From positions 106,316 to 170,315 of the forward strand of contig JBBABX010000001.1 in NCBI GenBank assembly GCA_041657405.1: DNA of 64,000 nucleotides. The letters run 5' to 3'. Under the pieces are notes generated by a model. The model was not told the origin of the DNA and ran no database searches. It was given only the letters and a program-made list of their open reading frames with translations. The translations under genes and the position numbers were made by a program. Origin of the DNA: Minisyncoccota bacterium (GTDB taxonomy: Bacteria; Patescibacteriota; Minisyncoccia; Phycocordibacterales; XYD1-FULL-46-19). Positions 1 to 64,000 of this stretch are shown here, in pieces (within the stretch, counting starts at the first letter, position 1; the number at the start of each line of letters is the position of its first letter).

Positions 1-390
1 CCCATTACGTACCGAAGCGCCTTCTGAAAAAATAATTGAGGATTCTTCTCCTAGGGCATTAATAAATTTAGCCAAAGCAGGACTATCTCCTTTCCAAACA
101 AACAAAACTAAATCATCAGAATAAGCTCCTCCGGAACCAGTTGTTACTAAAGCTTCAGAAATTCCATCACCAGTCAAATCAACTTCGCGGACAATTTGGA
201 CCGGTCGTAATTGTCCTTCAGTAGAAATATCTTTAGTTTCTTTTAAAATCGCTTTTATTTCAGATATCTGTTTAGCCCAAATCAAATCTTTTGACGAAAA
301 TGACTCAAAACATGGACAAGAACGCAAAGCAAGCCCCACCATCAAAAGCAAAACTATCATCGTTAAAATAATTAAAATTTTCTTTTTCAT
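1..390 (-). CDS. hypothetical membrane-anchored protein, partial (C-terminus beyond window start)
   Basis: rc of 388-390 is ATG; translation MKKKILIILTMIVLLLMVGLALRSC... is open through position 1 in frame; N-terminal hydrophobic anchor; not in ORF track because incomplete. Confidence 0.5.
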   Translation of the reverse strand, partial: MKKKILIILTMIVLLLMVGLALRSCPCFESFSSKDLIWAKQISEIKAILKETKDISTEGQLRPVQIVREVDLTGDGISEALVTTGSGGAYSDDLVLFVWKGDSPALAKFINALGEESSIIFSEGASVRNG

Positions 391-440
391 AAATAAAATC
401 TTAATCTATCAATAAAGTAATTATACCACTAAAAATAATT

Positions 441-476
441 AGGGTGTAAAAATTAAGAGGGGTCTTTTGACCCCTC
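441..476 (-). terminator. rho-independent terminator-like hairpin (8-bp GC-rich stem gaggggtc/gacccctc, loop tttt) followed by T-run on minus strand
   Basis: seen directly; overlaps the stop codon of the 475..975 minus-strand gene. Confidence 0.5.
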
Positions 477-975
477 ATGGCACGGATTCAATCTCGATAG
501 ATTCTAGGTCAAAACTAAGCAACTTTGACCCATCTTTGTTATGGATAGCTTTGGCGTCCAAACGTCGTTTAGATGTTACTTCCAAAGCCCAAAGAGAATC
601 TGATGGCCACACCACTTTTGGAAACAACCCGCAAAGTTGCCAAAAGGGGAAATTTTGCTTTCTTGCCTTATTATCAAACCGCCAAGATTTGGCCAAGAAA
701 ATAAGACATCGATACCGATGTTCAGTTGAAAAAAAGATGTCCAAAGACATTCCTAGACGCAAATCTTCTCGTCTGGTGATTAGCCCAAATTCTTGTTGTA
801 AACTTTTCAGTGCTACAATCATGGGTGTTTCCTTCTCCGAAACCAAACACGCCAAACAGTTTAAACAGTAATCACTTTTTTTCTCCCCCGTTTCATCTTG
901 ACCCAAAAGAACCAAACGATAAGAATCCATCAACAACGGAAACGCTAAAGTTACAATTTGAGGTTTGCTTTCCAT
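475..975 (-). CDS. hypothetical protein (166 aa, Cys-rich)
   Basis: ORF-track start 984 is a TTG; internal ATG at 975 is preceded by a perfect AGGAGG 9 nt upstream; terminator hairpin at its 3' end. Confidence 0.5.
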   Translation of the reverse strand: MESKPQIVTLAFPLLMDSYRLVLLGQDETGEKKSDYCLNCLACLVSEKETPMIVALKSLQQEFGLITRREDLRLGMSLDIFFSTEHRYRCLIFLAKSWRFDNKARKQNFPFWQLCGLFPKVVWPSDSLWALEVTSKRRLDAKAIHNKDGSKLLSFDLESIEIESVP

Positions 976-1029
976 AATAATCAACCTCCTTTCCGAGTTG
1001 ATTATGGCACAAGACCCAAAAAATTGAAA

Positions 1030-1064
1030 GTTTAAACGCTCCAGATGGGTGATGGAGCGTTTAA
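1030..1064 (-). terminator. rho-independent terminator (13-bp perfect stem tttaaacgctcca/tggagcgtttaaa, 9-nt loop, then T-run on minus strand)
   Basis: seen directly; about 40 nt downstream of the stop of 1107..1772(-). Confidence 0.55.
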
Positions 1065-1106
1065 AGCATTATTTTTAGGTAATAAAATTATCTAAAATAA
1101 TTAGAT

Positions 1107-1772
1107 TTAGTTAAAAAACATTCTAAACATCCAACCAAATAAGCTGAACCCTTTCTGTGCTATTTCCAAAGAATTTTCAATTTCTAGATTGACTTGTTCC
1201 AAGGTTTCGGTTTGTTCAGTTAATATTTGTTGATCATTTTGGGAAACAAACTGGTTTTTGATTTGGTTTAATTGCTTAATTTGTTCTTTGTTTTGTTCTA
1301 GTAATTTCCTTACGTTATTTATTTCGTTATAGTTCGGTCCAACAAAGAATCTAACTAGTCCACCGCGACTTTGAACTTTTTGCAAACTCGTTTCCAATTT
1401 TTCTTGATTTTGATTTTGAGCTTGAGCGATAATTTTTACTTGTTGACCAATTCCGCTATTTCTATTTGCTACCTGCAACATTTCCTGCACAGCATTAGCA
1501 ACCTGACTTTTTCTTTGGGTTGCTGTCGCCATTTCATTCTGTATTCCTTGTAATTGATTATTTTGAAGTTGGCTAACTTCCCCTTGGTTTTGGACTTGAT
1601 TTTGGACTTGATTGCTTGCTCCAGTTCCATCTTGTAATTTTTGTTGTGTTTGTTGTTGTATTTGTGTCCCAGTACCAATCTCGTCATTACTATTTTGGCC
1701 CACCGCATAGACATTGTTAATAAAAGCAAGAGCTATCGCCAATGTGCTAATTATAAAAATTTTATTTTTCAT
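1107..1772 (-). CDS. secreted Gln/Asn-rich coiled-coil protein, unknown function
   Basis: N-terminal signal peptide MKNKIFIISTLAIALAFINNVYA; QNQVQNQ low-complexity repeats; heptad-like periodicity. Confidence 0.55.
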   Translation of the reverse strand: MKNKIFIISTLAIALAFINNVYAVGQNSNDEIGTGTQIQQQTQQKLQDGTGASNQVQNQVQNQGEVSQLQNNQLQGIQNEMATATQRKSQVANAVQEMLQVANRNSGIGQQVKIIAQAQNQNQEKLETSLQKVQSRGGLVRFFVGPNYNEINNVRKLLEQNKEQIKQLNQIKNQFVSQNDQQILTEQTETLEQVNLEIENSLEIAQKGFSLFGWMFRMFFN

Positions 1773-1943
1773 ATAATTTATATTGAATTAATAATTATTT
1801 GAGCTTGTTAAATATTCGACCTCTTTATTTTAATATATTTAGACAAAAAGAAACACCATTCAATTTTATCATCATCTTGGTCAAATTCAATAAAAACTAA
1901 AAAAAGAGCCTTCGTAAAAAATTACGAAGGCTCAAATATTCAG

Positions 1944-2726
1944 TTAATTTACCAAAGCAACCGACAAACCAGTGTTGTCGTAGCCGTCCCAAGAATCCCT
2001 TATGTCAATTTCTCCAGTTGAAGAAAAACCAACACAAACATGATAACCAACCGAAGCCCAGCTGGATGTTCGAACATAAACACCTTTGAATAATTGGATG
2101 CCACAAACCTTGAAATAGGTTGTAATGAACCAACACATTTCAGCGGCGTTCGGAACCTTCTCGGGTGAGAAAAGAAGCTTTTCCTGCTCATCATACATCT
2201 TCCCAATTGAGTTTTGGACGGGTGTCTTTTTGACCGACAGCCACCCGAAAGACGTCTTATCTTTGCAAGCAAATCTCTGACCATCATACCACCCACCCGT
2301 TTTTGAACAGAAAAGATCTCTCTGGACCTCTCGGATATCAAGTATAGACATCGTCGTAGGGGGTGCGGGTATAACGGCATAACCGTGATCCTTACACCAC
2401 TTGAGAACCGCCTCCGATGGTAGATTTTTGATAAGTTTCGAGATTTGTTCGTCTGTGTAGACAATATTCTTGCGAGCCTTAGCGACTCTCTCTGGTGTAA
2501 TAAAATCCACACCGAGAATAGATCGTGCTAAACCGTAGCTAGGAACTTTCGCTCCGAAGCGACGAACGCCGTCAATAAGATAAGCTTGGAAATCTCCACC
2601 ATGTTCAATGAGGTATTGGAGTCCATCCCTATCAAGGTTAACTTCTTTGAGGGCACGATTGCCCGCATCCTCAACAAAACGCTTAAATTGTTTCTGCTGA
2701 TTGAACGTGATCGATCTGATCGTCAT
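1944..2726 (-). CDS. hypothetical protein, GC-richer than surroundings (possible Cys/His/Asp papain-like hydrolase, weak)
   Basis: ORF-track start 2825 is TTG; ATG at 2726 has AGGAGG 7 nt upstream (MTIRSITF...); C-terminal half has C...H...D spacing (EMCWF...GYHVCVGF...IDIRDS) reminiscent of NlpC/P60- or transglutaminase-like folds, unverified. Confidence 0.5.
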   Translation of the reverse strand: MTIRSITFNQQKQFKRFVEDAGNRALKEVNLDRDGLQYLIEHGGDFQAYLIDGVRRFGAKVPSYGLARSILGVDFITPERVAKARKNIVYTDEQISKLIKNLPSEAVLKWCKDHGYAVIPAPPTTMSILDIREVQRDLFCSKTGGWYDGQRFACKDKTSFGWLSVKKTPVQNSIGKMYDEQEKLLFSPEKVPNAAEMCWFITTYFKVCGIQLFKGVYVRTSSWASVGYHVCVGFSSTGEIDIRDSWDGYDNTGLSVALVN

Positions 2727-2780
2727 CGTTATACCTCCTAGTTGAATTGTACGAATCGCTCGATAGCGGCTTATCTCGGT

Positions 2781-2839
2781 TTGAGACGAGCTTTTTAGGT
2801 CTTGATTTCTTGATTCAAGGCTCAAAAAGCTCGTCTCAA
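2781..2839. repeat. 16-bp perfect inverted repeat (ttgagacgagcttttt ... aaaaagctcgtctcaa) with 27-nt spacer in the leader of the GC-rich gene
   Basis: seen directly; candidate operator or 5'-UTR hairpin. Confidence 0.5.
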
Positions 2840-2943
2840 CATTAATTCTTATGCCAAAAAACTATTTATATCTATACTTGGAGTAGCAAAGAAATGACTA
2901 TTTGTCAAGGGCAACATCTTTCAATTTCGCTGGATGTAAAACT

Positions 2944-3033
2944 TGGCGGAGGGGGCGAGATTCGAACTCGCGATGCCCTTTCGGACATAGCGGTTTTCAA
3001 GACCGCCGCACTAAACCACTATGCGACCCCTCC
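2944..3033 (-). tRNA. tRNA-Ser (anticodon TGA), long variable arm
   Basis: rc reads GGAGGGGTCGCATAGTGGTTTAGTGCGGCGGTCTTGAAAACCGCTATGTCCGAAAGGGCATCGCGAGTTCGAATCTCGCCCCCTCCGCCA; cloverleaf, T-loop GTTCGAATC, anticodon loop CTTGAAA. Confidence 0.85.
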
Positions 3034-3150
3034 AAGGTTAATCACCCTCAATCTTACCAAATTAACTTGCAAAATCAACGCATCATAAATTGTAAGCTTA
3101 TCAACAACTCTCTATACTTTTTCTGATTTTTAATTGTTATAATATAAAGG

Positions 3151-3639
3151 ATGGAAGAAAAACTTAAAAGTTTAGGCTTGCCAGCAATAATTGAATGGGA
3201 AGCTGATGAATATGAAGAGCGTCAAAGAAGCACTGATTGGTTCTGGACACTTGGAGTAATTGCTTTTTTTGGAGTTGTCTTATCTTTTATTTTTGGCAAT
3301 TTACTTTTATCCTTGATTATCACTATTGCCGCCTTTGCCCTTTACGCTTATGAAAAAAGACCGCCGCAAAAAATGAACATTCGTTTAACTCCTAAGGGTT
3401 TCCAGATTGGGAAAAATCTTTATCCTTACGAGCGCGCCAGTTATTTTTGGGTAGATGAAGAACGTCAAGGTTTACCAATGCTAATCATTAATTATAACCG
3501 AGCTTTTTTCCCACATATTTATATTTCAATTGAAGATGTTGAGCCAACTTTAATTCGCCTCTATCTTAGAAGATTTATTGAGGAAGAGGAACGTCAAAAG
3601 ACCTTTGCCGAAGAAATCTCTGATCTTTTGGGTTTTTAG
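3151..3639 (+). CDS. hypothetical membrane protein (2 predicted TM helices)
   Basis: clean ATG ORF; hydrophobic segments FWTLGVIAFFGVVLSFIFGNLLLSLIITIAAFALYAY. Confidence 0.5.
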   Translation: MEEKLKSLGLPAIIEWEADEYEERQRSTDWFWTLGVIAFFGVVLSFIFGNLLLSLIITIAAFALYAYEKRPPQKMNIRLTPKGFQIGKNLYPYERASYFWVDEERQGLPMLIINYNRAFFPHIYISIEDVEPTLIRLYLRRFIEEEERQKTFAEEISDLLGF

Positions 3640-3734
3640 ATTTCAGTTCTAATTTTTTAATCTTTATTTTTTAATTCTTCACAAGCTAAGGCCATTAGCA
3701 TTTTTTCTGATTTGTGCTAAATTAAATAAGATTT

Positions 3735-3809
3735 GCTCCCATAGTTTAACGGATAGAACGCAGGATTGCGGATCCTGTAATCGAGGTTCGATTCCTCGTG
3801 GGAGCACCA
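3735..3809 (+). tRNA. tRNA-Arg (anticodon reads GCG as transcribed here)
   Basis: GCTCCCATAGTTTAACGGATAGAACGCAGGATTGCGGATCCTGTAATCGAGGTTCGATTCCTCGTGGGAGCACCA; 7-bp acceptor, D-loop A20, anticodon stem CAGGA/TCCTG, loop TTGCGGA. Confidence 0.75.
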
Positions 3810-3815
3810 ATTTTT

Positions 3816-4754
3816 ATGATTGAGAATTTATTGATTTTTATTTTTTCTTTGTTGTTAGTGATAAAGGGGGCGACAATGGCAACAACTTATTCATCCAGGT
3901 TGGCTGAAAATTTTCGGCTTTCAAAATACGTTATTGGTTTTATAATTGTTGCTTTTATTTCTATTCTGCCCGAAACCATTATCTCAATAAATTCGGCTCT
4001 AAAAAATGTCCCTGAATTTGGCTTAGGGACTTTATTTGGTGGAAATATCGCAGACCTAACGTTAGTCCTAGCTATTTTGATTATTTACGTTGGTAGGAAT
4101 ATCCATATTGAAAGCAAAGTTTTAAAAGACGTGCGTGTTTTTCCTTTCTTTTTGCTTCTACCGCTACTTTTTGGCCTGAATGGTTATTATTCAAGACTTG
4201 AAGGCGTCTTACTTATCCTTGTCGGCATCTTTTTCTATTATCTTGTCTTAAGAGATAATATAAATACCTCAATCCCTCAGAAAAAAATAGGTGGGTGGTT
4301 AAAAAACTTAATCCTCTTTTTATTTGCGATGTTTTTGTTATTGACTGGTTCCCACTTCACCGTAGAATCAGCATCCTCTTTAGCAACAGCCTTGCATGTT
4401 CCCCCGCTCTTAATCGGATTGTTAGTTGTTGGACTTGGCACAACAATGCCTGAATTTTTTTATTGCTTAAAAACCTTAAAAAAGAATGAGGATGGTTTGG
4501 TGGTGGGTGATATTTTAGGGACAGTATTAGCTGACGCTACGATTGTAATCGGAATCCTTGCAGTTATTAATCCATTTTCGTTCCCCAAAAAAATTATCTA
4601 TGTAACCGGTTTTTTTATGCTTGTTGCTTCCTTTATCTTGATTAATTTTATGCGTTCTGGAAAAATTATTTCTAAAAAAGAAGGTTACCAACTTTTTATA
4701 TTTTGGTTAATTTACGCCTTGGCTGAAGTTCTTATTAGCAACTTTGCTCCTTAA
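3816..4754 (+). CDS. Ca2+/cation antiporter (CaCA family, YrbG-like) membrane protein
   Basis: ORF-track start 3798 is a GTG inside the tRNA; first ATG at 3816; polytopic; alpha-repeat-like motifs ...LPETII... and GTTMPEFF (GxSxPE-type). Confidence 0.5.
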   Translation: MIENLLIFIFSLLLVIKGATMATTYSSRLAENFRLSKYVIGFIIVAFISILPETIISINSALKNVPEFGLGTLFGGNIADLTLVLAILIIYVGRNIHIESKVLKDVRVFPFFLLLPLLFGLNGYYSRLEGVLLILVGIFFYYLVLRDNINTSIPQKKIGGWLKNLILFLFAMFLLLTGSHFTVESASSLATALHVPPLLIGLLVVGLGTTMPEFFYCLKTLKKNEDGLVVGDILGTVLADATIVIGILAVINPFSFPKKIIYVTGFFMLVASFILINFMRSGKIISKKEGYQLFIFWLIYALAEVLISNFAP

Positions 4755-4786
4755 ATCTAAAAACACCCTTTCTATGAGGGTGTTTT

Positions 4787-5050
4787 TTAGGAAACATTTT
4801 TTATCATTTTGACTAAGCGAGATTTTTTACGAGCAGCAGTATTTTTCTTGATAATTCCCCTCTTGGCTGCTTTGTCTATCGCCTTATAAGCGTCTGCAAG
4901 TTTATCTTTGGCGCCTTTGGCATCTTTGGCATCTGTCATTTTTTTTATTTCTTTGATTTCGCCCTTCATCGCCCTGGCACGTCGGTCATTAAAAAGTTTT
5001 TTATTTTTAGATCCATGCAAGGCTTTTTGAGCTGATTTTGTTATTGGCAT
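4787..5050 (-). CDS. rpsT: 30S ribosomal protein S20
   Basis: MPITKSAQKALHGSKNKKLFNDRRARAMKGEIKEIKK... aligns to S20 (MANIKSAKKRA...); start moved to internal ATG. Confidence 0.8.
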   Translation of the reverse strand: MPITKSAQKALHGSKNKKLFNDRRARAMKGEIKEIKKMTDAKDAKGAKDKLADAYKAIDKAAKRGIIKKNTAARKKSRLVKMIKNVS

Positions 5051-5116
5051 ACCGTCACAGAATACAAGAATTGCCAAATAATTGCAAGTGTTTAAATGAA
5101 AAGGTATGATTTACTT

Positions 5117-5692
5117 ATGATTGGTCAACTAAAAGGTGATATTAGTTATAAAGACGAACGTTTTGTTATTCTTAATGTCGGCGGCGTTGGTTATAAAATC
5201 TTCTTAACCCCAGAAACTACTCAAAATTTAAGCGAGGGCAAAACTGCCAGTTTTTGGACACATCTAGTTGTCCGCGAAGAAGTTTTGGACCTTTATGGAT
5301 TTCTCACCAAAACAGAATTGGACTTTTTTGGACTTTTAATAGGTATTTCTGGTGTTGGCCCCAAAAGCGCTCTTTCTATTTTATCCTTAGCGCCACCAGA
5401 AACTCTTAAAAAAGCGGTTTCTGCTGGTGATTCTTCTTATTTGACACAAGTTTCCGGCATCGGTCGCAAAATCGCGGAAAAAATAATTCTAGAATTAAAA
5501 GACAAAATAATTGCTTTAGTTGGCGAAAATCCTCAAGACGATCTGACCCAAGAAACAGAGGCTCTTCAAGCTTTGGAAATGCTTGGTTATTCTCCCCGCG
5601 AAGCCCGTGAGGCCTTGCGTCAAATTCCGACAGAAATTACTTCTACCGAGGATAAGGTCAAGAGCGCTCTTAAAAATCTTCATCATAAATAA
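5117..5692 (+). CDS. ruvA: Holliday junction branch migration complex subunit RuvA
   Basis: MIGQLKGDI...VGGVGYKIFL...GVGPKSALSIL...VSGIGRKIAEKIILELKDK matches RuvA OB/HhH domains; start moved from 5096 to MIGQLKG. Confidence 0.85.
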   Translation: MIGQLKGDISYKDERFVILNVGGVGYKIFLTPETTQNLSEGKTASFWTHLVVREEVLDLYGFLTKTELDFFGLLIGISGVGPKSALSILSLAPPETLKKAVSAGDSSYLTQVSGIGRKIAEKIILELKDKIIALVGENPQDDLTQETEALQALEMLGYSPREAREALRQIPTEITSTEDKVKSALKNLHHK

Positions 5693-5703
5693 AACCAGGC
5701 AAG

Positions 5704-7050
5704 ATGTTGGACAAAATTTTACATTGGTTAAAAAAGTTTATTCCTCGCCAACTTTTTGTCGCGGTTCAGCCTCTTTATCACTATTTGCTTGCTTGGTTAG
5801 GCGCAATTATTTATCGTTTCCCCGCACGTCAGTTAAAAATTATTTTTGTGACAGGAACTAAGGGCAAAACCAGCACAACCGAAATCTTATCTGCCATTTT
5901 GACCACCGCTGGGCATAAGGTTGCTTCCACTTCCACTCTACAGTTTAAAATCGGCGACAAAATCGAGCGCAATCTTTACAAAATGAGTATGCCTGGTCGG
6001 ATGTTTATGCAAAAATTCCTCCGCCGAGCCGTCTCAGCCGGCTGTGATTTTGCCGTAATAGAAGGCACCTCGGAAGGATCCAAGCTCTTCCGCCACAAAT
6101 TTATTGATTTAGATGGCTTAATTTTTACCAACATCTCCCCCGAACACATTGAGTCACACGGCTCATTTGAAAAATATTTAGAAGCCAAGTTAGAATACGC
6201 CCGCGCGTTGGATCAATCAAAAAAGGCACCAAAGTTTCTGGTGGTTAATTCCGATGACCAAGAAGCGCAAAAGTTTAAGGACCAGGCCCCATCCGCTATA
6301 CAACTAGAATTTTCTCTCGCCCAAGCCAAACCTTTTGACACCACCCTTGCTGGCTCAAAATTAACGATTGACAGCAAAGAGGTGAAAACGGCTTTGACCG
6401 GTCAATTTAATGTCTTGAATATTCTGGGCGCAGCCAAAATGGCCAAAATCTTTGGCGCAACTGATGACGATATTAAAAAAGCCCTCGCCAACCTAGGCAA
6501 AATCCCCGGTCGGATGGAAAAAGTTTTTTCTGATAAACCAGGACAAAACTTTGAGGTGATTGTAGATTACGCCCACACTACCGACTCTCTCGCTAAAGCC
6601 TATGAGACCCTAGGCGATAGACGAAAAATCTGCGTCTTGGGTAGCTGTGGGGGTGGACGCGATAAGTGGAAAAGACCACAAATGGGAAAGGTGGCCAGTA
6701 ACCACTGTGATTATATTATTCTCACCAACGAAGATCCCTATGACGAAGATCCAGAACAAATTATTGCCGAAGTCGCCGAAGGTATCACCAAACCTTATGT
6801 TAAAATTTTGGATCGTCGCGAAGCGATTCGCGCGGCCATCAAAGAAGCCAAAGAAGGTGATGTCGTCATTATCACCGGCAAAGGCACTGACCCATACATT
6901 ATGGGGCCGAGTGGTAAGAAGATGTCTTGGAGTGATTATGAAGTGGCAAGGGAAGAGATGAGCGCGGACTTAACGCAAAAATTAGGTGAAATCGGCCGAC
7001 AACTTGGCGGTTGGAAGAAAGATTTGCAAGCAAAAACTCCCCGACCTTAA
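5704..7050 (+). CDS. murE: Mur ligase family protein, most like UDP-MurNAc-L-Ala-D-Glu:diamino-acid ligase MurE
   Basis: Walker A VTGTKGKTST; DYAHT motif; GSCGGGRDKWKRPQMG (MurE GCGGDRDxxKRPxMG); C-terminal ITGKGTD. Confidence 0.7.
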   Translation: MLDKILHWLKKFIPRQLFVAVQPLYHYLLAWLGAIIYRFPARQLKIIFVTGTKGKTSTTEILSAILTTAGHKVASTSTLQFKIGDKIERNLYKMSMPGRMFMQKFLRRAVSAGCDFAVIEGTSEGSKLFRHKFIDLDGLIFTNISPEHIESHGSFEKYLEAKLEYARALDQSKKAPKFLVVNSDDQEAQKFKDQAPSAIQLEFSLAQAKPFDTTLAGSKLTIDSKEVKTALTGQFNVLNILGAAKMAKIFGATDDDIKKALANLGKIPGRMEKVFSDKPGQNFEVIVDYAHTTDSLAKAYETLGDRRKICVLGSCGGGRDKWKRPQMGKVASNHCDYIILTNEDPYDEDPEQIIAEVAEGITKPYVKILDRREAIRAAIKEAKEGDVVIITGKGTDPYIMGPSGKKMSWSDYEVAREEMSADLTQKLGEIGRQLGGWKKDLQAKTPRP

Positions 7051-7065
7051 GCCGAGGAGAAAACC

Positions 7066-7190
7066 AACAGTTGTGGAAACACGAACCGGGGACGGTCCTC
7101 GGCGCGCCAAACATTGTCGTTGGACAAGCAATACACGTGCACCCTGAACCGAGCATCGCCAAGCCAGTAGACGTCAGCAACGAAGAATTC
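7066..7190. repeat. copy A of ~125-bp diverged direct repeat (duplicate of the 3' end of gene 7487..8086)
   Basis: about 88% identity to 7494..7618 by eye, mostly transitions; in the minus frame encodes EFFVADVYWLGDARFRVHVYCLSNDNVWRAEDRPRF... vs gene C-terminus EFFVADVYRLGDARFRTHVYCLSDDNVWRAEDRNRF... Confidence 0.7.
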
Positions 7191-7486
7191 ATGCGATAAA
7201 TCATCTGTGCCACAATCGGCCAAATCATGACCGATTGAATATTATATGAGACATTATAAGTCCTCCAATTTATCGCACCAACTGAATATTTTTTGTTTAA
7301 GAAAAATGTGAATCCACTCTTTTACAAGACTTGCCCGACAAAATTCTCAAGCACATATTTTCACAATCATAACACCGAAGCCATGACCGTGAGGAATCCA
7401 TAATTGCTTGATTATTATAATAAAATCCCCTGGCGCCCCGAAGGGTCCAAGGGATTGAGAGTCTAAGTGACTGAAGGAGCAAAGAG

Positions 7487-8086
7487 TCAGGGGGGCCATT
7501 GCGGAACCACAAACCGGTTACGGTCCTCGGCGCGCCAGACGTTGTCGTCGGACAAGCAGTACACGTGCGTCCTAAACCGGGCATCGCCAAGCCGATAGAC
7601 GTCAGCAACGAAGAATTCCTCGTCATTTTCTGTCCCCTTCTTCAGCTTTACGCTGAAAAGGAAGAACGTGGCCAAACCTTTCGGATGAAGTTTGTCGGAA
7701 TTAGCCTCAAAGAAAGTTATGATCTGGTCTTGCGACCAGAACAACTTCTTGAAATCATCCACACCAAACCCTCCGAAGATCTGCTCGAAGGTGCCATCTT
7801 TGATCATTTCAAAGACCTCAAACGACGCTTCTTCGGTGACGGGACTAGCTACGTCCGTCCCCCAGAAATCGAGTTTGAGGTAACGTGCTCCGGTTGTGGC
7901 ACCGAGAACACCAATGGTGATCTTGCGAAGATAGGGGTTGCTATACGTCTCATCCACGATCTGTTGAAGCATCCTCGTAACTTTTTCCAGATCACGTTTG
8001 TCATCCACCAGAAGTTTACAGACAGTGGCCCACAGTTTAAAGAGACGTTCCCAGACATTCTTCTCAACGTTCTTGTCACTACTCAT
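7487..8086 (-). CDS. hypothetical protein (199 aa), GC-rich orphan
   Basis: long ORF. A same-phase antisense ORF 7499..8122 also exists; substitutions between the duplicated 3' segment and copy A are mostly synonymous or conservative in the minus frame, favouring the minus-strand gene. Confidence 0.5.
   Translation of the reverse strand: MSSDKNVEKNVWERLFKLWATVCKLLVDDKRDLEKVTRMLQQIVDETYSNPYLRKITIGVLGATTGARYLKLDFWGTDVASPVTEEASFEVFEMIKDGTFEQIFGGFGVDDFKKLFWSQDQIITFFEANSDKLHPKGLATFFLFSVKLKKGTENDEEFFVADVYRLGDARFRTHVYCLSDDNVWRAEDRNRFVVPQWPP
7494..7618. repeat. copy B of ~125-bp direct repeat (native 3' end of gene 7487..8086)
   Basis: see copy A. Confidence 0.7.
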
Positions 8087-8373
8087 GACTCTACCCTTTC
8101 AAAGATCTTGACCTGCTTCTAACAGGTCGTTTCCCGGGATCTGCCGGAGCAGTCAAGCAAGAACACCTTGCTTTATTCTATCTATTATTATATCAAGGCC
8201 TTATTTTAAACCCTAAAATATCCAGAACTCTCTTTTGTTAATCGTTAATTGTTTTCCCTTTAAGCTGCTAGCTTTTTTCCTTGTTTTCTCTCATTTTAAA
8301 TTCCATATTCCCTATTCTACATACCTCATTCTATCTCCAACATACTATATGCTATATTTTAAATACTATCCCC

Positions 8374-9240
8374 ATGCCCGAACTCCCTGAAGTAGAAACC
8401 TTAAAAAGAGAGCTCGCCAAAGCTCTGCCTGGCCGACAAATAAAGTCGGTGGAAGTTTTGTGGTGGAAAACGGTTTCCCCCCTCTCGCCAGAAGAATTCG
8501 CTAAACAAATGGCTGGCAAAAAAATTGTTGACATTAGTCGCCGCGCCAAAATGCTTTTTATTAACTTTGCCGACACGACCGCACTCGCCGTCCACCTTAA
8601 AATGACCGGCCAGCTTATTTTTGAACCCAAAAAAGGCCGGGCCATCGGCGGTGGCCACCCCGATCAAGCCCTTGCCGAAAAACAACCGACTAAACACACC
8701 CGCTTAATTTTTGAATTCAAAGACGATAGCAAACTTTATTTTAATGACCTTCGAAAATTCGGCTGGGTTCGTTTAGTTACCGATCAACAAATGAAACAAC
8801 TCATCAAACCTTATGGCTTAGAACCCTTGTCAAAAATTTTTACTGATCAAGCTTTGACTGATATTTTTAAACATCACCCCAAACGTTCTATTAAAAAAAT
8901 TTTACTAGACCAGTCGTTGATTGCCGGTTTGGGCAATATTTATGTTGATGAATCTTGTTTTCAAGCAAGGCTCTTGCCAACCAAACAAGCTCTTAATCTA
9001 AAGCCAGCAGATTTAAAACGACTACGTTTGGCGATTATTAGAATCCTTAAATTTTCCATCCACCACAAAGGCACATCATCTAAAAATTATCGTCGTTCAA
9101 ACGGTTCGCCGGGAGGATTTGTTCCCCATCTCAAAGTTTATGGACGCGAAAATAAACCTTGTAAAATCTGCGGCCACCCAATCCAAAAAATCACCCATGC
9201 CAGTCGTGGCACACATTTTTGCCAGCATTGTCAGAAATAA
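8374..9240 (+). CDS. mutM: formamidopyrimidine-DNA glycosylase (Fpg/MutM)
   Basis: N-terminus MPELPEVE (catalytic Pro2, Glu3); H2TH region; C-terminal zinc finger CKICGHPIQKITHASRGTHFCQHCQ; start moved to ATG at 8374. Confidence 0.9.
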   Translation: MPELPEVETLKRELAKALPGRQIKSVEVLWWKTVSPLSPEEFAKQMAGKKIVDISRRAKMLFINFADTTALAVHLKMTGQLIFEPKKGRAIGGGHPDQALAEKQPTKHTRLIFEFKDDSKLYFNDLRKFGWVRLVTDQQMKQLIKPYGLEPLSKIFTDQALTDIFKHHPKRSIKKILLDQSLIAGLGNIYVDESCFQARLLPTKQALNLKPADLKRLRLAIIRILKFSIHHKGTSSKNYRRSNGSPGGFVPHLKVYGRENKPCKICGHPIQKITHASRGTHFCQHCQK

Positions 9241-9242
9241 GT

Positions 9243-9575
9243 TTAGAAAATTCGCTCCACCGCCCAATTAATTACCGACAAAACAATTGCAAAAATTAAC
9301 GCCACCCAGAAACTAGCAACCGCAAAACCAGCAATTAAAGAGGCTGACAACATTATCAACAAAGCGTTGATAACCAGAGTAAACAAACCAAGAGTAACGA
9401 GATTAATTGGTAGAGTTAAAAAAATAATTATTGGTTTTATAAACGCATTGATCATACCAAGAACCAGGGCCGCGATTAACGCTACCCAAAAACTAGCAAC
9501 AGTTATTCCTGGCACCAAATAAGCAGCGATCAAAATAACAATAGCAGCGATAAACCAATTAACGAGAGTTTTCAT
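9243..9575 (-). CDS. small integral membrane protein, DUF360/phage-holin-4_2-like family
   Basis: two internal repeats ...VASFWVALI(A/F)A(L/I)VL..IN...; motif ...INAFIKPIIIFLTLPINLVTLGLFTLVINALL typical of this family; start moved to MKTLVNWF. Confidence 0.5.
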   Translation of the reverse strand: MKTLVNWFIAAIVILIAAYLVPGITVASFWVALIAALVLGMINAFIKPIIIFLTLPINLVTLGLFTLVINALLIMLSASLIAGFAVASFWVALIFAIVLSVINWAVERIF

Positions 9576-9635
9576 AAGCTCTTTTTTAATTTTAATCTTA
9601 ATAATCTTATAAAATAAATAATAAAAAAACAATAA

Positions 9636-10133
9636 TCAAATATTCAATATCCGAAACAAAACTATCCCCACCGAAACTGAAACATTAAGAGATTCTTTTT
9701 GCCCACACATTGGTATCTCTATAATTTGATGACATTTATTTAAAATTTTTTTAGACAAACCTTCTGTTTCATTTCCAAAAATAAAAGCGGTATTGGTTTT
9801 AAGTTTAAATTTTTTATAATCAATAGATTTGACTGCTTGTTCCACCGCAACTATTTGAAAATTTTCTTGATTAAGCCCACGCAAAAGTTTTTGAGTAGGC
9901 TTAATCTTTTCCCACAAAATATTTTTTTCTGCTCCAAGAGCAGTTTTGCTAATTTGTTTGTTAATTCGTCCGAAATTATCTTTTGGTGACGGAGTATAAC
10001 CAGTTAAATAAATTTTAGTTACCCCTGCCGCTTCGGCTGTCCGAAAAATTGAACCGACATTCAAGGCACTTCGAATGTCTGGCAAAACCAACACCACCTT
10101 TCTTTTTGCTTTCTTAGCAACCATAACCAGCAC
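9636..10133 (-). CDS. SpoU-family tRNA/rRNA 2'-O-ribose methyltransferase (TrmH/TrmL-like)
   Basis: motifs AFIFGNETEGLS and IPMCGQKESLNVSVSVGIVLFRI (SPOUT knot region). Confidence 0.8.
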   Translation of the reverse strand: MLVMVAKKAKRKVVLVLPDIRSALNVGSIFRTAEAAGVTKIYLTGYTPSPKDNFGRINKQISKTALGAEKNILWEKIKPTQKLLRGLNQENFQIVAVEQAVKSIDYKKFKLKTNTAFIFGNETEGLSKKILNKCHQIIEIPMCGQKESLNVSVSVGIVLFRILNI

Positions 10134-10354
10134 TATAACATAGACAAAAAATTTGAAAAACTGGAAAAATCTGTTATTATTTTTCTGTTAGAACAATTCA
10201 CTGAATTATTTACTCAACATACAAAACTTTAGCAAAACCAATTGAGTAGATGATAAATATACTCAATTGGTTTCGTCCCAATGCTTATAGGGTAAAAACA
10301 AGTGGGTTGTATAAGTTTATGATAAAGTAAGTATAATAATAAAAAACGTTATAT

Positions 10355-10430
10355 GCCCTGTTAGCTCAGTTGGTAGAGCAGCTCCCTTTTAAGGAGACGG
10401 TCGGGGGTTCGAATCCCTCACAGGGCACCA
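10355..10430 (+). tRNA. tRNA-Lys (anticodon TTT)
   Basis: GCCCTGTTAGCTCAGTTGGTAGAGCAGCTCCCTTTTAAGGAGACGGTCGGGGGTTCGAATCCCTCACAGGGCACCA; anticodon loop CTTTTAA. Confidence 0.9.
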
Positions 10431-10486
10431 AGCTCTAACTTATTTTTTACAAGCAATAAGAACAAAAAAACCCAGGTGTTTTTCTC

Positions 10487-10519
10487 CCCAATTTTTTACC
10501 ATAGGACTAAAAAATTGGG
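10487..10519. other. 11-bp perfect hairpin (cccaatttttt / aaaaaattggg, 11-nt loop) about 55 nt after tRNA-Lys
   Basis: seen directly; no clean T-run on either side, so function uncertain (processing or termination signal?). Confidence 0.4.
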
Positions 10520-10817
10520 AAAAGACATCAATAAAACTAAAACTTGTAAAAAATCGTGGGGCTGTTAATATAAATTAATGGGTTGTAATATGTCTACTCT
10601 CGAGCGGCATACGACTAGTGGATTTCATAAAACCCAACTCTCACACCTGGGTTTTGTGAAATTAGGAAGTCGTTGAGGAGCTTATGCCATCCTAAAACCA
10701 TCTGTGAACTTGGCATAAAAATATTCACCGACCACAACAATCTAATCACAGAAGATTTGCAACGGTTGGGTGCATATCCTCAAGCTAGCGAGGTCGGAAA
10801 CTCGCCAACCCACCTAC

Positions 10818-10850
10818 GCCACAGCGAAGCTCAAGCTGTGGCCTTTTTAT
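10818..10850 (+). terminator. rho-independent terminator (gccacagc-gaagctcaa-gctgtggc followed by CTTTTTAT) on plus strand
   Basis: seen directly; ends a plus-strand transcript from the non-coding 10.56-10.85 kb region; overlaps the holA stop codon. Confidence 0.5.
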
Positions 10851-11611
10851 ACCCCCAACAAAATCCTCTCTAATCCAAATTCAAATTCCTCCGAACCTAG
10901 ATAGGTTTCATGATAAAGGTCCACCAATTCACTAGACAATTTTTCCAACTCCTCTATTTCAAACTTTTGTGCCACACGTTTGGTTTTACCCAAGACAAAA
11001 GGTTTGAGATTTAACTCTTTCTCATTTTCAGTTCTTTTAACCAAGAGCATATTTTGCACCTGCCAAATTATTTTCCACAAAACATCTTCCGGCGTCACCC
11101 CAGACAAAAGAGCTTCTTCGTAAAGGGTCCAAGCCTCATTTTTATCGCGAGTCGCAAAAGCGTCAACGATTGAATAGATGTTAAATTCAGGCGGTGGTAG
11201 GACGGAAAATTCTTGCGTTTTAGTTGCCATTTTTTTTACTTTTTCAATTTCTGCTCGTCGCCTCTTCCACTTATCTTTACTTTCTAAATTAACGCTTCTA
11301 TTCAGAGTTTCCTCTTCCTCTAAAAACAAGAATAGATTCTTTGATTCAGCGATGTCGGACAGGTGGGTTAGAATAAAATCTTTGGCCACTTTATCTTTTA
11401 ATTCCTTCAATAAGTTATCACTAGCAATTATAAAATGTCGCACAAAAAGTGTTTGACCAAAGATGAGTTCCTCAAACTCAGCAATTGAGAAATTTTCCAC
11501 ACTTAGTTTAAAAAGGGTTGCTCCTGGTTGCTTATTTAAAATTGACCGAGCCAAAGCCAGGTGCTTGTCGCGTGTCTTTTTTTTGTCGGAACCATAAGTA
11601 AGATAGAGCAT
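10847..11611 (-). CDS. holA: DNA polymerase III delta subunit-like (HolA)
   Basis: N-terminus MLYLTYGSD resembles the HolA start (e.g. MIYLLYGED) and the ~250-aa helical architecture fits; similarity is modest. Confidence 0.5.
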   Translation of the reverse strand: MLYLTYGSDKKKTRDKHLALARSILNKQPGATLFKLSVENFSIAEFEELIFGQTLFVRHFIIASDNLLKELKDKVAKDFILTHLSDIAESKNLFLFLEEEETLNRSVNLESKDKWKRRRAEIEKVKKMATKTQEFSVLPPPEFNIYSIVDAFATRDKNEAWTLYEEALLSGVTPEDVLWKIIWQVQNMLLVKRTENEKELNLKPFVLGKTKRVAQKFEIEELEKLSSELVDLYHETYLGSEEFEFGLERILLGV

Positions 11612-11676
11612 AGGGAATTTGAAATGTAAAAATCAAAGATTAAAGTTAAAAATAAAAAGATTTTACCAATTTTATA

Positions 11677-12504
11677 TTATATTTCAAGGCTGATGCCAAC
11701 TGGACAATGGTCGGAACCGAGTTGAGTATCTAAAATAAATGCCTCTTTAACATTTTTTTTAAGGGTTTTACTAACCCAAAAATAATCTATCCGCCAACCA
11801 ATATTTCTTGCCCGTGCATGAAATTTATAACTCCACCACGAATAAATTTTTTCTTTGTCACCATGCACAAATCGAAAAGTATCTATTAAACCAGCGGCTG
11901 CAAATTTATCCGCCCATTTTCGTTCTTCATCAGTAAAACCAGGATTGCCTATATTATCCCTAGGTCGGGCCAAGTCAATTTCTTTATGCGCCACATTAAA
12001 ATCACCACAAGTAACAACCGGTTTAATTTTTTCCAACTTCTTAATATGTTTGAGCCATTTGTTGTTAAAATCCTCTTTCAAGGCTAGACGAGAAAGATCA
12101 TGACGCACATTTGGAAAATAAGTATTAACAAAAAAGAACCTTTCAAATTCCAAGGTCAACACTCTCCCCTCCTCATCCTCGCCATTTGTTTGACCTGGCA
12201 AAACAAAACCATAACCAACAGCCAAAGGCTCAATTTGAGAAAAAGCTGCTGTGCCAGCATAACCTGGCTTCTTGGCAGAATGCCAATATTCGGCATAATC
12301 AACAAAATCCCAACCAGAAACCGACGGGTCTTGAGCAGAAAATTTTTTTGCCATCTTCTCTCGATCAACATTGGCAATTTTGATCTCTTGCAAACCTAAA
12401 ATATCCGGCTTAACTTCTGTCAAAAACTCCCCCAAGAAACCATTTTTAATTACCGCCCTTATCCCATTAACATTCCAAGAAAACAACTTAAGCGCTTTAT
12501 TCAT
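11677..12504 (-). CDS. xth: exodeoxyribonuclease III / AP endonuclease
   Basis: LFSWNVNGIRA, QEIK, GDFNVAH, SDHCPV motifs of the ExoIII family. Confidence 0.9.
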   Translation of the reverse strand: MNKALKLFSWNVNGIRAVIKNGFLGEFLTEVKPDILGLQEIKIANVDREKMAKKFSAQDPSVSGWDFVDYAEYWHSAKKPGYAGTAAFSQIEPLAVGYGFVLPGQTNGEDEEGRVLTLEFERFFFVNTYFPNVRHDLSRLALKEDFNNKWLKHIKKLEKIKPVVTCGDFNVAHKEIDLARPRDNIGNPGFTDEERKWADKFAAAGLIDTFRFVHGDKEKIYSWWSYKFHARARNIGWRIDYFWVSKTLKKNVKEAFILDTQLGSDHCPVGISLEI

Positions 12505-12513
12505 AACTTAATC

Positions 12514-13116
12514 TTAATGGTAATTTTTAAGAATAGCAAAATCTTTTTTTAAATCTTCAATTAGAGCGCGGTTATAAATAGCCGCCGCTGGATGGTAAAA
12601 GGGTATAATAATAATCGGACCATAAGAAGCTTGGGCAGAAAGAACTTTCCCATGAAGCTCACTGATTGATTTTAAAGCTTCAGGAATAGTAAATTTTTCC
12701 AAAATATATCGCATAGAAAAACGTCCTAGTGTAGCAATTACTTGAGGTTTTATAATTTCAATCTGCCTATCAAGAAATGGACCATAACAAGCAATCTCTT
12801 CCGGTAAAGGGTCCCGATTTTGCGGTGGTCGATCTTTGATTATATTGGTTACGTAAACTTCTGTTCGACTAATACTGTTTTCTGCCAAAAGCTCATCTAA
12901 GATTTTTCCTGCCGATCCACAAAAAGGATGACCAGTTTTGGCCTCATTGCGCCCCGGCGCCTCGCCAATAAACATAATCTTTGCTTCATGATTGCCTTCA
13001 CCAATTACTGGGAAAAATCTATTTGCCTGCCGAAAGGCAAACAATGGTGATTTTTTAAAAATCAAAATTTCATTTTTAATTGCGCGCAATTTTTCTTTTT
13101 TGTCTTCAATCGTCAT
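12514..13116 (-). CDS. uracil-DNA glycosylase, family 4
   Basis: GEGNHEAKIMFIGEAPGRNEAKTGHPFCGSAGKILDELL (family 4 UDG motifs A and B). Confidence 0.85.
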   Translation of the reverse strand: MTIEDKKEKLRAIKNEILIFKKSPLFAFRQANRFFPVIGEGNHEAKIMFIGEAPGRNEAKTGHPFCGSAGKILDELLAENSISRTEVYVTNIIKDRPPQNRDPLPEEIACYGPFLDRQIEIIKPQVIATLGRFSMRYILEKFTIPEALKSISELHGKVLSAQASYGPIIIIPFYHPAAAIYNRALIEDLKKDFAILKNYH

Positions 13117-13122
13117 AAAAGT

Positions 13123-13596
13123 TTATCCATCATTAATTTCGTCTTTCGTTTTCTTTTGAAAATCGCTCACAAAATCTCTTTCAACGATCCAAAGAATAGC
13201 AAAAATAAACAATATCAAACCTGTCGCCACCAATGCCAACCAATACAGACCAAAGCCACAAGACAAGCCAACCCCGGCCGCCACCCACATTCCCGCTGCT
13301 GTAGTCAGGCCAGTCACCTTGCCAGCCTTAGACATAATCAAACCAGCTCCAAGAAAACCGATACCGACAATTACCTGTGACGCCATCCGTAAGGGGTCAA
13401 AATTTATTATACCAATCGTTTGTTCTGTTACCAATTTTGAGATTATTGCAAAGAGGGCGGCCCCCAAACTGACCAAAGCAAAAGTCCTCATCCCAGCGAC
13501 CTTACCCGCCAAATTTCGTTCAAAACCGAGACAAATACCAAGGGCCATTGCCAAGACTAGACTTAAGATTATTTCACCATTTAATATTCCCAACAT
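13123..13596 (-). CDS. MgtC/SapB family membrane protein
   Basis: LAMALGICLGFERNLAGKVAGMRTFALVSLGAALF typical MgtC N-terminal domain; 4-5 TM. Confidence 0.75.
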   Translation of the reverse strand: MLGILNGEIILSLVLAMALGICLGFERNLAGKVAGMRTFALVSLGAALFAIISKLVTEQTIGIINFDPLRMASQVIVGIGFLGAGLIMSKAGKVTGLTTAAGMWVAAGVGLSCGFGLYWLALVATGLILFIFAILWIVERDFVSDFQKKTKDEINDG

Positions 13597-13654
13597 AATT
13601 AAATTAAATTATTTTATAGTATTTATATTTTAGAATCTTTTCTTAAAAAAAACA

Positions 13655-13690
13655 AAAAAAAACGGCTTTTACACCGTTTTTTTGTTTTTT
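13655..13690. terminator. bidirectional rho-independent terminator (aaaaaacgg-cttttaca-ccgtttttt flanked by A-run/T-run)
   Basis: seen directly between the convergent 3' ends of mgtC-like and the 13703..13909 gene. Confidence 0.6.
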
Positions 13691-13702
13691 GATTAGTGAT
13701 TT

Positions 13703-13909
13703 TTACTCGGAAACTTCAGAAGTAGTTGTGACTTCTTCTTCAACAACTTCTCCTTCCATAACCTCGCCCATATCACCTTCAAGGTCGGTTGTTTCTTCGG
13801 TTAAAACTTCAACCTCACCCTCTGGGGTAACCGGAGCTTGAGACTTGAACCAAACCACGCCAATGATAATCAAAATGATTACAATAGCGACGATAACGTA
13901 ATTTTTCAT
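13703..13909 (-). CDS. small membrane-anchored protein with acidic Glu/Val/Thr-rich tail
   Basis: N-terminal TM MKNYVIVAIVIILIIIGVVWF then EVEVLTEETTDLEGDMGEVMEGEVVEEEV. Confidence 0.4.
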   Translation of the reverse strand: MKNYVIVAIVIILIIIGVVWFKSQAPVTPEGEVEVLTEETTDLEGDMGEVMEGEVVEEEVTTTSEVSE

Positions 13910-14069
13910 GAGATATAGTTAGATTACCTTAATCGACCTTTGCTTAATTGCAAAATAAAATATTGCAGTTTTATCATATAATATTGAGCTTTTTAAAGCA
14001 AGTTTTTAAAATGTGGAAAAAGATCACTATTTTATCTAAATGACAAGAAGAAAACTTCTTATTTAAAGA

Positions 14070-16412
14070 TCACAAATCAAACCAAGATCGCCCACAATCA
14101 TAACTAACTAAAAGTGGCACTGGTAATTTAACAGTTTTTTCCATTGTCAAACAAATAATTTTTTTCACTTCTTCAACGACATCTTCTGCTGTTTCATAAA
14201 TTAATTCATCATGGATTTGCAACAAAAGGTGAGCTTTCTCTCCCAACCCAGCTTCCTTCAATCTTTTTTCACCCTCTATCATCGACAACTTAATTATATC
14301 AGCCGCCGTGCCTTGAAGCGGGGCGTTCATTGCCATTCTTTCGGCCGCCGCCAAAATTTGTGGCAATGGAGATCTAAGCGCCGGTAAATAACGACGACGT
14401 CCGAATAAAGTTTCGGTGTAGCCTTTTATTTTGGCATTCGTTACCACTCCTTCAAAATAATTTTTGATAGTGGGAAAAGTTAAAAAATAATTAGCCATAA
14501 ATTGCTCTGCTTCTTGTTTGGTAGCACTAAGACTGGTTTTTAAAGCATTCACTCCCATCCCATAAATAATTCCAAAATTTATGACTTTAGCTCGCCGACG
14601 CATTTCCTTGGTAACGGCCTCTTCTTTAACCCCAAAAACCTTCGAGGCTACCGCAGAATGAATATCTTTGTTTTCCTTAAACACCGCTGTGAGATTTGGG
14701 TCTCCCGACAAGGCTGCTAGCACCCTTAATTCTATTTGTGAATAATCAAAAGACAATAATTTAAAACCTGGACGGGCAACAAATCCCCCTCTAACAGCAG
14801 TCCCTAGGCCAGCCCGCGCTGGGATATTTTGTAAATTTGGGTTATTAGACGACATCCGACCAGTGGTCGTGCCATTTTGATTAAATGTAGCATGGAGAAC
14901 GTTTTCATGGTCAAGCATTGTCGGAATATTGTCAATATAAGTAGATAATAATTTTTGCAATTCTCTATATTCTAAAATTTTTTCAATAACGGGATGAATA
15001 CCTTTTAGTTTTAAAAGTTCTGATTCACGTGTTGACCTAGCACCTGTCGCTGTTTTTTTGAGTCCTTTGACAGAAAGTTTTAATTTATCAAATAAAACTT
15101 CTCCTAGTTGTTTCGGCGAATTAATATTAAAAGTTTCTTCGACAAATTCATAAACCTCATTTTCTAATTTAGATAATTTAATATGATAATCTTGTGATAA
15201 TTTTTTCAAATAAACAGTATCAATTAAAACCCCTCGTTTTTCCATACTTTTGATAATTGGCAATAGGGGTTTTTCAATTTCTAACCAAACTTTTTCCAAA
15301 CCTTTATCTTTTAATTTATTTAGAATTAATTTTTCCGCTTCAAGAAGATTATCACAACCAGCAAATTGCAAAATATCTTCTAATTTAGGAACAGTTAAAT
15401 CAGAATTAAGAAGCCACACCATAACTCCCACCCGACGGATATCTTCGGGGTCAATTTCTTCTTCATTTTTACTTGATTCTTCTTTTATTTTTAAACCTTC
15501 CCCAAATTTTAAATTTTTGAGACGGCCAATCAAGCTACGAAATTCTAAATCCATAAAAATTTTTTCTACTGGAAAAAAAGAAAAGGTTTCCGTCCAAGTT
15601 TTTTCTGGTAACGAAAACTCGATCGGCGCATCATAACGAATAGTCGCTAAAGTTTTTGAGAAAATTGCTTCTTCTTCATTTTCTTTTAACAGGTTTACAA
15701 TTCTTGTTTTTACCCCTCGATTTATAAAAATTTTTTCATCTTTTTTTAATTTTTTAAAAATTTGTTCTATTGAACCAAATTCTTGAATTAAAATTGTCGC
15801 CGTTTTATCACCAACACCCGATACGCCAATAATATTATCTGACGGGTCGCCCTTGAGCCCTTTAAAATCTGCTATCAAAGCTGGCGCAAAACCATAACGT
15901 TCTCGGATATTTTTTTCGTCGTAAATTACAGTATCAGTTAAACCTTTACGTAAAGTATAAACAATAACTCTATCACCCTTCACCAACTGAAGAGTATCCA
16001 TATCGCCTGAAGCAATAATAATTTGTAAATTATTATTAGTCTTGAGTTTTTCAACGATAGTGCCTATTATATCGTCAGCCTCAAAACCTGGAGCATCATA
16101 GATTGGAATGCCGAAGGCTGTAAAAATATCACGCGCGCGGATAAGTTGGGCTATTAATTCGGCTTCGGCTTTAGGTCTCCCCGCTTTATAGCCTTCATAG
16201 GCTTGCTTGCGAAAAGTTGTTTCCGCTCGGTCAAAACAAGCCACTAAATAATCTGGTTTGAGGTCAGAAATTATCCGCATCAACATCGTCGCCACCCCAT
16301 ACAACCCACCAGTTGGCTCACCTTGACTAGAAACAAAGTCAGGCAAAGCATGATAAGCGCGGTGGATAATTGCATGCGCGTCAAAAAGAACTAATTTTTT
16401 CTTTTTCCCCAT
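14070..16412 (-). CDS. polA: DNA polymerase I (5'-3' exonuclease + polymerase; 3'-5' exonuclease region reduced)
   Basis: N-terminus KKLVLFDAHAIIHRAYHAL (FEN domain); pol motifs ...RRRAKVINFGIIYGM... and ...QIHDELIYE...; 780 aa with only ~130 aa where the proofreading domain would sit. Confidence 0.95.
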   Translation of the reverse strand: MGKKKKLVLFDAHAIIHRAYHALPDFVSSQGEPTGGLYGVATMLMRIISDLKPDYLVACFDRAETTFRKQAYEGYKAGRPKAEAELIAQLIRARDIFTAFGIPIYDAPGFEADDIIGTIVEKLKTNNNLQIIIASGDMDTLQLVKGDRVIVYTLRKGLTDTVIYDEKNIRERYGFAPALIADFKGLKGDPSDNIIGVSGVGDKTATILIQEFGSIEQIFKKLKKDEKIFINRGVKTRIVNLLKENEEEAIFSKTLATIRYDAPIEFSLPEKTWTETFSFFPVEKIFMDLEFRSLIGRLKNLKFGEGLKIKEESSKNEEEIDPEDIRRVGVMVWLLNSDLTVPKLEDILQFAGCDNLLEAEKLILNKLKDKGLEKVWLEIEKPLLPIIKSMEKRGVLIDTVYLKKLSQDYHIKLSKLENEVYEFVEETFNINSPKQLGEVLFDKLKLSVKGLKKTATGARSTRESELLKLKGIHPVIEKILEYRELQKLLSTYIDNIPTMLDHENVLHATFNQNGTTTGRMSSNNPNLQNIPARAGLGTAVRGGFVARPGFKLLSFDYSQIELRVLAALSGDPNLTAVFKENKDIHSAVASKVFGVKEEAVTKEMRRRAKVINFGIIYGMGVNALKTSLSATKQEAEQFMANYFLTFPTIKNYFEGVVTNAKIKGYTETLFGRRRYLPALRSPLPQILAAAERMAMNAPLQGTAADIIKLSMIEGEKRLKEAGLGEKAHLLLQIHDELIYETAEDVVEEVKKIICLTMEKTVKLPVPLLVSYDCGRSWFDL

Positions 16413-16461
16413 TAATCTAAGTATAACGCATTATTTAAAAGGGAAAAGAAATATTCTAAAA

Positions 16462-16926
16462 TTAAACAAAGGAAATTTCACGCTTGGTATCATCAATAAA
16501 TTTGAATTTAACCTCAAGACGGTCAGAGGGCAAAATGGTTGACACAATTTCAGGCCACTCCAATAAAATCAAGTTCTGGGGATTTTTAACAATTTCGATC
16601 CAATCTAAAGCCAAAAGGTCTCGCCCTCCACTCAAGCGATAAGCGTCAATGTGAATAAGTTGTTTATAAATTGAGAGAAAAGGCTTTGAATTGTTTTTAA
16701 GGATAGGAATTTTATATTTTTTTTCAATTATAAAAGTTGGACTAGTTATTTTAACTTTAATTCCCAAGCTTTTCGCTATCGCTTGAGCAAAAGTGGTTTT
16801 ACCAGAACCTAAATCACCAACCAGAGTCACTACCCTTGCCTGTTGACTCGGTTTTAGTTTTTTTATAAAAATTTCAGCCAAAGTTTTTGTCTCGGTCAAA
16901 CTCTTTGATACTTTTTTCATTATCAT
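16462..16926 (-). CDS. tsaE: tRNA threonylcarbamoyladenosine biosynthesis protein TsaE
   Basis: P-loop LVGDLGSGKTTFAQAIAKSLG and TSPTF motif; start moved to MIMKKVSK. Confidence 0.75.
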   Translation of the reverse strand: MIMKKVSKSLTETKTLAEIFIKKLKPSQQARVVTLVGDLGSGKTTFAQAIAKSLGIKVKITSPTFIIEKKYKIPILKNNSKPFLSIYKQLIHIDAYRLSGGRDLLALDWIEIVKNPQNLILLEWPEIVSTILPSDRLEVKFKFIDDTKREISFV

Positions 16927-16998
16927 TATTGTATCGGCTACAAAAATAAAAGGCAAAATAAAAGGCGCACAAGTTTTCACTTGCACGCCTGATGATCA

Positions 16999-17385
16999 TC
17001 ACCGTCGCCCAGCGAGCCCGCCAAAAATATCATCAATATTCAGACGAACTCTACCGTCGTTTCGGTTCCTACTAGAACGAGACGACGACCAAGAATTGTG
17101 AGAACGACCCCCGCCCCTACTCCAATTACTGACACTAGAACGATGTGAAGCGTGTTGATGATGACTTTCACTCCTTCGAGAGTCAATCCGTAGATCAACC
17201 CTTGGCAACATCTGCTGCCAAGAAGGAGCTCTCTCGACCACAACCACCTGGGTGGGGATTGGTGATTGAGACACCACGATAGGTGTTGGTCTTTCGACAT
17301 AAATCACCCGTTGGGGCTGAGGCGCTGTTGTAGCGCAACCGGCCGCCAAAACTCCAAAACAAAGAGCGATCAAAAAGCTTCTCAT
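16999..17385 (-). CDS. lipoprotein with Ser/Arg/His-rich low-complexity C-terminus, GC-rich
   Basis: signal peptide + lipobox MRSFLIALCFGVLAAGC; GGAGG RBS upstream; tail ...HHQHASHRSSVSNWSRGGGRSHNSWSSSRSSRNRNDG. Confidence 0.5.
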   Translation of the reverse strand: MRSFLIALCFGVLAAGCATTAPQPQRVIYVERPTPIVVSQSPIPTQVVVVERAPSWQQMLPRVDLRIDSRRSESHHQHASHRSSVSNWSRGGGRSHNSWSSSRSSRNRNDGRVRLNIDDIFGGLAGRR

Positions 17386-17701
17386 TTTCTTAACCTCCCC
17401 CGCTTCAAGCGGGCATTAAGATTGACTTTCTTTAATTTCTTACCCTATCTTAAATTATAGCAAATTCATATCTTTTTGTCAAGTGCCTCCATTGATTTAA
17501 TAACTCGAAAATATTTTATCAATTTTATCTTAAAATCACTTGCCTTCTTTTTTTCACCCTATTTTTCCTATTTTCACTTTCTCTAAAAAGTTACCCACAG
17601 GTTTGTGGTTGCGTTATATTTTTTTTGTGCAAGAAATGTAATTAGAAATACTGTTAGATTCTGAATTGTTTTTAAAAAAGCAAAAGGGTAAAATATAAAC
17701 A

Positions 17702-19414
17702 ATGATTGACCCCAATAGTCAAACAACTGACAAACAACTAAAAGAGCTTCGTGAAAAAGAAGCCGAGGAATTGGCTCAAACCCTTTCTGGTCACTATGGA
17801 CTTCCATATCTTGATCTTTCAAAAACAGCCATAAACACCGATGCCTTGCGTTTAATACCCGAAAATGAAGCCCGTCAAGCCGCTGTCGCCACCTTTAAAG
17901 CCTTGGATAAAAATATCAGTTTGGCCGTTTTGTCACCCCACAAGCCCGAGACTTTGGCGATAATCAAGGATTTGCAAAACAAAAATTTCAAAATAGAAAT
18001 TTTTATGGTTTCCGAAGTTGGTCTAGAAAATGCCTGGTCTCGTTATCGTGAAGTTTCTTTATCAGAAAAGACAAAGGCTGGTATGATTGAAATTTCTGAA
18101 GAAGATATCACTCGCTTAACAGAACAGTGTAAAACTATTACTGATATCAAGACAGAAATAGACAAAGAAAGCGGTCTCGCTTTAAATCAAGGTGGTATTT
18201 CAGGTATTTTAGAAGTTATCTTAGCTGGTGGATTGGTTACTGACGCGTCAGATATTCATATTGAACCAGAACAAAAAACAATTCGTCTTCGCTACCGTCT
18301 AGATGGAGTATTGCAAGATGTAGCTGATTTCCCGCTCAAAATCCATAAGCAAATAATTTCCCGCCTAAAACTAATTTCTGGTATGAAATTAAATATTAAA
18401 GAAGCCTCTCAAGATGGACGCTTCTCCATCTCTTTAGAAAATACCGAGATTGAAATTCGGTCATCAATCATTCCTTCCGCTTATGGGGAATCTGTTGTTT
18501 TGCGTATTTTAAATCCCAAAACGATTGAATTAACTTTTGATAAACTCGGAGTAGAAAAAAAACTTTTTGAAATTTTTAATCAGGAAATCCACAAGCCGAA
18601 CGGTCTAATTCTTCTAACTGGCCCAACTGGCTCCGGTAAAACAACAACTCTTTATGCCTTTTTACGAGAAATAAATTCGCCAGAAAATAAAATTATTACG
18701 ATTGAAGACCCAATTGAATACCATTTAGGGGGAATCAACCAAACTCAGGTTAACGCCAAACAGGGTTATACTTTTCTTTCTGGTTTACGCAGTGCTTTGC
18801 GTCAAGACCCCGATGTCATTATGATTGGTGAAATCCGCGATGGAGAAACAGCTAAAACTGCTATTCAATCTTCTCTAACTGGACACTTGGTTTTTTCCAC
18901 CCTGCACACCAATAACGCCCAGGGGACTATTCCTCGCTTGATTGATCTTGGTGTTAACCCTAAAATTATCACCTCTTCATTAACTCTTTCCATCGCCCAA
19001 CGCTTATTGCGTAAACTTTGCCCACATTGCAAAAAAGAAGTTGCCGTTAAAGAGAGCGAGAAAGAATTACTTAACGCGGTTATCAAAAGTGTTATAGAAA
19101 AAAGACCCGAATTAGTACCCCCAGAGTGGCAGGGTGCAATAACTGAAAATAATAAAATTTTTGTGCCTGGTGGCTGTGAAAAGTGTAATGGTATCGGTTA
19201 TAAAGGGCGGGAAGGAATTTTTGAAGCCATCACGATGGATGACGCAATCGCGGCAACCACAATTGCTAACCCTAGCGAAAAAGAAATAAAGATAGCAGCC
19301 AAGACTCAAGGAATCTTAGATATGAGACAAGATGGAATCTTAAAAGTTATTACTGGTCAGACTTCTTTGGAAGAACTCTCTCGTGTTGTAGATTTGTATG
19401 AAGAAATCATTTAA
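17702..19414 (+). CDS. pilB: type IV pilus assembly / type II secretion ATPase (PilB/GspE family)
   Basis: N-terminal GSPII_E_N-like region; Walker A LLTGPTGSGKTTTL; Asp/His boxes; tetracysteine CPHCKK...CEKCNG. Confidence 0.9.
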   Translation: MIDPNSQTTDKQLKELREKEAEELAQTLSGHYGLPYLDLSKTAINTDALRLIPENEARQAAVATFKALDKNISLAVLSPHKPETLAIIKDLQNKNFKIEIFMVSEVGLENAWSRYREVSLSEKTKAGMIEISEEDITRLTEQCKTITDIKTEIDKESGLALNQGGISGILEVILAGGLVTDASDIHIEPEQKTIRLRYRLDGVLQDVADFPLKIHKQIISRLKLISGMKLNIKEASQDGRFSISLENTEIEIRSSIIPSAYGESVVLRILNPKTIELTFDKLGVEKKLFEIFNQEIHKPNGLILLTGPTGSGKTTTLYAFLREINSPENKIITIEDPIEYHLGGINQTQVNAKQGYTFLSGLRSALRQDPDVIMIGEIRDGETAKTAIQSSLTGHLVFSTLHTNNAQGTIPRLIDLGVNPKIITSSLTLSIAQRLLRKLCPHCKKEVAVKESEKELLNAVIKSVIEKRPELVPPEWQGAITENNKIFVPGGCEKCNGIGYKGREGIFEAITMDDAIAATTIANPSEKEIKIAAKTQGILDMRQDGILKVITGQTSLEELSRVVDLYEEII

Positions 19415-19440
19415 ATCGTTCTTTGTAAAATAAAAATAAT

Positions 19441-19610
19441 CAAGACTACAAACCTCCAAGCAATCCCTTTGGATGTGCATCTAAAGTTAAGTAATCCCTC
19501 AAGGATAGCTTCAGTAAAACTCACTGCTAAGGTGAAAACCAAAGCGTCCTTTCGAAAAAACCCGTTAGATCTATAAATAGATCTAGATTGTTTGGAGGTT
19601 TGTAAGCTTG
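19441..19610. repeat. ~170-bp unit bounded by 25-bp imperfect terminal inverted repeats (22/25) with an internal TAGATCTA-taaa-TAGATCTA tandem palindrome
   Basis: left arm caagactacaaacctccaagcaatc (19441-19465), right arm gattgtttggaggtttgtaagcttg (19586-19610); seen directly. Confidence 0.5.
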
Positions 19611-19698
19611 ATTTAAGACAAAAAAATAAACGTTGAATTAAAACAATAAATTTTTTCATTTCAGCGTCTAAATTATATGCTATCATAAAACAATTTTA

Positions 19699-20730
19699 AT
19701 GTCAAGTGTTTTAGACCCCCTTATGAATAACAACACCCCCCCTAAAGAAGACCTATATTTAGACTGTTCCTTACGTCCTTTGGCTTGGGTAGATTATATT
19801 GGTCAAAAAAATATCAAGGATAATTTACAAATTCTTTTGACTGCCGCCAAAGAACGCCAGCAACCACCAGAACATCTGCTTTTTTATGGTCCTCCGGGTT
19901 TAGGCAAAACAACTCTTGCTCATTTGGTAGCCAAAGAAATAAATGCTCAAATAAAAGTGACCTCCGGTCCAGCAATTGAAAAAGTTGGTGATCTGGCTTC
20001 TATTCTTACAAATTTATCAGCGGGTGATATTCTATTTATTGATGAGGTTCACCGCCTCAATAAAATGATTGAGGAGGTGCTTTATCCCGCGATGGAATCC
20101 GGGCATTTAAATATTATTATTGGCAAAGGACCGGGAGCAAGAGTGATTCAAATTGATTTGCCACCCTTTACCCTTTTAGCCGCTACTACTAGAATTGCAG
20201 CAATTTCTTCACCTTTACGTTCTCGATTTTCTGGTGGCACTTTTAAATTAGAATTTTATACTGATCAAGAAATTAGTGAGATTTTAAGACGATCAGCTCA
20301 AATTCTAGGAATTGAACTTGATGAAGAAAGCTCTTTATCAATTGCCAAACGTAGTCGTTTTACTCCACGTATTGCCAATCATTTACTCAAACGTTGTCGT
20401 GATTACGCCCAAGTTACCAAAAGAGCCCTCTCTCCCAAAACTATTCGCGAATCTCTAGAATTAATGGGGATTGACGAATTGGGATTAAACGAACCTGACC
20501 GTAAAATTTTAGAAGTGATTATTGAAAAATTTGATGGTGGACCAGTTGGGGTCGGAACGATTGCTACTGCTTTATCAGAAGAAGAAGCTACAATTGAAGA
20601 TGTTTATGAGCCATACTTAATTCAACTTGGTTTTTTAGAAAGAACTCCTCGAGGACGAGTTGCAACAAATAAAGGTTATGAACATCTTGGTTTTGATTTA
20701 CCAGCGGAAAAACAATCAAGACTTATCTAG
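19699..20730 (+). CDS. ruvB: Holliday junction DNA helicase RuvB
   Basis: Walker A LLFYGPPGLGKTTLAHLVAKE; Walker B ILFIDEVHRL; sensor and C-terminal wHTH. Confidence 0.95.
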   Translation: MSSVLDPLMNNNTPPKEDLYLDCSLRPLAWVDYIGQKNIKDNLQILLTAAKERQQPPEHLLFYGPPGLGKTTLAHLVAKEINAQIKVTSGPAIEKVGDLASILTNLSAGDILFIDEVHRLNKMIEEVLYPAMESGHLNIIIGKGPGARVIQIDLPPFTLLAATTRIAAISSPLRSRFSGGTFKLEFYTDQEISEILRRSAQILGIELDEESSLSIAKRSRFTPRIANHLLKRCRDYAQVTKRALSPKTIRESLELMGIDELGLNEPDRKILEVIIEKFDGGPVGVGTIATALSEEEATIEDVYEPYLIQLGFLERTPRGRVATNKGYEHLGFDLPAEKQSRLI

Positions 20731-20772
20731 TTTATCTTTTTTATATTATCTAATTCATAAATATCCCAATTT

Positions 20773-21312
20773 ATGTCAGGTCACAACAAATGGACACAAA
20801 TTAAACACAAAAAGGGTGCCGAAGACGCTAAGCGTAGTAAACTTTTTTCAATGTTAGTGCGAACTATCACGGTTGAATCGAGACTAGCTGATGGCAACCG
20901 CGAAGCGCCCAACTTAAAAGCAGTTATCGCGCGTGCTAAAGCGGCTAATATGCCTATAAATAATATTGAACGTGCCATAGAAAAAGGTGTCGGCACTAAT
21001 GGAGAATCATTCGAAGAAGTAATTTATGAAGCCTACGGCCCCGGCGGAGTCGCCCTTCTGATTATCGGCTTAACTGACAATAAAAATCGAACTACTCCCG
21101 AGATAAAACATCTTTTGTCTGAATATAATATCAATTTAAGTTCTCAGGGTTCAACCCAGTGGGCTTTTGTAAAAAAAGAAGATGGATGGCAAGCACAAAA
21201 TCCTATTCCCTTATCGGATCCCGATCAAGAAAAATTACAGGAACTTTTAGAAGCCCTAAACGAACATGAGGATATAAAAAATATTTTTCACAATGTTAGT
21301 GAGATCAACTAA
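20773..21312 (+). CDS. yebC: YebC/PmpR family DNA-binding regulator (short, 179 aa)
   Basis: MSGHNKWTQIKHKKGAEDAKRSKLF... universal YebC N-terminus; sits in the ruvB-yebC-ruvC arrangement. Confidence 0.75.
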   Translation: MSGHNKWTQIKHKKGAEDAKRSKLFSMLVRTITVESRLADGNREAPNLKAVIARAKAANMPINNIERAIEKGVGTNGESFEEVIYEAYGPGGVALLIIGLTDNKNRTTPEIKHLLSEYNINLSSQGSTQWAFVKKEDGWQAQNPIPLSDPDQEKLQELLEALNEHEDIKNIFHNVSEIN

Positions 21313-21790
21313 AATTTTAGGAATTGACCCTGGCTATGATCGACTAGGTTTGGCTATTGTTGAAAAAGGATCTTCTGATTTCAAATTAATCTATTCTGCT
21401 TGCCTTCAAACTAGTAAAAAAGATGACTTGTCTTTACGTTTTTTATTTTTGGGACAAAAATTAAAAGATATTATTAAAAAAGAAAAACCCGACAGTGTTG
21501 CTTTGGAAACTCTATATTTTTCTGTTAACCAAAAAACAGCCAGTAAAGTAGCCGAGGTTCGAGGAATGATAACTTATATTTGTGCTAGTTTGGGATTGCC
21601 AATTTTTGAATATAATCCGATGCAAATAAAAGTTTGTGTGGCTGGTTGGGGTGGTGCTGGTAAAAAACAGATAATTGAATTAGTTAAAAAACAAATCATA
21701 GTTCCAAACACTGTAAAAATAGATGATGAATACGACGCTATTGCTATCGCCCTCACACATCTCGCAATGTCTAAAACTCTAAAATATTAA
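21293..21790 (+). CDS. ruvC: crossover junction endodeoxyribonuclease RuvC
   Basis: ILGIDPGYDRLGLAIVE (catalytic Asp), ...DAIAIALTH; overlaps yebC by 20 nt. Confidence 0.85.
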   Translation: MLVRSTKILGIDPGYDRLGLAIVEKGSSDFKLIYSACLQTSKKDDLSLRFLFLGQKLKDIIKKEKPDSVALETLYFSVNQKTASKVAEVRGMITYICASLGLPIFEYNPMQIKVCVAGWGGAGKKQIIELVKKQIIVPNTVKIDDEYDAIAIALTHLAMSKTLKY

Positions 21791-21974
21791 GAAGATTGGT
21801 TTTTTCCATTTTTCTAAAAACCTTTTTAAAATAAGCTTAAAATATCTGTTTTTTCATCTTATCCACAATTAGTTTTAAAAACTATTGCAAAATTTTTTAC
21901 TTATGTTAAAAAATAATAACTTGAAAATAAATAAAGGTCGTGGCTGGTTTATTATTAGCTATAAGTAACATAAA

Positions 21975-22121
21975 ATGGACGACTTATATAATGATGACGC
22001 TTTTGGTGGTGTTGCCTTAAGCGACGACGATACAGAACTTGATACTGAAGACGAAGTTGAAGATTTGGATGATGAAATAGAAACAGACGATGATTTTGAT
22101 GGTGATTACGAAGAAGAATAA
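21975..22121 (+). CDS. highly acidic 48-aa micro-protein (MDDLYNDDAFGGVALSDDDTELDTEDEVEDLDDEIETDDDFDGDYEEE)
   Basis: not in ORF track (<60 aa); ATG start; strong compositional bias; followed immediately by a strong terminator; antisense ORF 21955..22140 looks like nonsense. Confidence 0.35.
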   Translation: MDDLYNDDAFGGVALSDDDTELDTEDEVEDLDDEIETDDDFDGDYEEE

Positions 22122-22142
22122 AAATCCATTTACAAACCAAAC

Positions 22143-22177
22143 AAAAAAAGGGGGGCTTAACCCCCCCCTTTTTTTTT
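22143..22177. terminator. bidirectional rho-independent terminator (A-run, GGGGGGC-ttaa-CCCCCCCC, T9)
   Basis: seen directly between the acidic small ORF (+) and tyrS (-). Confidence 0.7.
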
Positions 22178-22198
22178 GGTTTTTATTTAGAAAAAAAA

Positions 22199-23389
22199 TT
22201 ATTTAACTTCAATCTTAAGAAAATTTTTCTTACCAACCTTAAGAATTAGCCCTTTTTCTATTTTAAATGAAATATTAGTAATTTTGCCCCCCTCAATATC
22301 ACTTAAACCACCTCCTTCAACTAACCGACGAAAACCACTCTTTGATTTGATTAAACCATTCTCAAGTAAAATATCTACCAAAAAAACCCCTTTAGTAACA
22401 AACACCGACTTGATATCAGTTGGGACTTCTTTTTTTTGAAAAGTTTTAACAAAAAAGTCTCGCGCTTCATCGGCTTTTTTAGAACTATGATAAAGAGCGG
22501 TAATTTCCCAAGCTAACCGCATTTTTAGGTCGCGCGGATTTTGAAGTCCAATTGTGTTTTGTATTTCGGTTATTTCTTGCATAGACAAATCAGTAGCTAG
22601 AAAAAAATACTTATTTATTAAATCGTCACGCATAGACATCAACTTACCAAACATATCATTTGGCTCATCAGTGATATTTATAACATTGCCCCAACTGGTA
22701 GACATTTTACGCCCATCAGTCCCCTCCAACATCTGACAAGTTAAAACATCTTGTTCAGGTTGACCATAATGACGTTGAACCACTCGACCAGCCTTAAGGT
22801 TAAAAAGTTGATCAAAACCACCAATCTCAATATCTGCTTTTACTTTTACTGAATCATAGCCCTGCATAATTGGATATAAAAATTCCCGCAGAGAAATCTC
22901 CTCTTGATGTTCATAACGATCTTTAAAATTACGCCTAGCTAACATTTGTTGAACTGAAAAACTTTCAGCCAAAAGTGACAGCTCTTTTAAATTAATTTTA
23001 GATAACCACTTACTATTGTATTTAAAAGTTGTCCGACGCAAATCTATAATCTTACTTAATGATTTCTTATAATCTTTAAGATTTTTCTTAATAACTACAG
23101 CGTCTATCATTGGTCTTTTTCCTAGTTTATCAGATGGATCACCAATTTGGGCTGTAAAATCACCAATTATTAAAATTATTTTATGATCTAATTCTTGAAA
23201 TTTTTTTAGTTTTTGCAAAACAACAGCTCTCCCTAGATGAATTTTAGGTCCAGTTGGGTCAATCCCAAACTTAACAACTAATTTTTTACCTGACCTTAAT
23301 TTTTTTTCTAAACTTTCTTTTACAAAAACATCTTCTACTCCTCTAGTTAAAATATCTTGTATTTTTTGTTCTTTTTCTTTTAGATTCAT
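22199..23389 (-). CDS. tyrS: tyrosyl-tRNA synthetase
   Basis: GIDPTGPKIHLGRAVVL (HIGH-type), IGDFTAQIGDPS, KMSTS (KMSKS variant), C-terminal S4-like tail. Confidence 0.85.
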   Translation of the reverse strand: MNLKEKEQKIQDILTRGVEDVFVKESLEKKLRSGKKLVVKFGIDPTGPKIHLGRAVVLQKLKKFQELDHKIILIIGDFTAQIGDPSDKLGKRPMIDAVVIKKNLKDYKKSLSKIIDLRRTTFKYNSKWLSKINLKELSLLAESFSVQQMLARRNFKDRYEHQEEISLREFLYPIMQGYDSVKVKADIEIGGFDQLFNLKAGRVVQRHYGQPEQDVLTCQMLEGTDGRKMSTSWGNVINITDEPNDMFGKLMSMRDDLINKYFFLATDLSMQEITEIQNTIGLQNPRDLKMRLAWEITALYHSSKKADEARDFFVKTFQKKEVPTDIKSVFVTKGVFLVDILLENGLIKSKSGFRRLVEGGGLSDIEGGKITNISFKIEKGLILKVGKKNFLKIEVK

Positions 23390-23443
23390 AAAATAAAAAT
23401 ACCATATATTAGCTTTTTACACCATCTGTGTTAATATTTAGCC

Positions 23444-25921
23444 ATGCAAAAAAAGAAACAGCAAGTAATAAATTATACTATAAAATTTATCTTATTGGTT
23501 TTAATTTTAGGTTTTGTCTCGAGTGGAATCACAACAATTTGGGCAATTTCCCTACCAGTACCCGATTTTGAAACTTTTTTTGAAAAACAAATAAACCAAG
23601 CATCCACTAAAATCTATGACCGAACCGGCAAAACCCTGCTTTATGATGTTCGTGGTATCCGTCGAACAGTCGTCTCTTTTGAAAAAATACCGAGCCATAT
23701 CAAACAAGCAACTTTAGCCATAGAAGATGCTGAATTTTATACTCACAAAGGGGTCGATATAAGCTCTATTGCTAGAGCTTTTTGGGTTAATTTAGTCTCT
23801 GGTGGTATTCATCAAGGTGGTTCAACTATCACTCAACAAGTTGTTAAAAATTCTCTTCTTACCCAAGAAAAAACCCTAACTCGAAAAATAAAAGAGGCTA
23901 TCTTGGCGGTTAAAATGGAACAAACAATGTCTAAAGATGATATTTTAAATATTTACCTCAATGAATCACCTTATGGTAGTAATATTTATGGAGTCCAAGA
24001 GGCAGCTAAGGCTTATTTTAAAAAAGACATTAATGATATAACCCTAGCCGAAGCTGCTTATCTAGCCTCCCTTCCTCAGGCCCCTGGTTATTATTCCCCT
24101 TATGGAAAAAATAAAGCTAAACTAGATGATCGCAAGAATTTGGTTTTAAATCAAATGGTCAAAAATGATTTTATCACTGAAGAGGAGGCTGAAAAAGCCA
24201 AAGTTGAGGAAGTTGTATTTTATGAAAAAATAAATCAAAGCATCAAGGCCCCACATTTTGTATTTTTTATTAAAGAATATTTAGAAAATAAATATGGCGC
24301 AGACAATATTCAAAATAAAGGTTATAAGGTTATAACCACAATTGATTGGGATCTTCAACAAAAAGCTGAGGAATTAGCTAAAAAACACGGTGAAGAAAAT
24401 GAAAATAAATTCAATGCTCAAAATAATGGGGTTGTAGCAATCGATCCTAAGACTGGGCAAATTTTAGCTATGGTTGGCTCTCGTGATTATTTTAATCAAG
24501 ATATTGAAGGTAATTTCAACGTTACTACTGCCCATCGACAACCTGGTTCATCTTTTAAACCAATAGTTTACGCTACCGCCTTTAATAAAGGCTACACAGA
24601 TAAAACTGTTGTTTTTGATTTAAAAACTGAATTTAATACAAACTGCAGCCCCACAGGCATCCCTTTAACAACTGGGGCGCAATGTTATTCCCCTGTTAAT
24701 TATGACGATAAATTTGTTGGACCGATAACCCTAAGAGAGGCTTTGGCTCAATCTAGAAATATTCCAGCAATTAAAGTTCTTTATTTAGCAGGAATAAACA
24801 ATTCCCTAAATACAGCTCGTTCTTTGGGAATTTCAAGTTTGAGTGATAAAAATCAATACGGACTAACTTTAGTCCTTGGGGGTGGGGAAGTTTCTTTATT
24901 AGAAATGACTGGGGCTTATTCTGTTTTTGCTAATGAGGGAATAAAAAATAAAATAACCGGTATCTTAAAAGTTGCAAATCCTAATGAAAAAATAGTGGAG
25001 GAATTTATTTCTAAACCAGAGATAGTCATGCCAGAAAATACCGCTAGAATAATAAGTAATATATTATCAGACGATGACGCTCGCGCTCCAGCTTATGGCT
25101 ATCATTCCTTACTTTATTTCTCTAATAAAGATGTTGCTGTTAAAACAGGAACAACTAATGATTATAAAGATGCTTGGATAATTGGCTACACTCCCAATAT
25201 TGTAATTGGTGCTTGGGCAGGAAATAACGACAATACTCCTATGGCTAAAAAAGTAGCTGGTTATATAATTACCCCTCTTTGGCATGATGTGATGCAAACA
25301 GCTCTTAATCGTCTTCCTGATGAACGTTTTATTCCACCAATTTTAAATTATGAGGGGTTAAAACCAATAATGAAAGGTTATTGGCAAGGAGGAGAAATAA
25401 ATTTTGTTGATTTACCAAATCAACAAAATTTAGAATATATAAATAATTCAATTCATTCCATTCTTTATTGGATTGATAAAAATAATCCAACAGGTCAATC
25501 TCCTTCAAATCCTCAAAGAGATCCTCAGTTTAATCTTTGGGAATATCCGGTAAAAATTTGGGCTACTAATAATAATTTAGATTCTGGTAAAACATTTATT
25601 AATACTCAAGATGGGGAAAATTTAGAAAACAACTTAGAAGATATTTCTTTTAATATTACTTCCCCAAAACAAGGTGATAATATTGAACTTAAAAAAACCT
25701 TAAGAGTAGTTTTAGACATCCCAGAAAATATTGAAATTTCACAAATTAATTATTTTTTAAATAATTATAGTTTAGGAACAAATAAAAAACCTCCCTATAC
25801 TACATCCTTTACCCCCTCTCGATTAAAATTAGAACCTGGAAGTTATGATCTTAGGGTGGTTGTTTACGATAAAAAAGATAACCCCTTTGTTAAATCAATT
25901 ACAATAAATCTAATTAATTAG
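23444..25921 (+). CDS. bifunctional penicillin-binding protein 1A (glycosyltransferase GT51 + transpeptidase)
   Basis: GT51 motifs EDAEFYTHKGVD, GGSTITQQ; TP motifs SSFKP, KTGTTND; N-terminal TM anchor. Confidence 0.9.
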   Translation: MQKKKQQVINYTIKFILLVLILGFVSSGITTIWAISLPVPDFETFFEKQINQASTKIYDRTGKTLLYDVRGIRRTVVSFEKIPSHIKQATLAIEDAEFYTHKGVDISSIARAFWVNLVSGGIHQGGSTITQQVVKNSLLTQEKTLTRKIKEAILAVKMEQTMSKDDILNIYLNESPYGSNIYGVQEAAKAYFKKDINDITLAEAAYLASLPQAPGYYSPYGKNKAKLDDRKNLVLNQMVKNDFITEEEAEKAKVEEVVFYEKINQSIKAPHFVFFIKEYLENKYGADNIQNKGYKVITTIDWDLQQKAEELAKKHGEENENKFNAQNNGVVAIDPKTGQILAMVGSRDYFNQDIEGNFNVTTAHRQPGSSFKPIVYATAFNKGYTDKTVVFDLKTEFNTNCSPTGIPLTTGAQCYSPVNYDDKFVGPITLREALAQSRNIPAIKVLYLAGINNSLNTARSLGISSLSDKNQYGLTLVLGGGEVSLLEMTGAYSVFANEGIKNKITGILKVANPNEKIVEEFISKPEIVMPENTARIISNILSDDDARAPAYGYHSLLYFSNKDVAVKTGTTNDYKDAWIIGYTPNIVIGAWAGNNDNTPMAKKVAGYIITPLWHDVMQTALNRLPDERFIPPILNYEGLKPIMKGYWQGGEINFVDLPNQQNLEYINNSIHSILYWIDKNNPTGQSPSNPQRDPQFNLWEYPVKIWATNNNLDSGKTFINTQDGENLENNLEDISFNITSPKQGDNIELKKTLRVVLDIPENIEISQINYFLNNYSLGTNKKPPYTTSFTPSRLKLEPGSYDLRVVVYDKKDNPFVKSITINLIN

Positions 25922-25922
25922 A

Positions 25923-26180
25923 TTATTTGATATTTAAAATAATTTTTTCACCCAGTCTTTTTTTAATCTCGTCCAAAATCTGATTTTTTTGGATTAAAAT
26001 AGTTAATTTTAATTTTGTTGTTGTTTTTAAATAAAGATTATTATTAGAAATATTAAAATCTTCTTTTTTTAAATCTACATCAATTAGATCTTTAACTATT
26101 TTTATAACTTCATCTTTTATTAAAGAAGATTTAATTAAATTAATTTGGTATTTTTGTAAATAATTTAAAATATTATCCAT
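25923..26180 (-). CDS. hypothetical 85-aa protein downstream of dnaN
   Basis: ORF only; its position after dnaN recalls small S4-like or DciA-like genes in other bacteria, but no motif confirmed. Confidence 0.35.
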   Translation of the reverse strand: MDNILNYLQKYQINLIKSSLIKDEVIKIVKDLIDVDLKKEDFNISNNNLYLKTTTKLKLTILIQKNQILDEIKKRLGEKIILNIK

Positions 26181-26183
26181 TTG

Positions 26184-27293
26184 TTATGATTTTGATCTTA
26201 TCGGCATTACAATATAACTAAAAGATTCATCTCCAACCCCTTGAATTAATAGGGGTTTATCTTTACTGGTAAATTTTAAACTCAAATCTTTTTGGTTAAT
26301 AATTGACAAACAATCAATTATATATTTAACATTAAAACTAATTGTTAAATCTTCACCCTTTATATTTGTTATAATTTGTGAAATATTTTCCCCAATATCT
26401 TGATTTAGAGCTGTAACTTCAAAAATATTTTCTTTAGATTTAATTATAAAATCAATTTGACTATATTTATCTGAAAAAATATTAGCTATTTTTAAATTAT
26501 TAATTAAATCATTATGAGTGATAATTACTTCTGTTTTATGATTTTGGGGCATAATTTGACAATAATCAGGATAATTACCATTAATTATTCTCGATGTTAA
26601 ATGAATAAAATCTGAAATAAAAGATATTTGATTACCATCTGAAGTTATTTTTAAAACAGAATTAAGACGATCAAAAACCCTGATAATTTCATTAACATTT
26701 CTAAAAGGAATAATTATTGGGGAAAAATCTCTAATTTTTTCTTTTAAAGTAATTTTCTTTTCTGCTAAACGAAAAGAATCGGTTGCAACAAATATAATCT
26801 CATTACTGTTTTTATAAATATAAACACTTGCTATTTCTGGTTTTATATCAGAAATAGCTGAAGCAAAAACAACAGAACGAAGACTATTAATAAAATCACT
26901 ACTGTTTATTTCAAAACTATCACCCTTAATAACTTTTGGGATAATTGGGAAATCATCTATTGGCAAACTTTTTATTGTAGTAGATGTTAATTCAGTATTA
27001 ATTTTAATATTTCCCTTGTCTGAAGTTATTTTTAATTTATTTTCTTTTTGTAAATTAGAAAGAAAAGTGCTTAAAATTATAGCATTTACGGCGATTTCAC
27101 CTTCTTCTTCAACTTTTGCGGGAATTTCAATTTCTAAACCAATTTCTAAATTAGTTGCTTTTATAATTAACGATTTATTTTTTGCTTGAAGTAAAATTGA
27201 ATTCAAAATTGGTAAACTTAAATTTTTACCACTAGCTTTTTCGGCTAAAATAATACCCTCTTGTATTCTTTCTTTTAAGCATTCTATAATCAT
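26184..27293 (-). CDS. dnaN: DNA polymerase III beta sliding clamp
   Basis: 369 aa, three-domain clamp; N-terminus MIIECLKERIQEGIILAEKASGKNLSLPILNSILL; sits immediately downstream of dnaA. Confidence 0.9.
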   Translation of the reverse strand: MIIECLKERIQEGIILAEKASGKNLSLPILNSILLQAKNKSLIIKATNLEIGLEIEIPAKVEEEGEIAVNAIILSTFLSNLQKENKLKITSDKGNIKINTELTSTTIKSLPIDDFPIIPKVIKGDSFEINSSDFINSLRSVVFASAISDIKPEIASVYIYKNSNEIIFVATDSFRLAEKKITLKEKIRDFSPIIIPFRNVNEIIRVFDRLNSVLKITSDGNQISFISDFIHLTSRIINGNYPDYCQIMPQNHKTEVIITHNDLINNLKIANIFSDKYSQIDFIIKSKENIFEVTALNQDIGENISQIITNIKGEDLTISFNVKYIIDCLSIINQKDLSLKFTSKDKPLLIQGVGDESFSYIVMPIRSKS

Positions 27294-27504
27294 ATTAAGT
27301 ATTTTATTTAAGTATTCTATTACTATTAATATTGTTGATATGTGGAAAATTAAATCTAATCTTATTTATCAACCTATTTATTAACATTTAATTATAATTA
27401 AATGTTAATAAATAGGTTGATAAATAATTAATATTTTTTATTTTAAAATTATCCATAAATTATCAATACAATTTCCACAAGTTTTTCCACAAATTTTAAA
27501 CAGT
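27294..27504. promoter_or_regulatory. dnaA-dnaN intergenic oriC-like region with DnaA-box-like 9-mers (TTATCCAtA, TTtTCCACA x2) and a large palindrome
   Basis: seen directly; classic origin context. Confidence 0.55.
27362..27427. repeat. 66-bp perfect AT-rich palindrome (ttatttatcaacctatttattaacatttaattat | ataattaaatgttaataaataggttgataaataa)
   Basis: verified by reverse-complementing the left arm by hand. Confidence 0.8.
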
Positions 27505-28875
27505 TTAAGAAGTGTAAAGTAGGGATCTAATTTGTTCAATTTCTTGATTCAAAAGTGAATTATTTTTCATATCATTTTTTATTTTTTCATAAGCATGAAT
27601 AACTGTTGTGTGATCCCTTCCTCCTAATTTTTGACCAATATAAGGGTAAGAAGTATTAAAATCTTCTCTTAAAATATACATTATTATTTGACGCGGTTTA
27701 ACAACCTCCTTTCTCCTTGTTTTTTCATAGAGGATCTTTTCTTCAATATTATAATAATTAGCAACAACACTTAAAACATCTTTAATAGAAAGGGTTTTTT
27801 TAGGTTTAATACTATATTTAATCATTTGTTTTATTTCTTGTAGAGTCAACTCTCTTCCTTTTGAATTAATCTGGCAGGAAATGGATTTTAAAGCGCCTTC
27901 TAACTCACGAATATTATCCTGAATAACAGAAGCTAAGTATTCTAATATTTCTTCAGCAATAGATATTGAATTACTTTTTGTTTTGTTTTTTAAAATTGCT
28001 AAACGAGATTCATAATCAGGTTTAGAAACATCAACAATCATTCCTCCTTCAAACCTAGAACGCAATCTTTCTTCTAGGTTAGGAATATATTTAGGTGATT
28101 TATCAGAAGAAAAAATAATCTGTTTATTATTTTCATAGAGATGATTAAATAAATGAAATAGTTCTTCTTGAAATTTTTCTTTATTAGAAAAAAATTGGAC
28201 ATCATCCATTATTAATAAATCATATTTTCGATATTTTTCTTTAAATTGATTAGCTTTATTACTTTGGATAGAATTAATATAATCAATTCCAAAATTTTCC
28301 GAAGTTACATAATAAACACTTTTTTCAGGAAAACTACTTTTAATATGGTTGCCGACTGCTTGAATTAAGTGAGTTTTTCCTAACCCTGTCCCACCGTAAA
28401 TAAATAAAGGATTATAAACTTGCCCAGGATTTTTTAAAATAGCTTGAGAGGCTGCGTAGGCGACATCATTAAAAGAACCTACTATAAAATCATTAAAAGT
28501 ATATTTAGGGTTTAAATTACTTTCTTTGTTTATATACAAATCTTTAAGACCCAAATCATCAACAGCTGAAATTGTTTTTTCTGTTTTTTTATCTTTAGAT
28601 TGTTTTAATTTATCCTCTAATTTTATTATTTGATATTCTATTGATCTAATATCGGGGTCGATATCCCTTAAGGATTTTAGAATAAATTTATGATATTTAT
28701 TAGATAACCAATCACGAACAAAAGTATTGGGGACATTTAAAAAAACAATACCATCTTCAACTTTGTTTATTTCAGTATGTTTGAACCATGTGCCAAAATT
28801 AGCTTTAGAAATACCCATTTCTATCTCATTAAGAGTGTTACCCCAAAGCTTTTTAGTATCTAATGTTTCATCCAT
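27505..28875 (-). CDS. dnaA: chromosomal replication initiator DnaA
   Basis: Walker A LFIYGGTGLGKTHL, Walker B LLIMDDVQF, sensor; C-terminal DNA-binding domain ...LGGRDHTTVIHAYEKI. Confidence 0.95.
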   Translation of the reverse strand: MDETLDTKKLWGNTLNEIEMGISKANFGTWFKHTEINKVEDGIVFLNVPNTFVRDWLSNKYHKFILKSLRDIDPDIRSIEYQIIKLEDKLKQSKDKKTEKTISAVDDLGLKDLYINKESNLNPKYTFNDFIVGSFNDVAYAASQAILKNPGQVYNPLFIYGGTGLGKTHLIQAVGNHIKSSFPEKSVYYVTSENFGIDYINSIQSNKANQFKEKYRKYDLLIMDDVQFFSNKEKFQEELFHLFNHLYENNKQIIFSSDKSPKYIPNLEERLRSRFEGGMIVDVSKPDYESRLAILKNKTKSNSISIAEEILEYLASVIQDNIRELEGALKSISCQINSKGRELTLQEIKQMIKYSIKPKKTLSIKDVLSVVANYYNIEEKILYEKTRRKEVVKPRQIIMYILREDFNTSYPYIGQKLGGRDHTTVIHAYEKIKNDMKNNSLLNQEIEQIRSLLYTS

Positions 28876-28893
28876 TAACTAGATTATATTCAT

Positions 28894-28902
28894 TGTGGAT
28901 AA
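28894..28902. promoter_or_regulatory. perfect consensus DnaA box (TGTGGATAA = rc TTATCCACA) upstream of dnaA
   Basis: seen directly; a second weaker box (agtggatta) lies about 45 nt away. Confidence 0.6.
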
Positions 28903-29051
28903 GTTAAGCAAACTTTACAACTATGTTTATAAGTAGTGGATTAGTTGTTAATTACTTTTTGTTTTTTTTAAAATTTAAAAACAACTTGTAAAATAAGAGT
29001 TTTTAAGAACCAAGTATTGATTATTTTTTTAAATAATATAGAATTAAAATT

Positions 29052-29186
29052 ATGTCGTTTACATACAAACCCAAAAAAAAGAAAAGAGCTAAAACACATG
29101 GTTTTTTGGCACGAAAAGCAACTACTGCTGGGAAAAAGGTTCTTAAAAGACGAATAGCTAAAAAAAGGTCTAAATTAACTGTTTAG
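29052..29186 (+). CDS. rpmH: 50S ribosomal protein L34
   Basis: MSFTYKPKKKKRAKTHGFLARKATTAGKKVLKRRIAKKRSKLTV; not in ORF track (44 aa); canonical position upstream of rnpA. Confidence 0.85.
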   Translation: MSFTYKPKKKKRAKTHGFLARKATTAGKKVLKRRIAKKRSKLTV

Positions 29187-29190
29187 TTTA

Positions 29191-29547
29191 ATGTTTCCCC
29201 AAAAGAGGAGGATAAATAAAACTCTTTTTCCAGATATTCTTAAAAAGAGTATTTTTTTTAAAGGGGTGGAGATATCTTTAAGGGTTTCTCCTCAAATAAA
29301 TAAAACTTTTCCATCTCTATTTAGTGTCGTTATTTCCTCTAAAGTGTCCCCTAAGGCGGTTGAGCGGAATTTTTTAAAAAGAAGAGTCCGATCTGCTCTA
29401 CAAAGTCAACTAGATAAGATTAAAGCAGGATATTATTTAATTTTTTATATAAATGATAAAAATTTAGCCAATTTGGATTTTTTAAAACTAAAAGAAAAAA
29501 TCTTAATTTTAATTAAAAAAGCAAAACTTCTTAATAAAAATGTTTAA
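29191..29547 (+). CDS. rnpA: ribonuclease P protein component
   Basis: 118-aa basic protein directly after rpmH; ...RNFLKRRVRSAL... RNR-like motif. Confidence 0.8.
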   Translation: MFPQKRRINKTLFPDILKKSIFFKGVEISLRVSPQINKTFPSLFSVVISSKVSPKAVERNFLKRRVRSALQSQLDKIKAGYYLIFYINDKNLANLDFLKLKEKILILIKKAKLLNKNV

Positions 29548-30283
29548 AACCCTTCTTTTTAACCCCCTTTATAACATCCTCATTATTATTATTAACCTTA
29601 TCCCTGGTGGTGATATTGGTTTGGCGATTATTATTTTAACAATTTTGATTAAACTTTTAATTTTACCGATTTACATTAAATCAATTAGAACTCAGGTGAA
29701 AATGAAGGAAATAGAGCCTAAACTTAAAGAAGTAAAACGAAAATATGAAAAAGACTTACCTGAACAATCAAAACAAATAATGGAGCTCTATAAGGAAAAC
29801 AAGGTTAACCCCTTTTCTAGTTTTTTAGTTTTACTTATCCAATTACCAATAATTCTAGCTTTATTCTATGTTTTTCGTGATAGTTTGGTTGTTCATCAAG
29901 ACATAATCTATTCTTTTGTTTCCATTCCAGAGAAAATTAATCCTCAATTTCTTGGTTTAATTGATATCTCAATGAATAAAAATGTGGTTTTGGCAATTTT
30001 AACTGGTTTAACTCAATTTATTCAAGTTCAGTTGACAATGCCTAAGCCAAAAAATAAAAAAATTAGTCCTCAATCAAAAGAACAACCAACTTTTGGGGGT
30101 GATTTTGCTCGTAGTATGGATATCCAAGTGCGCTATGTTATGCCATTTATTATTTCTTTTATTGCTTGGCAATTACCAGCCGCCATCTCTCTTTATTGGA
30201 TAACCAGTAATATCTTTCATTTAGTATCTGGTTTGAAAATAAAAAAAGAACAAAACAACCCCCTTTCTTTTAAGGAGGTTTAA
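29540..30283 (+). CDS. yidC: membrane protein insertase YidC (short monoderm form)
   Basis: 247 aa, 5 TM, follows rnpA; KLLILPIYIKSIRTQVKMKEIEP and conserved C-terminal TMs. Confidence 0.8.
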   Translation: MFKTLLFNPLYNILIIIINLIPGGDIGLAIIILTILIKLLILPIYIKSIRTQVKMKEIEPKLKEVKRKYEKDLPEQSKQIMELYKENKVNPFSSFLVLLIQLPIILALFYVFRDSLVVHQDIIYSFVSIPEKINPQFLGLIDISMNKNVVLAILTGLTQFIQVQLTMPKPKNKKISPQSKEQPTFGGDFARSMDIQVRYVMPFIISFIAWQLPAAISLYWITSNIFHLVSGLKIKKEQNNPLSFKEV

Positions 30284-30296
30284 GTTTTCTGTTACT

Positions 30297-31532
30297 CTAA
30301 TTATTTAAAGAGATAATTCTTATTTTTTTACTATTCCGGTCAATAGCAAAAATCTCATTTTGGTCTTTATTGTATTTTAGATTTATCAAATCACCCAGCA
30401 TCTGATTGTCGGTAATCAAATTAACATTACCATTAGAAGCGTTTATTACCCAAAGATTGTCATCAAACCGAACTTTACCTTGGTACCAATCATCAGGGTA
30501 GTTGGCTTTTGTGATATTCTTAGGCACAGCACAAAAAATCATATCCCCAACCTCATTCCAAACACATTTTTCAGGGAAAGTTGATAAGCTTAAGCGGAAA
30601 GATTTGTCTAGTTTGTAATCGTAAAGATAGGTTGAAATATTATCTAAGGTGTTACGAGAGTAGATTATTTTATTAGCATTCGGCCCAACTAAGGCGAGCA
30701 AACCCTCAATATTTCTTAGAATGGGTTCAAAAGAGCCATTATTGATATTTAAAAAGAAAAGATGGCCTGGAACATCAAAAGATGGTTTGGTTTGAAAAGT
30801 AATATAATTTGGATTGGGCCAACAAATTGACCATTCACTAAGGGGAGAGGAGAAAATTTTCTTTTGGTTGTTTAAATTAAAATCAGCAATATAACCATCT
30901 ATTCCCCCCTGTCTTCCATTTATAACAAAAACCTTGTCTTTTTGAGGGGAAACAGTAAAAGATAAAAGATTATCACTCAAAATATTTGTTTCCAGCTCCT
31001 TTATTTCACCAGTTTTGGTTAATTTGATTAAGCCTGAGGTGTTGTTGAATAAACCACTATTTGAACGGCGTAAAATTAAGCGTAGGCCGTTTTTATCCAA
31101 ACCCCAAACAACTTCCTCAACTCTAGGAAAAGTTGTATTTGTGAGACGATTTAAACCTTCTGATGGGGTATATTCAAAAATATTGCCACTAGGTTTGTCA
31201 AAAATAAAAATTTTAGTAGTGGTTCCTATTTTAAAAGCACTTAAACTCAGTGCGGATAGATTATCAATAGATAAGAATGAGAGATTGTTTTCCGTAGTTT
31301 CCCCTATTAATTTAATAGAATTATCAGAATTCTCACCCTGATTGTCTGGAATATCTGATTCCACATCTTCTTTTTCTAATGAACGGTTGTCAGAGATAGG
31401 AAAAACTGGACCAGGTGATTGTGTTTGAGTTTTTAAAGAGTCTCGGTTTTGAAAGAAAAAGACATAAAAAATAACATCCAAAGTGATAAAGATAATAATT
31501 ATTAAAATAATTAAAAGAGTTTTTTTTGTCAT
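30297..31532 (-). CDS. membrane-anchored extracytoplasmic protein, unknown function (last gene of the T4SS-like operon)
   Basis: N-terminal TM MTKKTLLIILIIIIFITLDVIFYVFFF then a 380-aa soluble domain. Confidence 0.45.
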   Translation of the reverse strand: MTKKTLLIILIIIIFITLDVIFYVFFFQNRDSLKTQTQSPGPVFPISDNRSLEKEDVESDIPDNQGENSDNSIKLIGETTENNLSFLSIDNLSALSLSAFKIGTTTKIFIFDKPSGNIFEYTPSEGLNRLTNTTFPRVEEVVWGLDKNGLRLILRRSNSGLFNNTSGLIKLTKTGEIKELETNILSDNLLSFTVSPQKDKVFVINGRQGGIDGYIADFNLNNQKKIFSSPLSEWSICWPNPNYITFQTKPSFDVPGHLFFLNINNGSFEPILRNIEGLLALVGPNANKIIYSRNTLDNISTYLYDYKLDKSFRLSLSTFPEKCVWNEVGDMIFCAVPKNITKANYPDDWYQGKVRFDDNLWVINASNGNVNLITDNQMLGDLINLKYNKDQNEIFAIDRNSKKIRIISLNN

Positions 31533-31534
31533 TT

Positions 31535-31957
31535 TTAAAGGTTTAGATTAAATTGGACTAAATCTGGATTAATTATATAAAGAATTAAATAAGAAAAGCC
31601 AGCGATTGCTAATCCCCAAAAAGCATCTTTTAGTCTTTTCTTTGCTTTTGATTTGCTTGAGATCACATCAGTCATCATATATTCGAAACCAGCCCAAACA
31701 ATCATAATAACGGCCGCTGAAAAAACTATTACAAAGAATGTTTGGTAAGCTCCCTTAAGATAAGTTGTTAGTTTTATAGGTTCTTTTGCTATTTCTCCGA
31801 TCCCTGTTAAAGCGCTGGGTTCTAGAAGAATATATCCAGTTTTATTTTCTTGCTGTGCGGAAGCTTTAAGAGCCAAAGTTAAGTAACTAAGAAAATATAA
31901 ATAAATCAAACTGTAAAAAAAATTTTTTAATTTAATTTGAATCATTATTAAAGTCAA
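31535..31957 (-). CDS. VirB2/TrbC-like pilin candidate
   Basis: long signal peptide ending ALKASA|QQ; ~105-aa mature part with two hydrophobic helices separated by a basic loop (SSKSKAKKRLKD), the VirB2 topology; sequence family unverified. Confidence 0.4.
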   Translation of the reverse strand: MTLIMIQIKLKNFFYSLIYLYFLSYLTLALKASAQQENKTGYILLEPSALTGIGEIAKEPIKLTTYLKGAYQTFFVIVFSAAVIMIVWAGFEYMMTDVISSKSKAKKRLKDAFWGLAIAGFSYLILYIINPDLVQFNLNL

Positions 31958-32963
31958 TTACCTGCTTATTGAAATTTATTAATAAAGAGCTGATTGCTTT
32001 TTGTGTAGAATTACTATTTGCAACAACTAGATTTATTTTGCTTAAACCCTCCGTCTCTGGTTTATAACGAAAAGTGACTAAAGAATTATCATTTGGTGGG
32101 GTAAATTTTTGATTATTTAATAACCAACTAAATGAAGGTTGTCCAATTTGGTTTAAACCAAAGAAATAAGGTTGAGCTTTGATTGTTATTTCTTGGTTGA
32201 TCAAAGTTAGGTTGTTACTCAAGGCATTATTATAGTCTATTCCCTCGAGCGGCTTTGATTCATAGAAAATAATTTTTGGTGCTTGGGGTTTTATTGATAA
32301 ACTATTTTCGGCTACTAAATTATTAGAAGAATCACTGACTAAAACATTTATTATTTTTTCTGTGAAATCTTTGTTGGCAGAAGTCAAAAAGGTGTTTCGT
32401 CCGATACCAGAAGAATTAGAAACTAAATTTCCATTAATATACCAACGGTAAGAAAGATTTTCTGATAAAGTTTTTTTGCCTGAAGAATTAATGATATTTG
32501 GAATAGCCCAAATTTTGATCAAGCTTTCTGGGGTTGGTAAGGCTTTGCCGCGGTAAAAATTAGGGACTTCCGTGCCGGCTTGCCAAACTAAATTAACTTC
32601 AGCTGGTTCAAAAATTAAAGTTTTTGACATCTGATACTGGTTATTTTTGATGATTATTTTCACTTGATTACTTGTACCAGCTTTTCCAACAAAAAAAGAA
32701 AACTGCTTTTTATTAGTATAAGAATCTTGTAGTTTATTATCTAAATACCAATTAATAAAATTACCCTGAAGATTAAAACCAAAACTTTTTAAAGTTATAA
32801 TAACTCGTTCGCCTGGAGAGGGATTTTCGGGGCGAACTTCGGCAATAAAATTACCCGATGATTCAATTTCTCGGACAGCAAAAACTAAAGTTGGAAAAGA
32901 TATCTGTAGTAAAATGAAAAAGATAAAAATTTTTTTCATACAAGTTTTATTTAATTGCGGCAA
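31932..32963 (-). CDS. secreted protein, unknown function
   Basis: signal peptide MKKIFIFFILLQISFPTLVFA; Asn/Ser-rich. Confidence 0.45.
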   Translation of the reverse strand: MPQLNKTCMKKIFIFFILLQISFPTLVFAVREIESSGNFIAEVRPENPSPGERVIITLKSFGFNLQGNFINWYLDNKLQDSYTNKKQFSFFVGKAGTSNQVKIIIKNNQYQMSKTLIFEPAEVNLVWQAGTEVPNFYRGKALPTPESLIKIWAIPNIINSSGKKTLSENLSYRWYINGNLVSNSSGIGRNTFLTSANKDFTEKIINVLVSDSSNNLVAENSLSIKPQAPKIIFYESKPLEGIDYNNALSNNLTLINQEITIKAQPYFFGLNQIGQPSFSWLLNNQKFTPPNDNSLVTFRYKPETEGLSKINLVVANSNSTQKAISSLLINFNKQVIDFNNDSN

Positions 32964-33372
32964 TTTTATTAAACTTTCCAGTTCCGCTGTTTTTAAAATC
33001 TCCTAAGGCGGTGGCTAAGGCTTGGGCAGCCAAGGGTGAAATGGAACCAGCAACATCTTCAGCATAAGTAATTGCCAATAATATTATAACACTAGAAGTC
33101 CAAGCGGGTAAGCTGTTAATAACGGGAAAAAACTCCAAAAGAAATGACCCTCCCATAGTCAAAGCTTTGTTGGGCTTTGCAAAACTTAGACCTTTTAATT
33201 TAAACCAAAACCAAAAAGTTAAAAAAGACCAAAAATTTATGAAAGGATTTACTAACCAACCAATCGTTCCCACAGAGATAAGATCAATGAGGGCTTGCAG
33301 GCCATCATAAATTAGGGCAACTATTACCATGAAGATCCCGATTATCGGATTTATTCTCAATTTTAACTTCAT
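32947..33372 (-). CDS. small polytopic membrane protein (T4SS-associated)
   Basis: 3-4 TM helices; immediately upstream partner of the VirB4-like ATPase operon segment. Confidence 0.4.
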   Translation of the reverse strand: MKLKLRINPIIGIFMVIVALIYDGLQALIDLISVGTIGWLVNPFINFWSFLTFWFWFKLKGLSFAKPNKALTMGGSFLLEFFPVINSLPAWTSSVIILLAITYAEDVAGSISPLAAQALATALGDFKNSGTGKFNKIAAIK

Positions 33373-33373
33373 T

Positions 33374-35197
33374 TTAAGATAATTTTTGTTGTTGGGTAGC
33401 CGCCAACTCTGCTTTGGCCTTTTTAATTGCTAAAATTTGTGACGGATCGGAAGTGATTATTTGATCTTCGGTATAAGAAGCGATAACCTCAATGGCTACT
33501 CTTTTAAGACCAGCAATAAAAATTCCACGACCAATAGAAGCCTCTAAAAGAAAATACTTTTCTTCCTCGGTTAAATTAAAGGTTTTTTGCACAGCTTCTA
33601 TTGAGGCTGGCGATTGTTTTAATAAGATTTGAATTGAAGAGTTTTGAATAATTGGCGCGCCATATTGTGATTTCATAAAATCTTCCACATCTTGAGTAAT
33701 TGTGGCTACTCCTAGATAATATTTACGTCCTCTTTTTGCTAAAGAATATAAAAAAGAAGCTGTATCTTCTGATTTCATCATCCACCAAGCCTCATCCACA
33801 ACCAAAAGTCTTTTTCGTAAATTGCGACGAATAGAACTCCAAATATGTTGCATTACAATATACATTGCGACTGGCTTGAGCTCATCTTCCATATCTCGGA
33901 TGGAGAAAACCACGAATTTTTTATTGATATCAACATTTGTAGGTCTGTTCAAAAAACCAGCCCAAGTGCCTTGAGTATATTTTAAAAGACGTTGGGCTAG
34001 AGATTCCCCTCCTTCCATTCCTGCCAAAACCAGTTCTAGGTCAGAAAGCAAGGGGGCGGAAACTTTAGTAAAATCTGAATCGGGGGTGATATCTTTAAGG
34101 GCGTAAGTTTCAGAGATGGCATTATCTAGAATAGAATCTTCTTCGGGGCTTAAGCCTCCAAGCATTAAACGAAAAAGACCAACTAAGTTGATAATATTTG
34201 AGCGTAAGATATCAGCTGGGGACTCATCTTCTCTGGGGAAAGGTAGGTCAAAAGGATTAATATGGTGTTCGGAGGTAAGGGAGATGTTAAAATAGCGTCC
34301 CCCAACTGCTTCAGCCAAAAATTCATATTCGCGTTCGGGGTCAAGGACAATGATTTCAGTATCAAACATTAAGCTGCGCAAGATTTCTAATTTAGTAGAA
34401 TAAGATTTTCCAGAACCAGATTTGGCAAAAATGACGGAATTATAGTTTTCCAAAGAAAAACGATCAAATATAACCAAAGATGAGTTGTGTAAATTTCGTC
34501 CAAAAAGAATTCCTTTATTAGAAGTTAAATCAAAAGAAATAAAAGGAAAGAGGCTGGAAAGCGGGGTTGAATTCATTTTATAATTTACATTTAATTGGTC
34601 GGTAGCAAAAGGGATAACACTCTTAAAACCGCTTTCTTGCAAATAGGTGGCAGTTTTAAGATAGATCAATTTTGAATCCAAAATTGATCTAATCTCATTT
34701 TCTATCTTATCCAACTCGTCTTCCTCGTCGCCATAAATAGTTATATAGAGACCAACAGCAAAAATTTTCTCAGTTGCTTGCTGAAGTTGGTCGCGAAGAT
34801 TTTCGATATCGGCTTGCGCGGTGTCAAGTTGGGGGTCGCGAACCATTCCCTTCATTGCTCTTTCTTGGATTTGGCTTTCTACTTCGGCAATTTTCTTTTG
34901 CAAAGCACGCAGAGTGGAGGTAGTATCAAGGGGATGAATAAAAATAGAAACATCAAAGATGGTGTCTAAATTAATAACTGGTGAAAACCATTCTTCCGGT
35001 AAAAAACGAGGATAAGAAATAACATATAAAGTGCGAATAACCTTTCCTCCCAGGCTGATACTTTTAGGGGTGATGCGCAAAGCTGATGGGGCGATAATAT
35101 CTTTTAACTCTAAAACACCCATTTCATAAATATCTTGCGGCATAATAGGCGTGATAATTTCTTTCTTTTTTTCTTTTTTAAAAGGTAGAGATAACAT
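33374..35197 (-). CDS. VirB4/TraC-like type IV secretion ATPase, C-terminal ATPase portion
   Basis: Walker A AKSGSGKSYS followed by VLDPEREY; DEAW Walker B (LLVVDEAWWMM); ORF begins with ATG immediately after the stop of 35198..35839. Confidence 0.75.
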   Translation of the reverse strand: MLSLPFKKEKKKEIITPIMPQDIYEMGVLELKDIIAPSALRITPKSISLGGKVIRTLYVISYPRFLPEEWFSPVINLDTIFDVSIFIHPLDTTSTLRALQKKIAEVESQIQERAMKGMVRDPQLDTAQADIENLRDQLQQATEKIFAVGLYITIYGDEEDELDKIENEIRSILDSKLIYLKTATYLQESGFKSVIPFATDQLNVNYKMNSTPLSSLFPFISFDLTSNKGILFGRNLHNSSLVIFDRFSLENYNSVIFAKSGSGKSYSTKLEILRSLMFDTEIIVLDPEREYEFLAEAVGGRYFNISLTSEHHINPFDLPFPREDESPADILRSNIINLVGLFRLMLGGLSPEEDSILDNAISETYALKDITPDSDFTKVSAPLLSDLELVLAGMEGGESLAQRLLKYTQGTWAGFLNRPTNVDINKKFVVFSIRDMEDELKPVAMYIVMQHIWSSIRRNLRKRLLVVDEAWWMMKSEDTASFLYSLAKRGRKYYLGVATITQDVEDFMKSQYGAPIIQNSSIQILLKQSPASIEAVQKTFNLTEEEKYFLLEASIGRGIFIAGLKRVAIEVIASYTEDQIITSDPSQILAIKKAKAELAATQQQKLS

Positions 35198-35839
35198 TTA
35201 AGTAGTTAAATTAGGAGTTTGATTTTCTCCCGGGTTATACATTTTAAAATAAAGTTCAATCATTTCTTCGGTTCCTAAAATATCTGCGCGCAAACCAACT
35301 CGTGACAGTCCTCCCTTAACAACATTGATTCGTTGATTTAATTGTTCTACGTTTTCATCAAAATCGTTGTTTAAGGTAGTTTTTTGGGGTTTTTTGTTAA
35401 CCATGCTAGTTATTTTTGAAATAATTCCTTCCCCACCCTTTTTAATAATCGGCGGAGTATAAGGTATTACAATAAAAAAACTTTTAGTCATAACATTATT
35501 TCTTTCGGTAAAAACTCTTATAAATTCCATATATTCCTTAATTTGGATTTTCAGCAACTCGTTTGTTTGTTCGATCATCCGTTGCTCAAGAATGGAAATA
35601 TAAGGTTGAATGTCCAAACGTCTTGATTGAATATATATTTGAACGAGAAAATCAAGCGAATTTAGAAAGTTTTGATAACCAAAAAGGATTGCTTTTTTTT
35701 CGTCTTCTGATTTTAGACCAAAATTTAAAGATGAAACCATTAAAACAGAACGCATGGAATTATCTTTAAGAATCAGAACGCCGTTGCGAATCTCTTTAAT
35801 AGGCACAAAATCTTGAGTTGTTTTTCTTCTTTCGGGCAT
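35198..35839 (-). CDS. VirB4 N-terminal (CagE_TrbE_VirB-like) domain encoded as a separate ORF
   Basis: pattern ...DFVPIKEIRNGVLILKDNSMRSVLMVSSLNFGLKSEDEKKAILFGYQNFLNSL... resembles VirB4 N-terminal domains; its TAA stop abuts the ATG of the ATPase ORF. Confidence 0.5.
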   Translation of the reverse strand: MPERRKTTQDFVPIKEIRNGVLILKDNSMRSVLMVSSLNFGLKSEDEKKAILFGYQNFLNSLDFLVQIYIQSRRLDIQPYISILEQRMIEQTNELLKIQIKEYMEFIRVFTERNNVMTKSFFIVIPYTPPIIKKGGEGIISKITSMVNKKPQKTTLNNDFDENVEQLNQRINVVKGGLSRVGLRADILGTEEMIELYFKMYNPGENQTPNLTT

Positions 35840-35844
35840 TTTAT

Positions 35845-36282
35845 TTATTGTTCATCATTATTCAACCTTTTAACATCCAAACTCCAAGCAAGTTCATTCA
35901 GTTTACTTTCCGATAAACGTGGTAATTTTAGGTTTGCAGCTTGGTCAGAGTTAACAATATTCGGAGTGTTTTTGGGGATTTTTGAAGTATTTTTTTCGTC
36001 TTTTTTCCAAATATAAAGTTTGCTGCCCAAGGAATATTTGACAAAAGCTTCTAAAACTACAATAAATGGTTGGCCGTTATATTTTATAAATGCTAGAGCT
36101 AGGGCTAAGGCGGCTACTCCAGCAATAGGAATTATTTTTAGGATAAAAGGTAGGGGTAGCCAGACATAAAGAATAAAACAAATTCCTCCTCCACCAACTA
36201 AGTACAAAAATTGTTTAAAGGTAAGTGGTCCAAAAATTTTATCCTCCATCTCAATAAATTGTGGTATTTGAAATTGTTGCAT
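35845..36282 (-). CDS. VirB3-like small membrane protein candidate
   Basis: two TM helices, ~145 aa, positioned just upstream of VirB4 as in many T4SS loci. Confidence 0.4.
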   Translation of the reverse strand: MQQFQIPQFIEMEDKIFGPLTFKQFLYLVGGGGICFILYVWLPLPFILKIIPIAGVAALALALAFIKYNGQPFIVVLEAFVKYSLGSKLYIWKKDEKNTSKIPKNTPNIVNSDQAANLKLPRLSESKLNELAWSLDVKRLNNDEQ

Positions 36283-36360
36283 AGATTTCCCTTATAATTA
36301 TAACTTAGTTCAACTTTAAATAAAACAACTCGCTTTATTCAGCGAGTTGTTAATAAAAAT

Positions 36361-36897
36361 TTAAGTTATTGGCTCACGATAGGGATCATGCCTCGGAGGC
36401 GTTTCTGTTGTTTTTTCTGGGGTGGTGGCGGTTGATTTGTCAGTCACTTCTACTTTTTCTCGTGGTAATCCATAATTAGAAGTTGTTTTTTGAGAAAAAG
36501 TATCTGCAGTCGAAATCTCCTCTTTTTTTTCTGGTTGACTTGTCTCAAGAGATTCAGGCTTGGCAGATGTGTTTTTAGGTTGGACAGTCGCTTCTTTCAT
36601 TGCAGTTCTTATTTTATTCAAAATTTCCTGATTTAATTCATAAGTAACGAGATTGATCACATCAGTAGAAAGCCCAGTCTCTTTAGTTAGGGTATTATTA
36701 AAATCATTTGGTTTAATAATACCCACAATAAATAAACGAACTACAATGGCCATTTTCCCAATCTGATCAATATTTAAATGGTGTTTTTTTCCAATTTTAA
36801 TTAGAAGGGAGGCGGTTTCTTCGGAATCAAGAATTTCCACTACATTTTCTGGTAAATTACTTTTTGCTTGTTTGATTTGTTCCTTGTTTAAATTCAT
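36361..36897 (-). CDS. hypothetical protein with Thr/Pro/Glu-rich C-terminus
   Basis: ORF within the T4SS-like operon. Confidence 0.4.
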   Translation of the reverse strand: MNLNKEQIKQAKSNLPENVVEILDSEETASLLIKIGKKHHLNIDQIGKMAIVVRLFIVGIIKPNDFNNTLTKETGLSTDVINLVTYELNQEILNKIRTAMKEATVQPKNTSAKPESLETSQPEKKEEISTADTFSQKTTSNYGLPREKVEVTDKSTATTPEKTTETPPRHDPYREPIT

Positions 36898-36915
36898 AGA
36901 TATTAAATCAATTTA

Positions 36916-39291
36916 TTACCAATCGGTTGACCCTCTCCCAGCTCTCATGTATTCATAACCAGGAGAAGTTGAGTCACCTATTATATTTGTCTTAATTGTT
37001 GCCAGCAATGTATCAAGCTTATCCTCATTTATTATGGCGTTCAAGCTGCTTGGCCCTAAGTTAACACTAACCTCAACTCTTTCCAGAACATCATCGGGAA
37101 GTTTGGCGATTTCATTGGGAAGAATTTTTTTATCTCTAATTATCGTAGCAACATCTGCTTTTGTGGGAGCTTTTTTCAGGTCTTCGGCTATACTCTTGAG
37201 TTCTTCTTTTCTGTTTTCCTCTTTTTCCTCTTTTTCTTCTTTTGTTTTTGTTTTTTTGTCTTCCTTTAATTTTTTCCGAGCGTCTTTGTCGGTGCCCAAG
37301 ATATTAAAACCAGAAACTAGGCCAGCTTTTGATATTGTTGATGAAACATAATCATTAATACTCATAAGAGGCCTTGGGACAGATGGTTGACCTTTGAAAT
37401 CAAGGGTATCAGCTACCCACTTTTTGCCTTCTTTTATTTTTTCTTTTCCGGTTTCATAGGTTTTTGTTACTCCTCCAGGAACGGCAGTTGCTCGCTCTAT
37501 TCTTCGGGTGCTTGTTTTTAAAGCCTTGGTTAAAACATTAGGTCTTTCGCTTAATTTTGTTCCTGCCCACTGATCAATCTTGACAGAGCCTTTTCTGATC
37601 GCTTTGCCTCCGAGATTTAATCCTGCTGAACCATATCTTACCATAGAGGCCTGAGACTTGCCGGCCCATTTCTTAGAAAAGTCAAGCCCCTTAGCGCCGA
37701 ATTTTTGAGCAATAAAAATACAAGAAGCAATCATTGCCATCACAATCAGTTGTATCATTGTAATCTTCATTAAACCGGTTCCAATTCCAGCGTCTTGGGC
37801 TAAGGTGGATAAGCCCTTATCTCCTAGAATTTTAAAAACAGCAAAAAGCGGAATAAGAAAGGCGGGAGCAAAGAAAGATTGTTTTAGTAAAGCGTCTTGC
37901 CATTTTGTGTAAGAATCTTTAAACATTGGAATGAGTCTAAGTGTGAGACCGATTGGTGAGAAAACATAAACAAATAAAAGTGTAACAGTTCGAATAAGAA
38001 ACATAATAGACCCGGCAAGTAAGACAAAAGAGGCCATTAAGATAATAATAATGCTACCCAAAGAGCCTATGACAATTTGAAAAAATCCAAGTCTTGTTGT
38101 TGTGACCTCGTCTCCTTCATAATCATCAATTTCATCAATTGGCACAACGTGGGCGCTTAGATCCAGCTTGCTTACTAAAGCTGTTCCAATATTTGCGTTC
38201 ACTCGGTCTAGAATCCAAGCTTCGTTGGCTTGGGGGTCGTAACTCATTCGAGAATAAAACTCATAAGCTATAACATTACTAGCATCAATTACTACTCTTA
38301 CTAGAAAACCACTAAAATTTACTAGTAAAGCAATTATAATAACCTCTACAATTAATTTTTTACTATTACCACCAATAGAGATATCAAAAATAACACTTAT
38401 GGCAATATAGAGCAGAATAAAAATGAAAGATAGATTGGCTAAATCACGCATCACTTTCCACGCAGCATCAATTCCTGTAGATGCTATAAGGCTTTTAAAG
38501 CTTACAATGGAAATATAAATAGAAAGGTCAAAGATAGAACTAGAAATCCACAAAATAGTGCCAAATATTTTTAAGATGAGAGTAGAAATACCAGCGGCAA
38601 TAGATAGAACACAAGCCATCGGATTAATTCCAAACCAGTAAAGACATTGGTTTTTATTTTCTTCAATTTCCTTAATAATTTCTTCATTGGCTTCATTTGC
38701 AATTTCTTGTCTTCCTGCAATATGTTCAAAATATTCTTCGTCTGTTCCTTCCCAATACTCTGGTATTGCAATATCTCTCTCTTCCGGATTGGTTCTGATT
38801 AATTCCTGAAATCTATTCATAGCATATCTGTTTTCTTCTGTTGTTCCGATTCCAGGTTTTTGAAAACTAATACCGTTGTCTATTGCTTCTTGGCGTGCCA
38901 GCAGATAGTCTTTTGTGGTCCTATCCCCTCTTTCTAGAAGGAGATCAATGGTTGATCTTTGTTCAGGGGTCCATGGGACTTGTTCTATTTCCTCTTTAAT
39001 TTCATTTAGTTTTCTGTCGTAATAATAAAACTTCTCATCAAGTTCATTGTTTGTTGTGTTGCCAATACCACCAGTTACCCGAGTCCAAAAACTGTCGTCA
39101 CTATCTATTCCTGAAGGCAACTTTTCCATATTGTTTACAAGCGTACCTAATTGAGCAGTGAGTTTTTCCTGTTCAGTCCTAGTATCTGGTATTGGACCTT
39201 GGGCTGAAATCTTAGAAGGAAGACTATAAAAAACGACAATTCCTAAAAGAATAAAAAGTAGAATCTTGTTTATCTTCAATATAGACTTCAT
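36916..39291 (-). CDS. VirB6/TrbL-like polytopic membrane protein with N-terminal extracytoplasmic domain and C-terminal Lys/Glu-rich tail
   Basis: signal/TM then ~200-aa soluble domain, then 8 or more hydrophobic helices; C-terminal KKLKEDKKTKTKEEKEEKEENRKEELK. Confidence 0.45.
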   Translation of the reverse strand: MKSILKINKILLFILLGIVVFYSLPSKISAQGPIPDTRTEQEKLTAQLGTLVNNMEKLPSGIDSDDSFWTRVTGGIGNTTNNELDEKFYYYDRKLNEIKEEIEQVPWTPEQRSTIDLLLERGDRTTKDYLLARQEAIDNGISFQKPGIGTTEENRYAMNRFQELIRTNPEERDIAIPEYWEGTDEEYFEHIAGRQEIANEANEEIIKEIEENKNQCLYWFGINPMACVLSIAAGISTLILKIFGTILWISSSIFDLSIYISIVSFKSLIASTGIDAAWKVMRDLANLSFIFILLYIAISVIFDISIGGNSKKLIVEVIIIALLVNFSGFLVRVVIDASNVIAYEFYSRMSYDPQANEAWILDRVNANIGTALVSKLDLSAHVVPIDEIDDYEGDEVTTTRLGFFQIVIGSLGSIIIILMASFVLLAGSIMFLIRTVTLLFVYVFSPIGLTLRLIPMFKDSYTKWQDALLKQSFFAPAFLIPLFAVFKILGDKGLSTLAQDAGIGTGLMKITMIQLIVMAMIASCIFIAQKFGAKGLDFSKKWAGKSQASMVRYGSAGLNLGGKAIRKGSVKIDQWAGTKLSERPNVLTKALKTSTRRIERATAVPGGVTKTYETGKEKIKEGKKWVADTLDFKGQPSVPRPLMSINDYVSSTISKAGLVSGFNILGTDKDARKKLKEDKKTKTKEEKEEKEENRKEELKSIAEDLKKAPTKADVATIIRDKKILPNEIAKLPDDVLERVEVSVNLGPSSLNAIINEDKLDTLLATIKTNIIGDSTSPGYEYMRAGRGSTDW

Positions 39292-42200
39292 TTATCTTTC
39301 TATATCAATTATTTTTATAACCTCAGAATTATCATTGAAACACAATACCTTGTAGATAAGCTCAGAGCGTCTAATTGTTAAAGTAGAATTGCTTTCATTA
39401 AGGCTGACATCTAACCAAGTTATTCCTCGTTCGGTCAATTCATTATTTAATTTTATCACAATATCATCTAACGACGTAGCAGAAAAATTAATCACATTAC
39501 CGTCTATGTTTATTTTAATTTGACCAGTAACAGATATATTTGAAAAATCAAAGGTTAATTTTTCAGTAAGATAATCTGTTGTAATTGTTGTGGTAGGGGT
39601 AATTTCCTTTGGTTCTCCATCGCCTTCATTAATTGTAACAGAACCTTTCATTGGAATAGGTAAAGAAATTATCTTTTCCCCCAATTTCCCAAGATATTCC
39701 ATTTTTTTCATTGCTATTATTATTTCTCCATTTTTTCCTCTACCCAACCAATTATTATCAACTTCGCAAGTGGAATTCGGTGTAAACCAAACTAATTTAA
39801 TTTGATTAGGTTTTTGACCGGAACTGATTTCTGCTATGCTTGGCGATAAAGCTTTTGTTTGGACTAATGGCGGTTGTCCCTGAAATGAGTTTTGAGCTTG
39901 GGTTAGTAGAATGTTTAAAATATTTAGCATTAACTCACTATTATTTTCGTCAGACTCACTATTGTTCCAAAGACTAGATAATTGAGAAAGTAAATTACTC
40001 CAGTTTAAACTATTTTCACCAGTTCCAGTTGTCCCTCCAGTTCCAGTCTCTCCAAAACCACCCGTTGAAAGAGTGCCAGTATTGTTTTGCTGGGTTTGTT
40101 GGACAGTTTGTTGAGTTTTGCTGGGGTCAATAACAGGGATTTTTTGTCCATCAGCACCAGGGCCTGGTTTGGTATTTTGCCCAGAACCAGCAGCAGCAAT
40201 GGTTGGGGTTTCATAGTTGCCAGTTGCTGATTCGTGGGCGTCAGGAGCACTATCTGTTGGTTGCGACTCAGGTCCCCCAGGTACAAGATAGGTGTTATAT
40301 TTAGCTAATAAAGCACTAGACAAAGTGTCTTTGACAATTATCCCCGGCGCGCCTTCTCCGGCAACGGTCTCCCATTTTCGGCAAGCTACCAAATTTCCGT
40401 CTTGGTCTTTAATTTCATCAACACATTTACGTCCAGAGGGCAAGATTCCTTGTCCGGCTAAGTATTCATCTCGGGCATTAGCTTCAGCGATATTTTGTGC
40501 TCGGTTTTTAGCTTCTATGGCTAGCATGCTTGAGCCATAAGGATTATTTTCCGGATCGGTTATTTTAAACCACATATTCCAAAAATCAGTAGCTGACGAG
40601 GAATCAGTATTTACTGACTGATTTTCAGCTGAAGCGGTTTTCCAAAAAGCTAGCCGACTTAAGGGTTTACTGATAAAGTTTGGCAAATAAGCCAACAAAC
40701 GTTTGCTAAAACTAGGAGAATAGGCGGTTTGAATGGCATTTTTGTTTCCAGCCTCTTTAAATTTTTTAATGTCTTCTTTACTGATTGTTGAATCAATTTG
40801 GCTTAAACTTTCATCATTTATTAATTCAGCCAATCCTTCTTTATAAAGATTTTTTGAATTATTGATATCTGCCAAAACAACTTGTTTCGCTTCCTCATCA
40901 ATTTCATTCAAGTGTTCCCCTAAATTTTTAGGAAAAGCTTGAGTGTTGACATATTGTCCGTCAACAATTTTAGTGTAACCAGTTTTAATTAAGCTGTCTG
41001 GGTTGTCTTTACCAGCGATATCATTAGCATATTTTGCCAAGGCTTCCAGTCTGGTGCGATTGGCATTAGCCTCGTCTGCAATTTTCATTGATTCAATACT
41101 GGTCTGGATGCGTCTGATAGCACGTAGATGGGTACAAATTTGGATACTCAAATCTCGGATTTCTTGAGTGGTTTTGTCAATACTTGCGGTTTGTTTGTCG
41201 GTATTTTGTGTCGCAGTCATTAATTGTCCTTGTTGTTCTACAACTGGAACATATAAACCACCACCAACTAGACCGGTTACTGACCCAAGAATTCCTCCTC
41301 CTCCGCCCAAGAATTGTCCAACAATGGGAATATTAGAAACTTGATCTAAAATTCCACCTGGTATTTTATCCAAGGCGGCGCTGACAATATCGCCTGGTGC
41401 ACCGGATAAGGCGGCTTGTAGAATAGAGTTGTCACCGCCTAAAAGGAAATTACCCAAAGCGTTATCGGTTAAATTAGGCAAGATGCCGCCAAAACCATCG
41501 CCAAGTGTTGACAAGGTGTGATTGATGGCATTAGATCCCAACCCTTCAAAAATATTATTTAAATTGCCTGTAGAAATACCATTTACTAGATTAGACAAAG
41601 CATCACCGCCAATATTACCAAAAATATTATTGATAGCACCATCGCCTAATATTGGTAAAATATTATCCATCATATTAGTTCCCAATGAATTAATCAGGTC
41701 TCCCGCAGCAGCACCGCCAAGTTCGGAAAATACTATGCCCCAGTTTTCGTTGGAGATACTGCTTAAAATATTTTCAAAGTTACCAGCTCCAAGATTGCCA
41801 AATACGGAATCTAGTCCAAGTCCGCTCATGCTAGGGATCACATCATTTAAAAAATTGGGACCAAGACTTTCAATTAATTTGCCTGCGGTAGAAATACCGA
41901 CACTCTCAAATATGTTTTCTAAACTATCCTTACCCAAACTATTCATTACTCCTTGTATTAAATCTCCTGAACCACTAGCGATTATATTATTTACACTACC
42001 ACTGCCTAGATTATTGAAGACTTGTTCTAAGATGCTGTCATTTCCACGTCTTAATAAATTATCTATTCCAGCTTGGTCTAATTGTCCGATTAAGGTGTTT
42101 ACAGTTTCGTCTTCTAAATTACCCAAGAATGAATCGAAGCCGGTAACGGACATATTGGAGAAAATATTATTAATTGAAGGTTCCACCAAAAGATCGGCGA

Positions 42201-43419
42201 TATTATTAAGGGTGTTATTATCTAAACGAGGAACAATATTATTTATATTTGAACTACTTAAATTGTCAAAAACCGTATTTAGAGAATTGAAAGACATTTG
42301 CTCTAATAAATCAGATAAAGCTGAAGTGTTCATTTGTGAAAAATCTTGATTAATTTGAGTAGCGCTCATACTAGAAATTATTTCCTGTAAATTTTCGGTG
42401 GAAATGTTTGAAGGGTCAATTAAATTACCACCTAGGTTGACGCTAGAATCAGCATTAACGATATTAATCAGACTGATTTTTTTGATTTTTTTGCCAAGCC
42501 AAGAAAAGAATGATTGAACTTTATTTTTTACCAACTGTAAACTATTTTGATTGTCTTGATTTGTTGACAAGGCTACATTTCCTCCTGACACAGAGGATTT
42601 TTTTTCCTTAAATTGAATATGCCAATGGTTACCTTCATCTAAAAAGATATCGCCAGTATCCAAGACATAATAAGTCCCAAGATTAGAAGTATAAGAATCA
42701 ACCATATGATTATTTACATATTGTCGACTTTGGGTAGTTGGAGAAATATCTACTACGTTTTGTCCAGGTCCATGAGTGCGGTGTCCAGTTTCAGTGCCGC
42801 CTGTTAATAAAATACCTCCTCCTCCCATCTCTTGATTCATTTCTCCCAACCTGTCTATAGAAAGTTGTGGCAATCCCGCAACATCAGTGCAGCCTCCTGG
42901 AACTGTTCTGTAATCTCGGCCGTTACATGGCTCCTTGTTGACATTAATGCCTTGAGAAGCCAAAGTTTCTCTGGTTGCTTGTTCGTTATCACCCAAAGTG
43001 CCACTACTGCCAACTGGACTACTTCCACTGGGTGGAGTAAGCCCACTCCCTAAATTAGATATTCCACCAAATCCACCAACTTGAGCTTGACAAGCTTCAA
43101 AATCAGCTTGTTGTAATTGTAATAATCTTTGCGCTTCTTGTTGGGCTGTTTGGATATTTGATTGGCTTAATTGAGTAATCGCGTTTTGCGCTGTTCCCGG
43201 ATTTCCACCAATATTTCCCAGGCTGTTTAAATCGTTATTTAAAAAATATTCTAAGTCTAATGATCCTGTTGGAGAAGTTCTAGAATCGTCAAAAATAACA
43301 GAAGTCGGGTCATTCCATAGTCCCTCATCTATTATAAGAGCAAAAACTTGGTTAACAAAACCAAAAATTAATAAGACTGAGATAATAAATAAAAAATTTT
43401 TCGCTTTTTTAAATTTCAT
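39292..43419 (-). CDS. giant secreted repeat protein (1375 aa) with N-terminal possible LAS-type (M15-like) peptidase motifs and central Gly/Asn-rich ~18-aa tandem repeats
   Basis: start moved to MKFKKAKNFLFIISVLLIFGFVNQVFA (signal peptide); repeats of form ..LG.G...NIF..; near the N-terminus TETGHRTHGPGQNVVDI ... EGNHWHIQF (H-x-D ... H-W-H). Confidence 0.65.
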   Translation of the reverse strand: MKFKKAKNFLFIISVLLIFGFVNQVFALIIDEGLWNDPTSVIFDDSRTSPTGSLDLEYFLNNDLNSLGNIGGNPGTAQNAITQLSQSNIQTAQQEAQRLLQLQQADFEACQAQVGGFGGISNLGSGLTPPSGSSPVGSSGTLGDNEQATRETLASQGINVNKEPCNGRDYRTVPGGCTDVAGLPQLSIDRLGEMNQEMGGGGILLTGGTETGHRTHGPGQNVVDISPTTQSRQYVNNHMVDSYTSNLGTYYVLDTGDIFLDEGNHWHIQFKEKKSSVSGGNVALSTNQDNQNSLQLVKNKVQSFFSWLGKKIKKISLINIVNADSSVNLGGNLIDPSNISTENLQEIISSMSATQINQDFSQMNTSALSDLLEQMSFNSLNTVFDNLSSSNINNIVPRLDNNTLNNIADLLVEPSINNIFSNMSVTGFDSFLGNLEDETVNTLIGQLDQAGIDNLLRRGNDSILEQVFNNLGSGSVNNIIASGSGDLIQGVMNSLGKDSLENIFESVGISTAGKLIESLGPNFLNDVIPSMSGLGLDSVFGNLGAGNFENILSSISNENWGIVFSELGGAAAGDLINSLGTNMMDNILPILGDGAINNIFGNIGGDALSNLVNGISTGNLNNIFEGLGSNAINHTLSTLGDGFGGILPNLTDNALGNFLLGGDNSILQAALSGAPGDIVSAALDKIPGGILDQVSNIPIVGQFLGGGGGILGSVTGLVGGGLYVPVVEQQGQLMTATQNTDKQTASIDKTTQEIRDLSIQICTHLRAIRRIQTSIESMKIADEANANRTRLEALAKYANDIAGKDNPDSLIKTGYTKIVDGQYVNTQAFPKNLGEHLNEIDEEAKQVVLADINNSKNLYKEGLAELINDESLSQIDSTISKEDIKKFKEAGNKNAIQTAYSPSFSKRLLAYLPNFISKPLSRLAFWKTASAENQSVNTDSSSATDFWNMWFKITDPENNPYGSSMLAIEAKNRAQNIAEANARDEYLAGQGILPSGRKCVDEIKDQDGNLVACRKWETVAGEGAPGIIVKDTLSSALLAKYNTYLVPGGPESQPTDSAPDAHESATGNYETPTIAAAGSGQNTKPGPGADGQKIPVIDPSKTQQTVQQTQQNNTGTLSTGGFGETGTGGTTGTGENSLNWSNLLSQLSSLWNNSESDENNSELMLNILNILLTQAQNSFQGQPPLVQTKALSPSIAEISSGQKPNQIKLVWFTPNSTCEVDNNWLGRGKNGEIIIAMKKMEYLGKLGEKIISLPIPMKGSVTINEGDGEPKEITPTTTITTDYLTEKLTFDFSNISVTGQIKINIDGNVINFSATSLDDIVIKLNNELTERGITWLDVSLNESNSTLTIRRSELIYKVLCFNDNSEVIKIIDIER

Positions 43420-44116
43420 TTTTATCTTTTTTAAAAGTGATAACAATCTTATATTCTGGACCAATAACACCTGTTTTTTGTAAGAAATCGTTTAATTTGG
43501 TTGTCAAATTAATTATTGTTCCCGTTTCATTAAGATAAGTTTGTCCGCTTTGTAGGGCTAATACGGGTTCATCTAGGGCTTTTTCCATTTGTCCAGCTAA
43601 AAAGGAAAGTTTTTGTAAAGAAACAACCAAATCTTTTTGGAAGACCGCTGTTTCGGCGGGTGCTGGTAATTTTATTAATCTGTTAATGATTGAATCAAAA
43701 GTTAGACGGGCAGAAACTATATCTTTGATCAAAATTGGGTCATTATTATCCATTGCTTCTAACATTATTCGAACCTCGTGTTTGCGATTACCAGAAAGAG
43801 GCTTAAGAATATCAATTAAATTTTGGACATATGTTTGCAAATCATCTTCTGTAACTGTCGCCAACACGTCTAATTCAATTTCTTCTTCAAATAAACTAGT
43901 GACATTAAAATTTTGTAAAGCCCCCTTTTTTTCTAGATTATCTTCTACAATATTTCGCAAATTGCGATTTTTTTCTATAATCTCGGCCAAAATTTCTGCT
44001 TCATATTTTTCGCGTTGAGCACGATTTTTAAAACCAACATACCACAAAACCCCCAAAGTTATAATCAGGAGTATAACTATTAAAAATATTATTTTGCGAC
44101 TTGGTAATCGATTCAA
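43409..44116 (-). CDS. bitopic membrane protein (VirB8-like architecture, unverified)
   Basis: N-terminal TM KIIFLIVILLIITLGVLWYVGF + ~200-aa soluble domain; first gene of the minus-strand operon. Confidence 0.4.
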   Translation of the reverse strand: MNRLPSRKIIFLIVILLIITLGVLWYVGFKNRAQREKYEAEILAEIIEKNRNLRNIVEDNLEKKGALQNFNVTSLFEEEIELDVLATVTEDDLQTYVQNLIDILKPLSGNRKHEVRIMLEAMDNNDPILIKDIVSARLTFDSIINRLIKLPAPAETAVFQKDLVVSLQKLSFLAGQMEKALDEPVLALQSGQTYLNETGTIINLTTKLNDFLQKTGVIGPEYKIVITFKKDKNEI

Positions 44117-44216
44117 AATTATAATTCTATTATACCGTTTGTTGAGCTGTTTGGTAAATGTTTTTTCATCAAAAAAAGTGGATAAAAAAGACGGATTGAA
44201 TTATGATAGAATAGAA

Positions 44217-45074
44217 ATGTTTAAATTTTTCGAATTAAATAAATTAAGATTTTTTTTTAGGTTGAGTTATCAAAGTTTTTTGCTTTTTATCATAACCTTA
44301 CTGTTTTACTGGCCGTTTGTTTCCATGGGTTTTGTTTTTGAAAAAAATGTTGCCGAAGGCGAAGAAGATTTAAGTATAAAAAATTTACAGATTGTTCTCA
44401 ACCAGGACGAAAAGACGCAAGTCGCTGAGTCCGGCGCCGGCTCGCCTGGTCTGGAAACCAATTTTTTTGGTGCCAGGACTCGTGGGGCATTAACTCGTTT
44501 TCAACGTCTAAACAGTATTTCTGGTGAATATGGCTTGGTGGGACCTAAAACTAGGTTGGCTTTAAATAGAAAACTAGCCGAAACATATTTTGCCAAAACC
44601 TCAACTTCTACAAGCGAATTCTCTGGCCAACTGTTGGAAATTCAAAAGCCCTTTGTTTTGAAGCTTCCTTTTGGGGTGCGTGGTAATGCTACTCGTTTAG
44701 CCGACAAAAAATCACCTTATCTTAAGCGTTTAGAAAAAAAAGAAGAATCTGGCAATAAAAAACTGGAAATTGTTGGTAAGCCAAAAATTGTCTCCCTATC
44801 GCCTACCAGAGGTGTCTATGGTACCCGTGTGACGATTAAGGGTGAAAATTTCACGAGTGTTGGCAATACAATTTATACCGGCTATAGTATTTTAAAAAAT
44901 ATTTCTTCCTCAGACAAAAAAACATTGACTTTTACTGCTAACGCTTTTGGAACCGAATATCAGCAATCTCGTGGTCTAATTAATTATTTTAAGCCATTTT
45001 CAATTCCATTCTTGGTTTATGTTAAAAATACTAATGGCCAAAGTAATAGTTTAATATTTAATTATCAGTTTTAA
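44217..45074 (+). CDS. secreted peptidoglycan-binding domain protein (PG_binding_1) with IPT/TIG-like C-terminal domain
   Basis: FGARTRGALTRFQRLNSISGEYGLVGPKTRLAL matches the PG-binding-1 repeat; start moved from 44094 (which overlaps the divergent gene) to MFKFF..., giving a signal-anchor. Confidence 0.55.
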   Translation: MFKFFELNKLRFFFRLSYQSFLLFIITLLFYWPFVSMGFVFEKNVAEGEEDLSIKNLQIVLNQDEKTQVAESGAGSPGLETNFFGARTRGALTRFQRLNSISGEYGLVGPKTRLALNRKLAETYFAKTSTSTSEFSGQLLEIQKPFVLKLPFGVRGNATRLADKKSPYLKRLEKKEESGNKKLEIVGKPKIVSLSPTRGVYGTRVTIKGENFTSVGNTIYTGYSILKNISSSDKKTLTFTANAFGTEYQQSRGLINYFKPFSIPFLVYVKNTNGQSNSLIFNYQF

Positions 45075-46072
45075 TGAAAAAACGTTCAACTCAACTCTTT
45101 TTTTTACTTATGGCCATTGTTTTGTTTATGGTCGGCTGTCCTGTTGCTAAAGCGCAAGTGGGGCAAATTCCCTTTGGTGGTTTGATTGTTAAAGTGTTGC
45201 CTTGCTTGGTTAGTGGCAATATCATGATTACCCACACGTCAGTAGCTGGCTCGCCAATAGTTATGTATCAGCCAGGGGTTAGTAGGCTTTATTCATATTT
45301 TCAATTAACACCTGGCAATTGGATGCTTGGTAATACCTTGGGGATGGCGCCTTGTTTGCAACTTGTTCCTTTTCCACCTTTTGTCATCAATTTAGGCACC
45401 TATCCTTTAATTTCTATGGTAGGAACTTCGGGTGCGGGGATGACGGCTGGATCGGGCGCTGATGTTGGTGGTTTGAATAATGACGACTTTGGCAGTCTTA
45501 GTAGGGCTGATAATGAGGATATTACACCAGCGGTTTATGAATCAATAGAGCCTTGTGGTGAAAGTGATAACACAACTTCGTCTTATATTATTGCTAATGA
45601 GGGTTGGCGAAACTCTCCATATTTTGATTCATTAGGAAATCGCACGATTGGAGTGGGTCACCTTATTACTGGCGATGAGCCTTTTAATGCCAATCAGATT
45701 TTAACCAACGATCAGGTGGCGGCTTTGTATGAGCAAGATTATATTAGGGCAAAAGAGGAAGCCATTTTGGCCGCCGCCGCTCACGGAGTTGATTTTGATT
45801 CCTTGTCAGACACTAGGCAGGCGGTTTTGATAGACATGTCCTTTAATATGGGAGCACAAGGAGGAGGAGGCTTGGCGGGTTTTCATAATATGTGGAGTGA
45901 AATTGCTAAAGATAATTGGAACGGGGCGGCGAATGAAATTTTAGACAGCCAATACGGTAGTCAATTAAAAGAACGTTCTCGTCGCAACGCTGAAGCTATG
46001 CGAACTGATGATCGTTCAATTCTTGATAAACACATTAATTCCGATTTTCAAGCTTGGCAATTTTGTGAATGA
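45074..46072 (+). CDS. secreted phage-type lysozyme (GH24/T4-lysozyme-like) domain protein
   Basis: signal peptide; EGWRNSPYFDSLGNRTIGVGHL matches T4 lysozyme EG..Y.D..G..TIG.GH catalytic region. Confidence 0.65.
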   Translation: MKKRSTQLFFLLMAIVLFMVGCPVAKAQVGQIPFGGLIVKVLPCLVSGNIMITHTSVAGSPIVMYQPGVSRLYSYFQLTPGNWMLGNTLGMAPCLQLVPFPPFVINLGTYPLISMVGTSGAGMTAGSGADVGGLNNDDFGSLSRADNEDITPAVYESIEPCGESDNTTSSYIIANEGWRNSPYFDSLGNRTIGVGHLITGDEPFNANQILTNDQVAALYEQDYIRAKEEAILAAAAHGVDFDSLSDTRQAVLIDMSFNMGAQGGGGLAGFHNMWSEIAKDNWNGAANEILDSQYGSQLKERSRRNAEAMRTDDRSILDKHINSDFQAWQFCE

Positions 46073-46093
46073 ACTTAATTTTTTAATTTCAAT

Positions 46094-46900
46094 TTAGTTT
46101 TTAAATCGTTTTGTTTTTAAAAGGCATAACCAGTCAGGTAATTTTAGGTCTTCAGCGCGAAGATCGGGGTTCAAGTTGCAAAGCTGCCAATTTTCTGCTG
46201 GCAATTTGAGATGATTTCCTAGTTTTTTGCGTTTTTGGGAAAAACCTTGTCGTAATAAATCAAAGAATCTAGATTCTTCTTCAGCTTGGAAATTATTTCT
46301 GGAGATATTATGAATTAAGAGAATAGCTGAATCTACTTTTGGTTTAGGGACAAAGGCTCCAGATGGCACGGTCTTGATATACTTTGGTTCACCAAAGGTT
46401 TTAACTGAAAGTGATAAAAGACTTTCTTTTTCATCGCGGGCGACAATTCTTCTGGCGACTTCTTTTTGGAGCATTAATACCATTTTTGTCGGCTGGATTT
46501 TTTCTTCGCTCAAAAATTTTCGGATAACTTGACCGGTAATATAATATGGAATATTGGCGATTAATTTGTAGTTTATCTTTAGTTTTTTAGTTTTTGGAGA
46601 TGAGAAAGAAGATAAAAGAGTAGAAAAATTTGTTTTTAAAATATCGCCATAAATAAGAATAAATTGCTTATCCTTAATTTGGTTTGCAAACTTTTTAGAT
46701 AAAAATTCAATTAAGCGGTTATCTTTTTCCACCGCGATGACTCGAGCACCGACGGCAAACAAGGCTTCGGTTAATATCCCCTGTCCCGGACCAATTTCCA
46801 AAACCAATTCATTTTTATGCAGATCAGCGGACTTGATCATTTCTTTTATTGCTGATTTAGATTTTAGCCAATTTTGTCCAAGTGTTTTTTTCGCTTTCAT
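46094..46900 (-). CDS. rsmA: 16S rRNA (adenine1518/1519-N6)-dimethyltransferase
   Basis: LGQNWL..., LEIGPGQGILTEAL SAM-binding motif. Confidence 0.9.
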   Translation of the reverse strand: MKAKKTLGQNWLKSKSAIKEMIKSADLHKNELVLEIGPGQGILTEALFAVGARVIAVEKDNRLIEFLSKKFANQIKDKQFILIYGDILKTNFSTLLSSFSSPKTKKLKINYKLIANIPYYITGQVIRKFLSEEKIQPTKMVLMLQKEVARRIVARDEKESLLSLSVKTFGEPKYIKTVPSGAFVPKPKVDSAILLIHNISRNNFQAEEESRFFDLLRQGFSQKRKKLGNHLKLPAENWQLCNLNPDLRAEDLKLPDWLCLLKTKRFKN

Positions 46901-46919
46901 TGTATCTCGTTTATATTTT

Positions 46920-48839
46920 TTAAATTATCGTCCACAACCCATTTTCTGTTTCTAACAATTCTTCATCAATATCAAAAATAAATTCCGAAGGCAAGTTGAC
47001 TTGTCTCGAACCGAAAACTAGTCGTGATTGGGCGTAAGTAAGATAAAGTTTTTGACGAGCACGAGTGATTGCAACATAAAACAATCGTCGCTCCTCTTCT
47101 TCGTCGCGATCTGTTTCGCCGAAGCCTTGATGTGGAAATAAACCTTCTTCCAAACCAGTGACAAAAACTGTGTCAAATTCTAGGCCCTTAGCGGCGTGAA
47201 CAGTCATTAATTTAGCACCGTTTTTATTTTGGTTAAGTGAATCTTGTTCAGAAGTTAGCATAATTTCTGCCAACATTATTGGTACCGCTTCGTCTGACGC
47301 TAGGTGATCATATTTTACCGCTAAACTCGCGAACTCGCGCGCATTTTCTAAACGTTCTAAATTATCTTCCCCGCCCTTTTTTAATTCTTCTTCCAATTTA
47401 GTTTTTTCCAGAACAAATTTAATCAATTCTGAAGGTTTATGACTTTGGGCAAAGTTGGCAATTTCAGTAAGTAGTTGTCGGAACTTGGCAATTTTTTCCT
47501 TAGTCGCGGTTGGTAAAGTTTCTTCAGCGCCGTTAGCGATTTTGGTGAGGGTCACTTGTCCCAAGCCACGTGGTGGCACATTAATGACGCGTCTCATTGC
47601 CTCAAAGTCGGTTGGATTAAGGGCTACTTTAATATAAGAAATAATATCTTTAATTTCTTTGCGTTCAAAAAATCTGGTACCCAAGACTTGGTATATCACA
47701 CCAGCTCTCAAAAAAGCTTCTTCCAACACCCGTGACTGGAAATTGGCACGGTACAAAATAGCAATCTGTTCCGGATTGGTTCCTTCTTTTATCATTTCTC
47801 TGGCGCGCTCAGCAATAAAATTTGCCTCGTCGCTTTCTTCCAAACCGGTGTAAAGTCCGATTTTAGCCCCACCTTTTTTCTTAGTGAAGAGATTTTTGTC
47901 AAAACGGTGAGTGTTTTTAGCAATAATTCGATTAGCAGCAGTCAAAATTGTTTCGGTGGAGCGATAATTTTCTTCTAAGAGAACAGTCTTGGCGCTCGGG
48001 TAATCTTTTTCAAAACGTAATAGGTTGGTATAATCAGCTCCGCGCCAGCCGTAAATTGATTGGTCCATATCGCCGACGACACAAATATTTTTGTATTTTT
48101 CGGCTAATAGATTAACTAGTTCATATTGAATAACATTGGTATCTTGGTATTCGTCCACTGAGATATAGGAAAAACGTTCTTGGTATTTATTAAGAATTTC
48201 TGGCTGAGTTTTAAATAATTGAACTACCCAAACTAATAAGTCATCAAAGTCCAAGGCATTTTCTTTTTTGAGTAGTTTAGTGTATTCAGTCCAAACGATA
48301 GAAACAGTTTTAGAGTAATAATTTGCCGCATTGGTTTGATACTCATTCAAGCTAACACCATCCCCTTTTTGACGAGAAATAGCTGAGAGGATTTTGTTAG
48401 GCTCAAATCTTTTAGGGTCAACACCGACTTTTTTCATTGCGCTTTTGATTTTGGAAATTGAATCATTGCGGTCAAAAATAGAAAAAAACTTAGGCAAGTC
48501 TAGGGCGCGGTGTTCATTTCGTAAAATATAGACGCAAAGCGCGTGAAAAGTGGAAACAAATGGCTCGGATCGTTTTAGATCTTGCGATAGTTCTATTTTG
48601 TTTTGATTACTTTTGATGAACAAAGCTAGGATTCGTTCTTTCATCTCGCGAGCTGCTTTATTGGTAAAAGTGATGGCTAAAATTTGATCTGGTGAGACTC
48701 CAGATTTAACCAGATGCAAGATACGATAAGCAACGGTTCGCGTCTTGCCAGCTCCAGCACCAGCGATAACCAAGAGTGGTCCGTTTTTATGTTCGACCGC
48801 TTCACGTTGTGGCGTATTTAATTCGTTAAGATAAAACAT
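46920..48839 (-). CDS. pcrA: ATP-dependent DNA helicase PcrA/UvrD family
   Basis: LNTPQREAV, AGAGAGKTRT Walker A, helicase motifs II-VI (VDEYQDTN, ...). Confidence 0.9.
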   Translation of the reverse strand: MFYLNELNTPQREAVEHKNGPLLVIAGAGAGKTRTVAYRILHLVKSGVSPDQILAITFTNKAAREMKERILALFIKSNQNKIELSQDLKRSEPFVSTFHALCVYILRNEHRALDLPKFFSIFDRNDSISKIKSAMKKVGVDPKRFEPNKILSAISRQKGDGVSLNEYQTNAANYYSKTVSIVWTEYTKLLKKENALDFDDLLVWVVQLFKTQPEILNKYQERFSYISVDEYQDTNVIQYELVNLLAEKYKNICVVGDMDQSIYGWRGADYTNLLRFEKDYPSAKTVLLEENYRSTETILTAANRIIAKNTHRFDKNLFTKKKGGAKIGLYTGLEESDEANFIAERAREMIKEGTNPEQIAILYRANFQSRVLEEAFLRAGVIYQVLGTRFFERKEIKDIISYIKVALNPTDFEAMRRVINVPPRGLGQVTLTKIANGAEETLPTATKEKIAKFRQLLTEIANFAQSHKPSELIKFVLEKTKLEEELKKGGEDNLERLENAREFASLAVKYDHLASDEAVPIMLAEIMLTSEQDSLNQNKNGAKLMTVHAAKGLEFDTVFVTGLEEGLFPHQGFGETDRDEEEERRLFYVAITRARQKLYLTYAQSRLVFGSRQVNLPSEFIFDIDEELLETENGLWTII

Positions 48840-48896
48840 GGACTAGTAGATACTATCATAATATAATTGAAACATATAAATTCTAATTTTTATTTT

Positions 48897-49337
48897 ATGG
48901 CAGAAAATTTTTTAGTTAGTAATAAAATGATTGAAGCGGAAATCGTGGAATTACAAAAAAAAATTGAAGAAAAACGTAATCAATTGGAAAAACAAAGTGG
49001 CATTATGGAAGAAAAAAGTCTTGTCCGTGAAGCGTTCCAAGAAATGATTGCCAAAAAGATAGAAGAGGAACCAGAAACAACCCCGGCTTCAAAAGTTGAT
49101 TTAGTTGGTGAGCCTCAAAAAACTTCATGGATAAATGTTAGCGCTAGTTATCTGGATCGCTTGGATGAAAAAACAATATCAAAATTAAATATTTATATTG
49201 ATGAAATCAACCAACAAGGTATTGTTCGCACCTTAAAAAAAGCAATAACCGATGAACCTTTTGTTATTGATGCATTACATGACATTCTAGTTGACAAACT
49301 TTATGAAGAATTAAAAAATCGAGGGTTGATTAAATGA
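48897..49337 (+). CDS. hypothetical coiled-coil protein, translationally coupled to the coupling-ATPase gene
   Basis: ORF-track start 48867 is TTG; ATG (MAENFLV) at 48897; its stop lies 1 nt before the next ATG. Confidence 0.4.
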   Translation: MAENFLVSNKMIEAEIVELQKKIEEKRNQLEKQSGIMEEKSLVREAFQEMIAKKIEEEPETTPASKVDLVGEPQKTSWINVSASYLDRLDEKTISKLNIYIDEINQQGIVRTLKKAITDEPFVIDALHDILVDKLYEELKNRGLIK

Positions 49338-49338
49338 T

Positions 49339-51708
49339 ATGAACAAGTCAGTATCTTTAATTTTCTTTCTAATAATTACTACTGTTGCCTTAACAATTGC
49401 CTTTTTGTTATTTTTTTGGTGGCGTCGTCAACGTTTAAATAATCTTGATTTGAAAATTTTAGTCATAAAGATTCCCCACCATGACAAAGAAAATGGTGAA
49501 AAAGATTTTATTAAACAAATTAACTTATCTGAGCAATTATTTGTTGCGCTATCTTCTATTGGTCGCCCCTATGTTTTTGAAGCTTCTGTTTTAAACACGG
49601 GCGAAGAAATTCGTTTTTATTTGGCAGTGCCAAGATCTTCTTTGGAATATGCTCGTAAAACTGTTCAAGGTTTTTTCTTAGATGCTCAAGTTGAGGAAGC
49701 TTCTGACTATACGATTTTTGAGACTGGTAGCCAAGCCGCTGCTGGTTATCTGACTTTGGACAAACATTTTGTTTTGCCGGTTGCTTCTTATCGCGAATCA
49801 GAAGCGGACGTTTTTTCACCGATTCTTTCAACTTTATCAAAGTTGGCTGAAAATAGTGAGGGAGCCTCTGTCCAAGTGGTTATTTCGCCAATTGGTGAGA
49901 TATCTAAAAAAGAAATAATGAATATTCTAGGAAAATTACGTGAAGGCAAAACCTTGAAAGAGTTAACAGACACCAGTCCATCTCTCAAAAAGGTAGGTAA
50001 AGAGCTTGAAAAAATGATTTTAACGAATAATGGTGGTGATGAAAAAGAAACTAAATTAGCGGACGAAGAAGCGGTAAAAGCTGTTCAGCTTAAAATTTCC
50101 AAAACCTTGATGTCGGTTAATGTCAGGATTATTGCCGCTGCGGCGACTAAAGGTCGAGCAGAAGATATTCTGATGTCTGTTGCCTCTTCTTTTAGCAAAT
50201 TAGCCTCACCAGTTCGTAACTCATTTAAAATTGTTAAACCTAAGAAGATTAATAAACTTATTTTCCACTATGTTTTTAGAGAGGCAGATGATAGCCAAGC
50301 CATTATTTTAAATGTGGAAGAGTTAGCTAGTATTTTTCATTTACCAACTGAGACTTCTGATGTTCCAAATGTCACTTGGTTGCGAGCAAAAGAAGCACCA
50401 CCGCCAGAAAATTTGCCGACAAAGGGTTTAATATTGGGTCAAAGTGTTTTTCGTGGAGTGGAAAAAACAATTTGTGTAACAGAAGAAGACCGTCGTCGTC
50501 ATACTTATATTGTCGGACAGACCGGAACTGGTAAGTCAGTTTTTATCCAAAATATGGCGATGCAAGATATGTATGAAAACAGGGGTTTTTGTGTAATTGA
50601 TCCGCACGGTGAATTGGTAGATAAAATTTTGAATTTTGTGCCAGTCAATCGGATTGATGATGTGATTATTTTTGATCCAGGAGACCGCAGTCGGCCGTTG
50701 GGGCTTAATATGCTTGAATACAATTTGTCGCGACCAGAAGAAAAAACCTTCATCGTTAACGAAATCCAAGCGATTTTTAACCAGCTTTTTATGAAAGAAA
50801 CAATGGGGCCGCAATTTGAAAAATATATGCGTAATACCCTACTTCTTTTAATGGATGATTTCAAAAATGAACCAACTACTTTAATGGAAGTTCCGCGTAT
50901 CTTTACTGATGAAGAATTTCGTCGTCGTAAACTTTCTAATTGCACCACCCCCCTGGTTATTGATTTTTGGACCAAAGAAGTGCCCAAGACGACTGGCGAA
51001 CAAAGCCTCGGTAACTTTGCGCCTTACATTACATCAAAATTTGACGGTTTTATTTCTAATGATTATTTGCGTCCAATTATTGGCCAAACCAAATCATCTT
51101 TTAACTTTCGTCAGGCAATGGATGAGAATAAAATTATCTTAGTTAATTTGTCTAAAGGCAAATTAGGTGATTTAAATTCGGCACTTTTGGGGATGCTTAT
51201 TGTTGGAAAGCTTTTGCAGGCGGCTTTGTCACGAGTTGATATCATTGATGAAAAATCACGGCAGGATTTTTATCTTTATATTGATGAATTTCAGAATTAC
51301 ACAACAGATTCTATCGCCACAATTTTGTCAGAGGCACGTAAATACCGTCTGAATTTGACGATTGCTCATCAGTTTATTGCGCAACTGAAGGACAATATTC
51401 GTGAATCTGTTTTTGGAAATGTTGGCAATTTGATTGCTATGAGAGTTGGTTCTCCTGACGCTGAAATTTTAGTTAAGCATTTCGGTCCGATTTTTAATGA
51501 GCGCGACTTGATCGGTATTGAAAATTTGAATGCTTATGCCAAAATTTTGATTAATGGTCAGCCAACAGAACCGTTTAATATTAAATTTAAGTGGGCTGAA
51601 GGAGGTTCCACCGAAGTCCGTGAACAAATGAAGGAATTATCACGTTTAAAATATGGCAATGATTTGCAAGAAGTAGAGAATGATATTATAAAAAGACTCA
51701 GAAATTAA
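49339..51708 (+). CDS. TraD/VirD4-like type IV coupling protein (T4CP) ATPase
   Basis: N-terminal TM; Walker A VGQTGTGKSV followed by CVIDPHGEL (cf. TraD GATGTGKS ... IFDPNGD); Walker B LYIDEFQNY. Confidence 0.65.
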   Translation: MNKSVSLIFFLIITTVALTIAFLLFFWWRRQRLNNLDLKILVIKIPHHDKENGEKDFIKQINLSEQLFVALSSIGRPYVFEASVLNTGEEIRFYLAVPRSSLEYARKTVQGFFLDAQVEEASDYTIFETGSQAAAGYLTLDKHFVLPVASYRESEADVFSPILSTLSKLAENSEGASVQVVISPIGEISKKEIMNILGKLREGKTLKELTDTSPSLKKVGKELEKMILTNNGGDEKETKLADEEAVKAVQLKISKTLMSVNVRIIAAAATKGRAEDILMSVASSFSKLASPVRNSFKIVKPKKINKLIFHYVFREADDSQAIILNVEELASIFHLPTETSDVPNVTWLRAKEAPPPENLPTKGLILGQSVFRGVEKTICVTEEDRRRHTYIVGQTGTGKSVFIQNMAMQDMYENRGFCVIDPHGELVDKILNFVPVNRIDDVIIFDPGDRSRPLGLNMLEYNLSRPEEKTFIVNEIQAIFNQLFMKETMGPQFEKYMRNTLLLLMDDFKNEPTTLMEVPRIFTDEEFRRRKLSNCTTPLVIDFWTKEVPKTTGEQSLGNFAPYITSKFDGFISNDYLRPIIGQTKSSFNFRQAMDENKIILVNLSKGKLGDLNSALLGMLIVGKLLQAALSRVDIIDEKSRQDFYLYIDEFQNYTTDSIATILSEARKYRLNLTIAHQFIAQLKDNIRESVFGNVGNLIAMRVGSPDAEILVKHFGPIFNERDLIGIENLNAYAKILINGQPTEPFNIKFKWAEGGSTEVREQMKELSRLKYGNDLQEVENDIIKRLRN

Positions 51709-52118
51709 ATTGAACAGATTTTTAATTAAGTGTTCGGAAGTGTTTAACTAAAAAACTTTCATAAATTTACAACCCAAGAGCCTCCAAAGTTTCTCTCATC
51801 ACGTTTATCTTTTTTACTTTAAATTTTGACTTTTTCCGTCAAATATTTTGAATTATTTGTGTTTTGTTTGCAAAATAAAGCTTTAAAAGTTATCCACTTC
51901 TTGTTGAATTTTTATTGAATTTTGTCTTATTTTGGTCTAAAATAACCAAGTGCTTGATTTTTCTGGATAAGAGAATAAATTAACACTTTTTACTGGTTGC
52001 GGTCGTCATTAAGCACAAAATTTGACTTATTTTACGTAAATCTAAAAAGTCTGAGCCCGAAAAGGAGGCAAAGGCTAAAAAGTCTTTATTTTTATACACT
52101 ATTTTAAATAGGCGGGTT

Positions 52119-53144
52119 TTGATGTTGGCGGTTGTTATTTATATTTTAGTGGTCGCCAGCCAAGCCGAAGCAACAATTTTGTCAACAATGACAGATATTA
52201 TCTTCCGTTCTGGCAAACACCTTTCTACTTCAGCTAATCAAACTTTGGCGGCAGTTTCGGTAAATTCCCAAAATATGGCACTTTTGGAATCTCAACCAGA
52301 AAGAGATGAGTTGTTAGCCAAATCTGATGTTGATTTACCGCTAGTCGGCGGAGCTGCGGTTTTAGCCGAAAATGGTCCAATGGGAACAGTCGCCGATTTA
52401 ACCGAAGGCGTTCCACCGACTGACCAGATTAGCGTTTATATTGTGAGACCTGGCGACAATCTCTCAACTATTGCCCAAATGTATGGAGTCTCTGTTAACA
52501 CAATTCGTTGGGCTAATGATTTAACTAAAAACTCGGTAATAAAAGAAGGCCAAACTTTGGTGATTTTGCCTATAACCGGCATCCGTTATACAGTCAAAAA
52601 AGGAGATACCCTAGCGGGAATTATAAAAAAATATGGGGGCGACTTGGATGAAATAATTCTTTACAATGATTTAGAAATTGAAAAAGGTCTAACGATTGGG
52701 CAAATCATAATTATTCCTGATGGTGATTATGGGGTGCCAGTCGCCAAATCTCCAGCGGCTGGGACCTCTTCGGGGGGGAAATATAAAGGTCCCAGTTACC
52801 CAGGTTATTTTATGCGTCCGATTACTGGTGGAGTTCGCACCCAAGGTCTCCATGGCAATAATGCGGTTGATTTGGCAGCACCTTATGGCACACCGATTTA
52901 TGCGGCAGCTTCGGGACAAGTTATTTTGGCTCGCCCAACTGGTTATAATGGCGGTTATGGCGGCTATTTAGTTATCTCTCATCCCAATGGGACACAAACT
53001 CTCTACTCTCATTGTAGTAGTTTGGCAGTAATTTCTGGACAAAGAGTAGAAAGGGGTGATGTTGTTGGTTATATTGGTTCCACGGGTCGTTCTACTGGCA
53101 ACCATCTTCATTTTGAAGTTCGTGGCGCAGTCAATCCCTTTTAG
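52119..53144 (+). CDS. LysM-domain M23 family metalloendopeptidase
   Basis: two LysM repeats (YIVRPGDNLSTIAQMYGVSVNTI..., YTVKKGDTLAGIIKKYGG...); M23 motifs HGNNAVDL...GSTGRSTGNHLHFEV. Confidence 0.9.
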   Translation: MMLAVVIYILVVASQAEATILSTMTDIIFRSGKHLSTSANQTLAAVSVNSQNMALLESQPERDELLAKSDVDLPLVGGAAVLAENGPMGTVADLTEGVPPTDQISVYIVRPGDNLSTIAQMYGVSVNTIRWANDLTKNSVIKEGQTLVILPITGIRYTVKKGDTLAGIIKKYGGDLDEIILYNDLEIEKGLTIGQIIIIPDGDYGVPVAKSPAAGTSSGGKYKGPSYPGYFMRPITGGVRTQGLHGNNAVDLAAPYGTPIYAAASGQVILARPTGYNGGYGGYLVISHPNGTQTLYSHCSSLAVISGQRVERGDVVGYIGSTGRSTGNHLHFEVRGAVNPF

Positions 53145-53216
53145 ATTTGTTCGCGGTTTTTTTTGGGGGGGGGCAAAAATTAATTCTAAAAATTGCCTAA
53201 AAATAACGATTTAAAC

Positions 53217-53245
53217 GCTTCAGCATCCATCTGAAGCATTTATTA
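53217..53245 (+). terminator. terminator-like hairpin (gcttcag-catccat-ctgaagc followed by ATTTATT)
   Basis: seen directly, between convergent M23 and comM remnant. Confidence 0.4.
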
Positions 53246-53329
53246 ATTCTTATTTTAGAATTCTTCCAATTCTTTATTTTTTGGCAACCAGTTGTTTTCT
53301 GGATGTTTGTCTCTTAGACAGTCTTATTT

Positions 53330-54028
53330 TTAAAAATGATTTAAATTTTTAGGTCGATACTGAAATGCTTCTAACAAATGTTCTTCTCTGATATCTTTTT
53401 CTTCAGCGAGATCCGCAATCGTGCGAGCTAATTTAATAAGTCTATGATAGGCACGAGCTGAAAGGTTTAACTTGGAGGCTGATTCATTTAATAATTTTTG
53501 GCAGACGTTATTAAGTGGGGCATATTTTTCTAAATCCCTAGTATTCATCTCGCTGTTATAATATTTATTTCTTTCTTTTAGTCGTTCAGTTTGAATTGCA
53601 CGAGCTTTGACAACTCTTTCAAGAACTTTTTGGGAATATTCTCCTTTTTCTGTTTCGCTTAACTTTTTATATTCTACGGTGGGCACTTCTAACCATAAAT
53701 CAATGCGATCTATGACTGGACCGGAAATTTTATGTTGATATTTTTGAATTTGTCCCATTGAACAAACACATTCTTTAACGCGTGAACCAAGATATCCACA
53801 AGGGCAAGGATTCATTGCAGCGATCAAAATAAAATTAGCTGGGAAGTTCATATGTCCGCGCGAACGAGAAATACTTATGACCCGATCTTCTAAAGGTTGA
53901 CGCAGGGCCTCAATCACTTTTTTGTCAAATTCCGGAAATTCATCCAATGCCTTTGTCCCACAATTGTCTACTGGCTCACTTTTTAGTAGTATCTGACCAT
54001 GTACGACAATGGAAGTGTAGGAGAGCAA
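53330..54028 (-). pseudogene. comM: comM/yifB (Mg-chelatase-like competence protein), 5'-truncated: only the C-terminal ~230 aa present
   Basis: hallmark LDEFPEF...ALRQPLEDRVISISR...AAMNPCPCGY; Lon-like N-domain and Walker A are absent; homology stops at the junction with GC-richer foreign DNA. Confidence 0.7.
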
Positions 54029-54211
54029 ATACTGAATGGGGTCTTTAATGCCCTTTGGATTATTGCCCTACCTTTTGTTGGTATCTATCTATTATTGAAA
54101 TGGTTTGTTGTGGGAATAACAAAAGAAACTGGTAATAGGATTATAAAAATAGTGGGTGGAGCAATTGCTGTCGGAATAGTTGGATATATCTCAACTTTCT
54201 TTCTCAATTAA
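53999..54211 (+). CDS. small 2-TM membrane protein at the island edge (tentative)
   Basis: ATG ORF, 70 aa, hydrophobic (WIIALPFVGIYLLLKWFVVGI..., GGAIAVGIVGYISTFFL). Confidence 0.3.
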   Translation: MYDNGSVGEQILNGVFNALWIIALPFVGIYLLLKWFVVGITKETGNRIIKIVGGAIAVGIVGYISTFFLN

Positions 54212-54213
54212 AT

Positions 54214-54246
54214 TGTAGGACGTTTCTTATAAGGTGTGTCCCACAA
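54214..54246 (+). repeat. copy 1 of 33-bp hairpin motif TGTAGGAC-N16-GTCCCACAAA
   Basis: tgtaggacgtttcttataaggtgtgtcccacaaaa; seen directly. Confidence 0.6.
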
Positions 54247-54248
54247 AA

Positions 54249-54632
54249 TTAACTACTAGGATTGCAATTTAAGTATCTAAATGAATTATTTTGTCCTTGC
54301 CCCCAAGCCACCACTATTTTTTTATTAAGATACCTGTTTCTTATCTCATCGGGAGCAATTTTTCCTTCAAACTCCCACTTTGTGGGTTCGTACTCAGCTT
54401 TTTTCCATCTATCTATACTAAATACACCCTTTACTCTGTTTTGGTAAATAGCTAGTGCATAGTCTACTAAATCTTTAGACTCGCCAGTTTTGCTTAAAGA
54501 CCAAGCTTGTTTGGCTATATCGTAAATAGAGTTCTCATCCCCTTCCATGTGGGGTCTATAAGTTTGCGATATGTTCAACAATATAACTTTATCCTCTATG
54601 TCTTCCAGTCTAATTTCTTCTAAATTCTCCAT
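54249..54632 (-). CDS. hypothetical protein (127 aa)
   Basis: ORF; divergent partner of 54880..55581; bracketed by the hairpin-motif copies. Confidence 0.4.
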   Translation of the reverse strand: MENLEEIRLEDIEDKVILLNISQTYRPHMEGDENSIYDIAKQAWSLSKTGESKDLVDYALAIYQNRVKGVFSIDRWKKAEYEPTKWEFEGKIAPDEIRNRYLNKKIVVAWGQGQNNSFRYLNCNPSS

Positions 54633-54810
54633 GCTTTAATTGTAGCAAAGCGGTAGCTATTACAAAAAGTCTGCCCCACAATACGTTACTATTTAGGTAT
54701 GGTTTCAAAATTAAGAGCTTCAATCATTGTAGTGATTGTTGGACTAGCTTCTTTCTGGTTGGGTATGCAGACAGTAGTTCCTTGTGATTGTATTTCCAGA
54801 TTTGCTCTAC

Positions 54811-54843
54811 TGTAGGACACGATTTACGGTACGTGTCCCGAAA
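54811..54843 (+). repeat. copy 2 of 33-bp hairpin motif (tgtaggacacgatttacggtacgtgtcccgaaa)
   Basis: seen directly in the divergent intergenic region, ~37 nt upstream of the 54880 start. Confidence 0.6.
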
Positions 54844-54879
54844 CTTGCTTTACGTTGGTAGTCATATACGATAGATTCT

Positions 54880-55581
54880 ATGCCGAATAATAATTTCCAA
54901 ACACTACTGAAATTCTTTCTGGATGAGTTTGAAATGGAACTATTATTTGATCAAAGAAAACCTCAAAATATACAAGAAGGGATTTTAATCACTATCTTTA
55001 ATAGGATAAATGATATTCATACAATAATAGAACGACTTGGTCGTTACGATGTTTATTTTGATGCTTTTTATCCAGAAAATGATAGTCAGATTAGTGACGC
55101 TGAAGCAATTGAGTATCATCTCCACAGTTACTTACAGGACTTTTATTCTTTAAACGAGAAAGTTAATAGATTACTAGGATATATAAAGAACAATATTAAA
55201 CATTTTGATGTTGGTAATCCAGATGTTGTTAAAAAATTATTGGAACACTTACTCAATCAGGTTGGAAATGGTTTGAAGCAGGTTAATAATTTACGTGGTG
55301 ACCACGTCCATGACATGTCTGTTCGTGACAGTGAAATCTCAAGAGCAAAAATGCTTAAGACTTTAATGGGTTTTCATGAGGGAATTGACGAGCAAGCTGT
55401 AAAGGAAAAATACCAAACCATTATTGTAGAGACAAAGAAGAAATATGTTGGTCAAGCAGAAGCCAATAGAGAACAATTAAATGGAATGCGAAACTTTATC
55501 GCCCCAAGACTAGGACATGTTATTGCTTTCTTATATCAAAAGGACAGCTCTATATTTGAGAAAGAAATGTCACAAAATTAA
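54880..55581 (+). CDS. hypothetical protein (233 aa)
   Basis: ATG ORF, no recognisable motif. Confidence 0.45.
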   Translation: MPNNNFQTLLKFFLDEFEMELLFDQRKPQNIQEGILITIFNRINDIHTIIERLGRYDVYFDAFYPENDSQISDAEAIEYHLHSYLQDFYSLNEKVNRLLGYIKNNIKHFDVGNPDVVKKLLEHLLNQVGNGLKQVNNLRGDHVHDMSVRDSEISRAKMLKTLMGFHEGIDEQAVKEKYQTIIVETKKKYVGQAEANREQLNGMRNFIAPRLGHVIAFLYQKDSSIFEKEMSQN

Positions 55582-55694
55582 GTGACAACTACTGCGGTTA
55601 ACGTCCTGTAAAAGATTACGATAGTTAACGTATCCTCTCGTACGCGTGTACGCGCGCGGGAATGTGCCTTAAATATGGACTTGGGATATTGGTT

Positions 55695-55728
55695 TGTAGG
55701 ACAGCTATTAGTATTTCTGTCCCACAAA
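55695..55728 (+). repeat. copy 3 of 33-bp hairpin motif (tgtaggacagctattagtatttctgtcccacaaa)
   Basis: seen directly between 55581 and 55870. Confidence 0.6.
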
Positions 55729-55869
55729 CCGTACTGTGGATATGTGGATAATTAAGTAAATTAGCCCTAAAAGCCATACTCTTGAACGTATTTGCTTGAC
55801 TTTTTCCTACTTAGTCAATAGACTGAATAAGTAAGTGGTGTTTCTTAATCACTCCACTGAATAAGGAAA

Positions 55870-57294
55870 ATGAACAAGGAAGCAATCGAATACATACAAA
55901 ATCAAATGAACAGAAGTGAGGACAGGCTTCGCCCGTATGTTTTTGCTACACCTACGTTCACCTTCCCTGAACGCCATGTTGTTATTCGTATTAAAAAGTA
56001 TGTTTCTGATTTTCTTGGAGGGAAACGAGACTTTCGTTGGGTAGTTGTGCCTGGTCTTCGTGGAGTTGGTAAGACAACTGCAATGGCACAAGTCTTTCTT
56101 ACTGCGAAAACAACTCGAACAAAAAGTGACTTTTTATATATGTCTGTTGATGACCTCACTACCAGAGGTCTTTCGTTGAATGATGCTCTGGATGCATACG
56201 AAGTAATTTTAGGAAAACCATTTGAAAAACTAGACAGCCCTGTCTTGATGTTTATTGACGAAGTACAACAAGATCCAAACTGGGCAGCTATTCTTAAATC
56301 ACTTCATGATAGAGCAAGAAATGTATTTCTCTTCTGTACTGGTTCGTCTGCTGTTTCTCTCCAGTCAAACCCTGATGTAGCTAGACGTGCACAATTTGAG
56401 AAATTGTACCCATTGAGTTTTGGTGAGTACGAGATGATTAAAAATAACATCTTTCCGCAAAAGGGTCTTAAAGAAAGAATCAAGGAAGCTTTATACGGTG
56501 CTTCAAATGCAGAGGACGCATATAACAGACTCAAACCATTGGAAGCTTCTGTCGCTTCACAGTGGGCAAAATTTGACCGCTCAAATATAGACGAATATCT
56601 ACTCAATGGTACGTTACCTTTTACGCTCAAAGCAATTACTCCTAACGCCTACGACAACATAAATATTCTACTCGATAGAATTATCGACAAAGACATCAAA
56701 GAGTTGGGGCAGTTTGACGCGGCTACCTTAAGTGCAATAAAACGACTTCTTTTCATAATGGCTGACAGTGACATCATCAGTGTCAACAAAGTGAAAGACA
56801 TCATAAACCTAAGCTACAACACAGTGATGTCCGTGTTGGATGTTCTGGAACGTGCGGAGCTTATTATTAAAGTTCCAGCACAGGGTTCTAAAACAAGCCA
56901 AGCACGCAAACCATCAAAGTATCTGTTTATGAGTCCAGCACTTCGTTCAGCATTGTTGAGTGTGAGTGGTGTAGAGGGTACTTATCTCGCACGCAAAGGG
57001 AAATATTTGGAAGACATCGCAGGGCTACACTTCTATCGAGAATTTGTTGCTCCACGTATTGGCTCTCTTACCCACGACCCAACACAAGGGAGTGCTGATT
57101 TCATTTTACAGATAGCCGACAAGAAACAGTTAGCGTTTGAAATGGGACTTGGTAGAAAGGGTTATGACCAAGTCAAAACAACAATGGGAAACTTCAAGAT
57201 TGATTTTGGAGTGGTTGTTTGTGCAACTGACCTCATGCTTTCAAGAGAAGATAATGTTCTCAAACTACCATTGGACTATTTCCTATTGATGTAA
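55870..57294 (+). CDS. AAA+ ATPase of the AAA_14 + DUF4143 architecture
   Basis: Walker A VVPGLRGVGKTTAM, Walker B LMFIDEVQQDPNW, ...FCTGSSA...; GC-rich. Confidence 0.65.
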   Translation: MNKEAIEYIQNQMNRSEDRLRPYVFATPTFTFPERHVVIRIKKYVSDFLGGKRDFRWVVVPGLRGVGKTTAMAQVFLTAKTTRTKSDFLYMSVDDLTTRGLSLNDALDAYEVILGKPFEKLDSPVLMFIDEVQQDPNWAAILKSLHDRARNVFLFCTGSSAVSLQSNPDVARRAQFEKLYPLSFGEYEMIKNNIFPQKGLKERIKEALYGASNAEDAYNRLKPLEASVASQWAKFDRSNIDEYLLNGTLPFTLKAITPNAYDNINILLDRIIDKDIKELGQFDAATLSAIKRLLFIMADSDIISVNKVKDIINLSYNTVMSVLDVLERAELIIKVPAQGSKTSQARKPSKYLFMSPALRSALLSVSGVEGTYLARKGKYLEDIAGLHFYREFVAPRIGSLTHDPTQGSADFILQIADKKQLAFEMGLGRKGYDQVKTTMGNFKIDFGVVVCATDLMLSREDNVLKLPLDYFLLM

Positions 57295-57339
57295 TTCCTA
57301 TCCCTACTAAATAAGTTTATCTGAGGGTGTCGTGGATGT

Positions 57340-59104
57340 TCACGAGCCTTTTTTATTTGTGGTTGTGCCTTTATACATACCTGGATTAGCAACAAGCAAA
57401 TCACGGCTCCGCTCATGCTGACTCAATGTTTTGATATGCAATATAAGTCTCATGTTGTCCTGCTGTGAAACAGGCTCGATGTGTTTATCACTCATCACAC
57501 GTGTCGAAACGGGAAACCTAAAGAATACCTCGGCATAGTTCTTCTTAGGGAATAGGTTAATCCTCTCAATGAACAAACGAAGTATGTACTGCTTATCCTC
57601 GTAGCTGACGTTTTCCAGTCTCGTCTTGATTTGCTCGTACAACTTTTTAAGCACAACCCCTCTATCTTTCCGTTCGTCACGTTTAATGAGTACCTGTTCA
57701 AACTTAGCTTTCTGATTCTCCATTGCTTCAATGTTCTCGTTACACTCCTTTAAGTGTTGCTCACATTCTTTCTCTGGAAGACTCTTAAACATGAAAGCTC
57801 TGGTAATTCGAGCACGTTGCTCTAGGAGTGATTTGATTTGCTTCTCACACTGAGCAATTTTCTCATTTGCTTTTTCTGCACTTGAATTCTTGAATGTGTA
57901 CTCTTCCAGTTTCGGTATGACATTCTCAGGGTCTTTAAGTATGGAAACGAGACACTCCCAAATCGGCTCGAGTCGTGTCTCGGCGTACTGATATCGTACA
58001 AATTTATTCTCTGGATTATTCGCGTTCTCTAACATATGTGTGATAGTACTTTCCTAGTGTCCGTGAGTCCTTTCCAACTTTTGGAGTTTGGTACCCACTT
58101 TGCAACTTGTTACCTGTCTCTCCACAATAAAGGAGTGTTGAGTACAGGTATGGTCTCTTTGTGTTTCGCTTTGAGTTCTCTCGATTCTTTTTGAGTTGCT
58201 GTATTGAAGCCTGAAACATTTCCTTACTAATGATCTGCGGAACTTTAATTGGTATCCATTCTTCTTCTGGTCTCTGATGTTCTTCTTCAAGTACAGCGTC
58301 AAGATACTTAAATGGTCTCTTGTACTTCCTGTAGTAGAAATCTCCTGTGTATACCTCGTTAACCAAAAGACGATTTATGCTCCGCTTCCACCAGTAGTTA
58401 AACGTCTTACGTTTTTTCTGGGTGTTGTGTTTTGGAGCCGGCATTTCCAATTGATTTGCTCGCTTCGTAATCTCAGTGAGTGAGCAACGCTCGTACACAA
58501 GCCAGTGGTAGAACTGCTTCACGACCTCAGCTTCCTCTGGAATGATTTCCAATTGCTTAGTCTTCTTATCTACCTTATAGCCATAGGGAGGAACGCCAGT
58601 GACCCACTTGTTGTCTCGTGCCGCCTGTTCACGTCCTCCACTCATTCGTTCCCTAATAACTTCACGTTCAAGCTCTGCAAGACTCCCCAACATTTGAAGT
58701 ACGAATCTTCCGTTTGGTGTACTGGTATCAAATGATTCAGTAGCCGACTTGAATTCAATATCAAGTTCGAGAAGTTTCTCAACAGCGTCTAGGAGCTTTC
58801 TGGTACTCCTAAAAAATCTGTCTAGACGATACACAATAACGATGTCGAACTTCTTTGCCTTTGCGTCCTCAAACAATTTCTTCAATCCGTCACGTTTCTC
58901 AATCGCCAGTGAGCCAGATTTACCCTCATCTCCGTATGTGAGTATATTTTCAATATCATACGAATCAGGTTGGCTCTCGCAGAACTTCTGCAAGCGTTCC
59001 TTTTGTACTTTGATTCCATACTTATCATCCTTTGCTTGCTCATCAGTAGAAACTCGTGTGTACAATGCAACTCTCTTCTTTTGTATATTTAACTCAGTCA
59101 TCAT
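57340..59104 (-). pseudogene. large serine recombinase (resolvase catalytic domain + recombinase domain + coiled-coil) interrupted by a 1-nt frameshift at ~58016-58035
   Basis: N-terminus RVALYTRVSTDEQ (catalytic Ser); ORFs 58016..59104 (362 aa) and 57340..58035 (231 aa, coiled-coil) overlap by 20 nt in different frames; combined ~590 aa is typical for this family. Confidence 0.7.
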
Positions 59105-59108
59105 TACA

Positions 59109-59360
59109 TTACTTATTGATTACACCCCTAAAGATTCTGCGTAGATGACGTGTTAGCAACATGCGATACATCCGCTTGATGTTGGGAAGCAATTTTTTTG
59201 ACATAGATTGATTTTTAATATCGATACAGATATTTTTCTCATTAACTGGTAAATTGTGTTTGTTACAATATTCAAGCAAAGACGCTTTCTGCCCCTCCGC
59301 TTCTTCATTAGTAGATGTACGTATGTACAATGCTACATTGGGATTTTTTACATTAGTCAT
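59109..59360 (-). pseudogene. second serine recombinase, N-terminal catalytic fragment only (83 aa)
   Basis: NVALYIRTSTNEEAEGQKASLLEYC... parallels the resolvase catalytic motif; truncated after ~80 aa; directly upstream of the large recombinase. Confidence 0.5.
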
Positions 59361-59571
59361 AATTTTTTTGGTTAAATCTCACTACCAGTCGTCCGTCCTT
59401 GCTCTTTACGTAGAATTTCTTTGATTTAGGAAACCCTGACTCAATGAGCAAGTTCCTGACGAAGCTTTCTGGTGTGAATCTTTTAATTTTGCGATTGGTT
59501 TGTTTTTTCATATTCCTATAAAACGCTGTATTTAAGCCATTTATAGGACATATTAGATACGGATAGGACAA
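59353..59571 (-). CDS. hypothetical basic 72-aa protein
   Basis: ORF only. Confidence 0.3.
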   Translation of the reverse strand: MSYPYLICPINGLNTAFYRNMKKQTNRKIKRFTPESFVRNLLIESGFPKSKKFYVKSKDGRLVVRFNQKNYD

Positions 59572-59839
59572 CTAAGTACAGGTAAGTACAACTATTAGCT
59601 GTCTATAACTTTTCTGAAAATCGCGCGTGCAGACCCCTTTCTACTTTCTGGCAAAGAAAATAAATGAATTCCTGCCTGGCTCATTTCAAACTACATATCC
59701 AGCAAACAAACCATTTTGTAATTTATCTTTTAATTAATAATTATCTTTTGTCTGAATCACTGTGAGTATACTTTGTGCCTTTTTACGTGAATCTCCCTGA
59801 TACAACTTTGAATCACCCTGATTCACGTGACCGTACTCA

Positions 59840-60526
59840 CTACAAGACTATCTTTGACCGTTCTACGTCCTGAGTCCTCTGCATGAATGACACTAGCTTT
59901 GACCACTTTTGCTCAAGATCAACTGGAGAACCAATCACTGGAGCATACTTCTTGCCATTCGTTACCTGCACAAGACCGATAACTTGTTCAACCATTTCAA
60001 TTCCGTAGTGTTCTACTAACTTCTCGATTGCTTTGACTTGTCTCCTATCTCTCTTTAAGTCATCCGTCCTGTGTTGAGCAACTGACCGAAACATTTCTAT
60101 CAACCTGTCTGCCACAATGTTTACGACTTCTGGTTCCTGTTCCACGTCACTCTCCAACACAAGACTTATTTCATTCGTTTTGTACTTTGACCTCTTCACA
60201 CTAATGAATCCTTTCTCCTCAAGACTTACCAACACCCTCGGCACTTGAGCCTTGCTCACACCCGAACCTTTGTTTCTTGAACCTATACCAGTCACAAACT
60301 GACTAATACTTATCTTGTCCGTGGTTCGTTGGAATCCAAGTGTCTGCCTGAGAATGAAGTCCAAACACTTCTGTTCGACTCCACTGAGTGAGTGCCAGTA
60401 CGATTCAAGGATGGTTGGATACTTGAAGAAGTCTCGCTTGTACTCTTTTTTGAATCCGGGGAATCTCGTATTCTGTTCATTTTCTTTTTCCATAAATTCA
60501 AGACAGTACACACCCTGTTCCGCCAA
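59840..60526 (-). CDS. phage replication protein O-like / replisome-organiser-like wHTH protein
   Basis: ...QKCLDFILRQTLGFQRTTDKISISQFVTGIGSRNKGSGVSKAQVPRVLVSLEEKGFISVKR fits the Phage_rep_O N-terminal pattern (kv.l.i.r.t.Gw.k..d.iS.sq......G.s......al..L.e.G.I). Confidence 0.45.
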   Translation of the reverse strand: MAEQGVYCLEFMEKENEQNTRFPGFKKEYKRDFFKYPTILESYWHSLSGVEQKCLDFILRQTLGFQRTTDKISISQFVTGIGSRNKGSGVSKAQVPRVLVSLEEKGFISVKRSKYKTNEISLVLESDVEQEPEVVNIVADRLIEMFRSVAQHRTDDLKRDRRQVKAIEKLVEHYGIEMVEQVIGLVQVTNGKKYAPVIGSPVDLEQKWSKLVSFMQRTQDVERSKIVL

Positions 60527-60854
60527 GCATTACTGTAGTATCTGTCTGAGGTGTGTGAACTATTAGAGCAGTTTTGATCTCAGATATGTGTCCTTGAAGG
60601 CTCTCTCGCTCGATGATTTGAATCATGATTGGATTATCTTTGTCTCCACCCACTTTATGCTTATGTGCTTTTGATTCCTCAATAATGTAGTGGAGCGTTT
60701 CCTTAAATTCACTTGTCTCAATGGCTGATTTAATAGGCGAATCGATAAACATTGATGTCAGCATTGGCAGTGATTTTTTAATTTCGTTTAGCTCCGCCAT
60801 TTCCTCCACTTTTTTTGTGGTAACAAATGGACTTAGTATTGGTTCTTTTTTCAT
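60498..60854 (-). CDS. hypothetical protein (118 aa)
   Basis: ORF only. Confidence 0.3.
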   Translation of the reverse strand: MKKEPILSPFVTTKKVEEMAELNEIKKSLPMLTSMFIDSPIKSAIETSEFKETLHYIIEESKAHKHKVGGDKDNPIMIQIIERESLQGHISEIKTALIVHTPQTDTTVMLGGTGCVLS

Positions 60855-61091
60855 TTTGTTTTGATTTATTACTTGTTAATTCTTTAGGATTCGACTTTCT
60901 GTTTTGTGCCCAGTCGAAGAAAAGCTCCCACGATGTGTCGTGTTCAACCTGAGTTTCTTCTGCTGTAATAAAAAATCGCTCCATATGTGGAACGATAACC
61001 TAAAATACTTGACCTGTTTAATTTTCTATTTTATAAAAATAACCACCTTTTCCAGCTATTGTTCACCTAATCACTCACCTAACGCACTCAG

Positions 61092-61862
61092 TTAGCTTTT
61101 TTTGACAGAATCGTTATCCACCTTTCTTCTTGTCCCTGTTCGATAATTCAAACTCTTTCGTTTCTGTATATTTGAAATCTTCGCCCAACCTCCATGTCCC
61201 TCAGTCCATGCAAGAATGTTTAGGAAAGTATTTTTACCTTCATCTTTTATCACCGAAAATGAAATCACCCCTTTACCTTCTAAAGCCTCTCTAATCTTTT
61301 TACTTGGTTCGCTGTCTGTCCAGAACAAAATCATTTTTCCAGAGATTCCCACGGCGTCAGGAATCCGCTTGATATCCGATGAGTTTATTTTTTCATTGCC
61401 TATAACAAAATTTCCATCCTTGATAGTGCTCACGATAATGACTGCTCCGTGTGTTTTAGTAGTCTTTCCCAACGTCCCCATGAAATCCCTTTTTGAATCC
61501 CTTGAAAGTAAATCGACACGCACACCCTTAGACTCCAGAGCATCTCTTAGCTTTTTCGCTTTATCCAAATGTCCTACTGAGACGATACTTACAAACTTTT
61601 CAGTAAGACGTCCGTCACCAGCTCGAACCTTTTTGAAATCTTTAAGTTCGCCCTTATCAAATTTATCCAAAAAGTTGAGAACATTCTTGTGAGCTATCAC
61701 ATAACGCTTGTCCCTACTGCCAGAGCCACGCATTTTGGGTAGAAAGATCTCTTCATACGCATTAACATATTTTCGTATTGTCGCTTTATTCCTCCACGGC
61801 AATAACCCAGAATCAGCCAGTTCACTTAGAGTGTAGACTTCTTTTTGCTTTTTATTACTCAC
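61092..61862 (-). CDS. hypothetical protein with N-terminal HTH-like segment
   Basis: YTLSELADSGLLPWRNKATIRKYVN resembles an excisionase/MerR-type HTH; the rest is unassigned. Confidence 0.4.
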   Translation of the reverse strand: MSNKKQKEVYTLSELADSGLLPWRNKATIRKYVNAYEEIFLPKMRGSGSRDKRYVIAHKNVLNFLDKFDKGELKDFKKVRAGDGRLTEKFVSIVSVGHLDKAKKLRDALESKGVRVDLLSRDSKRDFMGTLGKTTKTHGAVIIVSTIKDGNFVIGNEKINSSDIKRIPDAVGISGKMILFWTDSEPSKKIREALEGKGVISFSVIKDEGKNTFLNILAWTEGHGGWAKISNIQKRKSLNYRTGTRRKVDNDSVKKS

Positions 61863-61984
61863 TCACTAATGATAAACAAAACTCGCCAAAATGACGAGTT
61901 TTACGTTTGTGGTAAGTAAACCACACACCTGACCCTTTCCATACCTCTAAGAGTGTCTGAGGGACTCTGGTATTGGTAGATATC

Positions 61985-62464
61985 CTACTGCGAACCTACA
62001 GAAATTGACCCTGAACCACTTTTGACCACCTGACCATTAACTTTGGCAGTAAACGAAAATGTCTTAATTCCGTTCATTCCATGCACAGAAGTTGGGCCTG
62101 TGTTGATGTCAAAGTAGACACTTGTACCAAGACCAGGAGCTATTGCCTGACTCGATGAGAATGTTTTGTCATAGACCGAGCCTCCCTCTGCGTTTATGAG
62201 GTCAATGTTCACATCACCAGCGAAAGGTTCGTTGTCATTGTTTTTAATATTGAAAAAGTATCTGTACTTACCACCAACCTCTTTAACGTTTTGACTGGTA
62301 ACGGAAATATTTTTTTGTTCCTGTGTGACTTCTGGTGTTGATTTTATTTTCTCGTTAGAAGAAAACAAACTCACTACCGTAACCACTGCAACTATTAAAA
62401 GAAGTCCAAAGAAAAGACCTTTTAGGAATTTCCAAATTCCAGAAAGTATTTGATTTTTATTCAT
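61985..62464 (-). CDS. secreted or membrane-anchored protein (159 aa)
   Basis: N-terminal TM/signal LKGLFFGLLLIVAVVTVVSLF. Confidence 0.4.
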   Translation of the reverse strand: MNKNQILSGIWKFLKGLFFGLLLIVAVVTVVSLFSSNEKIKSTPEVTQEQKNISVTSQNVKEVGGKYRYFFNIKNNDNEPFAGDVNIDLINAEGGSVYDKTFSSSQAIAPGLGTSVYFDINTGPTSVHGMNGIKTFSFTAKVNGQVVKSGSGSISVGSQ

Positions 62465-62694
62465 ATGTTGTGCCTAACGATTTGTAATGTCTGGTGGACA
62501 AACAAAAATCCGGCCACCAGGAAGGCTCCGAAGAACCTCTACAGAAGTTTCCCTCTGCAACGTTAGGCACGCCCTGAATGACCGGGTTTTTGTGCCTAAC
62601 GATTTCGACCATACCTTACAGAAAATCCATAAGGGTTAGGTCATTCAATATTCAGTTGTAACTACATGGTATTACTTTCGGAGTAAGAAGTAAA

Positions 62695-63309
62695 TCAACT
62701 CAAAGAATCTTCTACCATTTCCACAAGTTGAGGTAATGTTTTGATTGAACCTGATTGTGTGTATTCAATTTTCTTTGTGTTGCTATTCCACACCATTACA
62801 CCGAGCTTGTGGGTGATGGTTTGTCCATCAATCATGCGGACTATTTCAGTAAGGTCTTTATCAGCATCCAGTATGATTGAAAACTCTTGGCTTACAGAAT
62901 TATCCACGTTCATGAGTACACCATAACGTGACTTTGAGACTAGGCAATATCCAATTAATTGAGAAAGTTCTGTCAAACCAATCCGCTTTGTTTTCTTTAT
63001 TTCAAAAATAAGCACTTCAAATTTACCGTTCTGTTTGTTCTCTAATATAATTGATATGTCGAGATGAAGTCGATGAACATTCTTTCCGTACTCCTTCAAA
63101 GCTTCTCCTGCTTGGTATCCGTTCGCGATTAAAGTCGCCATAGCACCACTTATTTCCCCAATCATTGGGTGTACCTCAATCTCCTTGTTTTTTAGATTTG
63201 ATAAAAACACTTCTTTTAATGCAGAAGCAATTTCTGGGTAGTGGTCAACTTCAATTTTTCTTTCATCTTTCAGCATATATTTATTATTTAAGGATGACAC
63301 ATTCAGCAA
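62695..63309 (-). CDS. hypothetical protein, possible PD-(D/E)xK nuclease fold
   Basis: HLDISIILEN...KFEVLIFEIKKTKR gives a D...E-x-K arrangement; weak. Confidence 0.35.
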   Translation of the reverse strand: MLNVSSLNNKYMLKDERKIEVDHYPEIASALKEVFLSNLKNKEIEVHPMIGEISGAMATLIANGYQAGEALKEYGKNVHRLHLDISIILENKQNGKFEVLIFEIKKTKRIGLTELSQLIGYCLVSKSRYGVLMNVDNSVSQEFSIILDADKDLTEIVRMIDGQTITHKLGVMVWNSNTKKIEYTQSGSIKTLPQLVEMVEDSLS

Positions 63310-64000
63310 ATTTCGGCGAGCGAATTTTTAACTGTAGATTGTTTTGAGTAATTAGTGTCTTGTTGAATTTGTCATTGATGTAACCAACTAACGCACTGTT
63401 CGAACCATTTTTTATATGTACACAAGTACCTCGGTTTGGAATTCCAATCTTTATTTCGTTCATCTTAGACACATTTTCCCTAATCAGTTCAGAGTAACTG
63501 CCAAGTATTCTCTTTCCTCTGACTTTTGTTGGATCTGAAGAAGCGAAAACGTAGGCTAGACCTTGTAACAAGTAATTTATTGGGAACCCGTCTTCTGTAG
63601 AATTGCCAAATACAAGAGCATTTTTATTTTTGTCATACAGTGACAATAATCCTGAGACATCTATATTTTCATATGTAAAAATAGTCTTTTGAAGATAGTC
63701 CTCAGATTGTATGATGTTTTCAATCTCTGCAGATGTGCCCTTACTTAAAAGTGTGAATGGAGAAATGTAGCTCTCAAAATTTTGTACTTCGTGCATTCTT
63801 GAAAGAGGTAATCTTAATCCTAGGTGTTCAGCCAAGTGAGTGTAGTGAATGAAATGTAGTCCACGCACTTCAGTTGGAAGCCAGTCTGAATTTTCGTCAA
63901 TATGCAAAGCCGTTCTACCGCCTATATTTGTTTTCTTCCCTGCAGACGTATTAGCTTTTTGTTGCAAACCTTGATTTTCATTAGCTGAAAGCTGTTTTGA
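63284..64000 (-). CDS. hypothetical protein, probably incomplete at window end
   Basis: ORF-track start 63967 is TTG; the frame stays open to position 64000. Confidence 0.35.
   Translation of the reverse strand, partial: SKQLSANENQGLQQKANTSAGKKTNIGGRTALHIDENSDWLPTEVRGLHFIHYTHLAEHLGLRLPLSRMHEVQNFESYISPFTLLSKGTSAEIENIIQSEDYLQKTIFTYENIDVSGLLSLYDKNKNALVFGNSTEDGFPINYLLQGLAYVFASSDPTKVRGKRILGSYSELIRENVSKMNEIKIGIPNRGTCVHIKNGSNSALVGYINDKFNKTLITQNNLQLKIRSPKFAECVILK

Follow-up and report, generated by a model that had tools for sequence, protein, structure and literature searches.

The closest described counterpart of the locus considered here is the basal unwinding system of the Bacillus subtilis origin, oriC incC, made up of DnaA-boxes 6/7, DnaA-trios and an AT-rich element (Richardson 2016/2019; Pelliciari 2021, PMC8287927). 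The published rule for the boxes of such systems allows up to two mismatches in a box and up to four in an optional second, co-oriented box (PMC8287927). In B. subtilis the distal box works through a phased loop (PMC6669920). Clostridioides difficile has a bipartite origin in which DnaA-dependent melting takes place at oriC2, in the dnaA-dnaN spacer (PMC7561715). No paper on oriC architecture in Paceibacteria was found in the literature.

The locus lies in a window of 64 kb (the whole stretch of DNA that was analysed) and represents an ordinary origin with a curious, probably non-essential addition. The reading preferred here, to which we assign a probability of roughly 0.65, is that the origin resembles the basal unwinding system and that a 66-bp perfect palindrome in the middle of its spacer is the product of recent template switching and not the unwinding element.

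The chromosomal origin

The gene order at the locus is dnaN<-dnaA | rpmH->rnpA->yidC, and all five genes were confirmed by Pfam. On the minus strand are dnaN (26184-27293), encoding the DNA polymerase III beta clamp of 369 aa with three DNA_pol3_beta domains (E 1e-17 to 1e-23), and dnaA (27505-28875), encoding 456 aa with DnaA_N, Bac_DnaA and Bac_DnaA_C domains. A spacer of 211 bp (27294-27504) separates the two. Transcribed divergently from dnaA, on the plus strand, are rpmH (29052-29186; Ribosomal_L34), rnpA (29191-29547; Ribonuclease_P) and yidC (29540-30283; 60KD_IMP). This is the arrangement around B. subtilis incC, where the origin lies between dnaA and dnaN and rpmH-rnpA-yidC lie beyond dnaA. 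The nearest named homologues of the DnaA protein belong to Candidatus Paceibacterota / Vogelbacteria, the best match among GTDB species representatives being a Candidatus Vogelbacteria MAG with only 76% identity. Contigs of 0.2-1 Mb encode an identical DnaA.

The dnaA-dnaN spacer is well supported as the chromosomal origin of this Paceibacteria (Patescibacteria/CPR) bacterium. An earlier note on this DNA had pinned oriC here by gene order; the placement now follows from gene order together with the strongest DnaA-box cluster in the window and a V-shaped skew at third codon positions. The several near-consensus boxes which that note saw in the spacer number three at up to one mismatch and 10 at up to two, against window means of 0.11 and 0.95 per 211 bp, respectively. 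The spacer is the highest DnaA-box peak of the 64 kb (the next peak has five), a height reached by none of 2000 shuffles, and its 10 boxes are the maximum among the 76 spacers compared, for which the median is six.

Cumulative third-codon-position G-C drops steadily to -553 at 25923-27293 and then rises, so that the minimum of this local test, covering 64 kb, falls at dnaN/dnaA. Mean GC3 skew is -0.249 for the 25 genes to the left versus +0.145 for the 22 genes to the right (Mann-Whitney p = 2e-8), a difference that holds for genes on both strands, and the best breakpoint lies at 25-30 kb. The cumulative GC-skew check suggested earlier thus bears out the origin in its third-codon form but not in its raw form, which is noisy and lowest at ~44 and ~64 kb. 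Raw skew was dropped as an origin test because it tracks the coding strand; 54-64 kb of the window is a foreign integrated element. This element carries a truncated comM-like gene, a serine recombinase and a phage Rep-O-like protein, and it explains a second skew reversal at ~54-57 kb better than a terminus or a misassembly would. Fixing the origin position in the genome of an uncultured CPR bacterium helps coverage-based estimates of replication rate and the orientation of assemblies.

The module next to dnaN and the distal boxes

From its sequence, the origin appears to be laid out like B. subtilis incC, with a putative basal unwinding module at 27294-27349. Two co-oriented DnaA boxes occupy 27333-27349 on the minus strand, TTTTCCACA at 27341-27349 with one mismatch and ATATCAACA at 27333-27341 with two, and the pair falls within the published limits for box mismatches and orientation. 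A 17-mer box consensus, TTATCAACATATCCACA, is present at up to four mismatches in 71 of 75 distinct Paceibacteria spacers, where it usually sits 28-56 nt before the dnaN start.

Next to the boxes are DnaA-trio-like repeats (27318-27332, plus strand) which, read 3'->5' away from the boxes, run TAT AAT TAT CAT TAT. With 8 bp between them and the first box, these five NAT trios agree with the published requirement for at least three NAN trios no more than 16 bp from a box (PMC8287927). Their strand is also the expected one, with the 3' end proximal to the box; the polarity was matched to the C. difficile trio sequence, 5'-CAC CTA CTA CTA TTA CTA-3' (PMC7561715), and is the same. The 3-nt periodicity is kept in the 75 distinct spacers, with a box-strand consensus of CTA ATA GTA ATA ATA in which the T/A positions are 74-96% conserved. 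Characterised trios follow a G+C cluster and have the consensus 3'-[G/A]A[T/A]-5'. Of this pattern the repeats conserve the A in the middle and the T in third place but deviate from the G/A preference at the first positions, which are T, A, T, C, T in this strain and G, T, C, T, T for the 75-spacer consensus. The place of the G+C cluster is taken by ATAT in this strain and by GGAC or CCCC in relatives.

An AT-rich tract (27294-27317, GC 0.09) fills the interval from these repeats to the start codon of dnaN and is predicted to open first. The 50-bp window from 27284 is among the least stable duplexes of the 64 kb, and an AT-rich tract is conserved at this position, adjoining dnaN, in the 75 spacers. 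Nearest-neighbour duplex stability was rejected as a sole means of locating the unwinding element, the whole spacer being weak and the measure giving no discrimination. The module consensus from the 75 distinct spacers, whose DnaA proteins are 52-100% identical, reads TTATCAAC-ATATCCACA-ggac-TAATAgTAATAAT-AT-rich. Throughout this set the module adjoins dnaN; the palindrome lies across the boxes from it, and the polarity of the module points opening towards dnaN and away from the palindrome. A box-box / trio / AT-rich module described in Firmicutes is thus conserved across 75 distinct Paceibacteria dnaA-dnaN spacers.

In sequence, the module shares with B. subtilis two co-oriented boxes, a 4-bp spacer that is G+C-rich in relatives, 3-nt-periodic repeats and an AT-rich tract adjoining dnaN. 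Unlike in B. subtilis, the boxes overlap by one base at an offset of 8 bp, TTATCAMC replaces the usual upstream box as a clade variant, the first trio positions are mostly T or C rather than G/A, this strain lacks the G+C cluster, and a 66-bp perfect palindrome stands between the distal and proximal boxes. The order of boxes, G+C cluster (in relatives; ATAT in this strain), trio-like run (5'-CTA-3' on the box strand) and putative unwinding element before dnaN is likewise that of C. difficile oriC2.

On the far side of the palindrome is a distal array of four DnaA boxes (27449-27491, plus strand), TTATCCATA at 27449, TTATCAATA at 27460, ATTTCCACA at 27471 and a further TTTTCCACA at 27483, spaced by 11-12 bp and oriented away from the unwinding module. 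The two boxes nearest dnaA are kept in relatives with 88-93% identical DnaA. A tract composed only of A and T (27428-27448, GC 0.00) separates the array from the palindrome, and the least stable 20-30-bp duplex of the spacer begins just before it, at 27420-27421. The tract is not conserved, its identity to relatives being at chance level. Template switching does not explain why these 21 nt flanking the palindrome are also unrelated to the relatives, an observation that weighs against our overall explanation. The length of the spacer is fixed at 211-212 bp in five lineages while its central sequence has diverged to chance level, a combination that matches the phased-loop model of B. subtilis (PMC6669920), in which the distal box cluster likewise acts across a length-constrained segment.

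In the mechanism suggested by analogy, DnaA would bind the two co-oriented boxes at 27333-27349 and then oligomerise along the plus strand onto the neighbouring trio-like repeats at 27318-27332, whereupon the AT-rich tract running to the dnaN start codon would open. The four-box distal array may help from ~110 bp away, across a middle segment conserved in length and variable in sequence. We infer from these comparisons that the module is where DnaA binds and unwinds the origin and that the duplex opens within 27294-27317.

The 66-bp palindrome

The palindrome (27362-27427) consists of two arms of 33 nt (27362-27394 and 27395-27427) that are 100% complementary with no loop, and it occurs in this strain only. 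The earlier note had its position, length and perfection right but called it AT-only; the composition is 29 A, 29 T, 4 C and 4 G (88% A+T), so eight bases are G or C. That it is unusually long holds good: no other perfect palindrome in the window comes near it in length, and the next loop-less one measures 18 bp. No second copy of an arm was found in the 64 kb at up to three mismatches. Each arm carries two box-like 9-mers with two mismatches each, TTATCAACC at 27366-27374 (plus) and 27415-27423 (minus), and TTATTAACA at 27378-27386 (plus) and 27403-27411 (minus). The palindrome thereby duplicates a conserved mid-spacer DnaA-box-like site, which at position 94-97 is present in all close relatives, and adds a second inverted pair. 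As single-stranded DNA its centroid structure is the full hairpin at -27.4 kcal/mol (spacer MFE z = -6.1), and as a duplex, with its A/T-rich centre TTAATTATAATTAA, it could in principle extrude as a cruciform.

The suspicion that so long a palindrome might have been created by assembly is removed by independent data. An ENA MEGAHIT k141 contig (L001) is identical to the window over 3228 nt and traverses the palindrome, flanking it with unique sequence at either end. Two Logan contigs (L110 and L111), each from a different SRA run, match the window without a difference over 3208 and 2155 nt, and both end 3 nt beyond the palindrome centre, retaining 30 nt of the right arm. A break at the centre is how a k=31 graph should behave at a true palindrome longer than k. 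Because short-k assemblies break exactly here, the origin may frequently be found at the end of a contig in genomes of this kind. The four data sets show zero differences over 2-3 kb. A 66-bp palindrome with no mismatch, identical in all four, could also mean that selection maintains it.

The palindrome is absent from all 74 other distinct spacers, including those of relatives with 88-93% identical DnaA. These sister lineages have spacers of 211-212 bp without it. Of the 76 spacers, 73 have a best perfect inverted-repeat arm of 4-10 nt, and the others reach 12, 18 and 33 nt; the inverted repeat of this strain is not conserved in position and pairing among related origins. The 18-nt arms belong to the only other long spacer palindrome, that of lineage L011, which is unrelated in sequence and abuts its boxes. 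Palindromes with arms of 21-28 nt occur in the rpmH-dnaA spacer of three lineages (L024, L079/L097 and L103); those of L024, L079 and L103 look like insertions, in spacers of 154-167 bp versus 86 bp in many relatives. L011 and these three hint that hairpins near such origins may not be purely accidental.

Comparison with the sister lineages suggests how the palindrome arose. In register, identity is high in the inner left arm (16/18) and the outer right arm (11-12/15) and low in the outer left arm (7/15) and the inner right arm (8-10/18), chance being ~0.37, while the flanks are 72-80% identical. The G/C positions C13, C24, G54, G55 and G58 are common to the relatives; C9, C12 and G43 are new, and each complements the ancestral base on the opposite arm. 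Each arm thus combines one ancestral half with one half that mirrors its partner, which argues for templated inverted copying. The changes preserve length, and the altered arm sequence complements the ancestral opposite arm, as template switching predicts; the direction of change is judged from a single sister clade, the outgroups having diverged too far in the central segment. An ancestral quasipalindrome was rejected, since the relatives are self-complementary about the same centre at 11-13/33 positions, the chance level. A single template-switch event was also rejected, because ancestral halves on different arms call for no fewer than two copied tracts.

Template switching is an established route to perfect hairpins (PMC7202029, PMC8794818). 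As in quasipalindrome template-switch mutation (the Ripley model; E. coli reporters, PMC7202029; PMC8794818), the changes here are clustered, complement the opposite arm, as every new G/C base does, and keep the length. The present case is unlike that model in that the relatives have no pre-existing quasipalindrome, two tracts of opposite direction are needed, and the 66-bp product is much longer than that of typical events. On this evidence the palindrome would have arisen recently in the lineage of this strain by templated inverted copying during replication template switching, with at least two tracts copied in opposite directions and the spacer length unchanged, and it would now fill the middle segment of fixed length and variable sequence. 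It probably records an accident of recent copying rather than marking the place where the DNA opens, and most likely the origin could do without it or is at most modulated by it. If so, it offers a clear natural case of a long perfect palindrome formed de novo by templated copying and tolerated in an essential cis-element.

The palindrome may instead be a functional module of the origin, as a cruciform under negative supercoiling or as a symmetric array of four DnaA-binding sites that tunes initiation; we consider this unlikely. A cruciform, if extruded, would absorb ~6 turns and bring the distal boxes ~66 bp nearer the unwinding module. Extrusion would be favoured by the perfect arms, the A/T-rich centre and the stable hairpin, and the four box-like 9-mers, among them the duplicate of the mid-spacer box, would suit an array. 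Cruciform-dependent plasmid and phage origins, such as those of the pT181 family, are rolling-circle origins at whose inverted repeat the initiator makes a cruciform extrude and a Rep nickase cuts the extruded hairpin. They too have a long inverted repeat in the origin that is able to extrude under negative supercoiling, whereas here the initiator is DnaA, there is no nickase and the repeat is not conserved. Perfect preservation in four data sets and the recurrence of long palindromes near the origins of other Paceibacteria lineages speak for function. Against it, the origins of all the relatives presumably work without the palindrome, the box-like sites carry two mismatches each, and perfection over 66 bp goes far beyond what protein binding needs and is expected of a recent templated event; moreover, data sets with zero differences over 2-3 kb say little on selection.

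A broader version, that long perfect palindromes are a recurrent and fast-turnover part of Paceibacteria origins rather than accidents, acting as supercoil-sensitive cruciforms or single-strand hairpins, is in our estimate very improbable. The cases behind it are this strain, L011, L024, L079/L097 and L103, whose sequences are all unrelated. Were it true, such palindromes would set the geometry of distal and proximal DnaA boxes or aid helicase/primase loading in reduced genomes.

We give slightly less credence still to the view of the earlier note, that the palindrome is the unwinding element of a bipartite origin. It is rich in A+T, it stands between clusters of DnaA boxes, and the spacer as a whole ranks with the weakest duplexes of the window. 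Yet it is not conserved, another part of the spacer holds the conserved box/trio/AT-rich module, whose polarity directs opening towards dnaN, and stability is lowest over 20-30 bp at 27420-27449 rather than in the palindrome body. Ranking lower again, and hardly to be expected, is a hairpin acting at the RNA level between dnaA and dnaN, as a terminator or attenuator of dnaA or a stabilising 3' stem-loop. A 31-bp stem would form in the dnaA transcript and U-rich stretches follow it on both strands, but the terminator scan scored no terminator-like site, Rfam matches were confined to eukaryotic miRNA hairpins below threshold and carry no meaning in this context, and relatives have no hairpin in this spacer. 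Least credible of all is a miniature mobile element that inserted here, or an artefact of assembly: palindromes are known to give assemblers trouble, two contigs break at this one and the upstream palindromes of L024, L079 and L103 resemble insertions, but the spacer length is unchanged (211 versus 211-212 bp), half of each arm is homologous in register to relatives, the sequence is single-copy in the 64 kb, blastn of the spacer against plasmid and phage collections gave no match, and the k141 assembly crosses it.

The region upstream of dnaA

A putative dnaA promoter lies at 28883-28911 on the minus strand, with TTGCTT (28906-28911) and TATAAT (28883-28888) separated by a 17-nt spacer and the TATAAT ending 7 nt before the ATG. 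It was read from the sequence; a consensus scan did not return it, the first hexamer having only 3/6 matches. The exact DnaA box reported earlier at 28894-28902 on the minus strand is present as TTATCCACA, inside the spacer of this candidate promoter, and the promoter/box block persists in relatives whose DnaA is as little as 76% identical. Another two box-like 9-mers, oriented alike and with two mismatches each, TTATAAACA (28924-28932) and TAATCCACT (28935-28943), occupy 28924-28943 on the same strand; their block, AATCCACTACTTATRAACA, is kept in every relative examined.

DnaA boxes upstream of dnaA are also found in C. difficile. Its oriC1, unlike the region here, has many boxes (9-19 across clostridia), compared with one exact and two weak ones that overlap a putative promoter. 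One exact and two 2-mismatch boxes in 50 bp, though conserved, are fewer than usually define a cluster, and the exact box would fit dnaA autoregulation at least as well as a bipartite origin.

The origin and its unwinding module

The locus is the DnaA-dependent origin of a CPR bacterium, ordinary in kind and with the layout of B. subtilis and Clostridia. Pfam domains bear out the gene order on which an earlier note had placed the origin: dnaN (26184-27293) and dnaA (27505-28875) on the minus strand, then rpmH (29052-29186), rnpA (29191-29547) and yidC (29540-30283) on the plus strand. The dnaA-dnaN spacer (27294-27504) measures 211 bp, as claimed. Homologues recovered in the DnaA search are named Candidatus Paceibacterota/Vogelbacteria, which belong to the Patescibacteria. 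Directly after dnaN lies an 85-aa ORF (25923-26180, minus strand) that is kept in position and length in two relatives (L002 and L003) and has no match in Pfam.

The spacer is the top DnaA-box peak of the 64-kb window. The several near-consensus boxes noticed earlier amount to 10 at ≤2 mismatches, of which 3 are at ≤1 mismatch; window means per 211 bp are 0.95 and 0.11, respectively, the next peak holds 5 and none of 2000 shuffles equals the spacer. Raw GC skew is uninformative as an origin test in this window because it tracks the coding strand. GC skew at third codon positions, taken per gene in plus-strand letters, is negative for essentially all genes from 467 to 25921, close to zero for dnaN and dnaA, and positive from 29052 to about 54000 in genes of both strands (mean -0.249 for left genes versus +0.145 for right genes; Mann-Whitney p = 2e-8). 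The cumulative curve is a V whose minimum (-553) falls at 25923-27293. Past about 57 kb the values turn negative again, where a foreign segment of higher GC3 lies. A minimum away from the origin, which the earlier note had named as a refutation, was therefore not seen.

That segment (53330-64000) is probably an integrated mobile element. It carries the C-terminal half only of a truncated comM-like Mg-chelatase gene (53330-54028, minus strand) and genes for an AAA_14/DUF4143 ATPase (55870-57294), a large serine recombinase (58016-59104) and a phage Rep-O-like protein (59840-60526); its GC3 is 0.35-0.49 and its GC3 skew is opposite to that of the native right replichore. This putative island also contains two abutting DnaA boxes, ATATCCACA and TTATCCACA (55735-55751, minus strand), which precede the ATPase gene by about 120 bp.

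For comparison, 93 dnaA-dnaN spacers (76 distinct) were collected from metagenome and GTDB contigs whose DnaA is 37-100% identical to that of the window. With one Treponema outlier set aside, the remaining 75 distinct spacers have a module in common at their dnaN-proximal end, with the consensus TTATCAAC-ATATCCACA-ggac-TAATAgTAATAAT followed by A/T-rich sequence. The 17-nt double box is matched at ≤4 mismatches in 71 of the 75, and the module usually ends 28-56 nt ahead of the dnaN start. In the window, the module comprises proximal DnaA boxes at 27341-27349 and 27333-27341, next to trio-like repeats (27318-27332) and an AT-rich tract (27294-27317). The repeats of the consensus are CTA ATA GTA ATA ATA when read along the box strand, the complementary strand being 3'-GAT TAT CAT TAT TAT-5'. 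The Paceibacteria module agrees with the published search rule for basal unwinding systems (PMC8287927), which asks for three or more NAN trios and allows the box ≤2 mismatches and the spacer ≤16 bp. Its repeats have the same polarity as the trio 5'-CACCTACTACTATTACTACTATGA-3' of C. difficile; in that species, the trio lies ahead of the part of the dnaA-dnaN spacer to which unwinding was mapped by experiment (PMC7561715). The literature search gave no paper on how Patescibacteria origins are built, which makes the clade-wide conservation of this module a modest new observation.

Two caveats attach to this match: the first trio positions are not G/A, and the window strain has ATAT in place of the relatives' G+C cluster in the spacer. 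The ATAT lies within a GC trough (25000-33000) centred on the origin, in a window of 0.36 GC overall; GC3 is 0.10 for dnaN and 0.16 for dnaA, versus 0.24-0.31 for both genes in the closest relatives.

Four DnaA boxes spaced at 11-12 bp form a distal array at 27449-27491, whose two dnaA-proximal boxes are kept in close relatives. In five lineages with DnaA 88-100% identical, the spacer is 211 or 212 bp long and its centre has diverged to chance identity. A fixed length with a diverged centre fits a helically phased loop that links the distal boxes to the proximal ones, as described for B. subtilis incC (PMC6669920).

The region upstream of dnaA

The exact TTATCCACA reported earlier upstream of dnaA is present at 28894-28902 on the minus strand. 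It falls within the 17-nt spacer of a putative dnaA promoter read from the sequence (TTGCTT, 28906-28911; TATAAT, 28883-28888), the TATAAT ending 7 nt ahead of the dnaA ATG. A consensus promoter scan did not list this promoter because its first hexamer agrees with the consensus at just 3 of 6 bases. At 28924-28943 there are two weaker co-oriented boxes, and the entire block of promoter hexamers and boxes is kept in relatives down to 76% DnaA identity. The arrangement fits autorepression by DnaA of a possibly leaderless dnaA transcript; a role like that of C. difficile oriC1, and with it the bipartite origin of the earlier note, is also possible.

A strain-specific palindrome in the spacer

Positions 27362-27427 form a perfect 66-bp palindrome of two 33-nt arms with zero loop, as first described; the description 'AT-only' has to be corrected, since A and T occur 29 times each and C and G 4 times each. 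The runner-up among loop-less perfect palindromes in the 64 kb is 18 bp, and the window holds no second copy of an arm at up to 3 mismatches.

The earlier note allowed for an assembly artefact, which is very unlikely judging from three independent assemblies identical to the window. A MEGAHIT contig from ENA (L001, k141_...; 3228 nt identical) crosses the palindrome with both flanks. Two Logan contigs from separate runs (L110, SRR18595299, 3208 nt; L111, SRR6484787, 2155 nt) both stop at spacer position 114, 3 nt beyond the palindrome centre, with 30 nt of the right arm kept. Given how assemblers work, a k=31 de Bruijn graph should stop exactly so at a true palindrome longer than k, and for a contig to get through, the reads should have to supply longer k-mers that span it. 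A contig of a relative without the palindrome (L006, k119_178764) also ends in the dnaA-dnaN spacer (locus end 4563, 195 bp past dnaA); contigs may often break in such AT-rich origin spacers through causes besides palindromes. L110 and L111 also contain another perfect inverted repeat of the window, TAAATTTTGTTGATTT ACC AAATCAACAAAATTTA (25398-25432; 16-nt arms around a 3-nt loop), within a penicillin-binding-protein gene (23444-25921).

The reading of the palindrome as the unwinding element finds no support, and the palindrome is probably not needed for unwinding. Firstly, it is absent from the corresponding place in the equal-length spacers of the nearest relatives (DnaA identity 93% in L012 and L013, 91% in L007-L009, 89% in L002, 88% in L003-L005 and L010). 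Of the 76 spacers, 73 have a best perfect inverted-repeat arm (loop at most 12) of 4-10 nt, and longer arms occur in the Treponema outlier (12 nt), L011 (18 nt) and the window (33 nt). Secondly, of the two sides of the module it occupies the double-stranded one with the boxes, and trio polarity directs opening to the other. Thirdly, nearest-neighbour stability does not single it out in the spacer: the weakest 20-30-bp stretch begins at 27420-27421, and the 50-bp windows from 27284 and 27419 tie.

The palindrome is strain-specific and recently created. In an ungapped register anchored on the proximal box (chance level 0.37), its inner left arm (16/18) and outer right arm (11-12/15) match sister lineages about as well as the flanks do (72-80%), and the outer left (7/15) and inner right (8-10/18) arms are near chance. 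Five of the eight G/C positions (C13, C24, G54, G55 and G58) are common to palindrome and relatives; the three new ones (C9, C12 and G43) each complement the ancestral base on the opposite arm. Together with the unchanged length, this pattern is the signature of inverted copying from a template, known as template switching (PMC7202029, PMC8794818). At least two copied tracts of opposite direction would be required; the first event could yield a 36-bp palindrome, whose hairpin would favour the second. This account does not cover the A/T-only 21 nt at 27428-27448, on the left of the palindrome, which are likewise unrelated to the relatives. An inserted element is unlikely because spacer length is unchanged relative to sister lineages and the arms are homologous to relatives in register; a search of plasmid and phage collections found nothing similar to the spacer. 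A decaying ancestral palindrome is unlikely because the relatives are self-complementary about that centre at only 11-13 of 33 positions.

The inner left arm includes a box-like 9-mer (TTATTAACA, TTATCAACA or TTATCAACC) that all close relatives have, identically oriented, at spacer position 94-97. The palindrome repeats this 9-mer the other way round and brings in a second inverted pair, TTATCAACC. As a result, the box count goes up to 10, more than in any other of the 76 spacers, as against 5 in the nearest relatives. The single-stranded DNA is predicted to fold into the full hairpin (centroid -27.4 kcal/mol; spacer z-score -6.1), and a cruciform might extrude from it or additional DnaA bind. 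Rfam gave no family match, only sub-threshold miRNA hairpin matches, and a scan for terminator-like sites found none.

Other hairpins near Paceibacteria origins

Across 507 kb of relatives' loci, all long perfect inverted repeats without terminator-type A-run/T-run flanks lie in the two origin-flanking spacers, a confinement that is only suggestive because the sample is centred on dnaA. The palindromes concerned are all unrelated in sequence. Three are in the rpmH-dnaA spacer: L024 (2357-2414, 28-nt arms), L079 (2365-2421, equal to L097 1678-1734; 28-nt arms) and L103 (2366-2413, 21-nt arms). These are about 50% GC, lie between divergent genes and lack T-runs, and the spacers bearing them are 154-167 bp versus 86 bp in many relatives. 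Between L079 and L103 the flanks are nearly identical and the palindromes differ, both palindromes being bounded by AACCT...AGGTT. The dnaA-dnaN cases are the window and L011 (DnaA 78% identical), whose 37-bp palindrome (AGGTAAAAATATATTATATTATAATATATTTTTACCT, 2367-2403; 18-nt arms, 1-nt loop) directly abuts that lineage's own tandem TTATCCAC boxes.

Follow-up and report, generated by a model that had tools for sequence, protein, structure and literature searches.

Type IV secretion systems (T4SSs) of Patescibacteria have been described in papers from 2023 and 2025 and summarized at review level (PMC12857230). In Paceibacteria, genes for VirB4, TrsD, PrgI, VirB6, and VirB2-like proteins lie near dnaA, dnaN, rnpA, and ksgA, the TrsD plus VirB4 organization has been reported for 2,272 Patescibacteria proteins, and relaxases are almost absent, only 109 having been found among 3,035 Patescibacteria genomes (Quinonero-Coronel 2025, PMC12102498). 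In Saccharibacteria, epibiotic growth requires the T4SS together with its pilins (Wang 2023, PMC10633639); essentiality in Paceibacteria would be an extrapolation from one Saccharibacterium.

The locus analyzed here shares with these published systems the separate TrsD, the pilin, the lack of a relaxase, and the near-origin position (PMC12102498, PMC10633639) and, because it matches them, it is not a novel system. It is almost certainly a chromosomal, vertically inherited T4SS of the ultra-small Patescibacteria clade, found here in a Paceibacteria/Vogelbacteria-like genome, derived from monoderm (MPF-FATA) conjugation systems and arranged beside oriC as in Paceibacteria. What we add is the Ig-like nature of the 343-aa protein, the TolB-like nature of the 411-aa protein, and, in the giant secreted protein, a LAS-like module and an unannotated conserved core. 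The features within the window, the whole 64-kb stretch of DNA analyzed, are as follows.

30297..31532, minus strand: membrane-anchored (N-terminal TM) TolB-like beta-propeller, extracytoplasmic, 411 aa, final operon gene
31535..31945, minus strand: VirB2-like pilin (Pfam PF18895; topology read on 31535-31957)
31932..32939, minus strand: secreted protein of 335 aa from ATG (343 aa in the initial annotation), with three Ig-like domains in tandem
32947..33372, minus strand: small polytopic membrane protein, 127-141 aa, with 3-4 hydrophobic segments
33374..35197, minus strand: VirB4 ATPase body, 607 aa (Pfam, PDB, PrgJ alignment)
35198..35839, minus strand: TrsD-like protein, the VirB4 N-terminal domain as its own ORF, 213 aa (NCBIfam, Pfam)
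35845..36282, minus strand: PrgI/VirB3-like protein with two TMs (Pfam PrgI, hydropathy)
36361..36897, minus strand: soluble protein, 178 aa, conserved over its N-terminal ~100 aa and disordered in its tail
36916..39291, minus strand: probable VirB6-like polytopic protein, 791 aa, with signal peptide, ~190-aa ectodomain, TM core, and charged C-terminal tail
39292..43419, minus strand: secreted multidomain protein, 1375 aa from ATG, with signal peptide, LAS-like domain, 12-residue repeats, conserved core, and C-terminal beta-rich region
40225..41097, minus strand: conserved Cys-containing core domain, aa 775-1065 of the giant protein (hhalign)
41260..42432, minus strand: ~32 diverged 12-residue repeats, aa 330-720 of the giant protein (autocorrelation)
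42550..42972, minus strand: hedgehog/LAS-type zinc-peptidase-like module, ~aa 150-290 of the giant protein (motif, sub-threshold matches)
43409..44116, minus strand: bitopic membrane protein with one N-terminal TM, operon gene 1, VirB8-like candidate
44094..45074, plus strand: exported protein with a PG_binding_1-like segment and an IPT/TIG domain (Pfam)
45074..46072, plus strand: exported T4-type lysozyme (Phage_lysozyme) of predicted VirB1-like function
48867..49337, plus strand: small cytoplasmic coiled-coil protein, coupled to the next gene by ATGA overlap
49339..51708, plus strand: VirD4/TraD-type coupling protein (T4CP), 789 aa, with one N-terminal TM, a ~350-aa unassigned domain, and a P-loop domain
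52119..53144, plus strand: LysM-LysM-M23 peptidoglycan endopeptidase beside the T4CP (Pfam)

The operon comprises 11 closely spaced genes, all uninterrupted, running on the minus strand from 44116 to 30297 at a distance of 1.4 kb from dnaA. Our ORF check reproduced the coordinates, order, and strand of all ORFs in the initial annotation, including this operon, and a hydropathy scan agreed with the membrane topologies given there; public gene calls on the identical DNA have equal products of 1375, 791, 178, 145, 213, 607, 335, 136, and 411 aa. Promoter-like -35/-10 elements precede gene 1 (44158-44129), and terminator-like hairpins follow the 178-aa gene (36351-36324) and the propeller gene (30280-30257). 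On the far side of the operon lie dnaA, dnaN, rnpA, yidC, and rpmH together with DnaA boxes, and the housekeeping genes preceding the T4CP were recognized by Pfam as ksgA (RrnaAD, 2e-51) and pcrA/UvrD (4e-88). As initially claimed, Pfam scans of essentially all ORFs of at least 100 aa in the 64-kb window found no relaxase, VirB11, or VirB7/9/10.

We compared the surroundings of the locus in a sample of 80 Paceibacteria species, in which many contigs end early. The order pcrA-ksgA-...-VirB6-x-PrgI-TrsD-VirB4-x-Ig-pilin-propeller-yidC/rnpA-dnaA-dnaN recurs, with ksgA visible in 40 and dnaA in 54 of the 80 loci, many of which are shortened by contig ends, so housekeeping genes flank the locus in dozens of species. 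Median identity is 73% for VirB4, 60% for DnaA, 53% for the TrsD-like ORF, and 43% for DnaN. Judged by gene order and sequence identity, the locus belongs to the chromosomal core and is inherited vertically. These data bear directly on the idea that the locus is part of a regular conjugative ICE or plasmid with its relaxase beyond the window. VirB4, T4CP, VirB3, pilin, and hydrolase are indeed normal parts of conjugation systems, and genes for a serine recombinase and a replication protein lie at 58-60.5 kb; however, 6 kb past the T4CP the recombinase region forms an insertion of its own within comM, and the embedding between dnaA-dnaN-yidC-rnpA and ksgA-pcrA in the same order in dozens of species, the conservation of VirB4 above that of DnaA, the lack of a relaxase within 64 kb, and the rarity of relaxases across the phylum's genomes (PMC12102498) bring this very improbable explanation close to refutation.

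The VirB4 call for 33374..35197 was confirmed by Pfam (P-loop_TraG, 1.4e-27; also AAA_10, DUF87, and TraC_F_IV), by a match to the Gram-positive VirB4 structure 4AG5 (7.6e-43; TrwK, 1e-9), and by alignment to aa 215-772 of pCF10 PrgJ (6e-41). The translation shows Walker A (KSGSGKS) and Walker B (LLVVDEAW), both of them intact, and close homologues (76-94% identity) are all ~605 aa long and all from Paceibacteria or Vogelbacteria. The TrsD-like ORF matches NCBIfam VirB4_plasma (positions 101-233, 7e-11), CD1110 VirB4 (positions 2-118, 1.3e-6), and TrsD (2.4e-6), is assigned to PF26593 (TraC-like) in precomputed Pfam data, and is collinear with PrgJ aa 36-93. Its TAA stop (35198-35200) is followed immediately by the VirB4 ATG at 35197. 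The split that had been proposed for VirB4 is thus real, as the two ORFs are also separate in 79 of 80 related species; a UGA-recoding artefact was rejected. The two-ORF junction could be taken to mean that a stop codon has broken VirB4 in a decaying, nonworking cluster. The organization instead resembles that of pGO1-type systems with TrsD and VirB4, both ORFs are strongly conserved, the Walker motifs are intact, and none of the eleven genes is interrupted; conservation has already refuted decay, to which we give practically no credence.

Two small components likewise matched profiles above their cut-offs, in agreement with the initial annotation. The VirB3-like protein is recognized by Pfam PrgI (1.9e-11; 44.8 bits versus a cut-off of 27), and its gene is present in 75 of 80 loci. 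The pilin candidate, present in 62 of 80, matches T4SS_pilin PF18895 (1.2e-6; 28.9 bits versus 26.6) and NCBIfam Mbov_0395 pilin-like (0.012), and has a signal peptide and a two-helix hydrophobic hairpin with a basic loop between the helices.

For the VirB6-like protein, the polytopic topology proposed at first was borne out (orthologues have 6-9 predicted TMs), whereas the homology signals are weak, the best having an E value of ~1e-4 and lying below curated cut-offs. They comprise NCBIfam CD3337/EF1877 mobilome membrane protein (1.1e-4, under its curated cut-off), Pfam TrbL/VirB6 matches in 3 of 31 orthologues (best 1.3e-3), an hhalign alignment to pCF10 PrgH (Prob 22%, E 9.5e-4), and an alignment of profile positions 243-433 to R388 TrwI (E 6.3, not significant alone). 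From these four weak signals, 36916..39291 probably encodes a VirB6-like channel protein. The first operon gene yields 235 aa from TTG (215 aa in public calls, which start later). Sequence and profile searches of its product found no VirB8, PrgL, or TcpC signal, and its single-sequence AF2 model (pLDDT 46.7) is too low to use, so "VirB8-like" denotes an architectural resemblance only. A bitopic protein of 230-350 aa occupies this position in most full-length related loci inspected, and 15 of 46 such proteins carry TSP3_bac repeats.

The initial annotation held that several components have no obvious homologues. This was incorrect: the exported proteins and the "hypothetical" have homologues throughout Paceibacteria. 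Those of the giant protein are positional orthologues of 300-1350 aa in 47 loci; on a conserved core, these orthologues bear lectin/Ig modules that vary (F5/8 type C in 6; Ig-like and fn3 also occur) and lysozyme modules. This core is common to all proteins encoded directly upstream of the VirB6-like gene; the giant subgroup aligns with the typical core family in hhalign (Prob 98.6%, E 8.7e-16), and N, G, C, C, and TPG positions are nearly invariant. With 4743 representatives at 50% identity (E<=1e-3), it is a widespread, conserved, unannotated domain lacking a match in Pfam, NCBIfam, or PDB; its mostly helical AF2 model is of low confidence (pLDDT 52.6), and Foldseek returned no match. The sole Pfam match of the giant protein is to its MgtE_N-like repeats (MgtE_N, 7e-11), for which autocorrelation peaks at lags of 12, 24, 36, and 48 and which form no tandem repeat at the DNA level. 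In the alignment of the hedgehog/LAS-type module, H73 and D81 are invariant and H122, in an HWH motif, is nearly so. All 17 PDB profile matches are Sonic or Indian hedgehog N-domains with the zinc motif aligned (E 0.6-1), and one member matches Pfam HH_signal (0.01). The module thus appears LAS-like, on a motif and sub-threshold matches (E 0.01-1). Relatives have it fused to the C terminus of the pilin, as a free-standing protein, or in place of the lysozyme domain.

The 343-aa protein has a signal peptide and three invariant Trp residues spaced by ~100 aa; its PDB profile matches are Ig-like Hoc (8e-5) and phage decoration proteins, and its gene is found in 78 of 80 loci. The 411-aa protein has PDB profile matches to TolB propellers (best 2.1e-5) and is encoded in 65 of 80. 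Pfam and NCBIfam scans gave no family match for the 178-aa protein, which has no N-terminal TM or signal peptide and one borderline internal hydropathy window (aa 43-61), or for the small polytopic protein; the former was detected in 39 of 80 loci, while most loci have a positional equivalent of it, and the latter in 27 of 80. Roles for the giant, Ig, propeller, 178-aa, and 141-aa proteins we infer from position.

Several wall-active proteins are encoded around the operon. The T4-type lysozyme assignment stands (Phage_lysozyme, 8.3e-9; 36.3 bits versus a cut-off of 22.3), with the E/D/T spacing of T4 lysozyme (E, +9 D, +15 T) in NEGWRNSPYFDSLGNRTIGVGH. The peptidoglycan-binding call for its upstream neighbor fared less well, PG_binding_1 being weak (0.021) and TIG clearer (2.2e-6); this gene, which probably starts further downstream than 44094, was seen in 10 of the 80 loci as well as in close relatives. 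The M23 protein (Peptidase_M23, 1.2e-29; LysM, 2.3e-22), encoded next to the T4CP in close relatives too, is a possible accessory wall hydrolase.

The TraD/VirD4-like identity of 49339..51708 was upheld by Pfam TrwB_AAD_bind (5.8e-6; 25.9 versus 20.5), T4SS-DNA_transf (6.6e-6; 25.7 versus 20.1), and TraG-D_C (22.0 bits, exactly at the cut-off of 22), by NCBIfam SXT_TraD (7e-14) and CD1115 VirD4-like (7e-12), and by PDB matches to TrwB only (1.1e-3); the translation shows Walker A (GQTGTGKS) and Walker B (YLYIDEFQ). Its coiled-coil partner, without a family match in Pfam, co-occurs with it in 8 related loci. Since adjacency to the operon is conserved in close relatives only and the Southlakia homologue is not essential (PMC12102498), the T4CP may lie outside the machine. 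We suggest only tentatively that it feeds exported proteins or DNA into it.

An intact T4CP with Walker motifs, 12 genes away and coupled to a small partner gene, would suit an exporter that delivers T4CP-recruited effectors or hydrolases through the VirB4/VirB6 channel onto or into the host bacterium, remodelling or permeabilising it, as would the several peptidoglycan hydrolases encoded around the locus. Protein export was suggested for Southlakia because its cluster lacks both relaxase and coupling proteins (Wang 2023, PMC10633639). However, our analysis turned up no effector candidates bearing T4SS signals, Sec signal peptides on every hydrolase and on the giant protein make the T4SS unnecessary for their export, and the lineage-specific linkage and Southlakia dispensability of the T4CP also count against export, which we consider doubtful. 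The opposite direction, in which T4SS and pilus take up host DNA, nucleotides, or other macromolecules like Helicobacter pylori ComB or archaeal Ced, is favored by the authors of PMC12102498 and PMC11665869 because in Southlakia comEC is dispensable and the T4SS essential. The relaxase-free window fits import, and wall-cutting modules could open access to host contents. The T4CP also weakly matches the NCBIfam Ced DNA-translocating ATPase CedD (1.3e-4), but this is generic P-loop similarity far under the cut-off. No ComEA/ComEC-like uptake component was seen in the window, and uptake systems of the ComB type are not known to include a VirD4 coupling protein, unlike this locus. As sequence does not indicate the direction of transport, we regard import, too, as a possibility on the unlikely side.

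Profile matches, including those for VirB4, TrsD, PrgI, pilin, lysozyme, and T4CP, together with synteny and the literature, thus back the original reading of a monoderm-type, relaxase-less chromosomal T4SS by oriC that probably mediates host interaction rather than conjugation. We propose a model in which TrsD/VirB4 hexamers would dock via PrgI onto the VirB6-like translocon, and ATP would drive extraction of pilin from the membrane and its polymerisation into a putative pilus or conduit across the cell's own wall. The T4-type lysozyme, LAS-like module, and LysM-M23 protein could open that wall for it, and the triple-Ig protein and TolB-like propeller may scaffold the extracytoplasmic part. 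The fast-evolving secreted protein encoded upstream of VirB6 would be the distal host-binding, wall-cutting element, an idea suggested by the variable F5/8-type-C, Ig, fn3, and lysozyme modules on its conserved core and by the mobile LAS-like module. Taken as a whole, with identity, mechanism, and host-contact function combined, we consider this explanation the best and hold it with good confidence; on the function itself, we lean toward a machine that serves contact between this cell and a host bacterium and not conjugation. Should such contact involve import, it would feed a cell unable to make nucleotides.

Eleven co-directional minus-strand ORFs run from 44116 down to 30297 with intergenic spacers of -14 to +78 nt, and as yidC, rnpA, rpmH, dnaA and dnaN follow on the left, the operon ends 1.4 kb from dnaA. 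The ORF map thus agrees with the initial annotation, which had described an operon of 11 genes near the replication origin. Where identical DNA has been annotated publicly, the products match, at 1375, 791, 178, 145, 213, 607, 335, 136 and 411 aa. We call the origin from dnaA, dnaN, rpmH, rnpA and yidC together with DnaA boxes, three of them near-consensus in the dnaA-dnaN spacer and one perfect upstream of dnaA; GC skew gave no clean origin signal over the whole window. A divergent gene pair lies beside the operon, followed by ksgA and pcrA and then by a short ORF that precedes the 789-aa ATPase.

Features of the locus, with coordinates along the window, strand and assignment
29052-29186: rpmH
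30280-30257: terminator-like hairpin after the last operon gene (consensus match only)
30297-31532, minus: 411-aa propeller protein
31535-31957, minus: T4SS pilin (PF18895 T4SS_pilin, 1.2e-6; 28.9 bits, cut-off 26.6)
31932-32939, minus: Ig protein
33374-35197, minus: VirB4 (P-loop_TraG 1.4e-27, AAA_10 2.5e-11, DUF87, TraC_F_IV)
35198-35839, minus: TrsD-like ORF, 213 aa (NCBIfam: VirB4_plasma N-part 7e-11, CD1110 1.3e-6, TrsD 2.4e-6)
35845-36282, minus: PrgI/VirB3 (two TMs; Pfam PrgI 1.9e-11, exceeding the gathering score)
36351-36324, minus: terminator-like hairpin after the 178-aa gene, 11-bp stem and then a T-rich tail (consensus match only)
36361-36897, minus: 178-aa soluble protein
36916-39291, minus: 791-aa VirB6-like protein
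39292-43419, minus: giant secreted protein
40225-41097, minus: conserved Cys-containing core, residues 775-1065 of the giant protein (hhalign Prob 98.6%, E 8.7e-16)
42550-42972, minus: hedgehog/LAS-like zinc-peptidase module, residues 150-290 of the giant protein (invariant H73 and D81; nearly invariant HWH motif)
43409-44116, minus: bitopic protein
44158-44129: sigma-70-like promoter (consensus match only)
44094-45074, plus: TIG/PG_binding_1-like protein (TIG domain and weak PG_binding_1 segment)
45074-46072, plus: T4-type lysozyme (Phage_lysozyme 8.3e-9; E/D/T catalytic spacing conserved)
49339-51708, plus: T4CP, 789 aa (TrwB_AAD_bind and T4SS-DNA_transf above Pfam cut-offs, TraG-D_C at cut-off)

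The hairpin between the 178-aa gene and prgI is strong and internal to the operon, and may reflect transcription attenuation or the boundary of two transcription units.

With each species represented by a single genome, a scan yielded 596 VirB4 relatives, the best 80 of whose loci, all from Paceibacteria, were compared. Their genes recur in the order pcrA, ksgA, variable divergent exported genes, bitopic, large secreted, VirB6-like, soluble, PrgI, TrsD, VirB4, small TM (in some), Ig, pilin, propeller, yidC/rnpA, dnaA and dnaN. With counts limited by contig ends, TrsD is found in 79 of these 80 loci, the Ig protein in 78, PrgI in 75, the propeller in 65, the pilin in 62, the VirB6-like protein in 58, dnaA in 54 and ksgA in 40. 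No protein encoded in this neighbourhood is better conserved across the same loci than VirB4, which has a median identity of 73%, compared with 60% for DnaA (27505-28875) and 43% for both DnaN and YidC. The synteny comparison proposed in the initial annotation therefore places the locus between the same housekeeping genes across 80 species. Such constant flanks, and a VirB4 more conserved than DnaA, do not describe a mobile, patchy locus bounded by integration sites. Many related public MAGs titled "uncultured Candidatus Saccharibacteria bacterium" (related loci L004-L006, L008, L013, L016 and others from CAY.../CAZ... accessions) match Paceibacterota/Vogelbacteria (Paceibacteria) loci in VirB4 and synteny, and their record titles appear generic or wrong. 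In one further related locus (L097, GCA_964388635.1), VirB4 is identical to that of the window.

Pfam scans of essentially all ORFs of at least 100 aa in the 64-kb window found no relaxase, no VirB11 and no VirB7/9/10, as had been read from the sequence beforehand. Within the window there is thus neither the MOB relaxase of a conjugative element nor the VirB7/VirB9/VirB10 and VirB11 set of a diderm MPF-T system. An ICE or plasmid, which would make this ordinary conjugation, is rejected because the synteny is conserved and no relaxase was found in the window. In line with the earlier proposal of a host-interaction system, we consider the locus to encode, with fair probability, a host-contact apparatus and not a conjugation machine.

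Several further features of the window lie outside the operon. The only T2SSE-family ATPase (17702-19414, plus strand; T2SSE 7e-118 with an MshEN domain), 11 kb from the T4SS, is by its domains a PilB-type component of a type IV pilus or competence pilus, not VirB11. A comM-like gene (53330-54028, minus strand) retains its C-terminal two-thirds only, the protein starting partway through the AAA+ domain (Mg_chelatase positions 108-207 and Mg_chelatase_C). The roughly 10 kb beside it (54000-64000) look like a mobile element integrated in comM and unrelated to the T4SS. Besides several orphan ORFs, they encode a serine recombinase (58016-59104), an ATPase of the AAA_14/DUF4143 type (55870-57294), and proteins of Phage_rep_O-like (59840-60526) and PD-(D/E)XK (62695-63309) type. 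Inside this putative element lies a LOOT RNA (Rfam RF03000; 62522-62642, minus strand) that scores 67.2 bits, where the gathering score is 46.4. A Phage_holin_4_2 membrane protein (9243-9632, minus strand; 2.9e-32) sits amid housekeeping genes.

The presence of a VirB4-family ATPase places the locus in the T4SS superfamily; profile searches of 33374-35197 against VirB4/TraC families, suggested as a check on the initial annotation, returned significant matches. The Walker motifs (KSGSGKS and LLVVDEAW) are intact as read from the sequence. In keeping with the MPF-FATA systems (pCF10 Prg/Pcf; pGO1 Trs), its nearest solved structure is the Gram-positive VirB4 4AG5 (7.6e-43 in a PDB profile search; the next, TrwK, at 1e-9), it aligns with residues 215-772 of pCF10 PrgJ at 6e-41, and it is accompanied by a PrgI-family protein. 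The best 120 VirB4 homologues are 76-94% identical, and while most are nameless, all named ones are labelled Paceibacteria, Vogelbacteria or Patescibacteria.

The TrsD-like ORF is collinear with PrgJ residues 36-93 and is assigned to PF26593 TraC-like in precomputed Pfam; its NCBIfam scores stay under the full-length cut-offs, as expected because the ORF is a fragment of those models. The split of VirB4 into two ORFs, recognized earlier, proves to be the TrsD + VirB4 organization of pGO1 and not a lesion, with a TAA stop followed directly by ATG and the two ORFs adjacent in 79 of the 80 species (best 80 of 596 loci). Stop-codon recoding (code 25) was ruled out as a cause of the split, since the stop is TAA; long ORFs that are normal in table 11 and the conservation of the split also speak against it. 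The PrgI match and the two TMs likewise justify the prediction of a VirB3-like protein, and the locus thus has both TrsD beside virB4 and PrgI/VirB3, two components of T4SSs of the Patescibacteria clade and MPF-FATA type.

The pilin has a signal peptide and a two-helix hairpin, a topology which, with the PF18895 score above cut-off, upholds the VirB2/TrbC-like candidate of the initial annotation. A VirB2-like pilin near virB4 distinguishes Patescibacteria systems and is present here, whereas Gram-positive systems lack one. By hhalign profile comparison, the 141-aa membrane protein does not resemble a pilin. The divergent lysozyme was correctly recognized as T4-type with a VirB1-like function, and the locus thus contains a peptidoglycan hydrolase, with a LysM-M23 protein and the LAS-like module as extras. 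Its neighbor had been called a divergent PG-binding protein; the divergent ORF is there, but its PG_binding_1 segment is weak and a TIG domain is also present. The predicted TraD/VirD4-like coupling ATPase passes the T4CP Pfam cut-offs, matches SXT_TraD (7e-14) and CD1115 VirD4-like (7e-12) in NCBIfam and, among PDB entries, TrwB alone. The order pcrA-small ORF-T4CP-M23 is kept only in close relatives (T4CP identity of at least 62%) and was not seen around more distant T4CP homologues. Homology establishes the predicted ATPase pair TrsD/VirB4, the VirB3 partner, the pilin, the hydrolases and the T4CP.

The remaining membrane components are less clear. The 791-aa protein is polytopic and placed as expected, so that the topology and position claimed earlier for a VirB6-like protein hold; the homology consists of weak matches, to CD3337/EF1877 in NCBIfam (1.1e-4) and, for 3 of 31 orthologues, to TrbL in Pfam (best 1.3e-3). 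When nine Paceibacteria profiles were compared by hhalign with 16 pCF10/Tn916 proteins, the sole signal was that of this protein to PrgH, at a Prob of 22%, and a PDB profile search gave no significant match (TrwI, E 6.3). We therefore describe the protein as VirB6-like only weakly. For the bitopic protein, the candidate for an NTF2-fold VirB8, Pfam and PDB profile searches found no match, hhalign gave no signal to PrgL or Tn916 Orf13, the PrgL/TcpC-type VirB8 of MPF-FATA was not detectable, and a single-sequence AF2 model was unusable (pLDDT 46.7). VirB8 is likewise not found in most Patescibacteria, according to the accessible text of PMC12102498.

The 1375-aa giant protein is modular. PDB profile matches of its LAS-like module are to hedgehog N-domains alone, aligned at the LAS zinc site and individually non-significant (E 0.6-1); one relative matches HH_signal at 0.01, and phmmer with the LAS region by itself found no match. 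In relatives the module occurs on the C terminus of the VirB2-like pilin, standalone, or in place of the lysozyme domain (locus L088). One such fusion (L003:13180-14148) is a single ORF in which a Gly-rich linker joins a signal peptide and pilin hairpin to the LAS-like domain (SSHYEGRAVDI...HWH), and others occur in L017, L034, L048, L050, L064 and L066. Such a distribution is consistent with a wall-hydrolase module. About 32 diverged 12-residue repeats make up residues 330-720, and no DNA-level repeat was found beneath them.

The conserved core is common to every protein encoded just upstream of VirB6. Its family (P0121-P0288 and relatives) has 4743 representatives at 50% identity (E<=1e-3), 3744 of them with E<=1e-10, found no match in Pfam, NCBIfam or PDB, and carries F5/8-type-C, Ig, fn3 or lysozyme domains as variable modules; most members are nameless, and all with a source name are "hypothetical." An AF2 model of a typical member from a 26-sequence alignment fell below usable confidence (pLDDT 52.6), and Foldseek against PDB returned no match with E<=0.001; we attach no meaning to TrwJ/VirB5, which came at rank 15 (E 3.1). 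The 343-aa protein (335 aa in public calls) has three Ig-like domains, with a profile match to Hoc (8e-5) and three invariant Trp about 100 aa apart, and the 411-aa protein is a membrane-anchored TolB-like beta-propeller (2.1e-5). The earlier statement that these three exported proteins have no obvious homologues is contradicted by the Ig-like, TolB-like and core-family matches. We treat the LAS-like module on pilins, the large core family that lacks annotation, and the Ig-like and TolB-like proteins as leads only, given evidence that is sub-threshold or positional.

Comparison with described systems leaves little that is new in kind. In the accessible text of PMC12102498 (Quinonero-Coronel et al. 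2025, Microb Genom), the VirB4 proteins of Patescibacteria form a monophyletic clade within MPF-FATA, with TrsD, PrgI, VirB6 and VirB2-like pilins close to virB4, VirB1 homologues with virB4 in Paceibacteria, relaxases almost absent, and a position near dnaA, dnaN, rnpA and ksgA for which a gene-dosage effect is suggested. The window shares VirB4 with a separate TrsD, PrgI/VirB3, the pilin and, as a candidate, the weakly VirB6-like protein, VirB1-type hydrolases near virB4, the lack of a relaxase and of outer-membrane parts, and the flanks, and shows no essential difference from the Paceibacteria arrangement as described in that text. No more than 12 genes separate the T4CP from virB4, a proximity given there for only 148 of 5,713 T4CP homologues; the same text does not mention the triple-Ig protein, TolB-like propeller, conserved core or LAS-like module.

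In the text available of PMC10633639 (Wang et al. 2023, Cell), epibiotic growth of Southlakia epibionticum requires its T4SS (SEML1_0006-0019) and the pilins of that system. Both loci are chromosomal, origin-proximal and Gram-positive-like, with pilins inside the cluster, peptidase and lysozyme genes close by and no relaxase. Southlakia, however, belongs to Saccharibacteria, another Patescibacteria class, and function was tested there alone; its array holds six divergent pilins against one in the window, and its cluster, as described, has no recognized coupling protein, whereas the window has a T4CP. Like MPF-FATA systems, the window has a T4CP matching CD1115/PcfC-like models, hydrolases in the locus and no VirB7/9/10; unlike them, it lacks a relaxase, accessory relaxosome genes and an LPXTG adhesin, and is chromosomal core, whereas the MPF-FATA conjugation systems are mobile elements. 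The system is already known, since PMC12102498 and PMC10633639 describe it in the text available, and the initial finding and its interpretation repeat published knowledge.

We propose a working model for the host-contact apparatus. VirB4, docked through PrgI on the VirB6-like translocon, would drive pilin extraction and polymerization, and the pilin would polymerize across a wall that the hydrolases have opened. For the modular secreted protein we propose that it may serve as a host-binding, wall-cutting distal element, with the Ig protein and propeller scaffolding the extracytoplasmic part.

What such an apparatus would carry, and in which direction, can be stated only tentatively. Import has a precedent in H. 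pylori ComB and archaeal Ced, relaxase-less T4SS derivatives put to non-conjugative use, with which the window shares no specific sequence similarity beyond P-loop ATPase matches. ComB, a diderm system, is not known to have a coupling protein, and Ced works with CedA/CedB. Uptake genes of the ComEC/ComEA type are absent from the window, where the truncated comM-like gene is the only one of this kind. Effector delivery and uptake are both raised in two reviews (one PMC12857230), which describe the T4SS function as unknown. The sequence itself does not show which way transport runs, and we hold export and import alike to be possible but doubtful readings. A bolder and rather improbable extension is that the Paceibacteria toolkit of core family, LAS-like module, triple-Ig protein and TolB-like propeller forms a wall-cutting pilus tip that would breach the host wall, with the T4SS as a feeding conduit. 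It draws on the core family being always encoded just upstream of VirB6 with interchangeable lectin/Ig modules, and on the LAS-type module being swapped among core protein, pilin C terminus and lysozyme-slot protein.

Much of bacterial diversity falls within the Patescibacteria, whose members live attached to other microbes. Their origin-proximal T4SS, which proved essential in the single species examined, is the foremost candidate for the host interface, and the window offers a clean and complete example of its Paceibacteria arrangement, not a new kind of system. The comparison supplies experimental targets: a VirB4 more conserved than DnaA, a fast-evolving modular distal secreted protein, a peptidase module carried on the pilin in relatives, and Ig-like and TolB-like parts conserved across species.

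What the first reader, a model, noticed from the sequence alone, without database searches (positions are those of the whole stretch)
35190..35205. VirB4 encoded as two abutting ORFs (TAA|ATG junction)
The VirB4 N-terminal domain (213 aa) ends with TAA at 35198-35200. The ATPase portion (607 aa, Walker A + DEAW) starts with ATG at 35195-35197, in the same orientation, with no spacer. This is either a genuine two-polypeptide VirB4 (translationally coupled), a recent nonsense mutation (pseudogenisation of the secretion system), or a sequencing error. Which one it is determines whether the system is functional.
Basis: seen in the sequence. Interest (0 to 1): 0.5.

Follow-up and report, generated by a model that had tools for sequence, protein, structure and literature searches.

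The report
Normal two-gene VirB4 (TrsD + ATPase)
The secretion-system ATPase VirB4 really is encoded as two touching genes here, but this is the ordinary, conserved and already published layout in this group of ultra-small bacteria (Patescibacteria), not a mutation or a sequencing error.

Summary
Observation confirmed. On the minus strand a 213-aa ORF (35839..35198) ends in TAA. The next codon is the ATG of a 607-aa VirB4 ATPase ORF (35197..33374). Both are in the same frame with no spacer.

It is neither a fresh nonsense mutation nor an assembly error:
- The junction DNA is identical in three other assemblies.
- 78 of 80 species-level relatives (Paceibacteria) have the same separate ~213-aa gene just upstream of the ATPase gene. 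All three relative frames occur, and spacers run from -4 to 497 nt (median 6).
- All 120 best homologues of the small ORF are 207-242 aa stand-alone proteins.
- The one apparent close fusion is a gene-calling artefact (in-frame TGA read as Trp). One genuine fusion exists in a distant MAG.

The small protein belongs to the TrsD/TraD family. Its predicted fold matches only the R388 VirB4 (TrwK) chains. The ATPase ORF starts at the same point as TrsE of staphylococcal plasmid pSK41, which has the same trsD-trsE split.

The TrsD-VirB4 pairing in Patescibacteria, next to dnaA, is already described (Quinonero-Coronel et al. 2025, PMC12102498). The system is most likely functional. Interest is low.

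The parts
35198..35839 (-). TrsD/TraD-like protein (213 aa), the detached N-terminal module of VirB4 (Pfam PF26593 'TraC-like')
   Evidence: NCBIfam: VirB4_plasma positions 101-233 (E 7e-11), CD1110 VirB4 positions 2-118 (E 1.3e-6), TrsD/TraD NF041427 positions 11-144/201 (E 2.4e-6). AF2 model has pLDDT 85. Its only significant PDB fold matches are 14 TrwK/VirB4 chains (prob 1.00, TMq 0.47-0.59). 5340 homologues were found, and the best 120 are all 207-242 aa.
35195..35200 (-). TAA|ATG junction: stop of the TrsD-like ORF (35200..35198) directly followed, in frame, by the start of the ATPase ORF (35197..35195)
   Evidence: Identical in L081, L082 and L083.
33374..35197 (-). VirB4-family ATPase (607 aa), lacking the first ~190 residues of full-length VirB4. 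Walker A at 34403-34426, Walker B/DEAW at 33782-33802.
   Evidence: NCBIfam CD1110 VirB4 372.8 bits against a cut-off of 325, positions 185-734/752. Pfam P-loop_TraG, AAA_10, DUF87. PDB 4AG5 E 7.6e-43 and TrwK E 1e-9. BLASTP to pSK41 TrsE E 6e-38, aligned from residue 4 to TrsE residue 3.
35845..36282 (-). PrgI family protein (VirB3-like membrane partner of VirB4), 5 nt upstream of the TrsD-like ORF
   Evidence: Pfam PF12666 E 1.9e-11. Same order PrgI - TrsD-like - VirB4 in L081-L085.
36916..39291 (-). 791-aa membrane protein, possible VirB6/PrgH-type channel component (weak evidence)
   Evidence: NCBIfam CD3337/EF1877 mobilome membrane protein, E 1.1e-4, below cut-off.
31535..31957 (-). T4SS pilin (VirB2-like), 140 aa
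   Evidence: Pfam PF18895 E 1.2e-6, 28.9 bits against a cut-off of 26.6.
30297..43470 (-). Tightly packed minus-strand T4SS operon of ten ORFs, including unannotated ones at 39292-43470, 36361-36897, 32947-33372, 31932-32963 and 30297-31532
   Evidence: ORF list and junctions. No family hits for the unannotated members apart from an MgtE_N match (7.6e-11, no single stretch passing on its own) in the 1392-aa ORF.
49339..51708 (+). VirD4/T4CP-like ATPase, encoded apart from the operon
   Evidence: Pfam TrwB_AAD_bind, T4SS-DNA_transf and TraG-D_C, all near threshold.
26184..30283 (.). Chromosomal origin context: dnaN (26184-27293 -), dnaA (27505-28875 -), yidC (29540-30283 +). The T4SS operon starts 14 nt beyond yidC.
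   Evidence: Pfam. The 26-30 kb stretch is AT-rich, GC 0.23-0.27.

Best explanation
This is the standard two-gene form of VirB4 in the chromosomal type IV secretion system of a Paceibacteria-class patescibacterium.

The upstream gene encodes a TrsD/TraD-family protein, which is the first ~200 residues of what other bacteria make as part of a single ~800-aa VirB4. The downstream gene encodes the rest: the second part of the N-terminal domain plus the RecA-like ATPase domain.

The split is old. It was inherited together with the system from the pGO1/pSK41-type branch of monoderm (MPF-FATA) conjugation machines, and both halves are kept under selection.

The following steps are inferred, not shown. 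The two polypeptides reassemble non-covalently into a VirB4-like unit. The TrsD-like piece supplies the membrane-proximal part that, in R388, contacts VirB3 and mediates N-terminal-domain contacts. Here the VirB3-like protein is PrgI, encoded immediately upstream.

The TAA|ATG junction is simply the tightest version of the short intergenic spacing typical of this operon. Ribosomes finishing the first ORF can restart at the adjacent ATG. This would give roughly matched amounts of the two halves in a genome that shows no Shine-Dalgarno motifs. The system is therefore expected to be functional.
For: Shown:
1. The two ORFs are collinear and complementary on full-length VirB4 profiles, and on TraC_F_IV. 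The small ORF's residues 156-208 match profile 130-177 only weakly (E 0.016). The ATPase ORF's residues 98-198 match profile 278-374.
2. The predicted fold of the small ORF matches only TrwK/VirB4 chains in the PDB.
3. 78/80 GTDB species loci carry a separate, intact small ORF directly upstream of the ATPase gene. In 76 loci with a complete ORF its length is 209-225 aa (median 213), at 47-57% identity. Relative frames 0/1/2 are 20/34/25, chi-square p = 0.15. Spacers run -4 to 497 nt with median 6, and 45/79 are 10 nt or less. Stop codons are TAA 62, TAG 14, TGA 3.
4. The 120 best homologues of the small ORF are all 207-242 aa.
5. With a concatenated query, 119/120 best hits are 581-628-aa ATPase-only proteins.
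6. 149/150 best representatives at 50% clustering are 157-443 aa.
7. The only close 'fusion' (P0122) has an in-frame TGA in its DNA.
8. A genuine fusion (P0269, 797 aa) in the same PrgI...yidC-rnpA-dnaA context links the halves functionally. The split point falls in a length-variable linker after the conserved YNPGE motif.
9. pSK41 has trsD 14 nt upstream of the DUF87 ATPase gene (TraE/TrsE in the pSK41/pGO1 literature). The window ATPase aligns with it from its third or fourth residue, including the K-rich N-terminus. The small-ORF profile aligns to TrsD over 171 columns (E 2e-4).
10. The junction is identical in three further assemblies.

Literature: TrsD homologues (2,272) are the most abundant T4SS component in Patescibacteria, and 1,664 are encoded near virB4. 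The locus is often near dnaA/dnaN/ksgA. The TrsD homologue of Southlakia epibionticum ML1 is listed as essential (PMC12102498; Tn-seq in PMC10633639).

No SD-like motif precedes any of 22 genes inspected.
Against: - No direct evidence was obtained here that the two polypeptides bind each other. The attempt to model a joined protein failed (pLDDT 52).
- Coupling is not conserved. Ten loci have spacers over 100 nt, five have an unrelated gene inserted between the halves, and L077 has the small gene on the opposite strand.
- According to PMC12102498, TrsD homologues in Gracilibacteria are not adjacent to virB4. [quoted passage not shown]
- The hhalign probability against the single TrsD sequence is only 46.5%.
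Confidence: 0.9

Rival explanations
1. A recent nonsense mutation has cut a once-continuous virB4 in this strain, so the secretion system is decaying.
For: The two ORFs are in the same frame and separated by a single TAA, which is what a point nonsense mutation would look like.
Against: The split is present in 78/80 related species in all three frames, with spacers up to 497 nt. The small ORFs are intact at 209-225 aa. The ATPase ORF begins with its own ATG at the position where the ATPase ORFs of relatives start (their candidate ATGs lie next to the aligned N-terminus) and where pSK41's ATPase starts. An in-frame arrangement is no more common than chance (20/79, p = 0.15). The whole operon is intact and tightly packed.
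Confidence: 0.01
2. A sequencing or assembly error introduced the stop codon.
For: None specific. The source is evidently a metagenome-assembled genome.
Against: The same 111-nt junction is found in Logan (SRR18595299), ENA (ERZ27247346) and JGI (3300028603) assemblies. The JGI contig differs from the window by 1 SNP in 1763 nt. The architecture is universal among relatives.
Confidence: 0.01
3. Programmed stop-codon read-through or recoding: some ribosomes read through the in-frame TAA and make a fused 821-aa VirB4 in addition to the two separate products.
For: The frames coincide and there is no spacer. A genuinely fused protein exists in one distant MAG, so a fused product can evidently fold.
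Against: There is no conservation of frame: only 20/79 loci are in frame. TAA is the commonest stop at this junction in relatives (62/79). In this window it also ends the adjacent 1392-aa ORF and the ATPase ORF. No recoding signal was noticed. TAA reassignment is not known in bacteria (own knowledge).
Confidence: 0.02
4. The TrsD-like protein is an independent T4SS accessory factor that merely shares ancestry with the VirB4 N-terminus, and does not function as part of a reconstituted VirB4.
For: [quoted passage not shown] Some homologues carry C-terminal extensions, reaching lengths of 443 aa. Adjacency can be broken (L077, and the loci with inserted ORFs).
Against: The accompanying ATPases lack exactly the segment that TrsD supplies. 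Gene order and adjacency are conserved in 78/80 loci. A fusion exists in the same context. The fold matches the N-terminal part of TrwK.
Confidence: 0.06

Closest known systems
TrsD-VirB4 pairs of the patescibacterial chromosomal T4SS (Quinonero-Coronel et al. 2025, Microb Genom, PMC12102498; essential T4SS of Southlakia epibionticum ML1, Wang et al. 2023, PMC10633639)
   Same: The gene set matches: PrgI/VirB3, TrsD, VirB4, VirB2-like pilin and a VirB6-like protein. The chromosomal position matches, next to dnaA/dnaN/yidC/ksgA. No relaxase was seen among the genes annotated here. The T4CP-like gene lies away from virB4. The window's own proteins are annotated as Candidatus Paceibacterota MAG proteins.
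   Different: Nothing material. The zero-nt, in-frame junction is one end of the spacer distribution. The paper calls TrsD a remote homologue of the VirB4 N-terminus without a function. It does not use the words 'split' or 'N-terminal domain'.
TrsD/TraD + TrsE/TraE of staphylococcal conjugative plasmids pGO1/pSK41 (NCBIfam NF041427; MPF-FATA subclass pGO1)
   Same: A ~200-227-aa TrsD is encoded directly upstream of a ~600-670-aa VirB4-type ATPase, preceded by a small membrane protein and a VirB2/CagC-like gene. The ATPase N-termini align residue for residue. The TrsD profile matches.
   Different: pSK41 is a conjugative plasmid with relaxase and coupling protein. The spacer is 14 nt rather than 0. 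Sequence identity is low: 25% for the ATPase and about 20% for TrsD.
Single-chain VirB4 / TraC / TrwK (R388, Ti plasmid, F) and CD1110-type VirB4 of Firmicutes ICEs
   Same: The domain content is the same when the two ORFs are added together. The ATPase ORF passes the CD1110 family cut-off (372.8 against 325 bits). The predicted fold of the small ORF matches TrwK.
   Different: Here the content is encoded as two polypeptides. Each single ORF covers only part of the profile.

Membership tests
VirB4-family T4SS ATPase (NCBIfam CD1110 type / TIGR00929) | The whole-protein score reaches the curated family cut-off | tested here: met
   ATPase ORF: NF045971 372.8 bits against a cut-off of 325, covering profile 185-734/752. 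It is below cut-off for TIGR00929 (130 against 643) and for VirB4_plasma (288 against 590).
VirB4-family T4SS ATPase (NCBIfam CD1110 type / TIGR00929) | Walker A and Walker B (DEAW) nucleotide-binding motifs are intact | tested here: met
   AKSGSGKS at residues 258-265 and VVDEAWW at 466-472. G261, G263, K264, S265, D468, E469, A470 and W471 are invariant in 17 homologues.
VirB4-family T4SS ATPase (NCBIfam CD1110 type / TIGR00929) | Single polypeptide containing both the N-terminal and the C-terminal domain | tested here: not met
   Profile positions 2-118 are on a separate ORF. This is the conserved state in the clade.
VirB4-family T4SS ATPase (NCBIfam CD1110 type / TIGR00929) | Encoded in a cluster with other T4SS parts (VirB3-like, VirB6-like, pilin) | tested here: met
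   PrgI at 35845-36282 and T4SS_pilin at 31535-31957. A weak CD3337/EF1877-like membrane protein at 36916-39291.
TrsD/TraD family (NCBIfam NF041427; Pfam PF26593 TraC-like) | Sequence match to the family model | tested here: inconclusive
   NF041427 E 2.4e-6 but only 27.5 bits against a cut-off of 200. hhalign to pSK41 TrsD E 2e-4, prob 46.5%. PF26593 is recorded for this exact protein and all 120 homologues in the precomputed tables, but it did not come up in the local Pfam scan, even at E up to 1.
TrsD/TraD family (NCBIfam NF041427; Pfam PF26593 TraC-like) | A ~200-aa stand-alone protein encoded immediately upstream of a VirB4-type ATPase that lacks the corresponding N-terminus | tested here: met
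   213 aa with a 0-nt spacer. Same arrangement in pSK41 and in 78/80 related loci.
TrsD/TraD family (NCBIfam NF041427; Pfam PF26593 TraC-like) | Fold of the VirB4 N-terminal region | tested here: met
   AF2 model pLDDT 85. The top 14 PDB matches are all TrwK/VirB4 chains (E 3e-4 to 1.4e-2, prob 1.00, TMq 0.47-0.59). The next match has prob 0.30.
TrsD/TraD family (NCBIfam NF041427; Pfam PF26593 TraC-like) | Physical association with the ATPase subunit and/or VirB3-like protein | not testable with these tools
   Only single-chain prediction is available, and the joined-sequence model failed.
Patescibacterial chromosomal T4SS (PMC12102498) | Chromosomal location near dnaA/dnaN/ksgA, no relaxase in the cluster, T4CP encoded apart | tested here: met
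   dnaN, dnaA, yidC, ksgA and uvrD flank the operon. The T4CP-like gene is at 49339-51708 on the other strand. No relaxase family was hit among the 19 neighbouring ORFs scanned.

The most novel reading that the evidence does not exclude
The detached TrsD-like module may be more than a passive piece of VirB4. As a separate polypeptide it could be made in a different amount from the ATPase. It could also act as an exchangeable adaptor between PrgI/VirB3 and the ATPase hexamer, giving patescibacterial (and pGO1-type) T4SSs an assembly or regulatory step that single-chain VirB4 systems lack. In this genome the in-frame, zero-spacer TAA could additionally allow a trace of fused product.
Probability: 0.1. 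Interest if true: 0.4.

Novelty: already known. Interest (0 to 1): 0.1.

Why it matters
For annotating this genome, the practical point is that the T4SS should be called intact. The 213-aa ORF should be named a TrsD/TraD-family (VirB4 N-terminal module) protein, not flagged as a pseudogene fragment.

More generally, in-frame split junctions like this one can be wrongly merged by gene callers that use alternative codes. P0122 is an example.

The biology is already in the literature: an essential, chromosomally fixed, conjugation-derived T4SS in Patescibacteria with a two-piece VirB4. What remains open is what the separate N-terminal module does. That question applies to the whole family, not to this locus.

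Tried and rejected
1. Modelling a joined N+C protein to see whether the halves pack as in TrwK. I used P0122 as the first sequence, with a mixed alignment of N-only, C-only and fused rows (A3). The model was unusable (mean pLDDT 51.8, pTM 0.31). P0122 also turned out to be an artefactual fusion.

2. Sequence search of the small-ORF profile against PDB sequences found nothing at E up to 1. Only the fold comparison found TrwK.

3. The local Pfam scan of the small ORF gave no family at E up to 0.01. At E up to 1 it gave only a sub-threshold TraC_F_IV match. The PF26593 assignment comes from the precomputed tables.

4. A Shine-Dalgarno motif inside the end of the small ORF was considered as evidence for or against coupling. 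It was rejected as uninformative because none of 22 genes inspected has such a motif.

5. Alternative genetic code was considered. It was rejected because TAA also ends neighbouring ORFs here. At this junction relatives use TAA, TAG and TGA as stops.

6. dN/dS was not computed. The nearest DNA relatives retrieved are either identical or at about 50-64% amino-acid identity, where synonymous sites are saturated. Conservation of ORF length and of residues was used instead.
Full report
**1. The observation**

The feature lies on the minus strand. The reverse complement of 35100-35300 reads ...CCT AAT TTA ACT ACT TAA ATG TTA TCT CTA CCT....

The ORF table lists 35198..35839(-) at 213 aa and 33374..35197(-) at 607 aa, both starting with ATG. 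Translating 33374-35839 in one frame gives a single internal stop. So the two ORFs abut with no spacer and share a frame.

The ATPase ORF carries Walker A (AKSGSGKS, residues 258-265, window 34403-34426) and Walker B/DEAW (residues 466-472, window 33782-33802).

**2. What the two ORFs are**

The 607-aa ORF passes the NCBIfam cut-off for the CD1110-type VirB4 conjugal-transfer ATPase (372.8 bits against 325). The match covers only profile positions 185-734 of 752. The 213-aa ORF matches positions 2-118 of the same profile.

The same complementarity holds for the VirB4_plasma model (101-233 against 292-893 of 894). The small ORF also hits the TrsD/TraD family NF041427, at E 2.4e-6 and below cut-off. 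Pfam finds P-loop_TraG, AAA_10, DUF87 and the end of TraC_F_IV in the large ORF.

Against PDB sequences, ATPase-ORF residues 226-582 equal the crystallised VirB4 C-terminal domain (4AG5, E 7.6e-43). Residues 253-547 equal TrwK 446-733. About 225 residues of the classical N-terminal domain therefore remain on the ATPase polypeptide. The small ORF is only the first module of that domain.

An AlphaFold2 model of the small ORF, built from 74 sequences, has mean pLDDT 85. Its only significant PDB fold matches are 14 chains of TrwK/VirB4 from the R388 T4SS (probability 1.00, TMq 0.47-0.59). The next hit has probability 0.30.

**3. Fused or split in relatives**

Several independent searches agree.

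- **Homologues of the small ORF.** There are 5340 in the 5.8-billion-protein collection. The best 120 (54-100% identity) are all 207-242 aa.
- **Concatenated N+C query.** It returns 119 ATPase-only proteins of 581-628 aa among the best 120, plus one apparent fusion, P0122 of 846 aa.
- **The apparent fusion.** The DNA of P0122 (L084 2060-4600) contains an in-frame TGA that was read as Trp...AAA ATG AAT TGA TTC... It is a gene-calling artefact and in fact another in-frame split.
- **Representatives at 50% clustering.** 149 of the best 150 matches to the small ORF are 157-443 aa, and one is 797 aa (P0269). P0269 translates correctly from its NCBI contig. It sits in the same PrgI ... yidC-rnpA-dnaA-dnaN context, so it is a genuine but rare fusion.
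- **Position of the split.** An alignment of N+C with these long proteins places the split in a length-variable linker. It falls between the conserved YNPGE motif and the conserved PQDIY...IAPSA segment.

**4. Junction geometry in 80 species-level genomes**

A scan of the GTDB species-representative genomes returned 588 confirmed relatives, and the best 80 loci were kept. They are Paceibacteria lineages such as Vogel-, Campbell-, Taylor-, Zambryski-, Nomura- and Kaiserbacteria, with ATPase identity of 70-82%.

- In 78 loci a separate small ORF lies directly upstream on the same strand.
- One locus is cut by a contig end.
- One locus (L077) has the small gene, together with a PrgI-like gene, on the opposite strand.
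- In 76 loci with complete small ORFs, lengths are 209-225 aa (median 213) at 47-57% identity.
- Including the window, the relative frames 0/1/2 are 20/34/25, not different from equal (chi-square p = 0.15).
- Spacers range from -4 to 497 nt with median 6. 45 of 79 are 10 nt or less, and 10 are over 100 nt.
- Stop codons are TAA 62, TAG 14 and TGA 3.
- In five loci a PF05635 '23S rRNA-intervening sequence protein' gene is inserted between the halves.

A recent nonsense mutation cannot produce this pattern. The split is ancient, and the two genes are independently maintained. The window's 0-nt, in-frame junction is simply one end of the distribution.

**5. Assembly error**

The exact 213-aa protein is found on contigs from three other assemblies: Logan SRR18595299, ENA ERZ27247346 and JGI 3300028603. 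All three call the next gene at the very next base.

The 111-nt junction sequence is identical in all three. The JGI contig differs from the window by one SNP in 1763 nt, so it is not merely the same assembly copied.

**6. Precedent and origin**

In the staphylococcal conjugative plasmid pSK41, trsD (227 aa) lies 14 nt upstream of a 672-aa gene annotated 'DUF87 domain-containing protein'. This is the VirB4-type ATPase known as TraE/TrsE in the pSK41/pGO1 literature (own knowledge). The pair is preceded by a CagC/VirB2-like gene and a small hypothetical gene.

The window ATPase aligns with that ATPase from residue 4 to residue 3, including a shared K-rich N-terminus (E 6e-38). The small-ORF profile aligns with TrsD over 171 columns (E 2e-4, probability 46.5%). 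The split point therefore looks homologous. This suggests the two-gene form came with the system from the pGO1-type branch of monoderm T4SSs.

**7. Context and function**

The operon (30297-43470, minus strand) is tightly packed. It contains PrgI/VirB3-like, T4SS pilin and a possible VirB6-like membrane protein.

It abuts yidC, dnaA and dnaN, next to an AT-rich stretch. ksgA, uvrD, a lysozyme and a T4CP-like gene lie on the other side. No relaxase was hit.

No gene inspected has a Shine-Dalgarno-like motif. Another TAA|ATG zero-spacer junction occurs at 39292/39291. The junction is thus in keeping with the operon's compact style.

Termination-reinitiation coupling is a reasonable inference for this genome. 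The comparative data show it is not obligatory.

**8. Comparison with the literature**

Quinonero-Coronel et al. 2025 (PMC12102498) already report the following:
[quoted passage not shown] There are 2,272 homologues, of which 1,664 are associated with virB4.
- The T4SS is MPF-FATA-like, usually lacks a relaxase, and often lies near dnaA/dnaN/ksgA.
- The TrsD homologue of Southlakia epibionticum ML1 is essential.

The Tn-seq work is Wang et al. 2023 (PMC10633639). A 2025 review repeats these points (PMC12857230). The window is a textbook example of that description.

**9. Verdict**

The architecture is normal and already known, so interest is low.

What is not shown, here or in the cited papers, is the physical reassembly of the two polypeptides and the role of the detached module. 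My attempt to model a joined protein failed.

Noticed in passing
L008 3568-3969; L010 2999-3382; L012 3589-3960; L026 3544-3942; L060 1560-1934: In 5 of 80 related genomes a 123-133-aa ORF is inserted exactly between the trsD-like gene and virB4. The three scanned against Pfam (L008, L010, L012) match PF05635, the '23S rRNA-intervening sequence protein' (four-helix bundle, bAvd-like), at E 1.8e-19 to 2.2e-38. The L026 and L060 ORFs look the same by eye. The recurrence at this junction suggests a mobile or repeatedly acquired small gene.
   Followed up: partly
L084 2060-4600 (protein P0122): The only close 'fused' VirB4 in the protein collection is an artefact. Its DNA has an in-frame TGA that the gene caller read as Trp, presumably because an alternative genetic code was used. 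In-frame split junctions in this family can therefore be mis-merged in public protein sets.
   Followed up: yes
L085 544-2937 (protein P0269, GCA_964615945.1): A genuinely continuous 797-aa TrsD+VirB4 fusion occurs in a more distant patescibacterial MAG, with the same PrgI ... yidC-rnpA-dnaA-dnaN synteny. Its linker is about 25 residues shorter. It may be a secondary re-fusion.
   Followed up: partly
L077 2837-3902 (minus strand) against 3962-5818 (plus strand): In one genome the trsD-like gene, followed by a PrgI-like gene, is inverted and transcribed divergently from virB4. Co-translation with the ATPase gene is therefore not required.
   Followed up: partly
window 39289-39294: A second zero-spacer TAA|ATG junction occurs in the same operon, between the 1392-aa ORF (39292-43470, GTG start, MgtE_N match at 7.6e-11 with no single stretch passing on its own) and the 791-aa membrane protein (36916-39291).
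   Followed up: no
window, 22 gene starts between 5704 and 57294: None of the inspected genes has a Shine-Dalgarno-like purine motif within 30 nt upstream. The leaders are simply A/T-rich, which suggests SD-independent initiation in this organism.
   Followed up: partly
window 62522-62642 (-): Full-length match to the Rfam LOOT RNA motif (RF03000): 67.2 bits against a gathering score of 46.4.
   Followed up: no
window 26000-30000: The lowest-GC stretch of the window (0.23-0.27) surrounds dnaN-dnaA-yidC and is probably the chromosomal replication origin. The T4SS operon begins 14 nt beyond yidC.
   Followed up: no
proteins P0260-P0390: About a quarter of the 50%-cluster representatives of the TrsD-like family are 260-443 aa. 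They carry extensions, mostly C-terminal, of unknown nature beyond the ~210-aa core.
   Followed up: no
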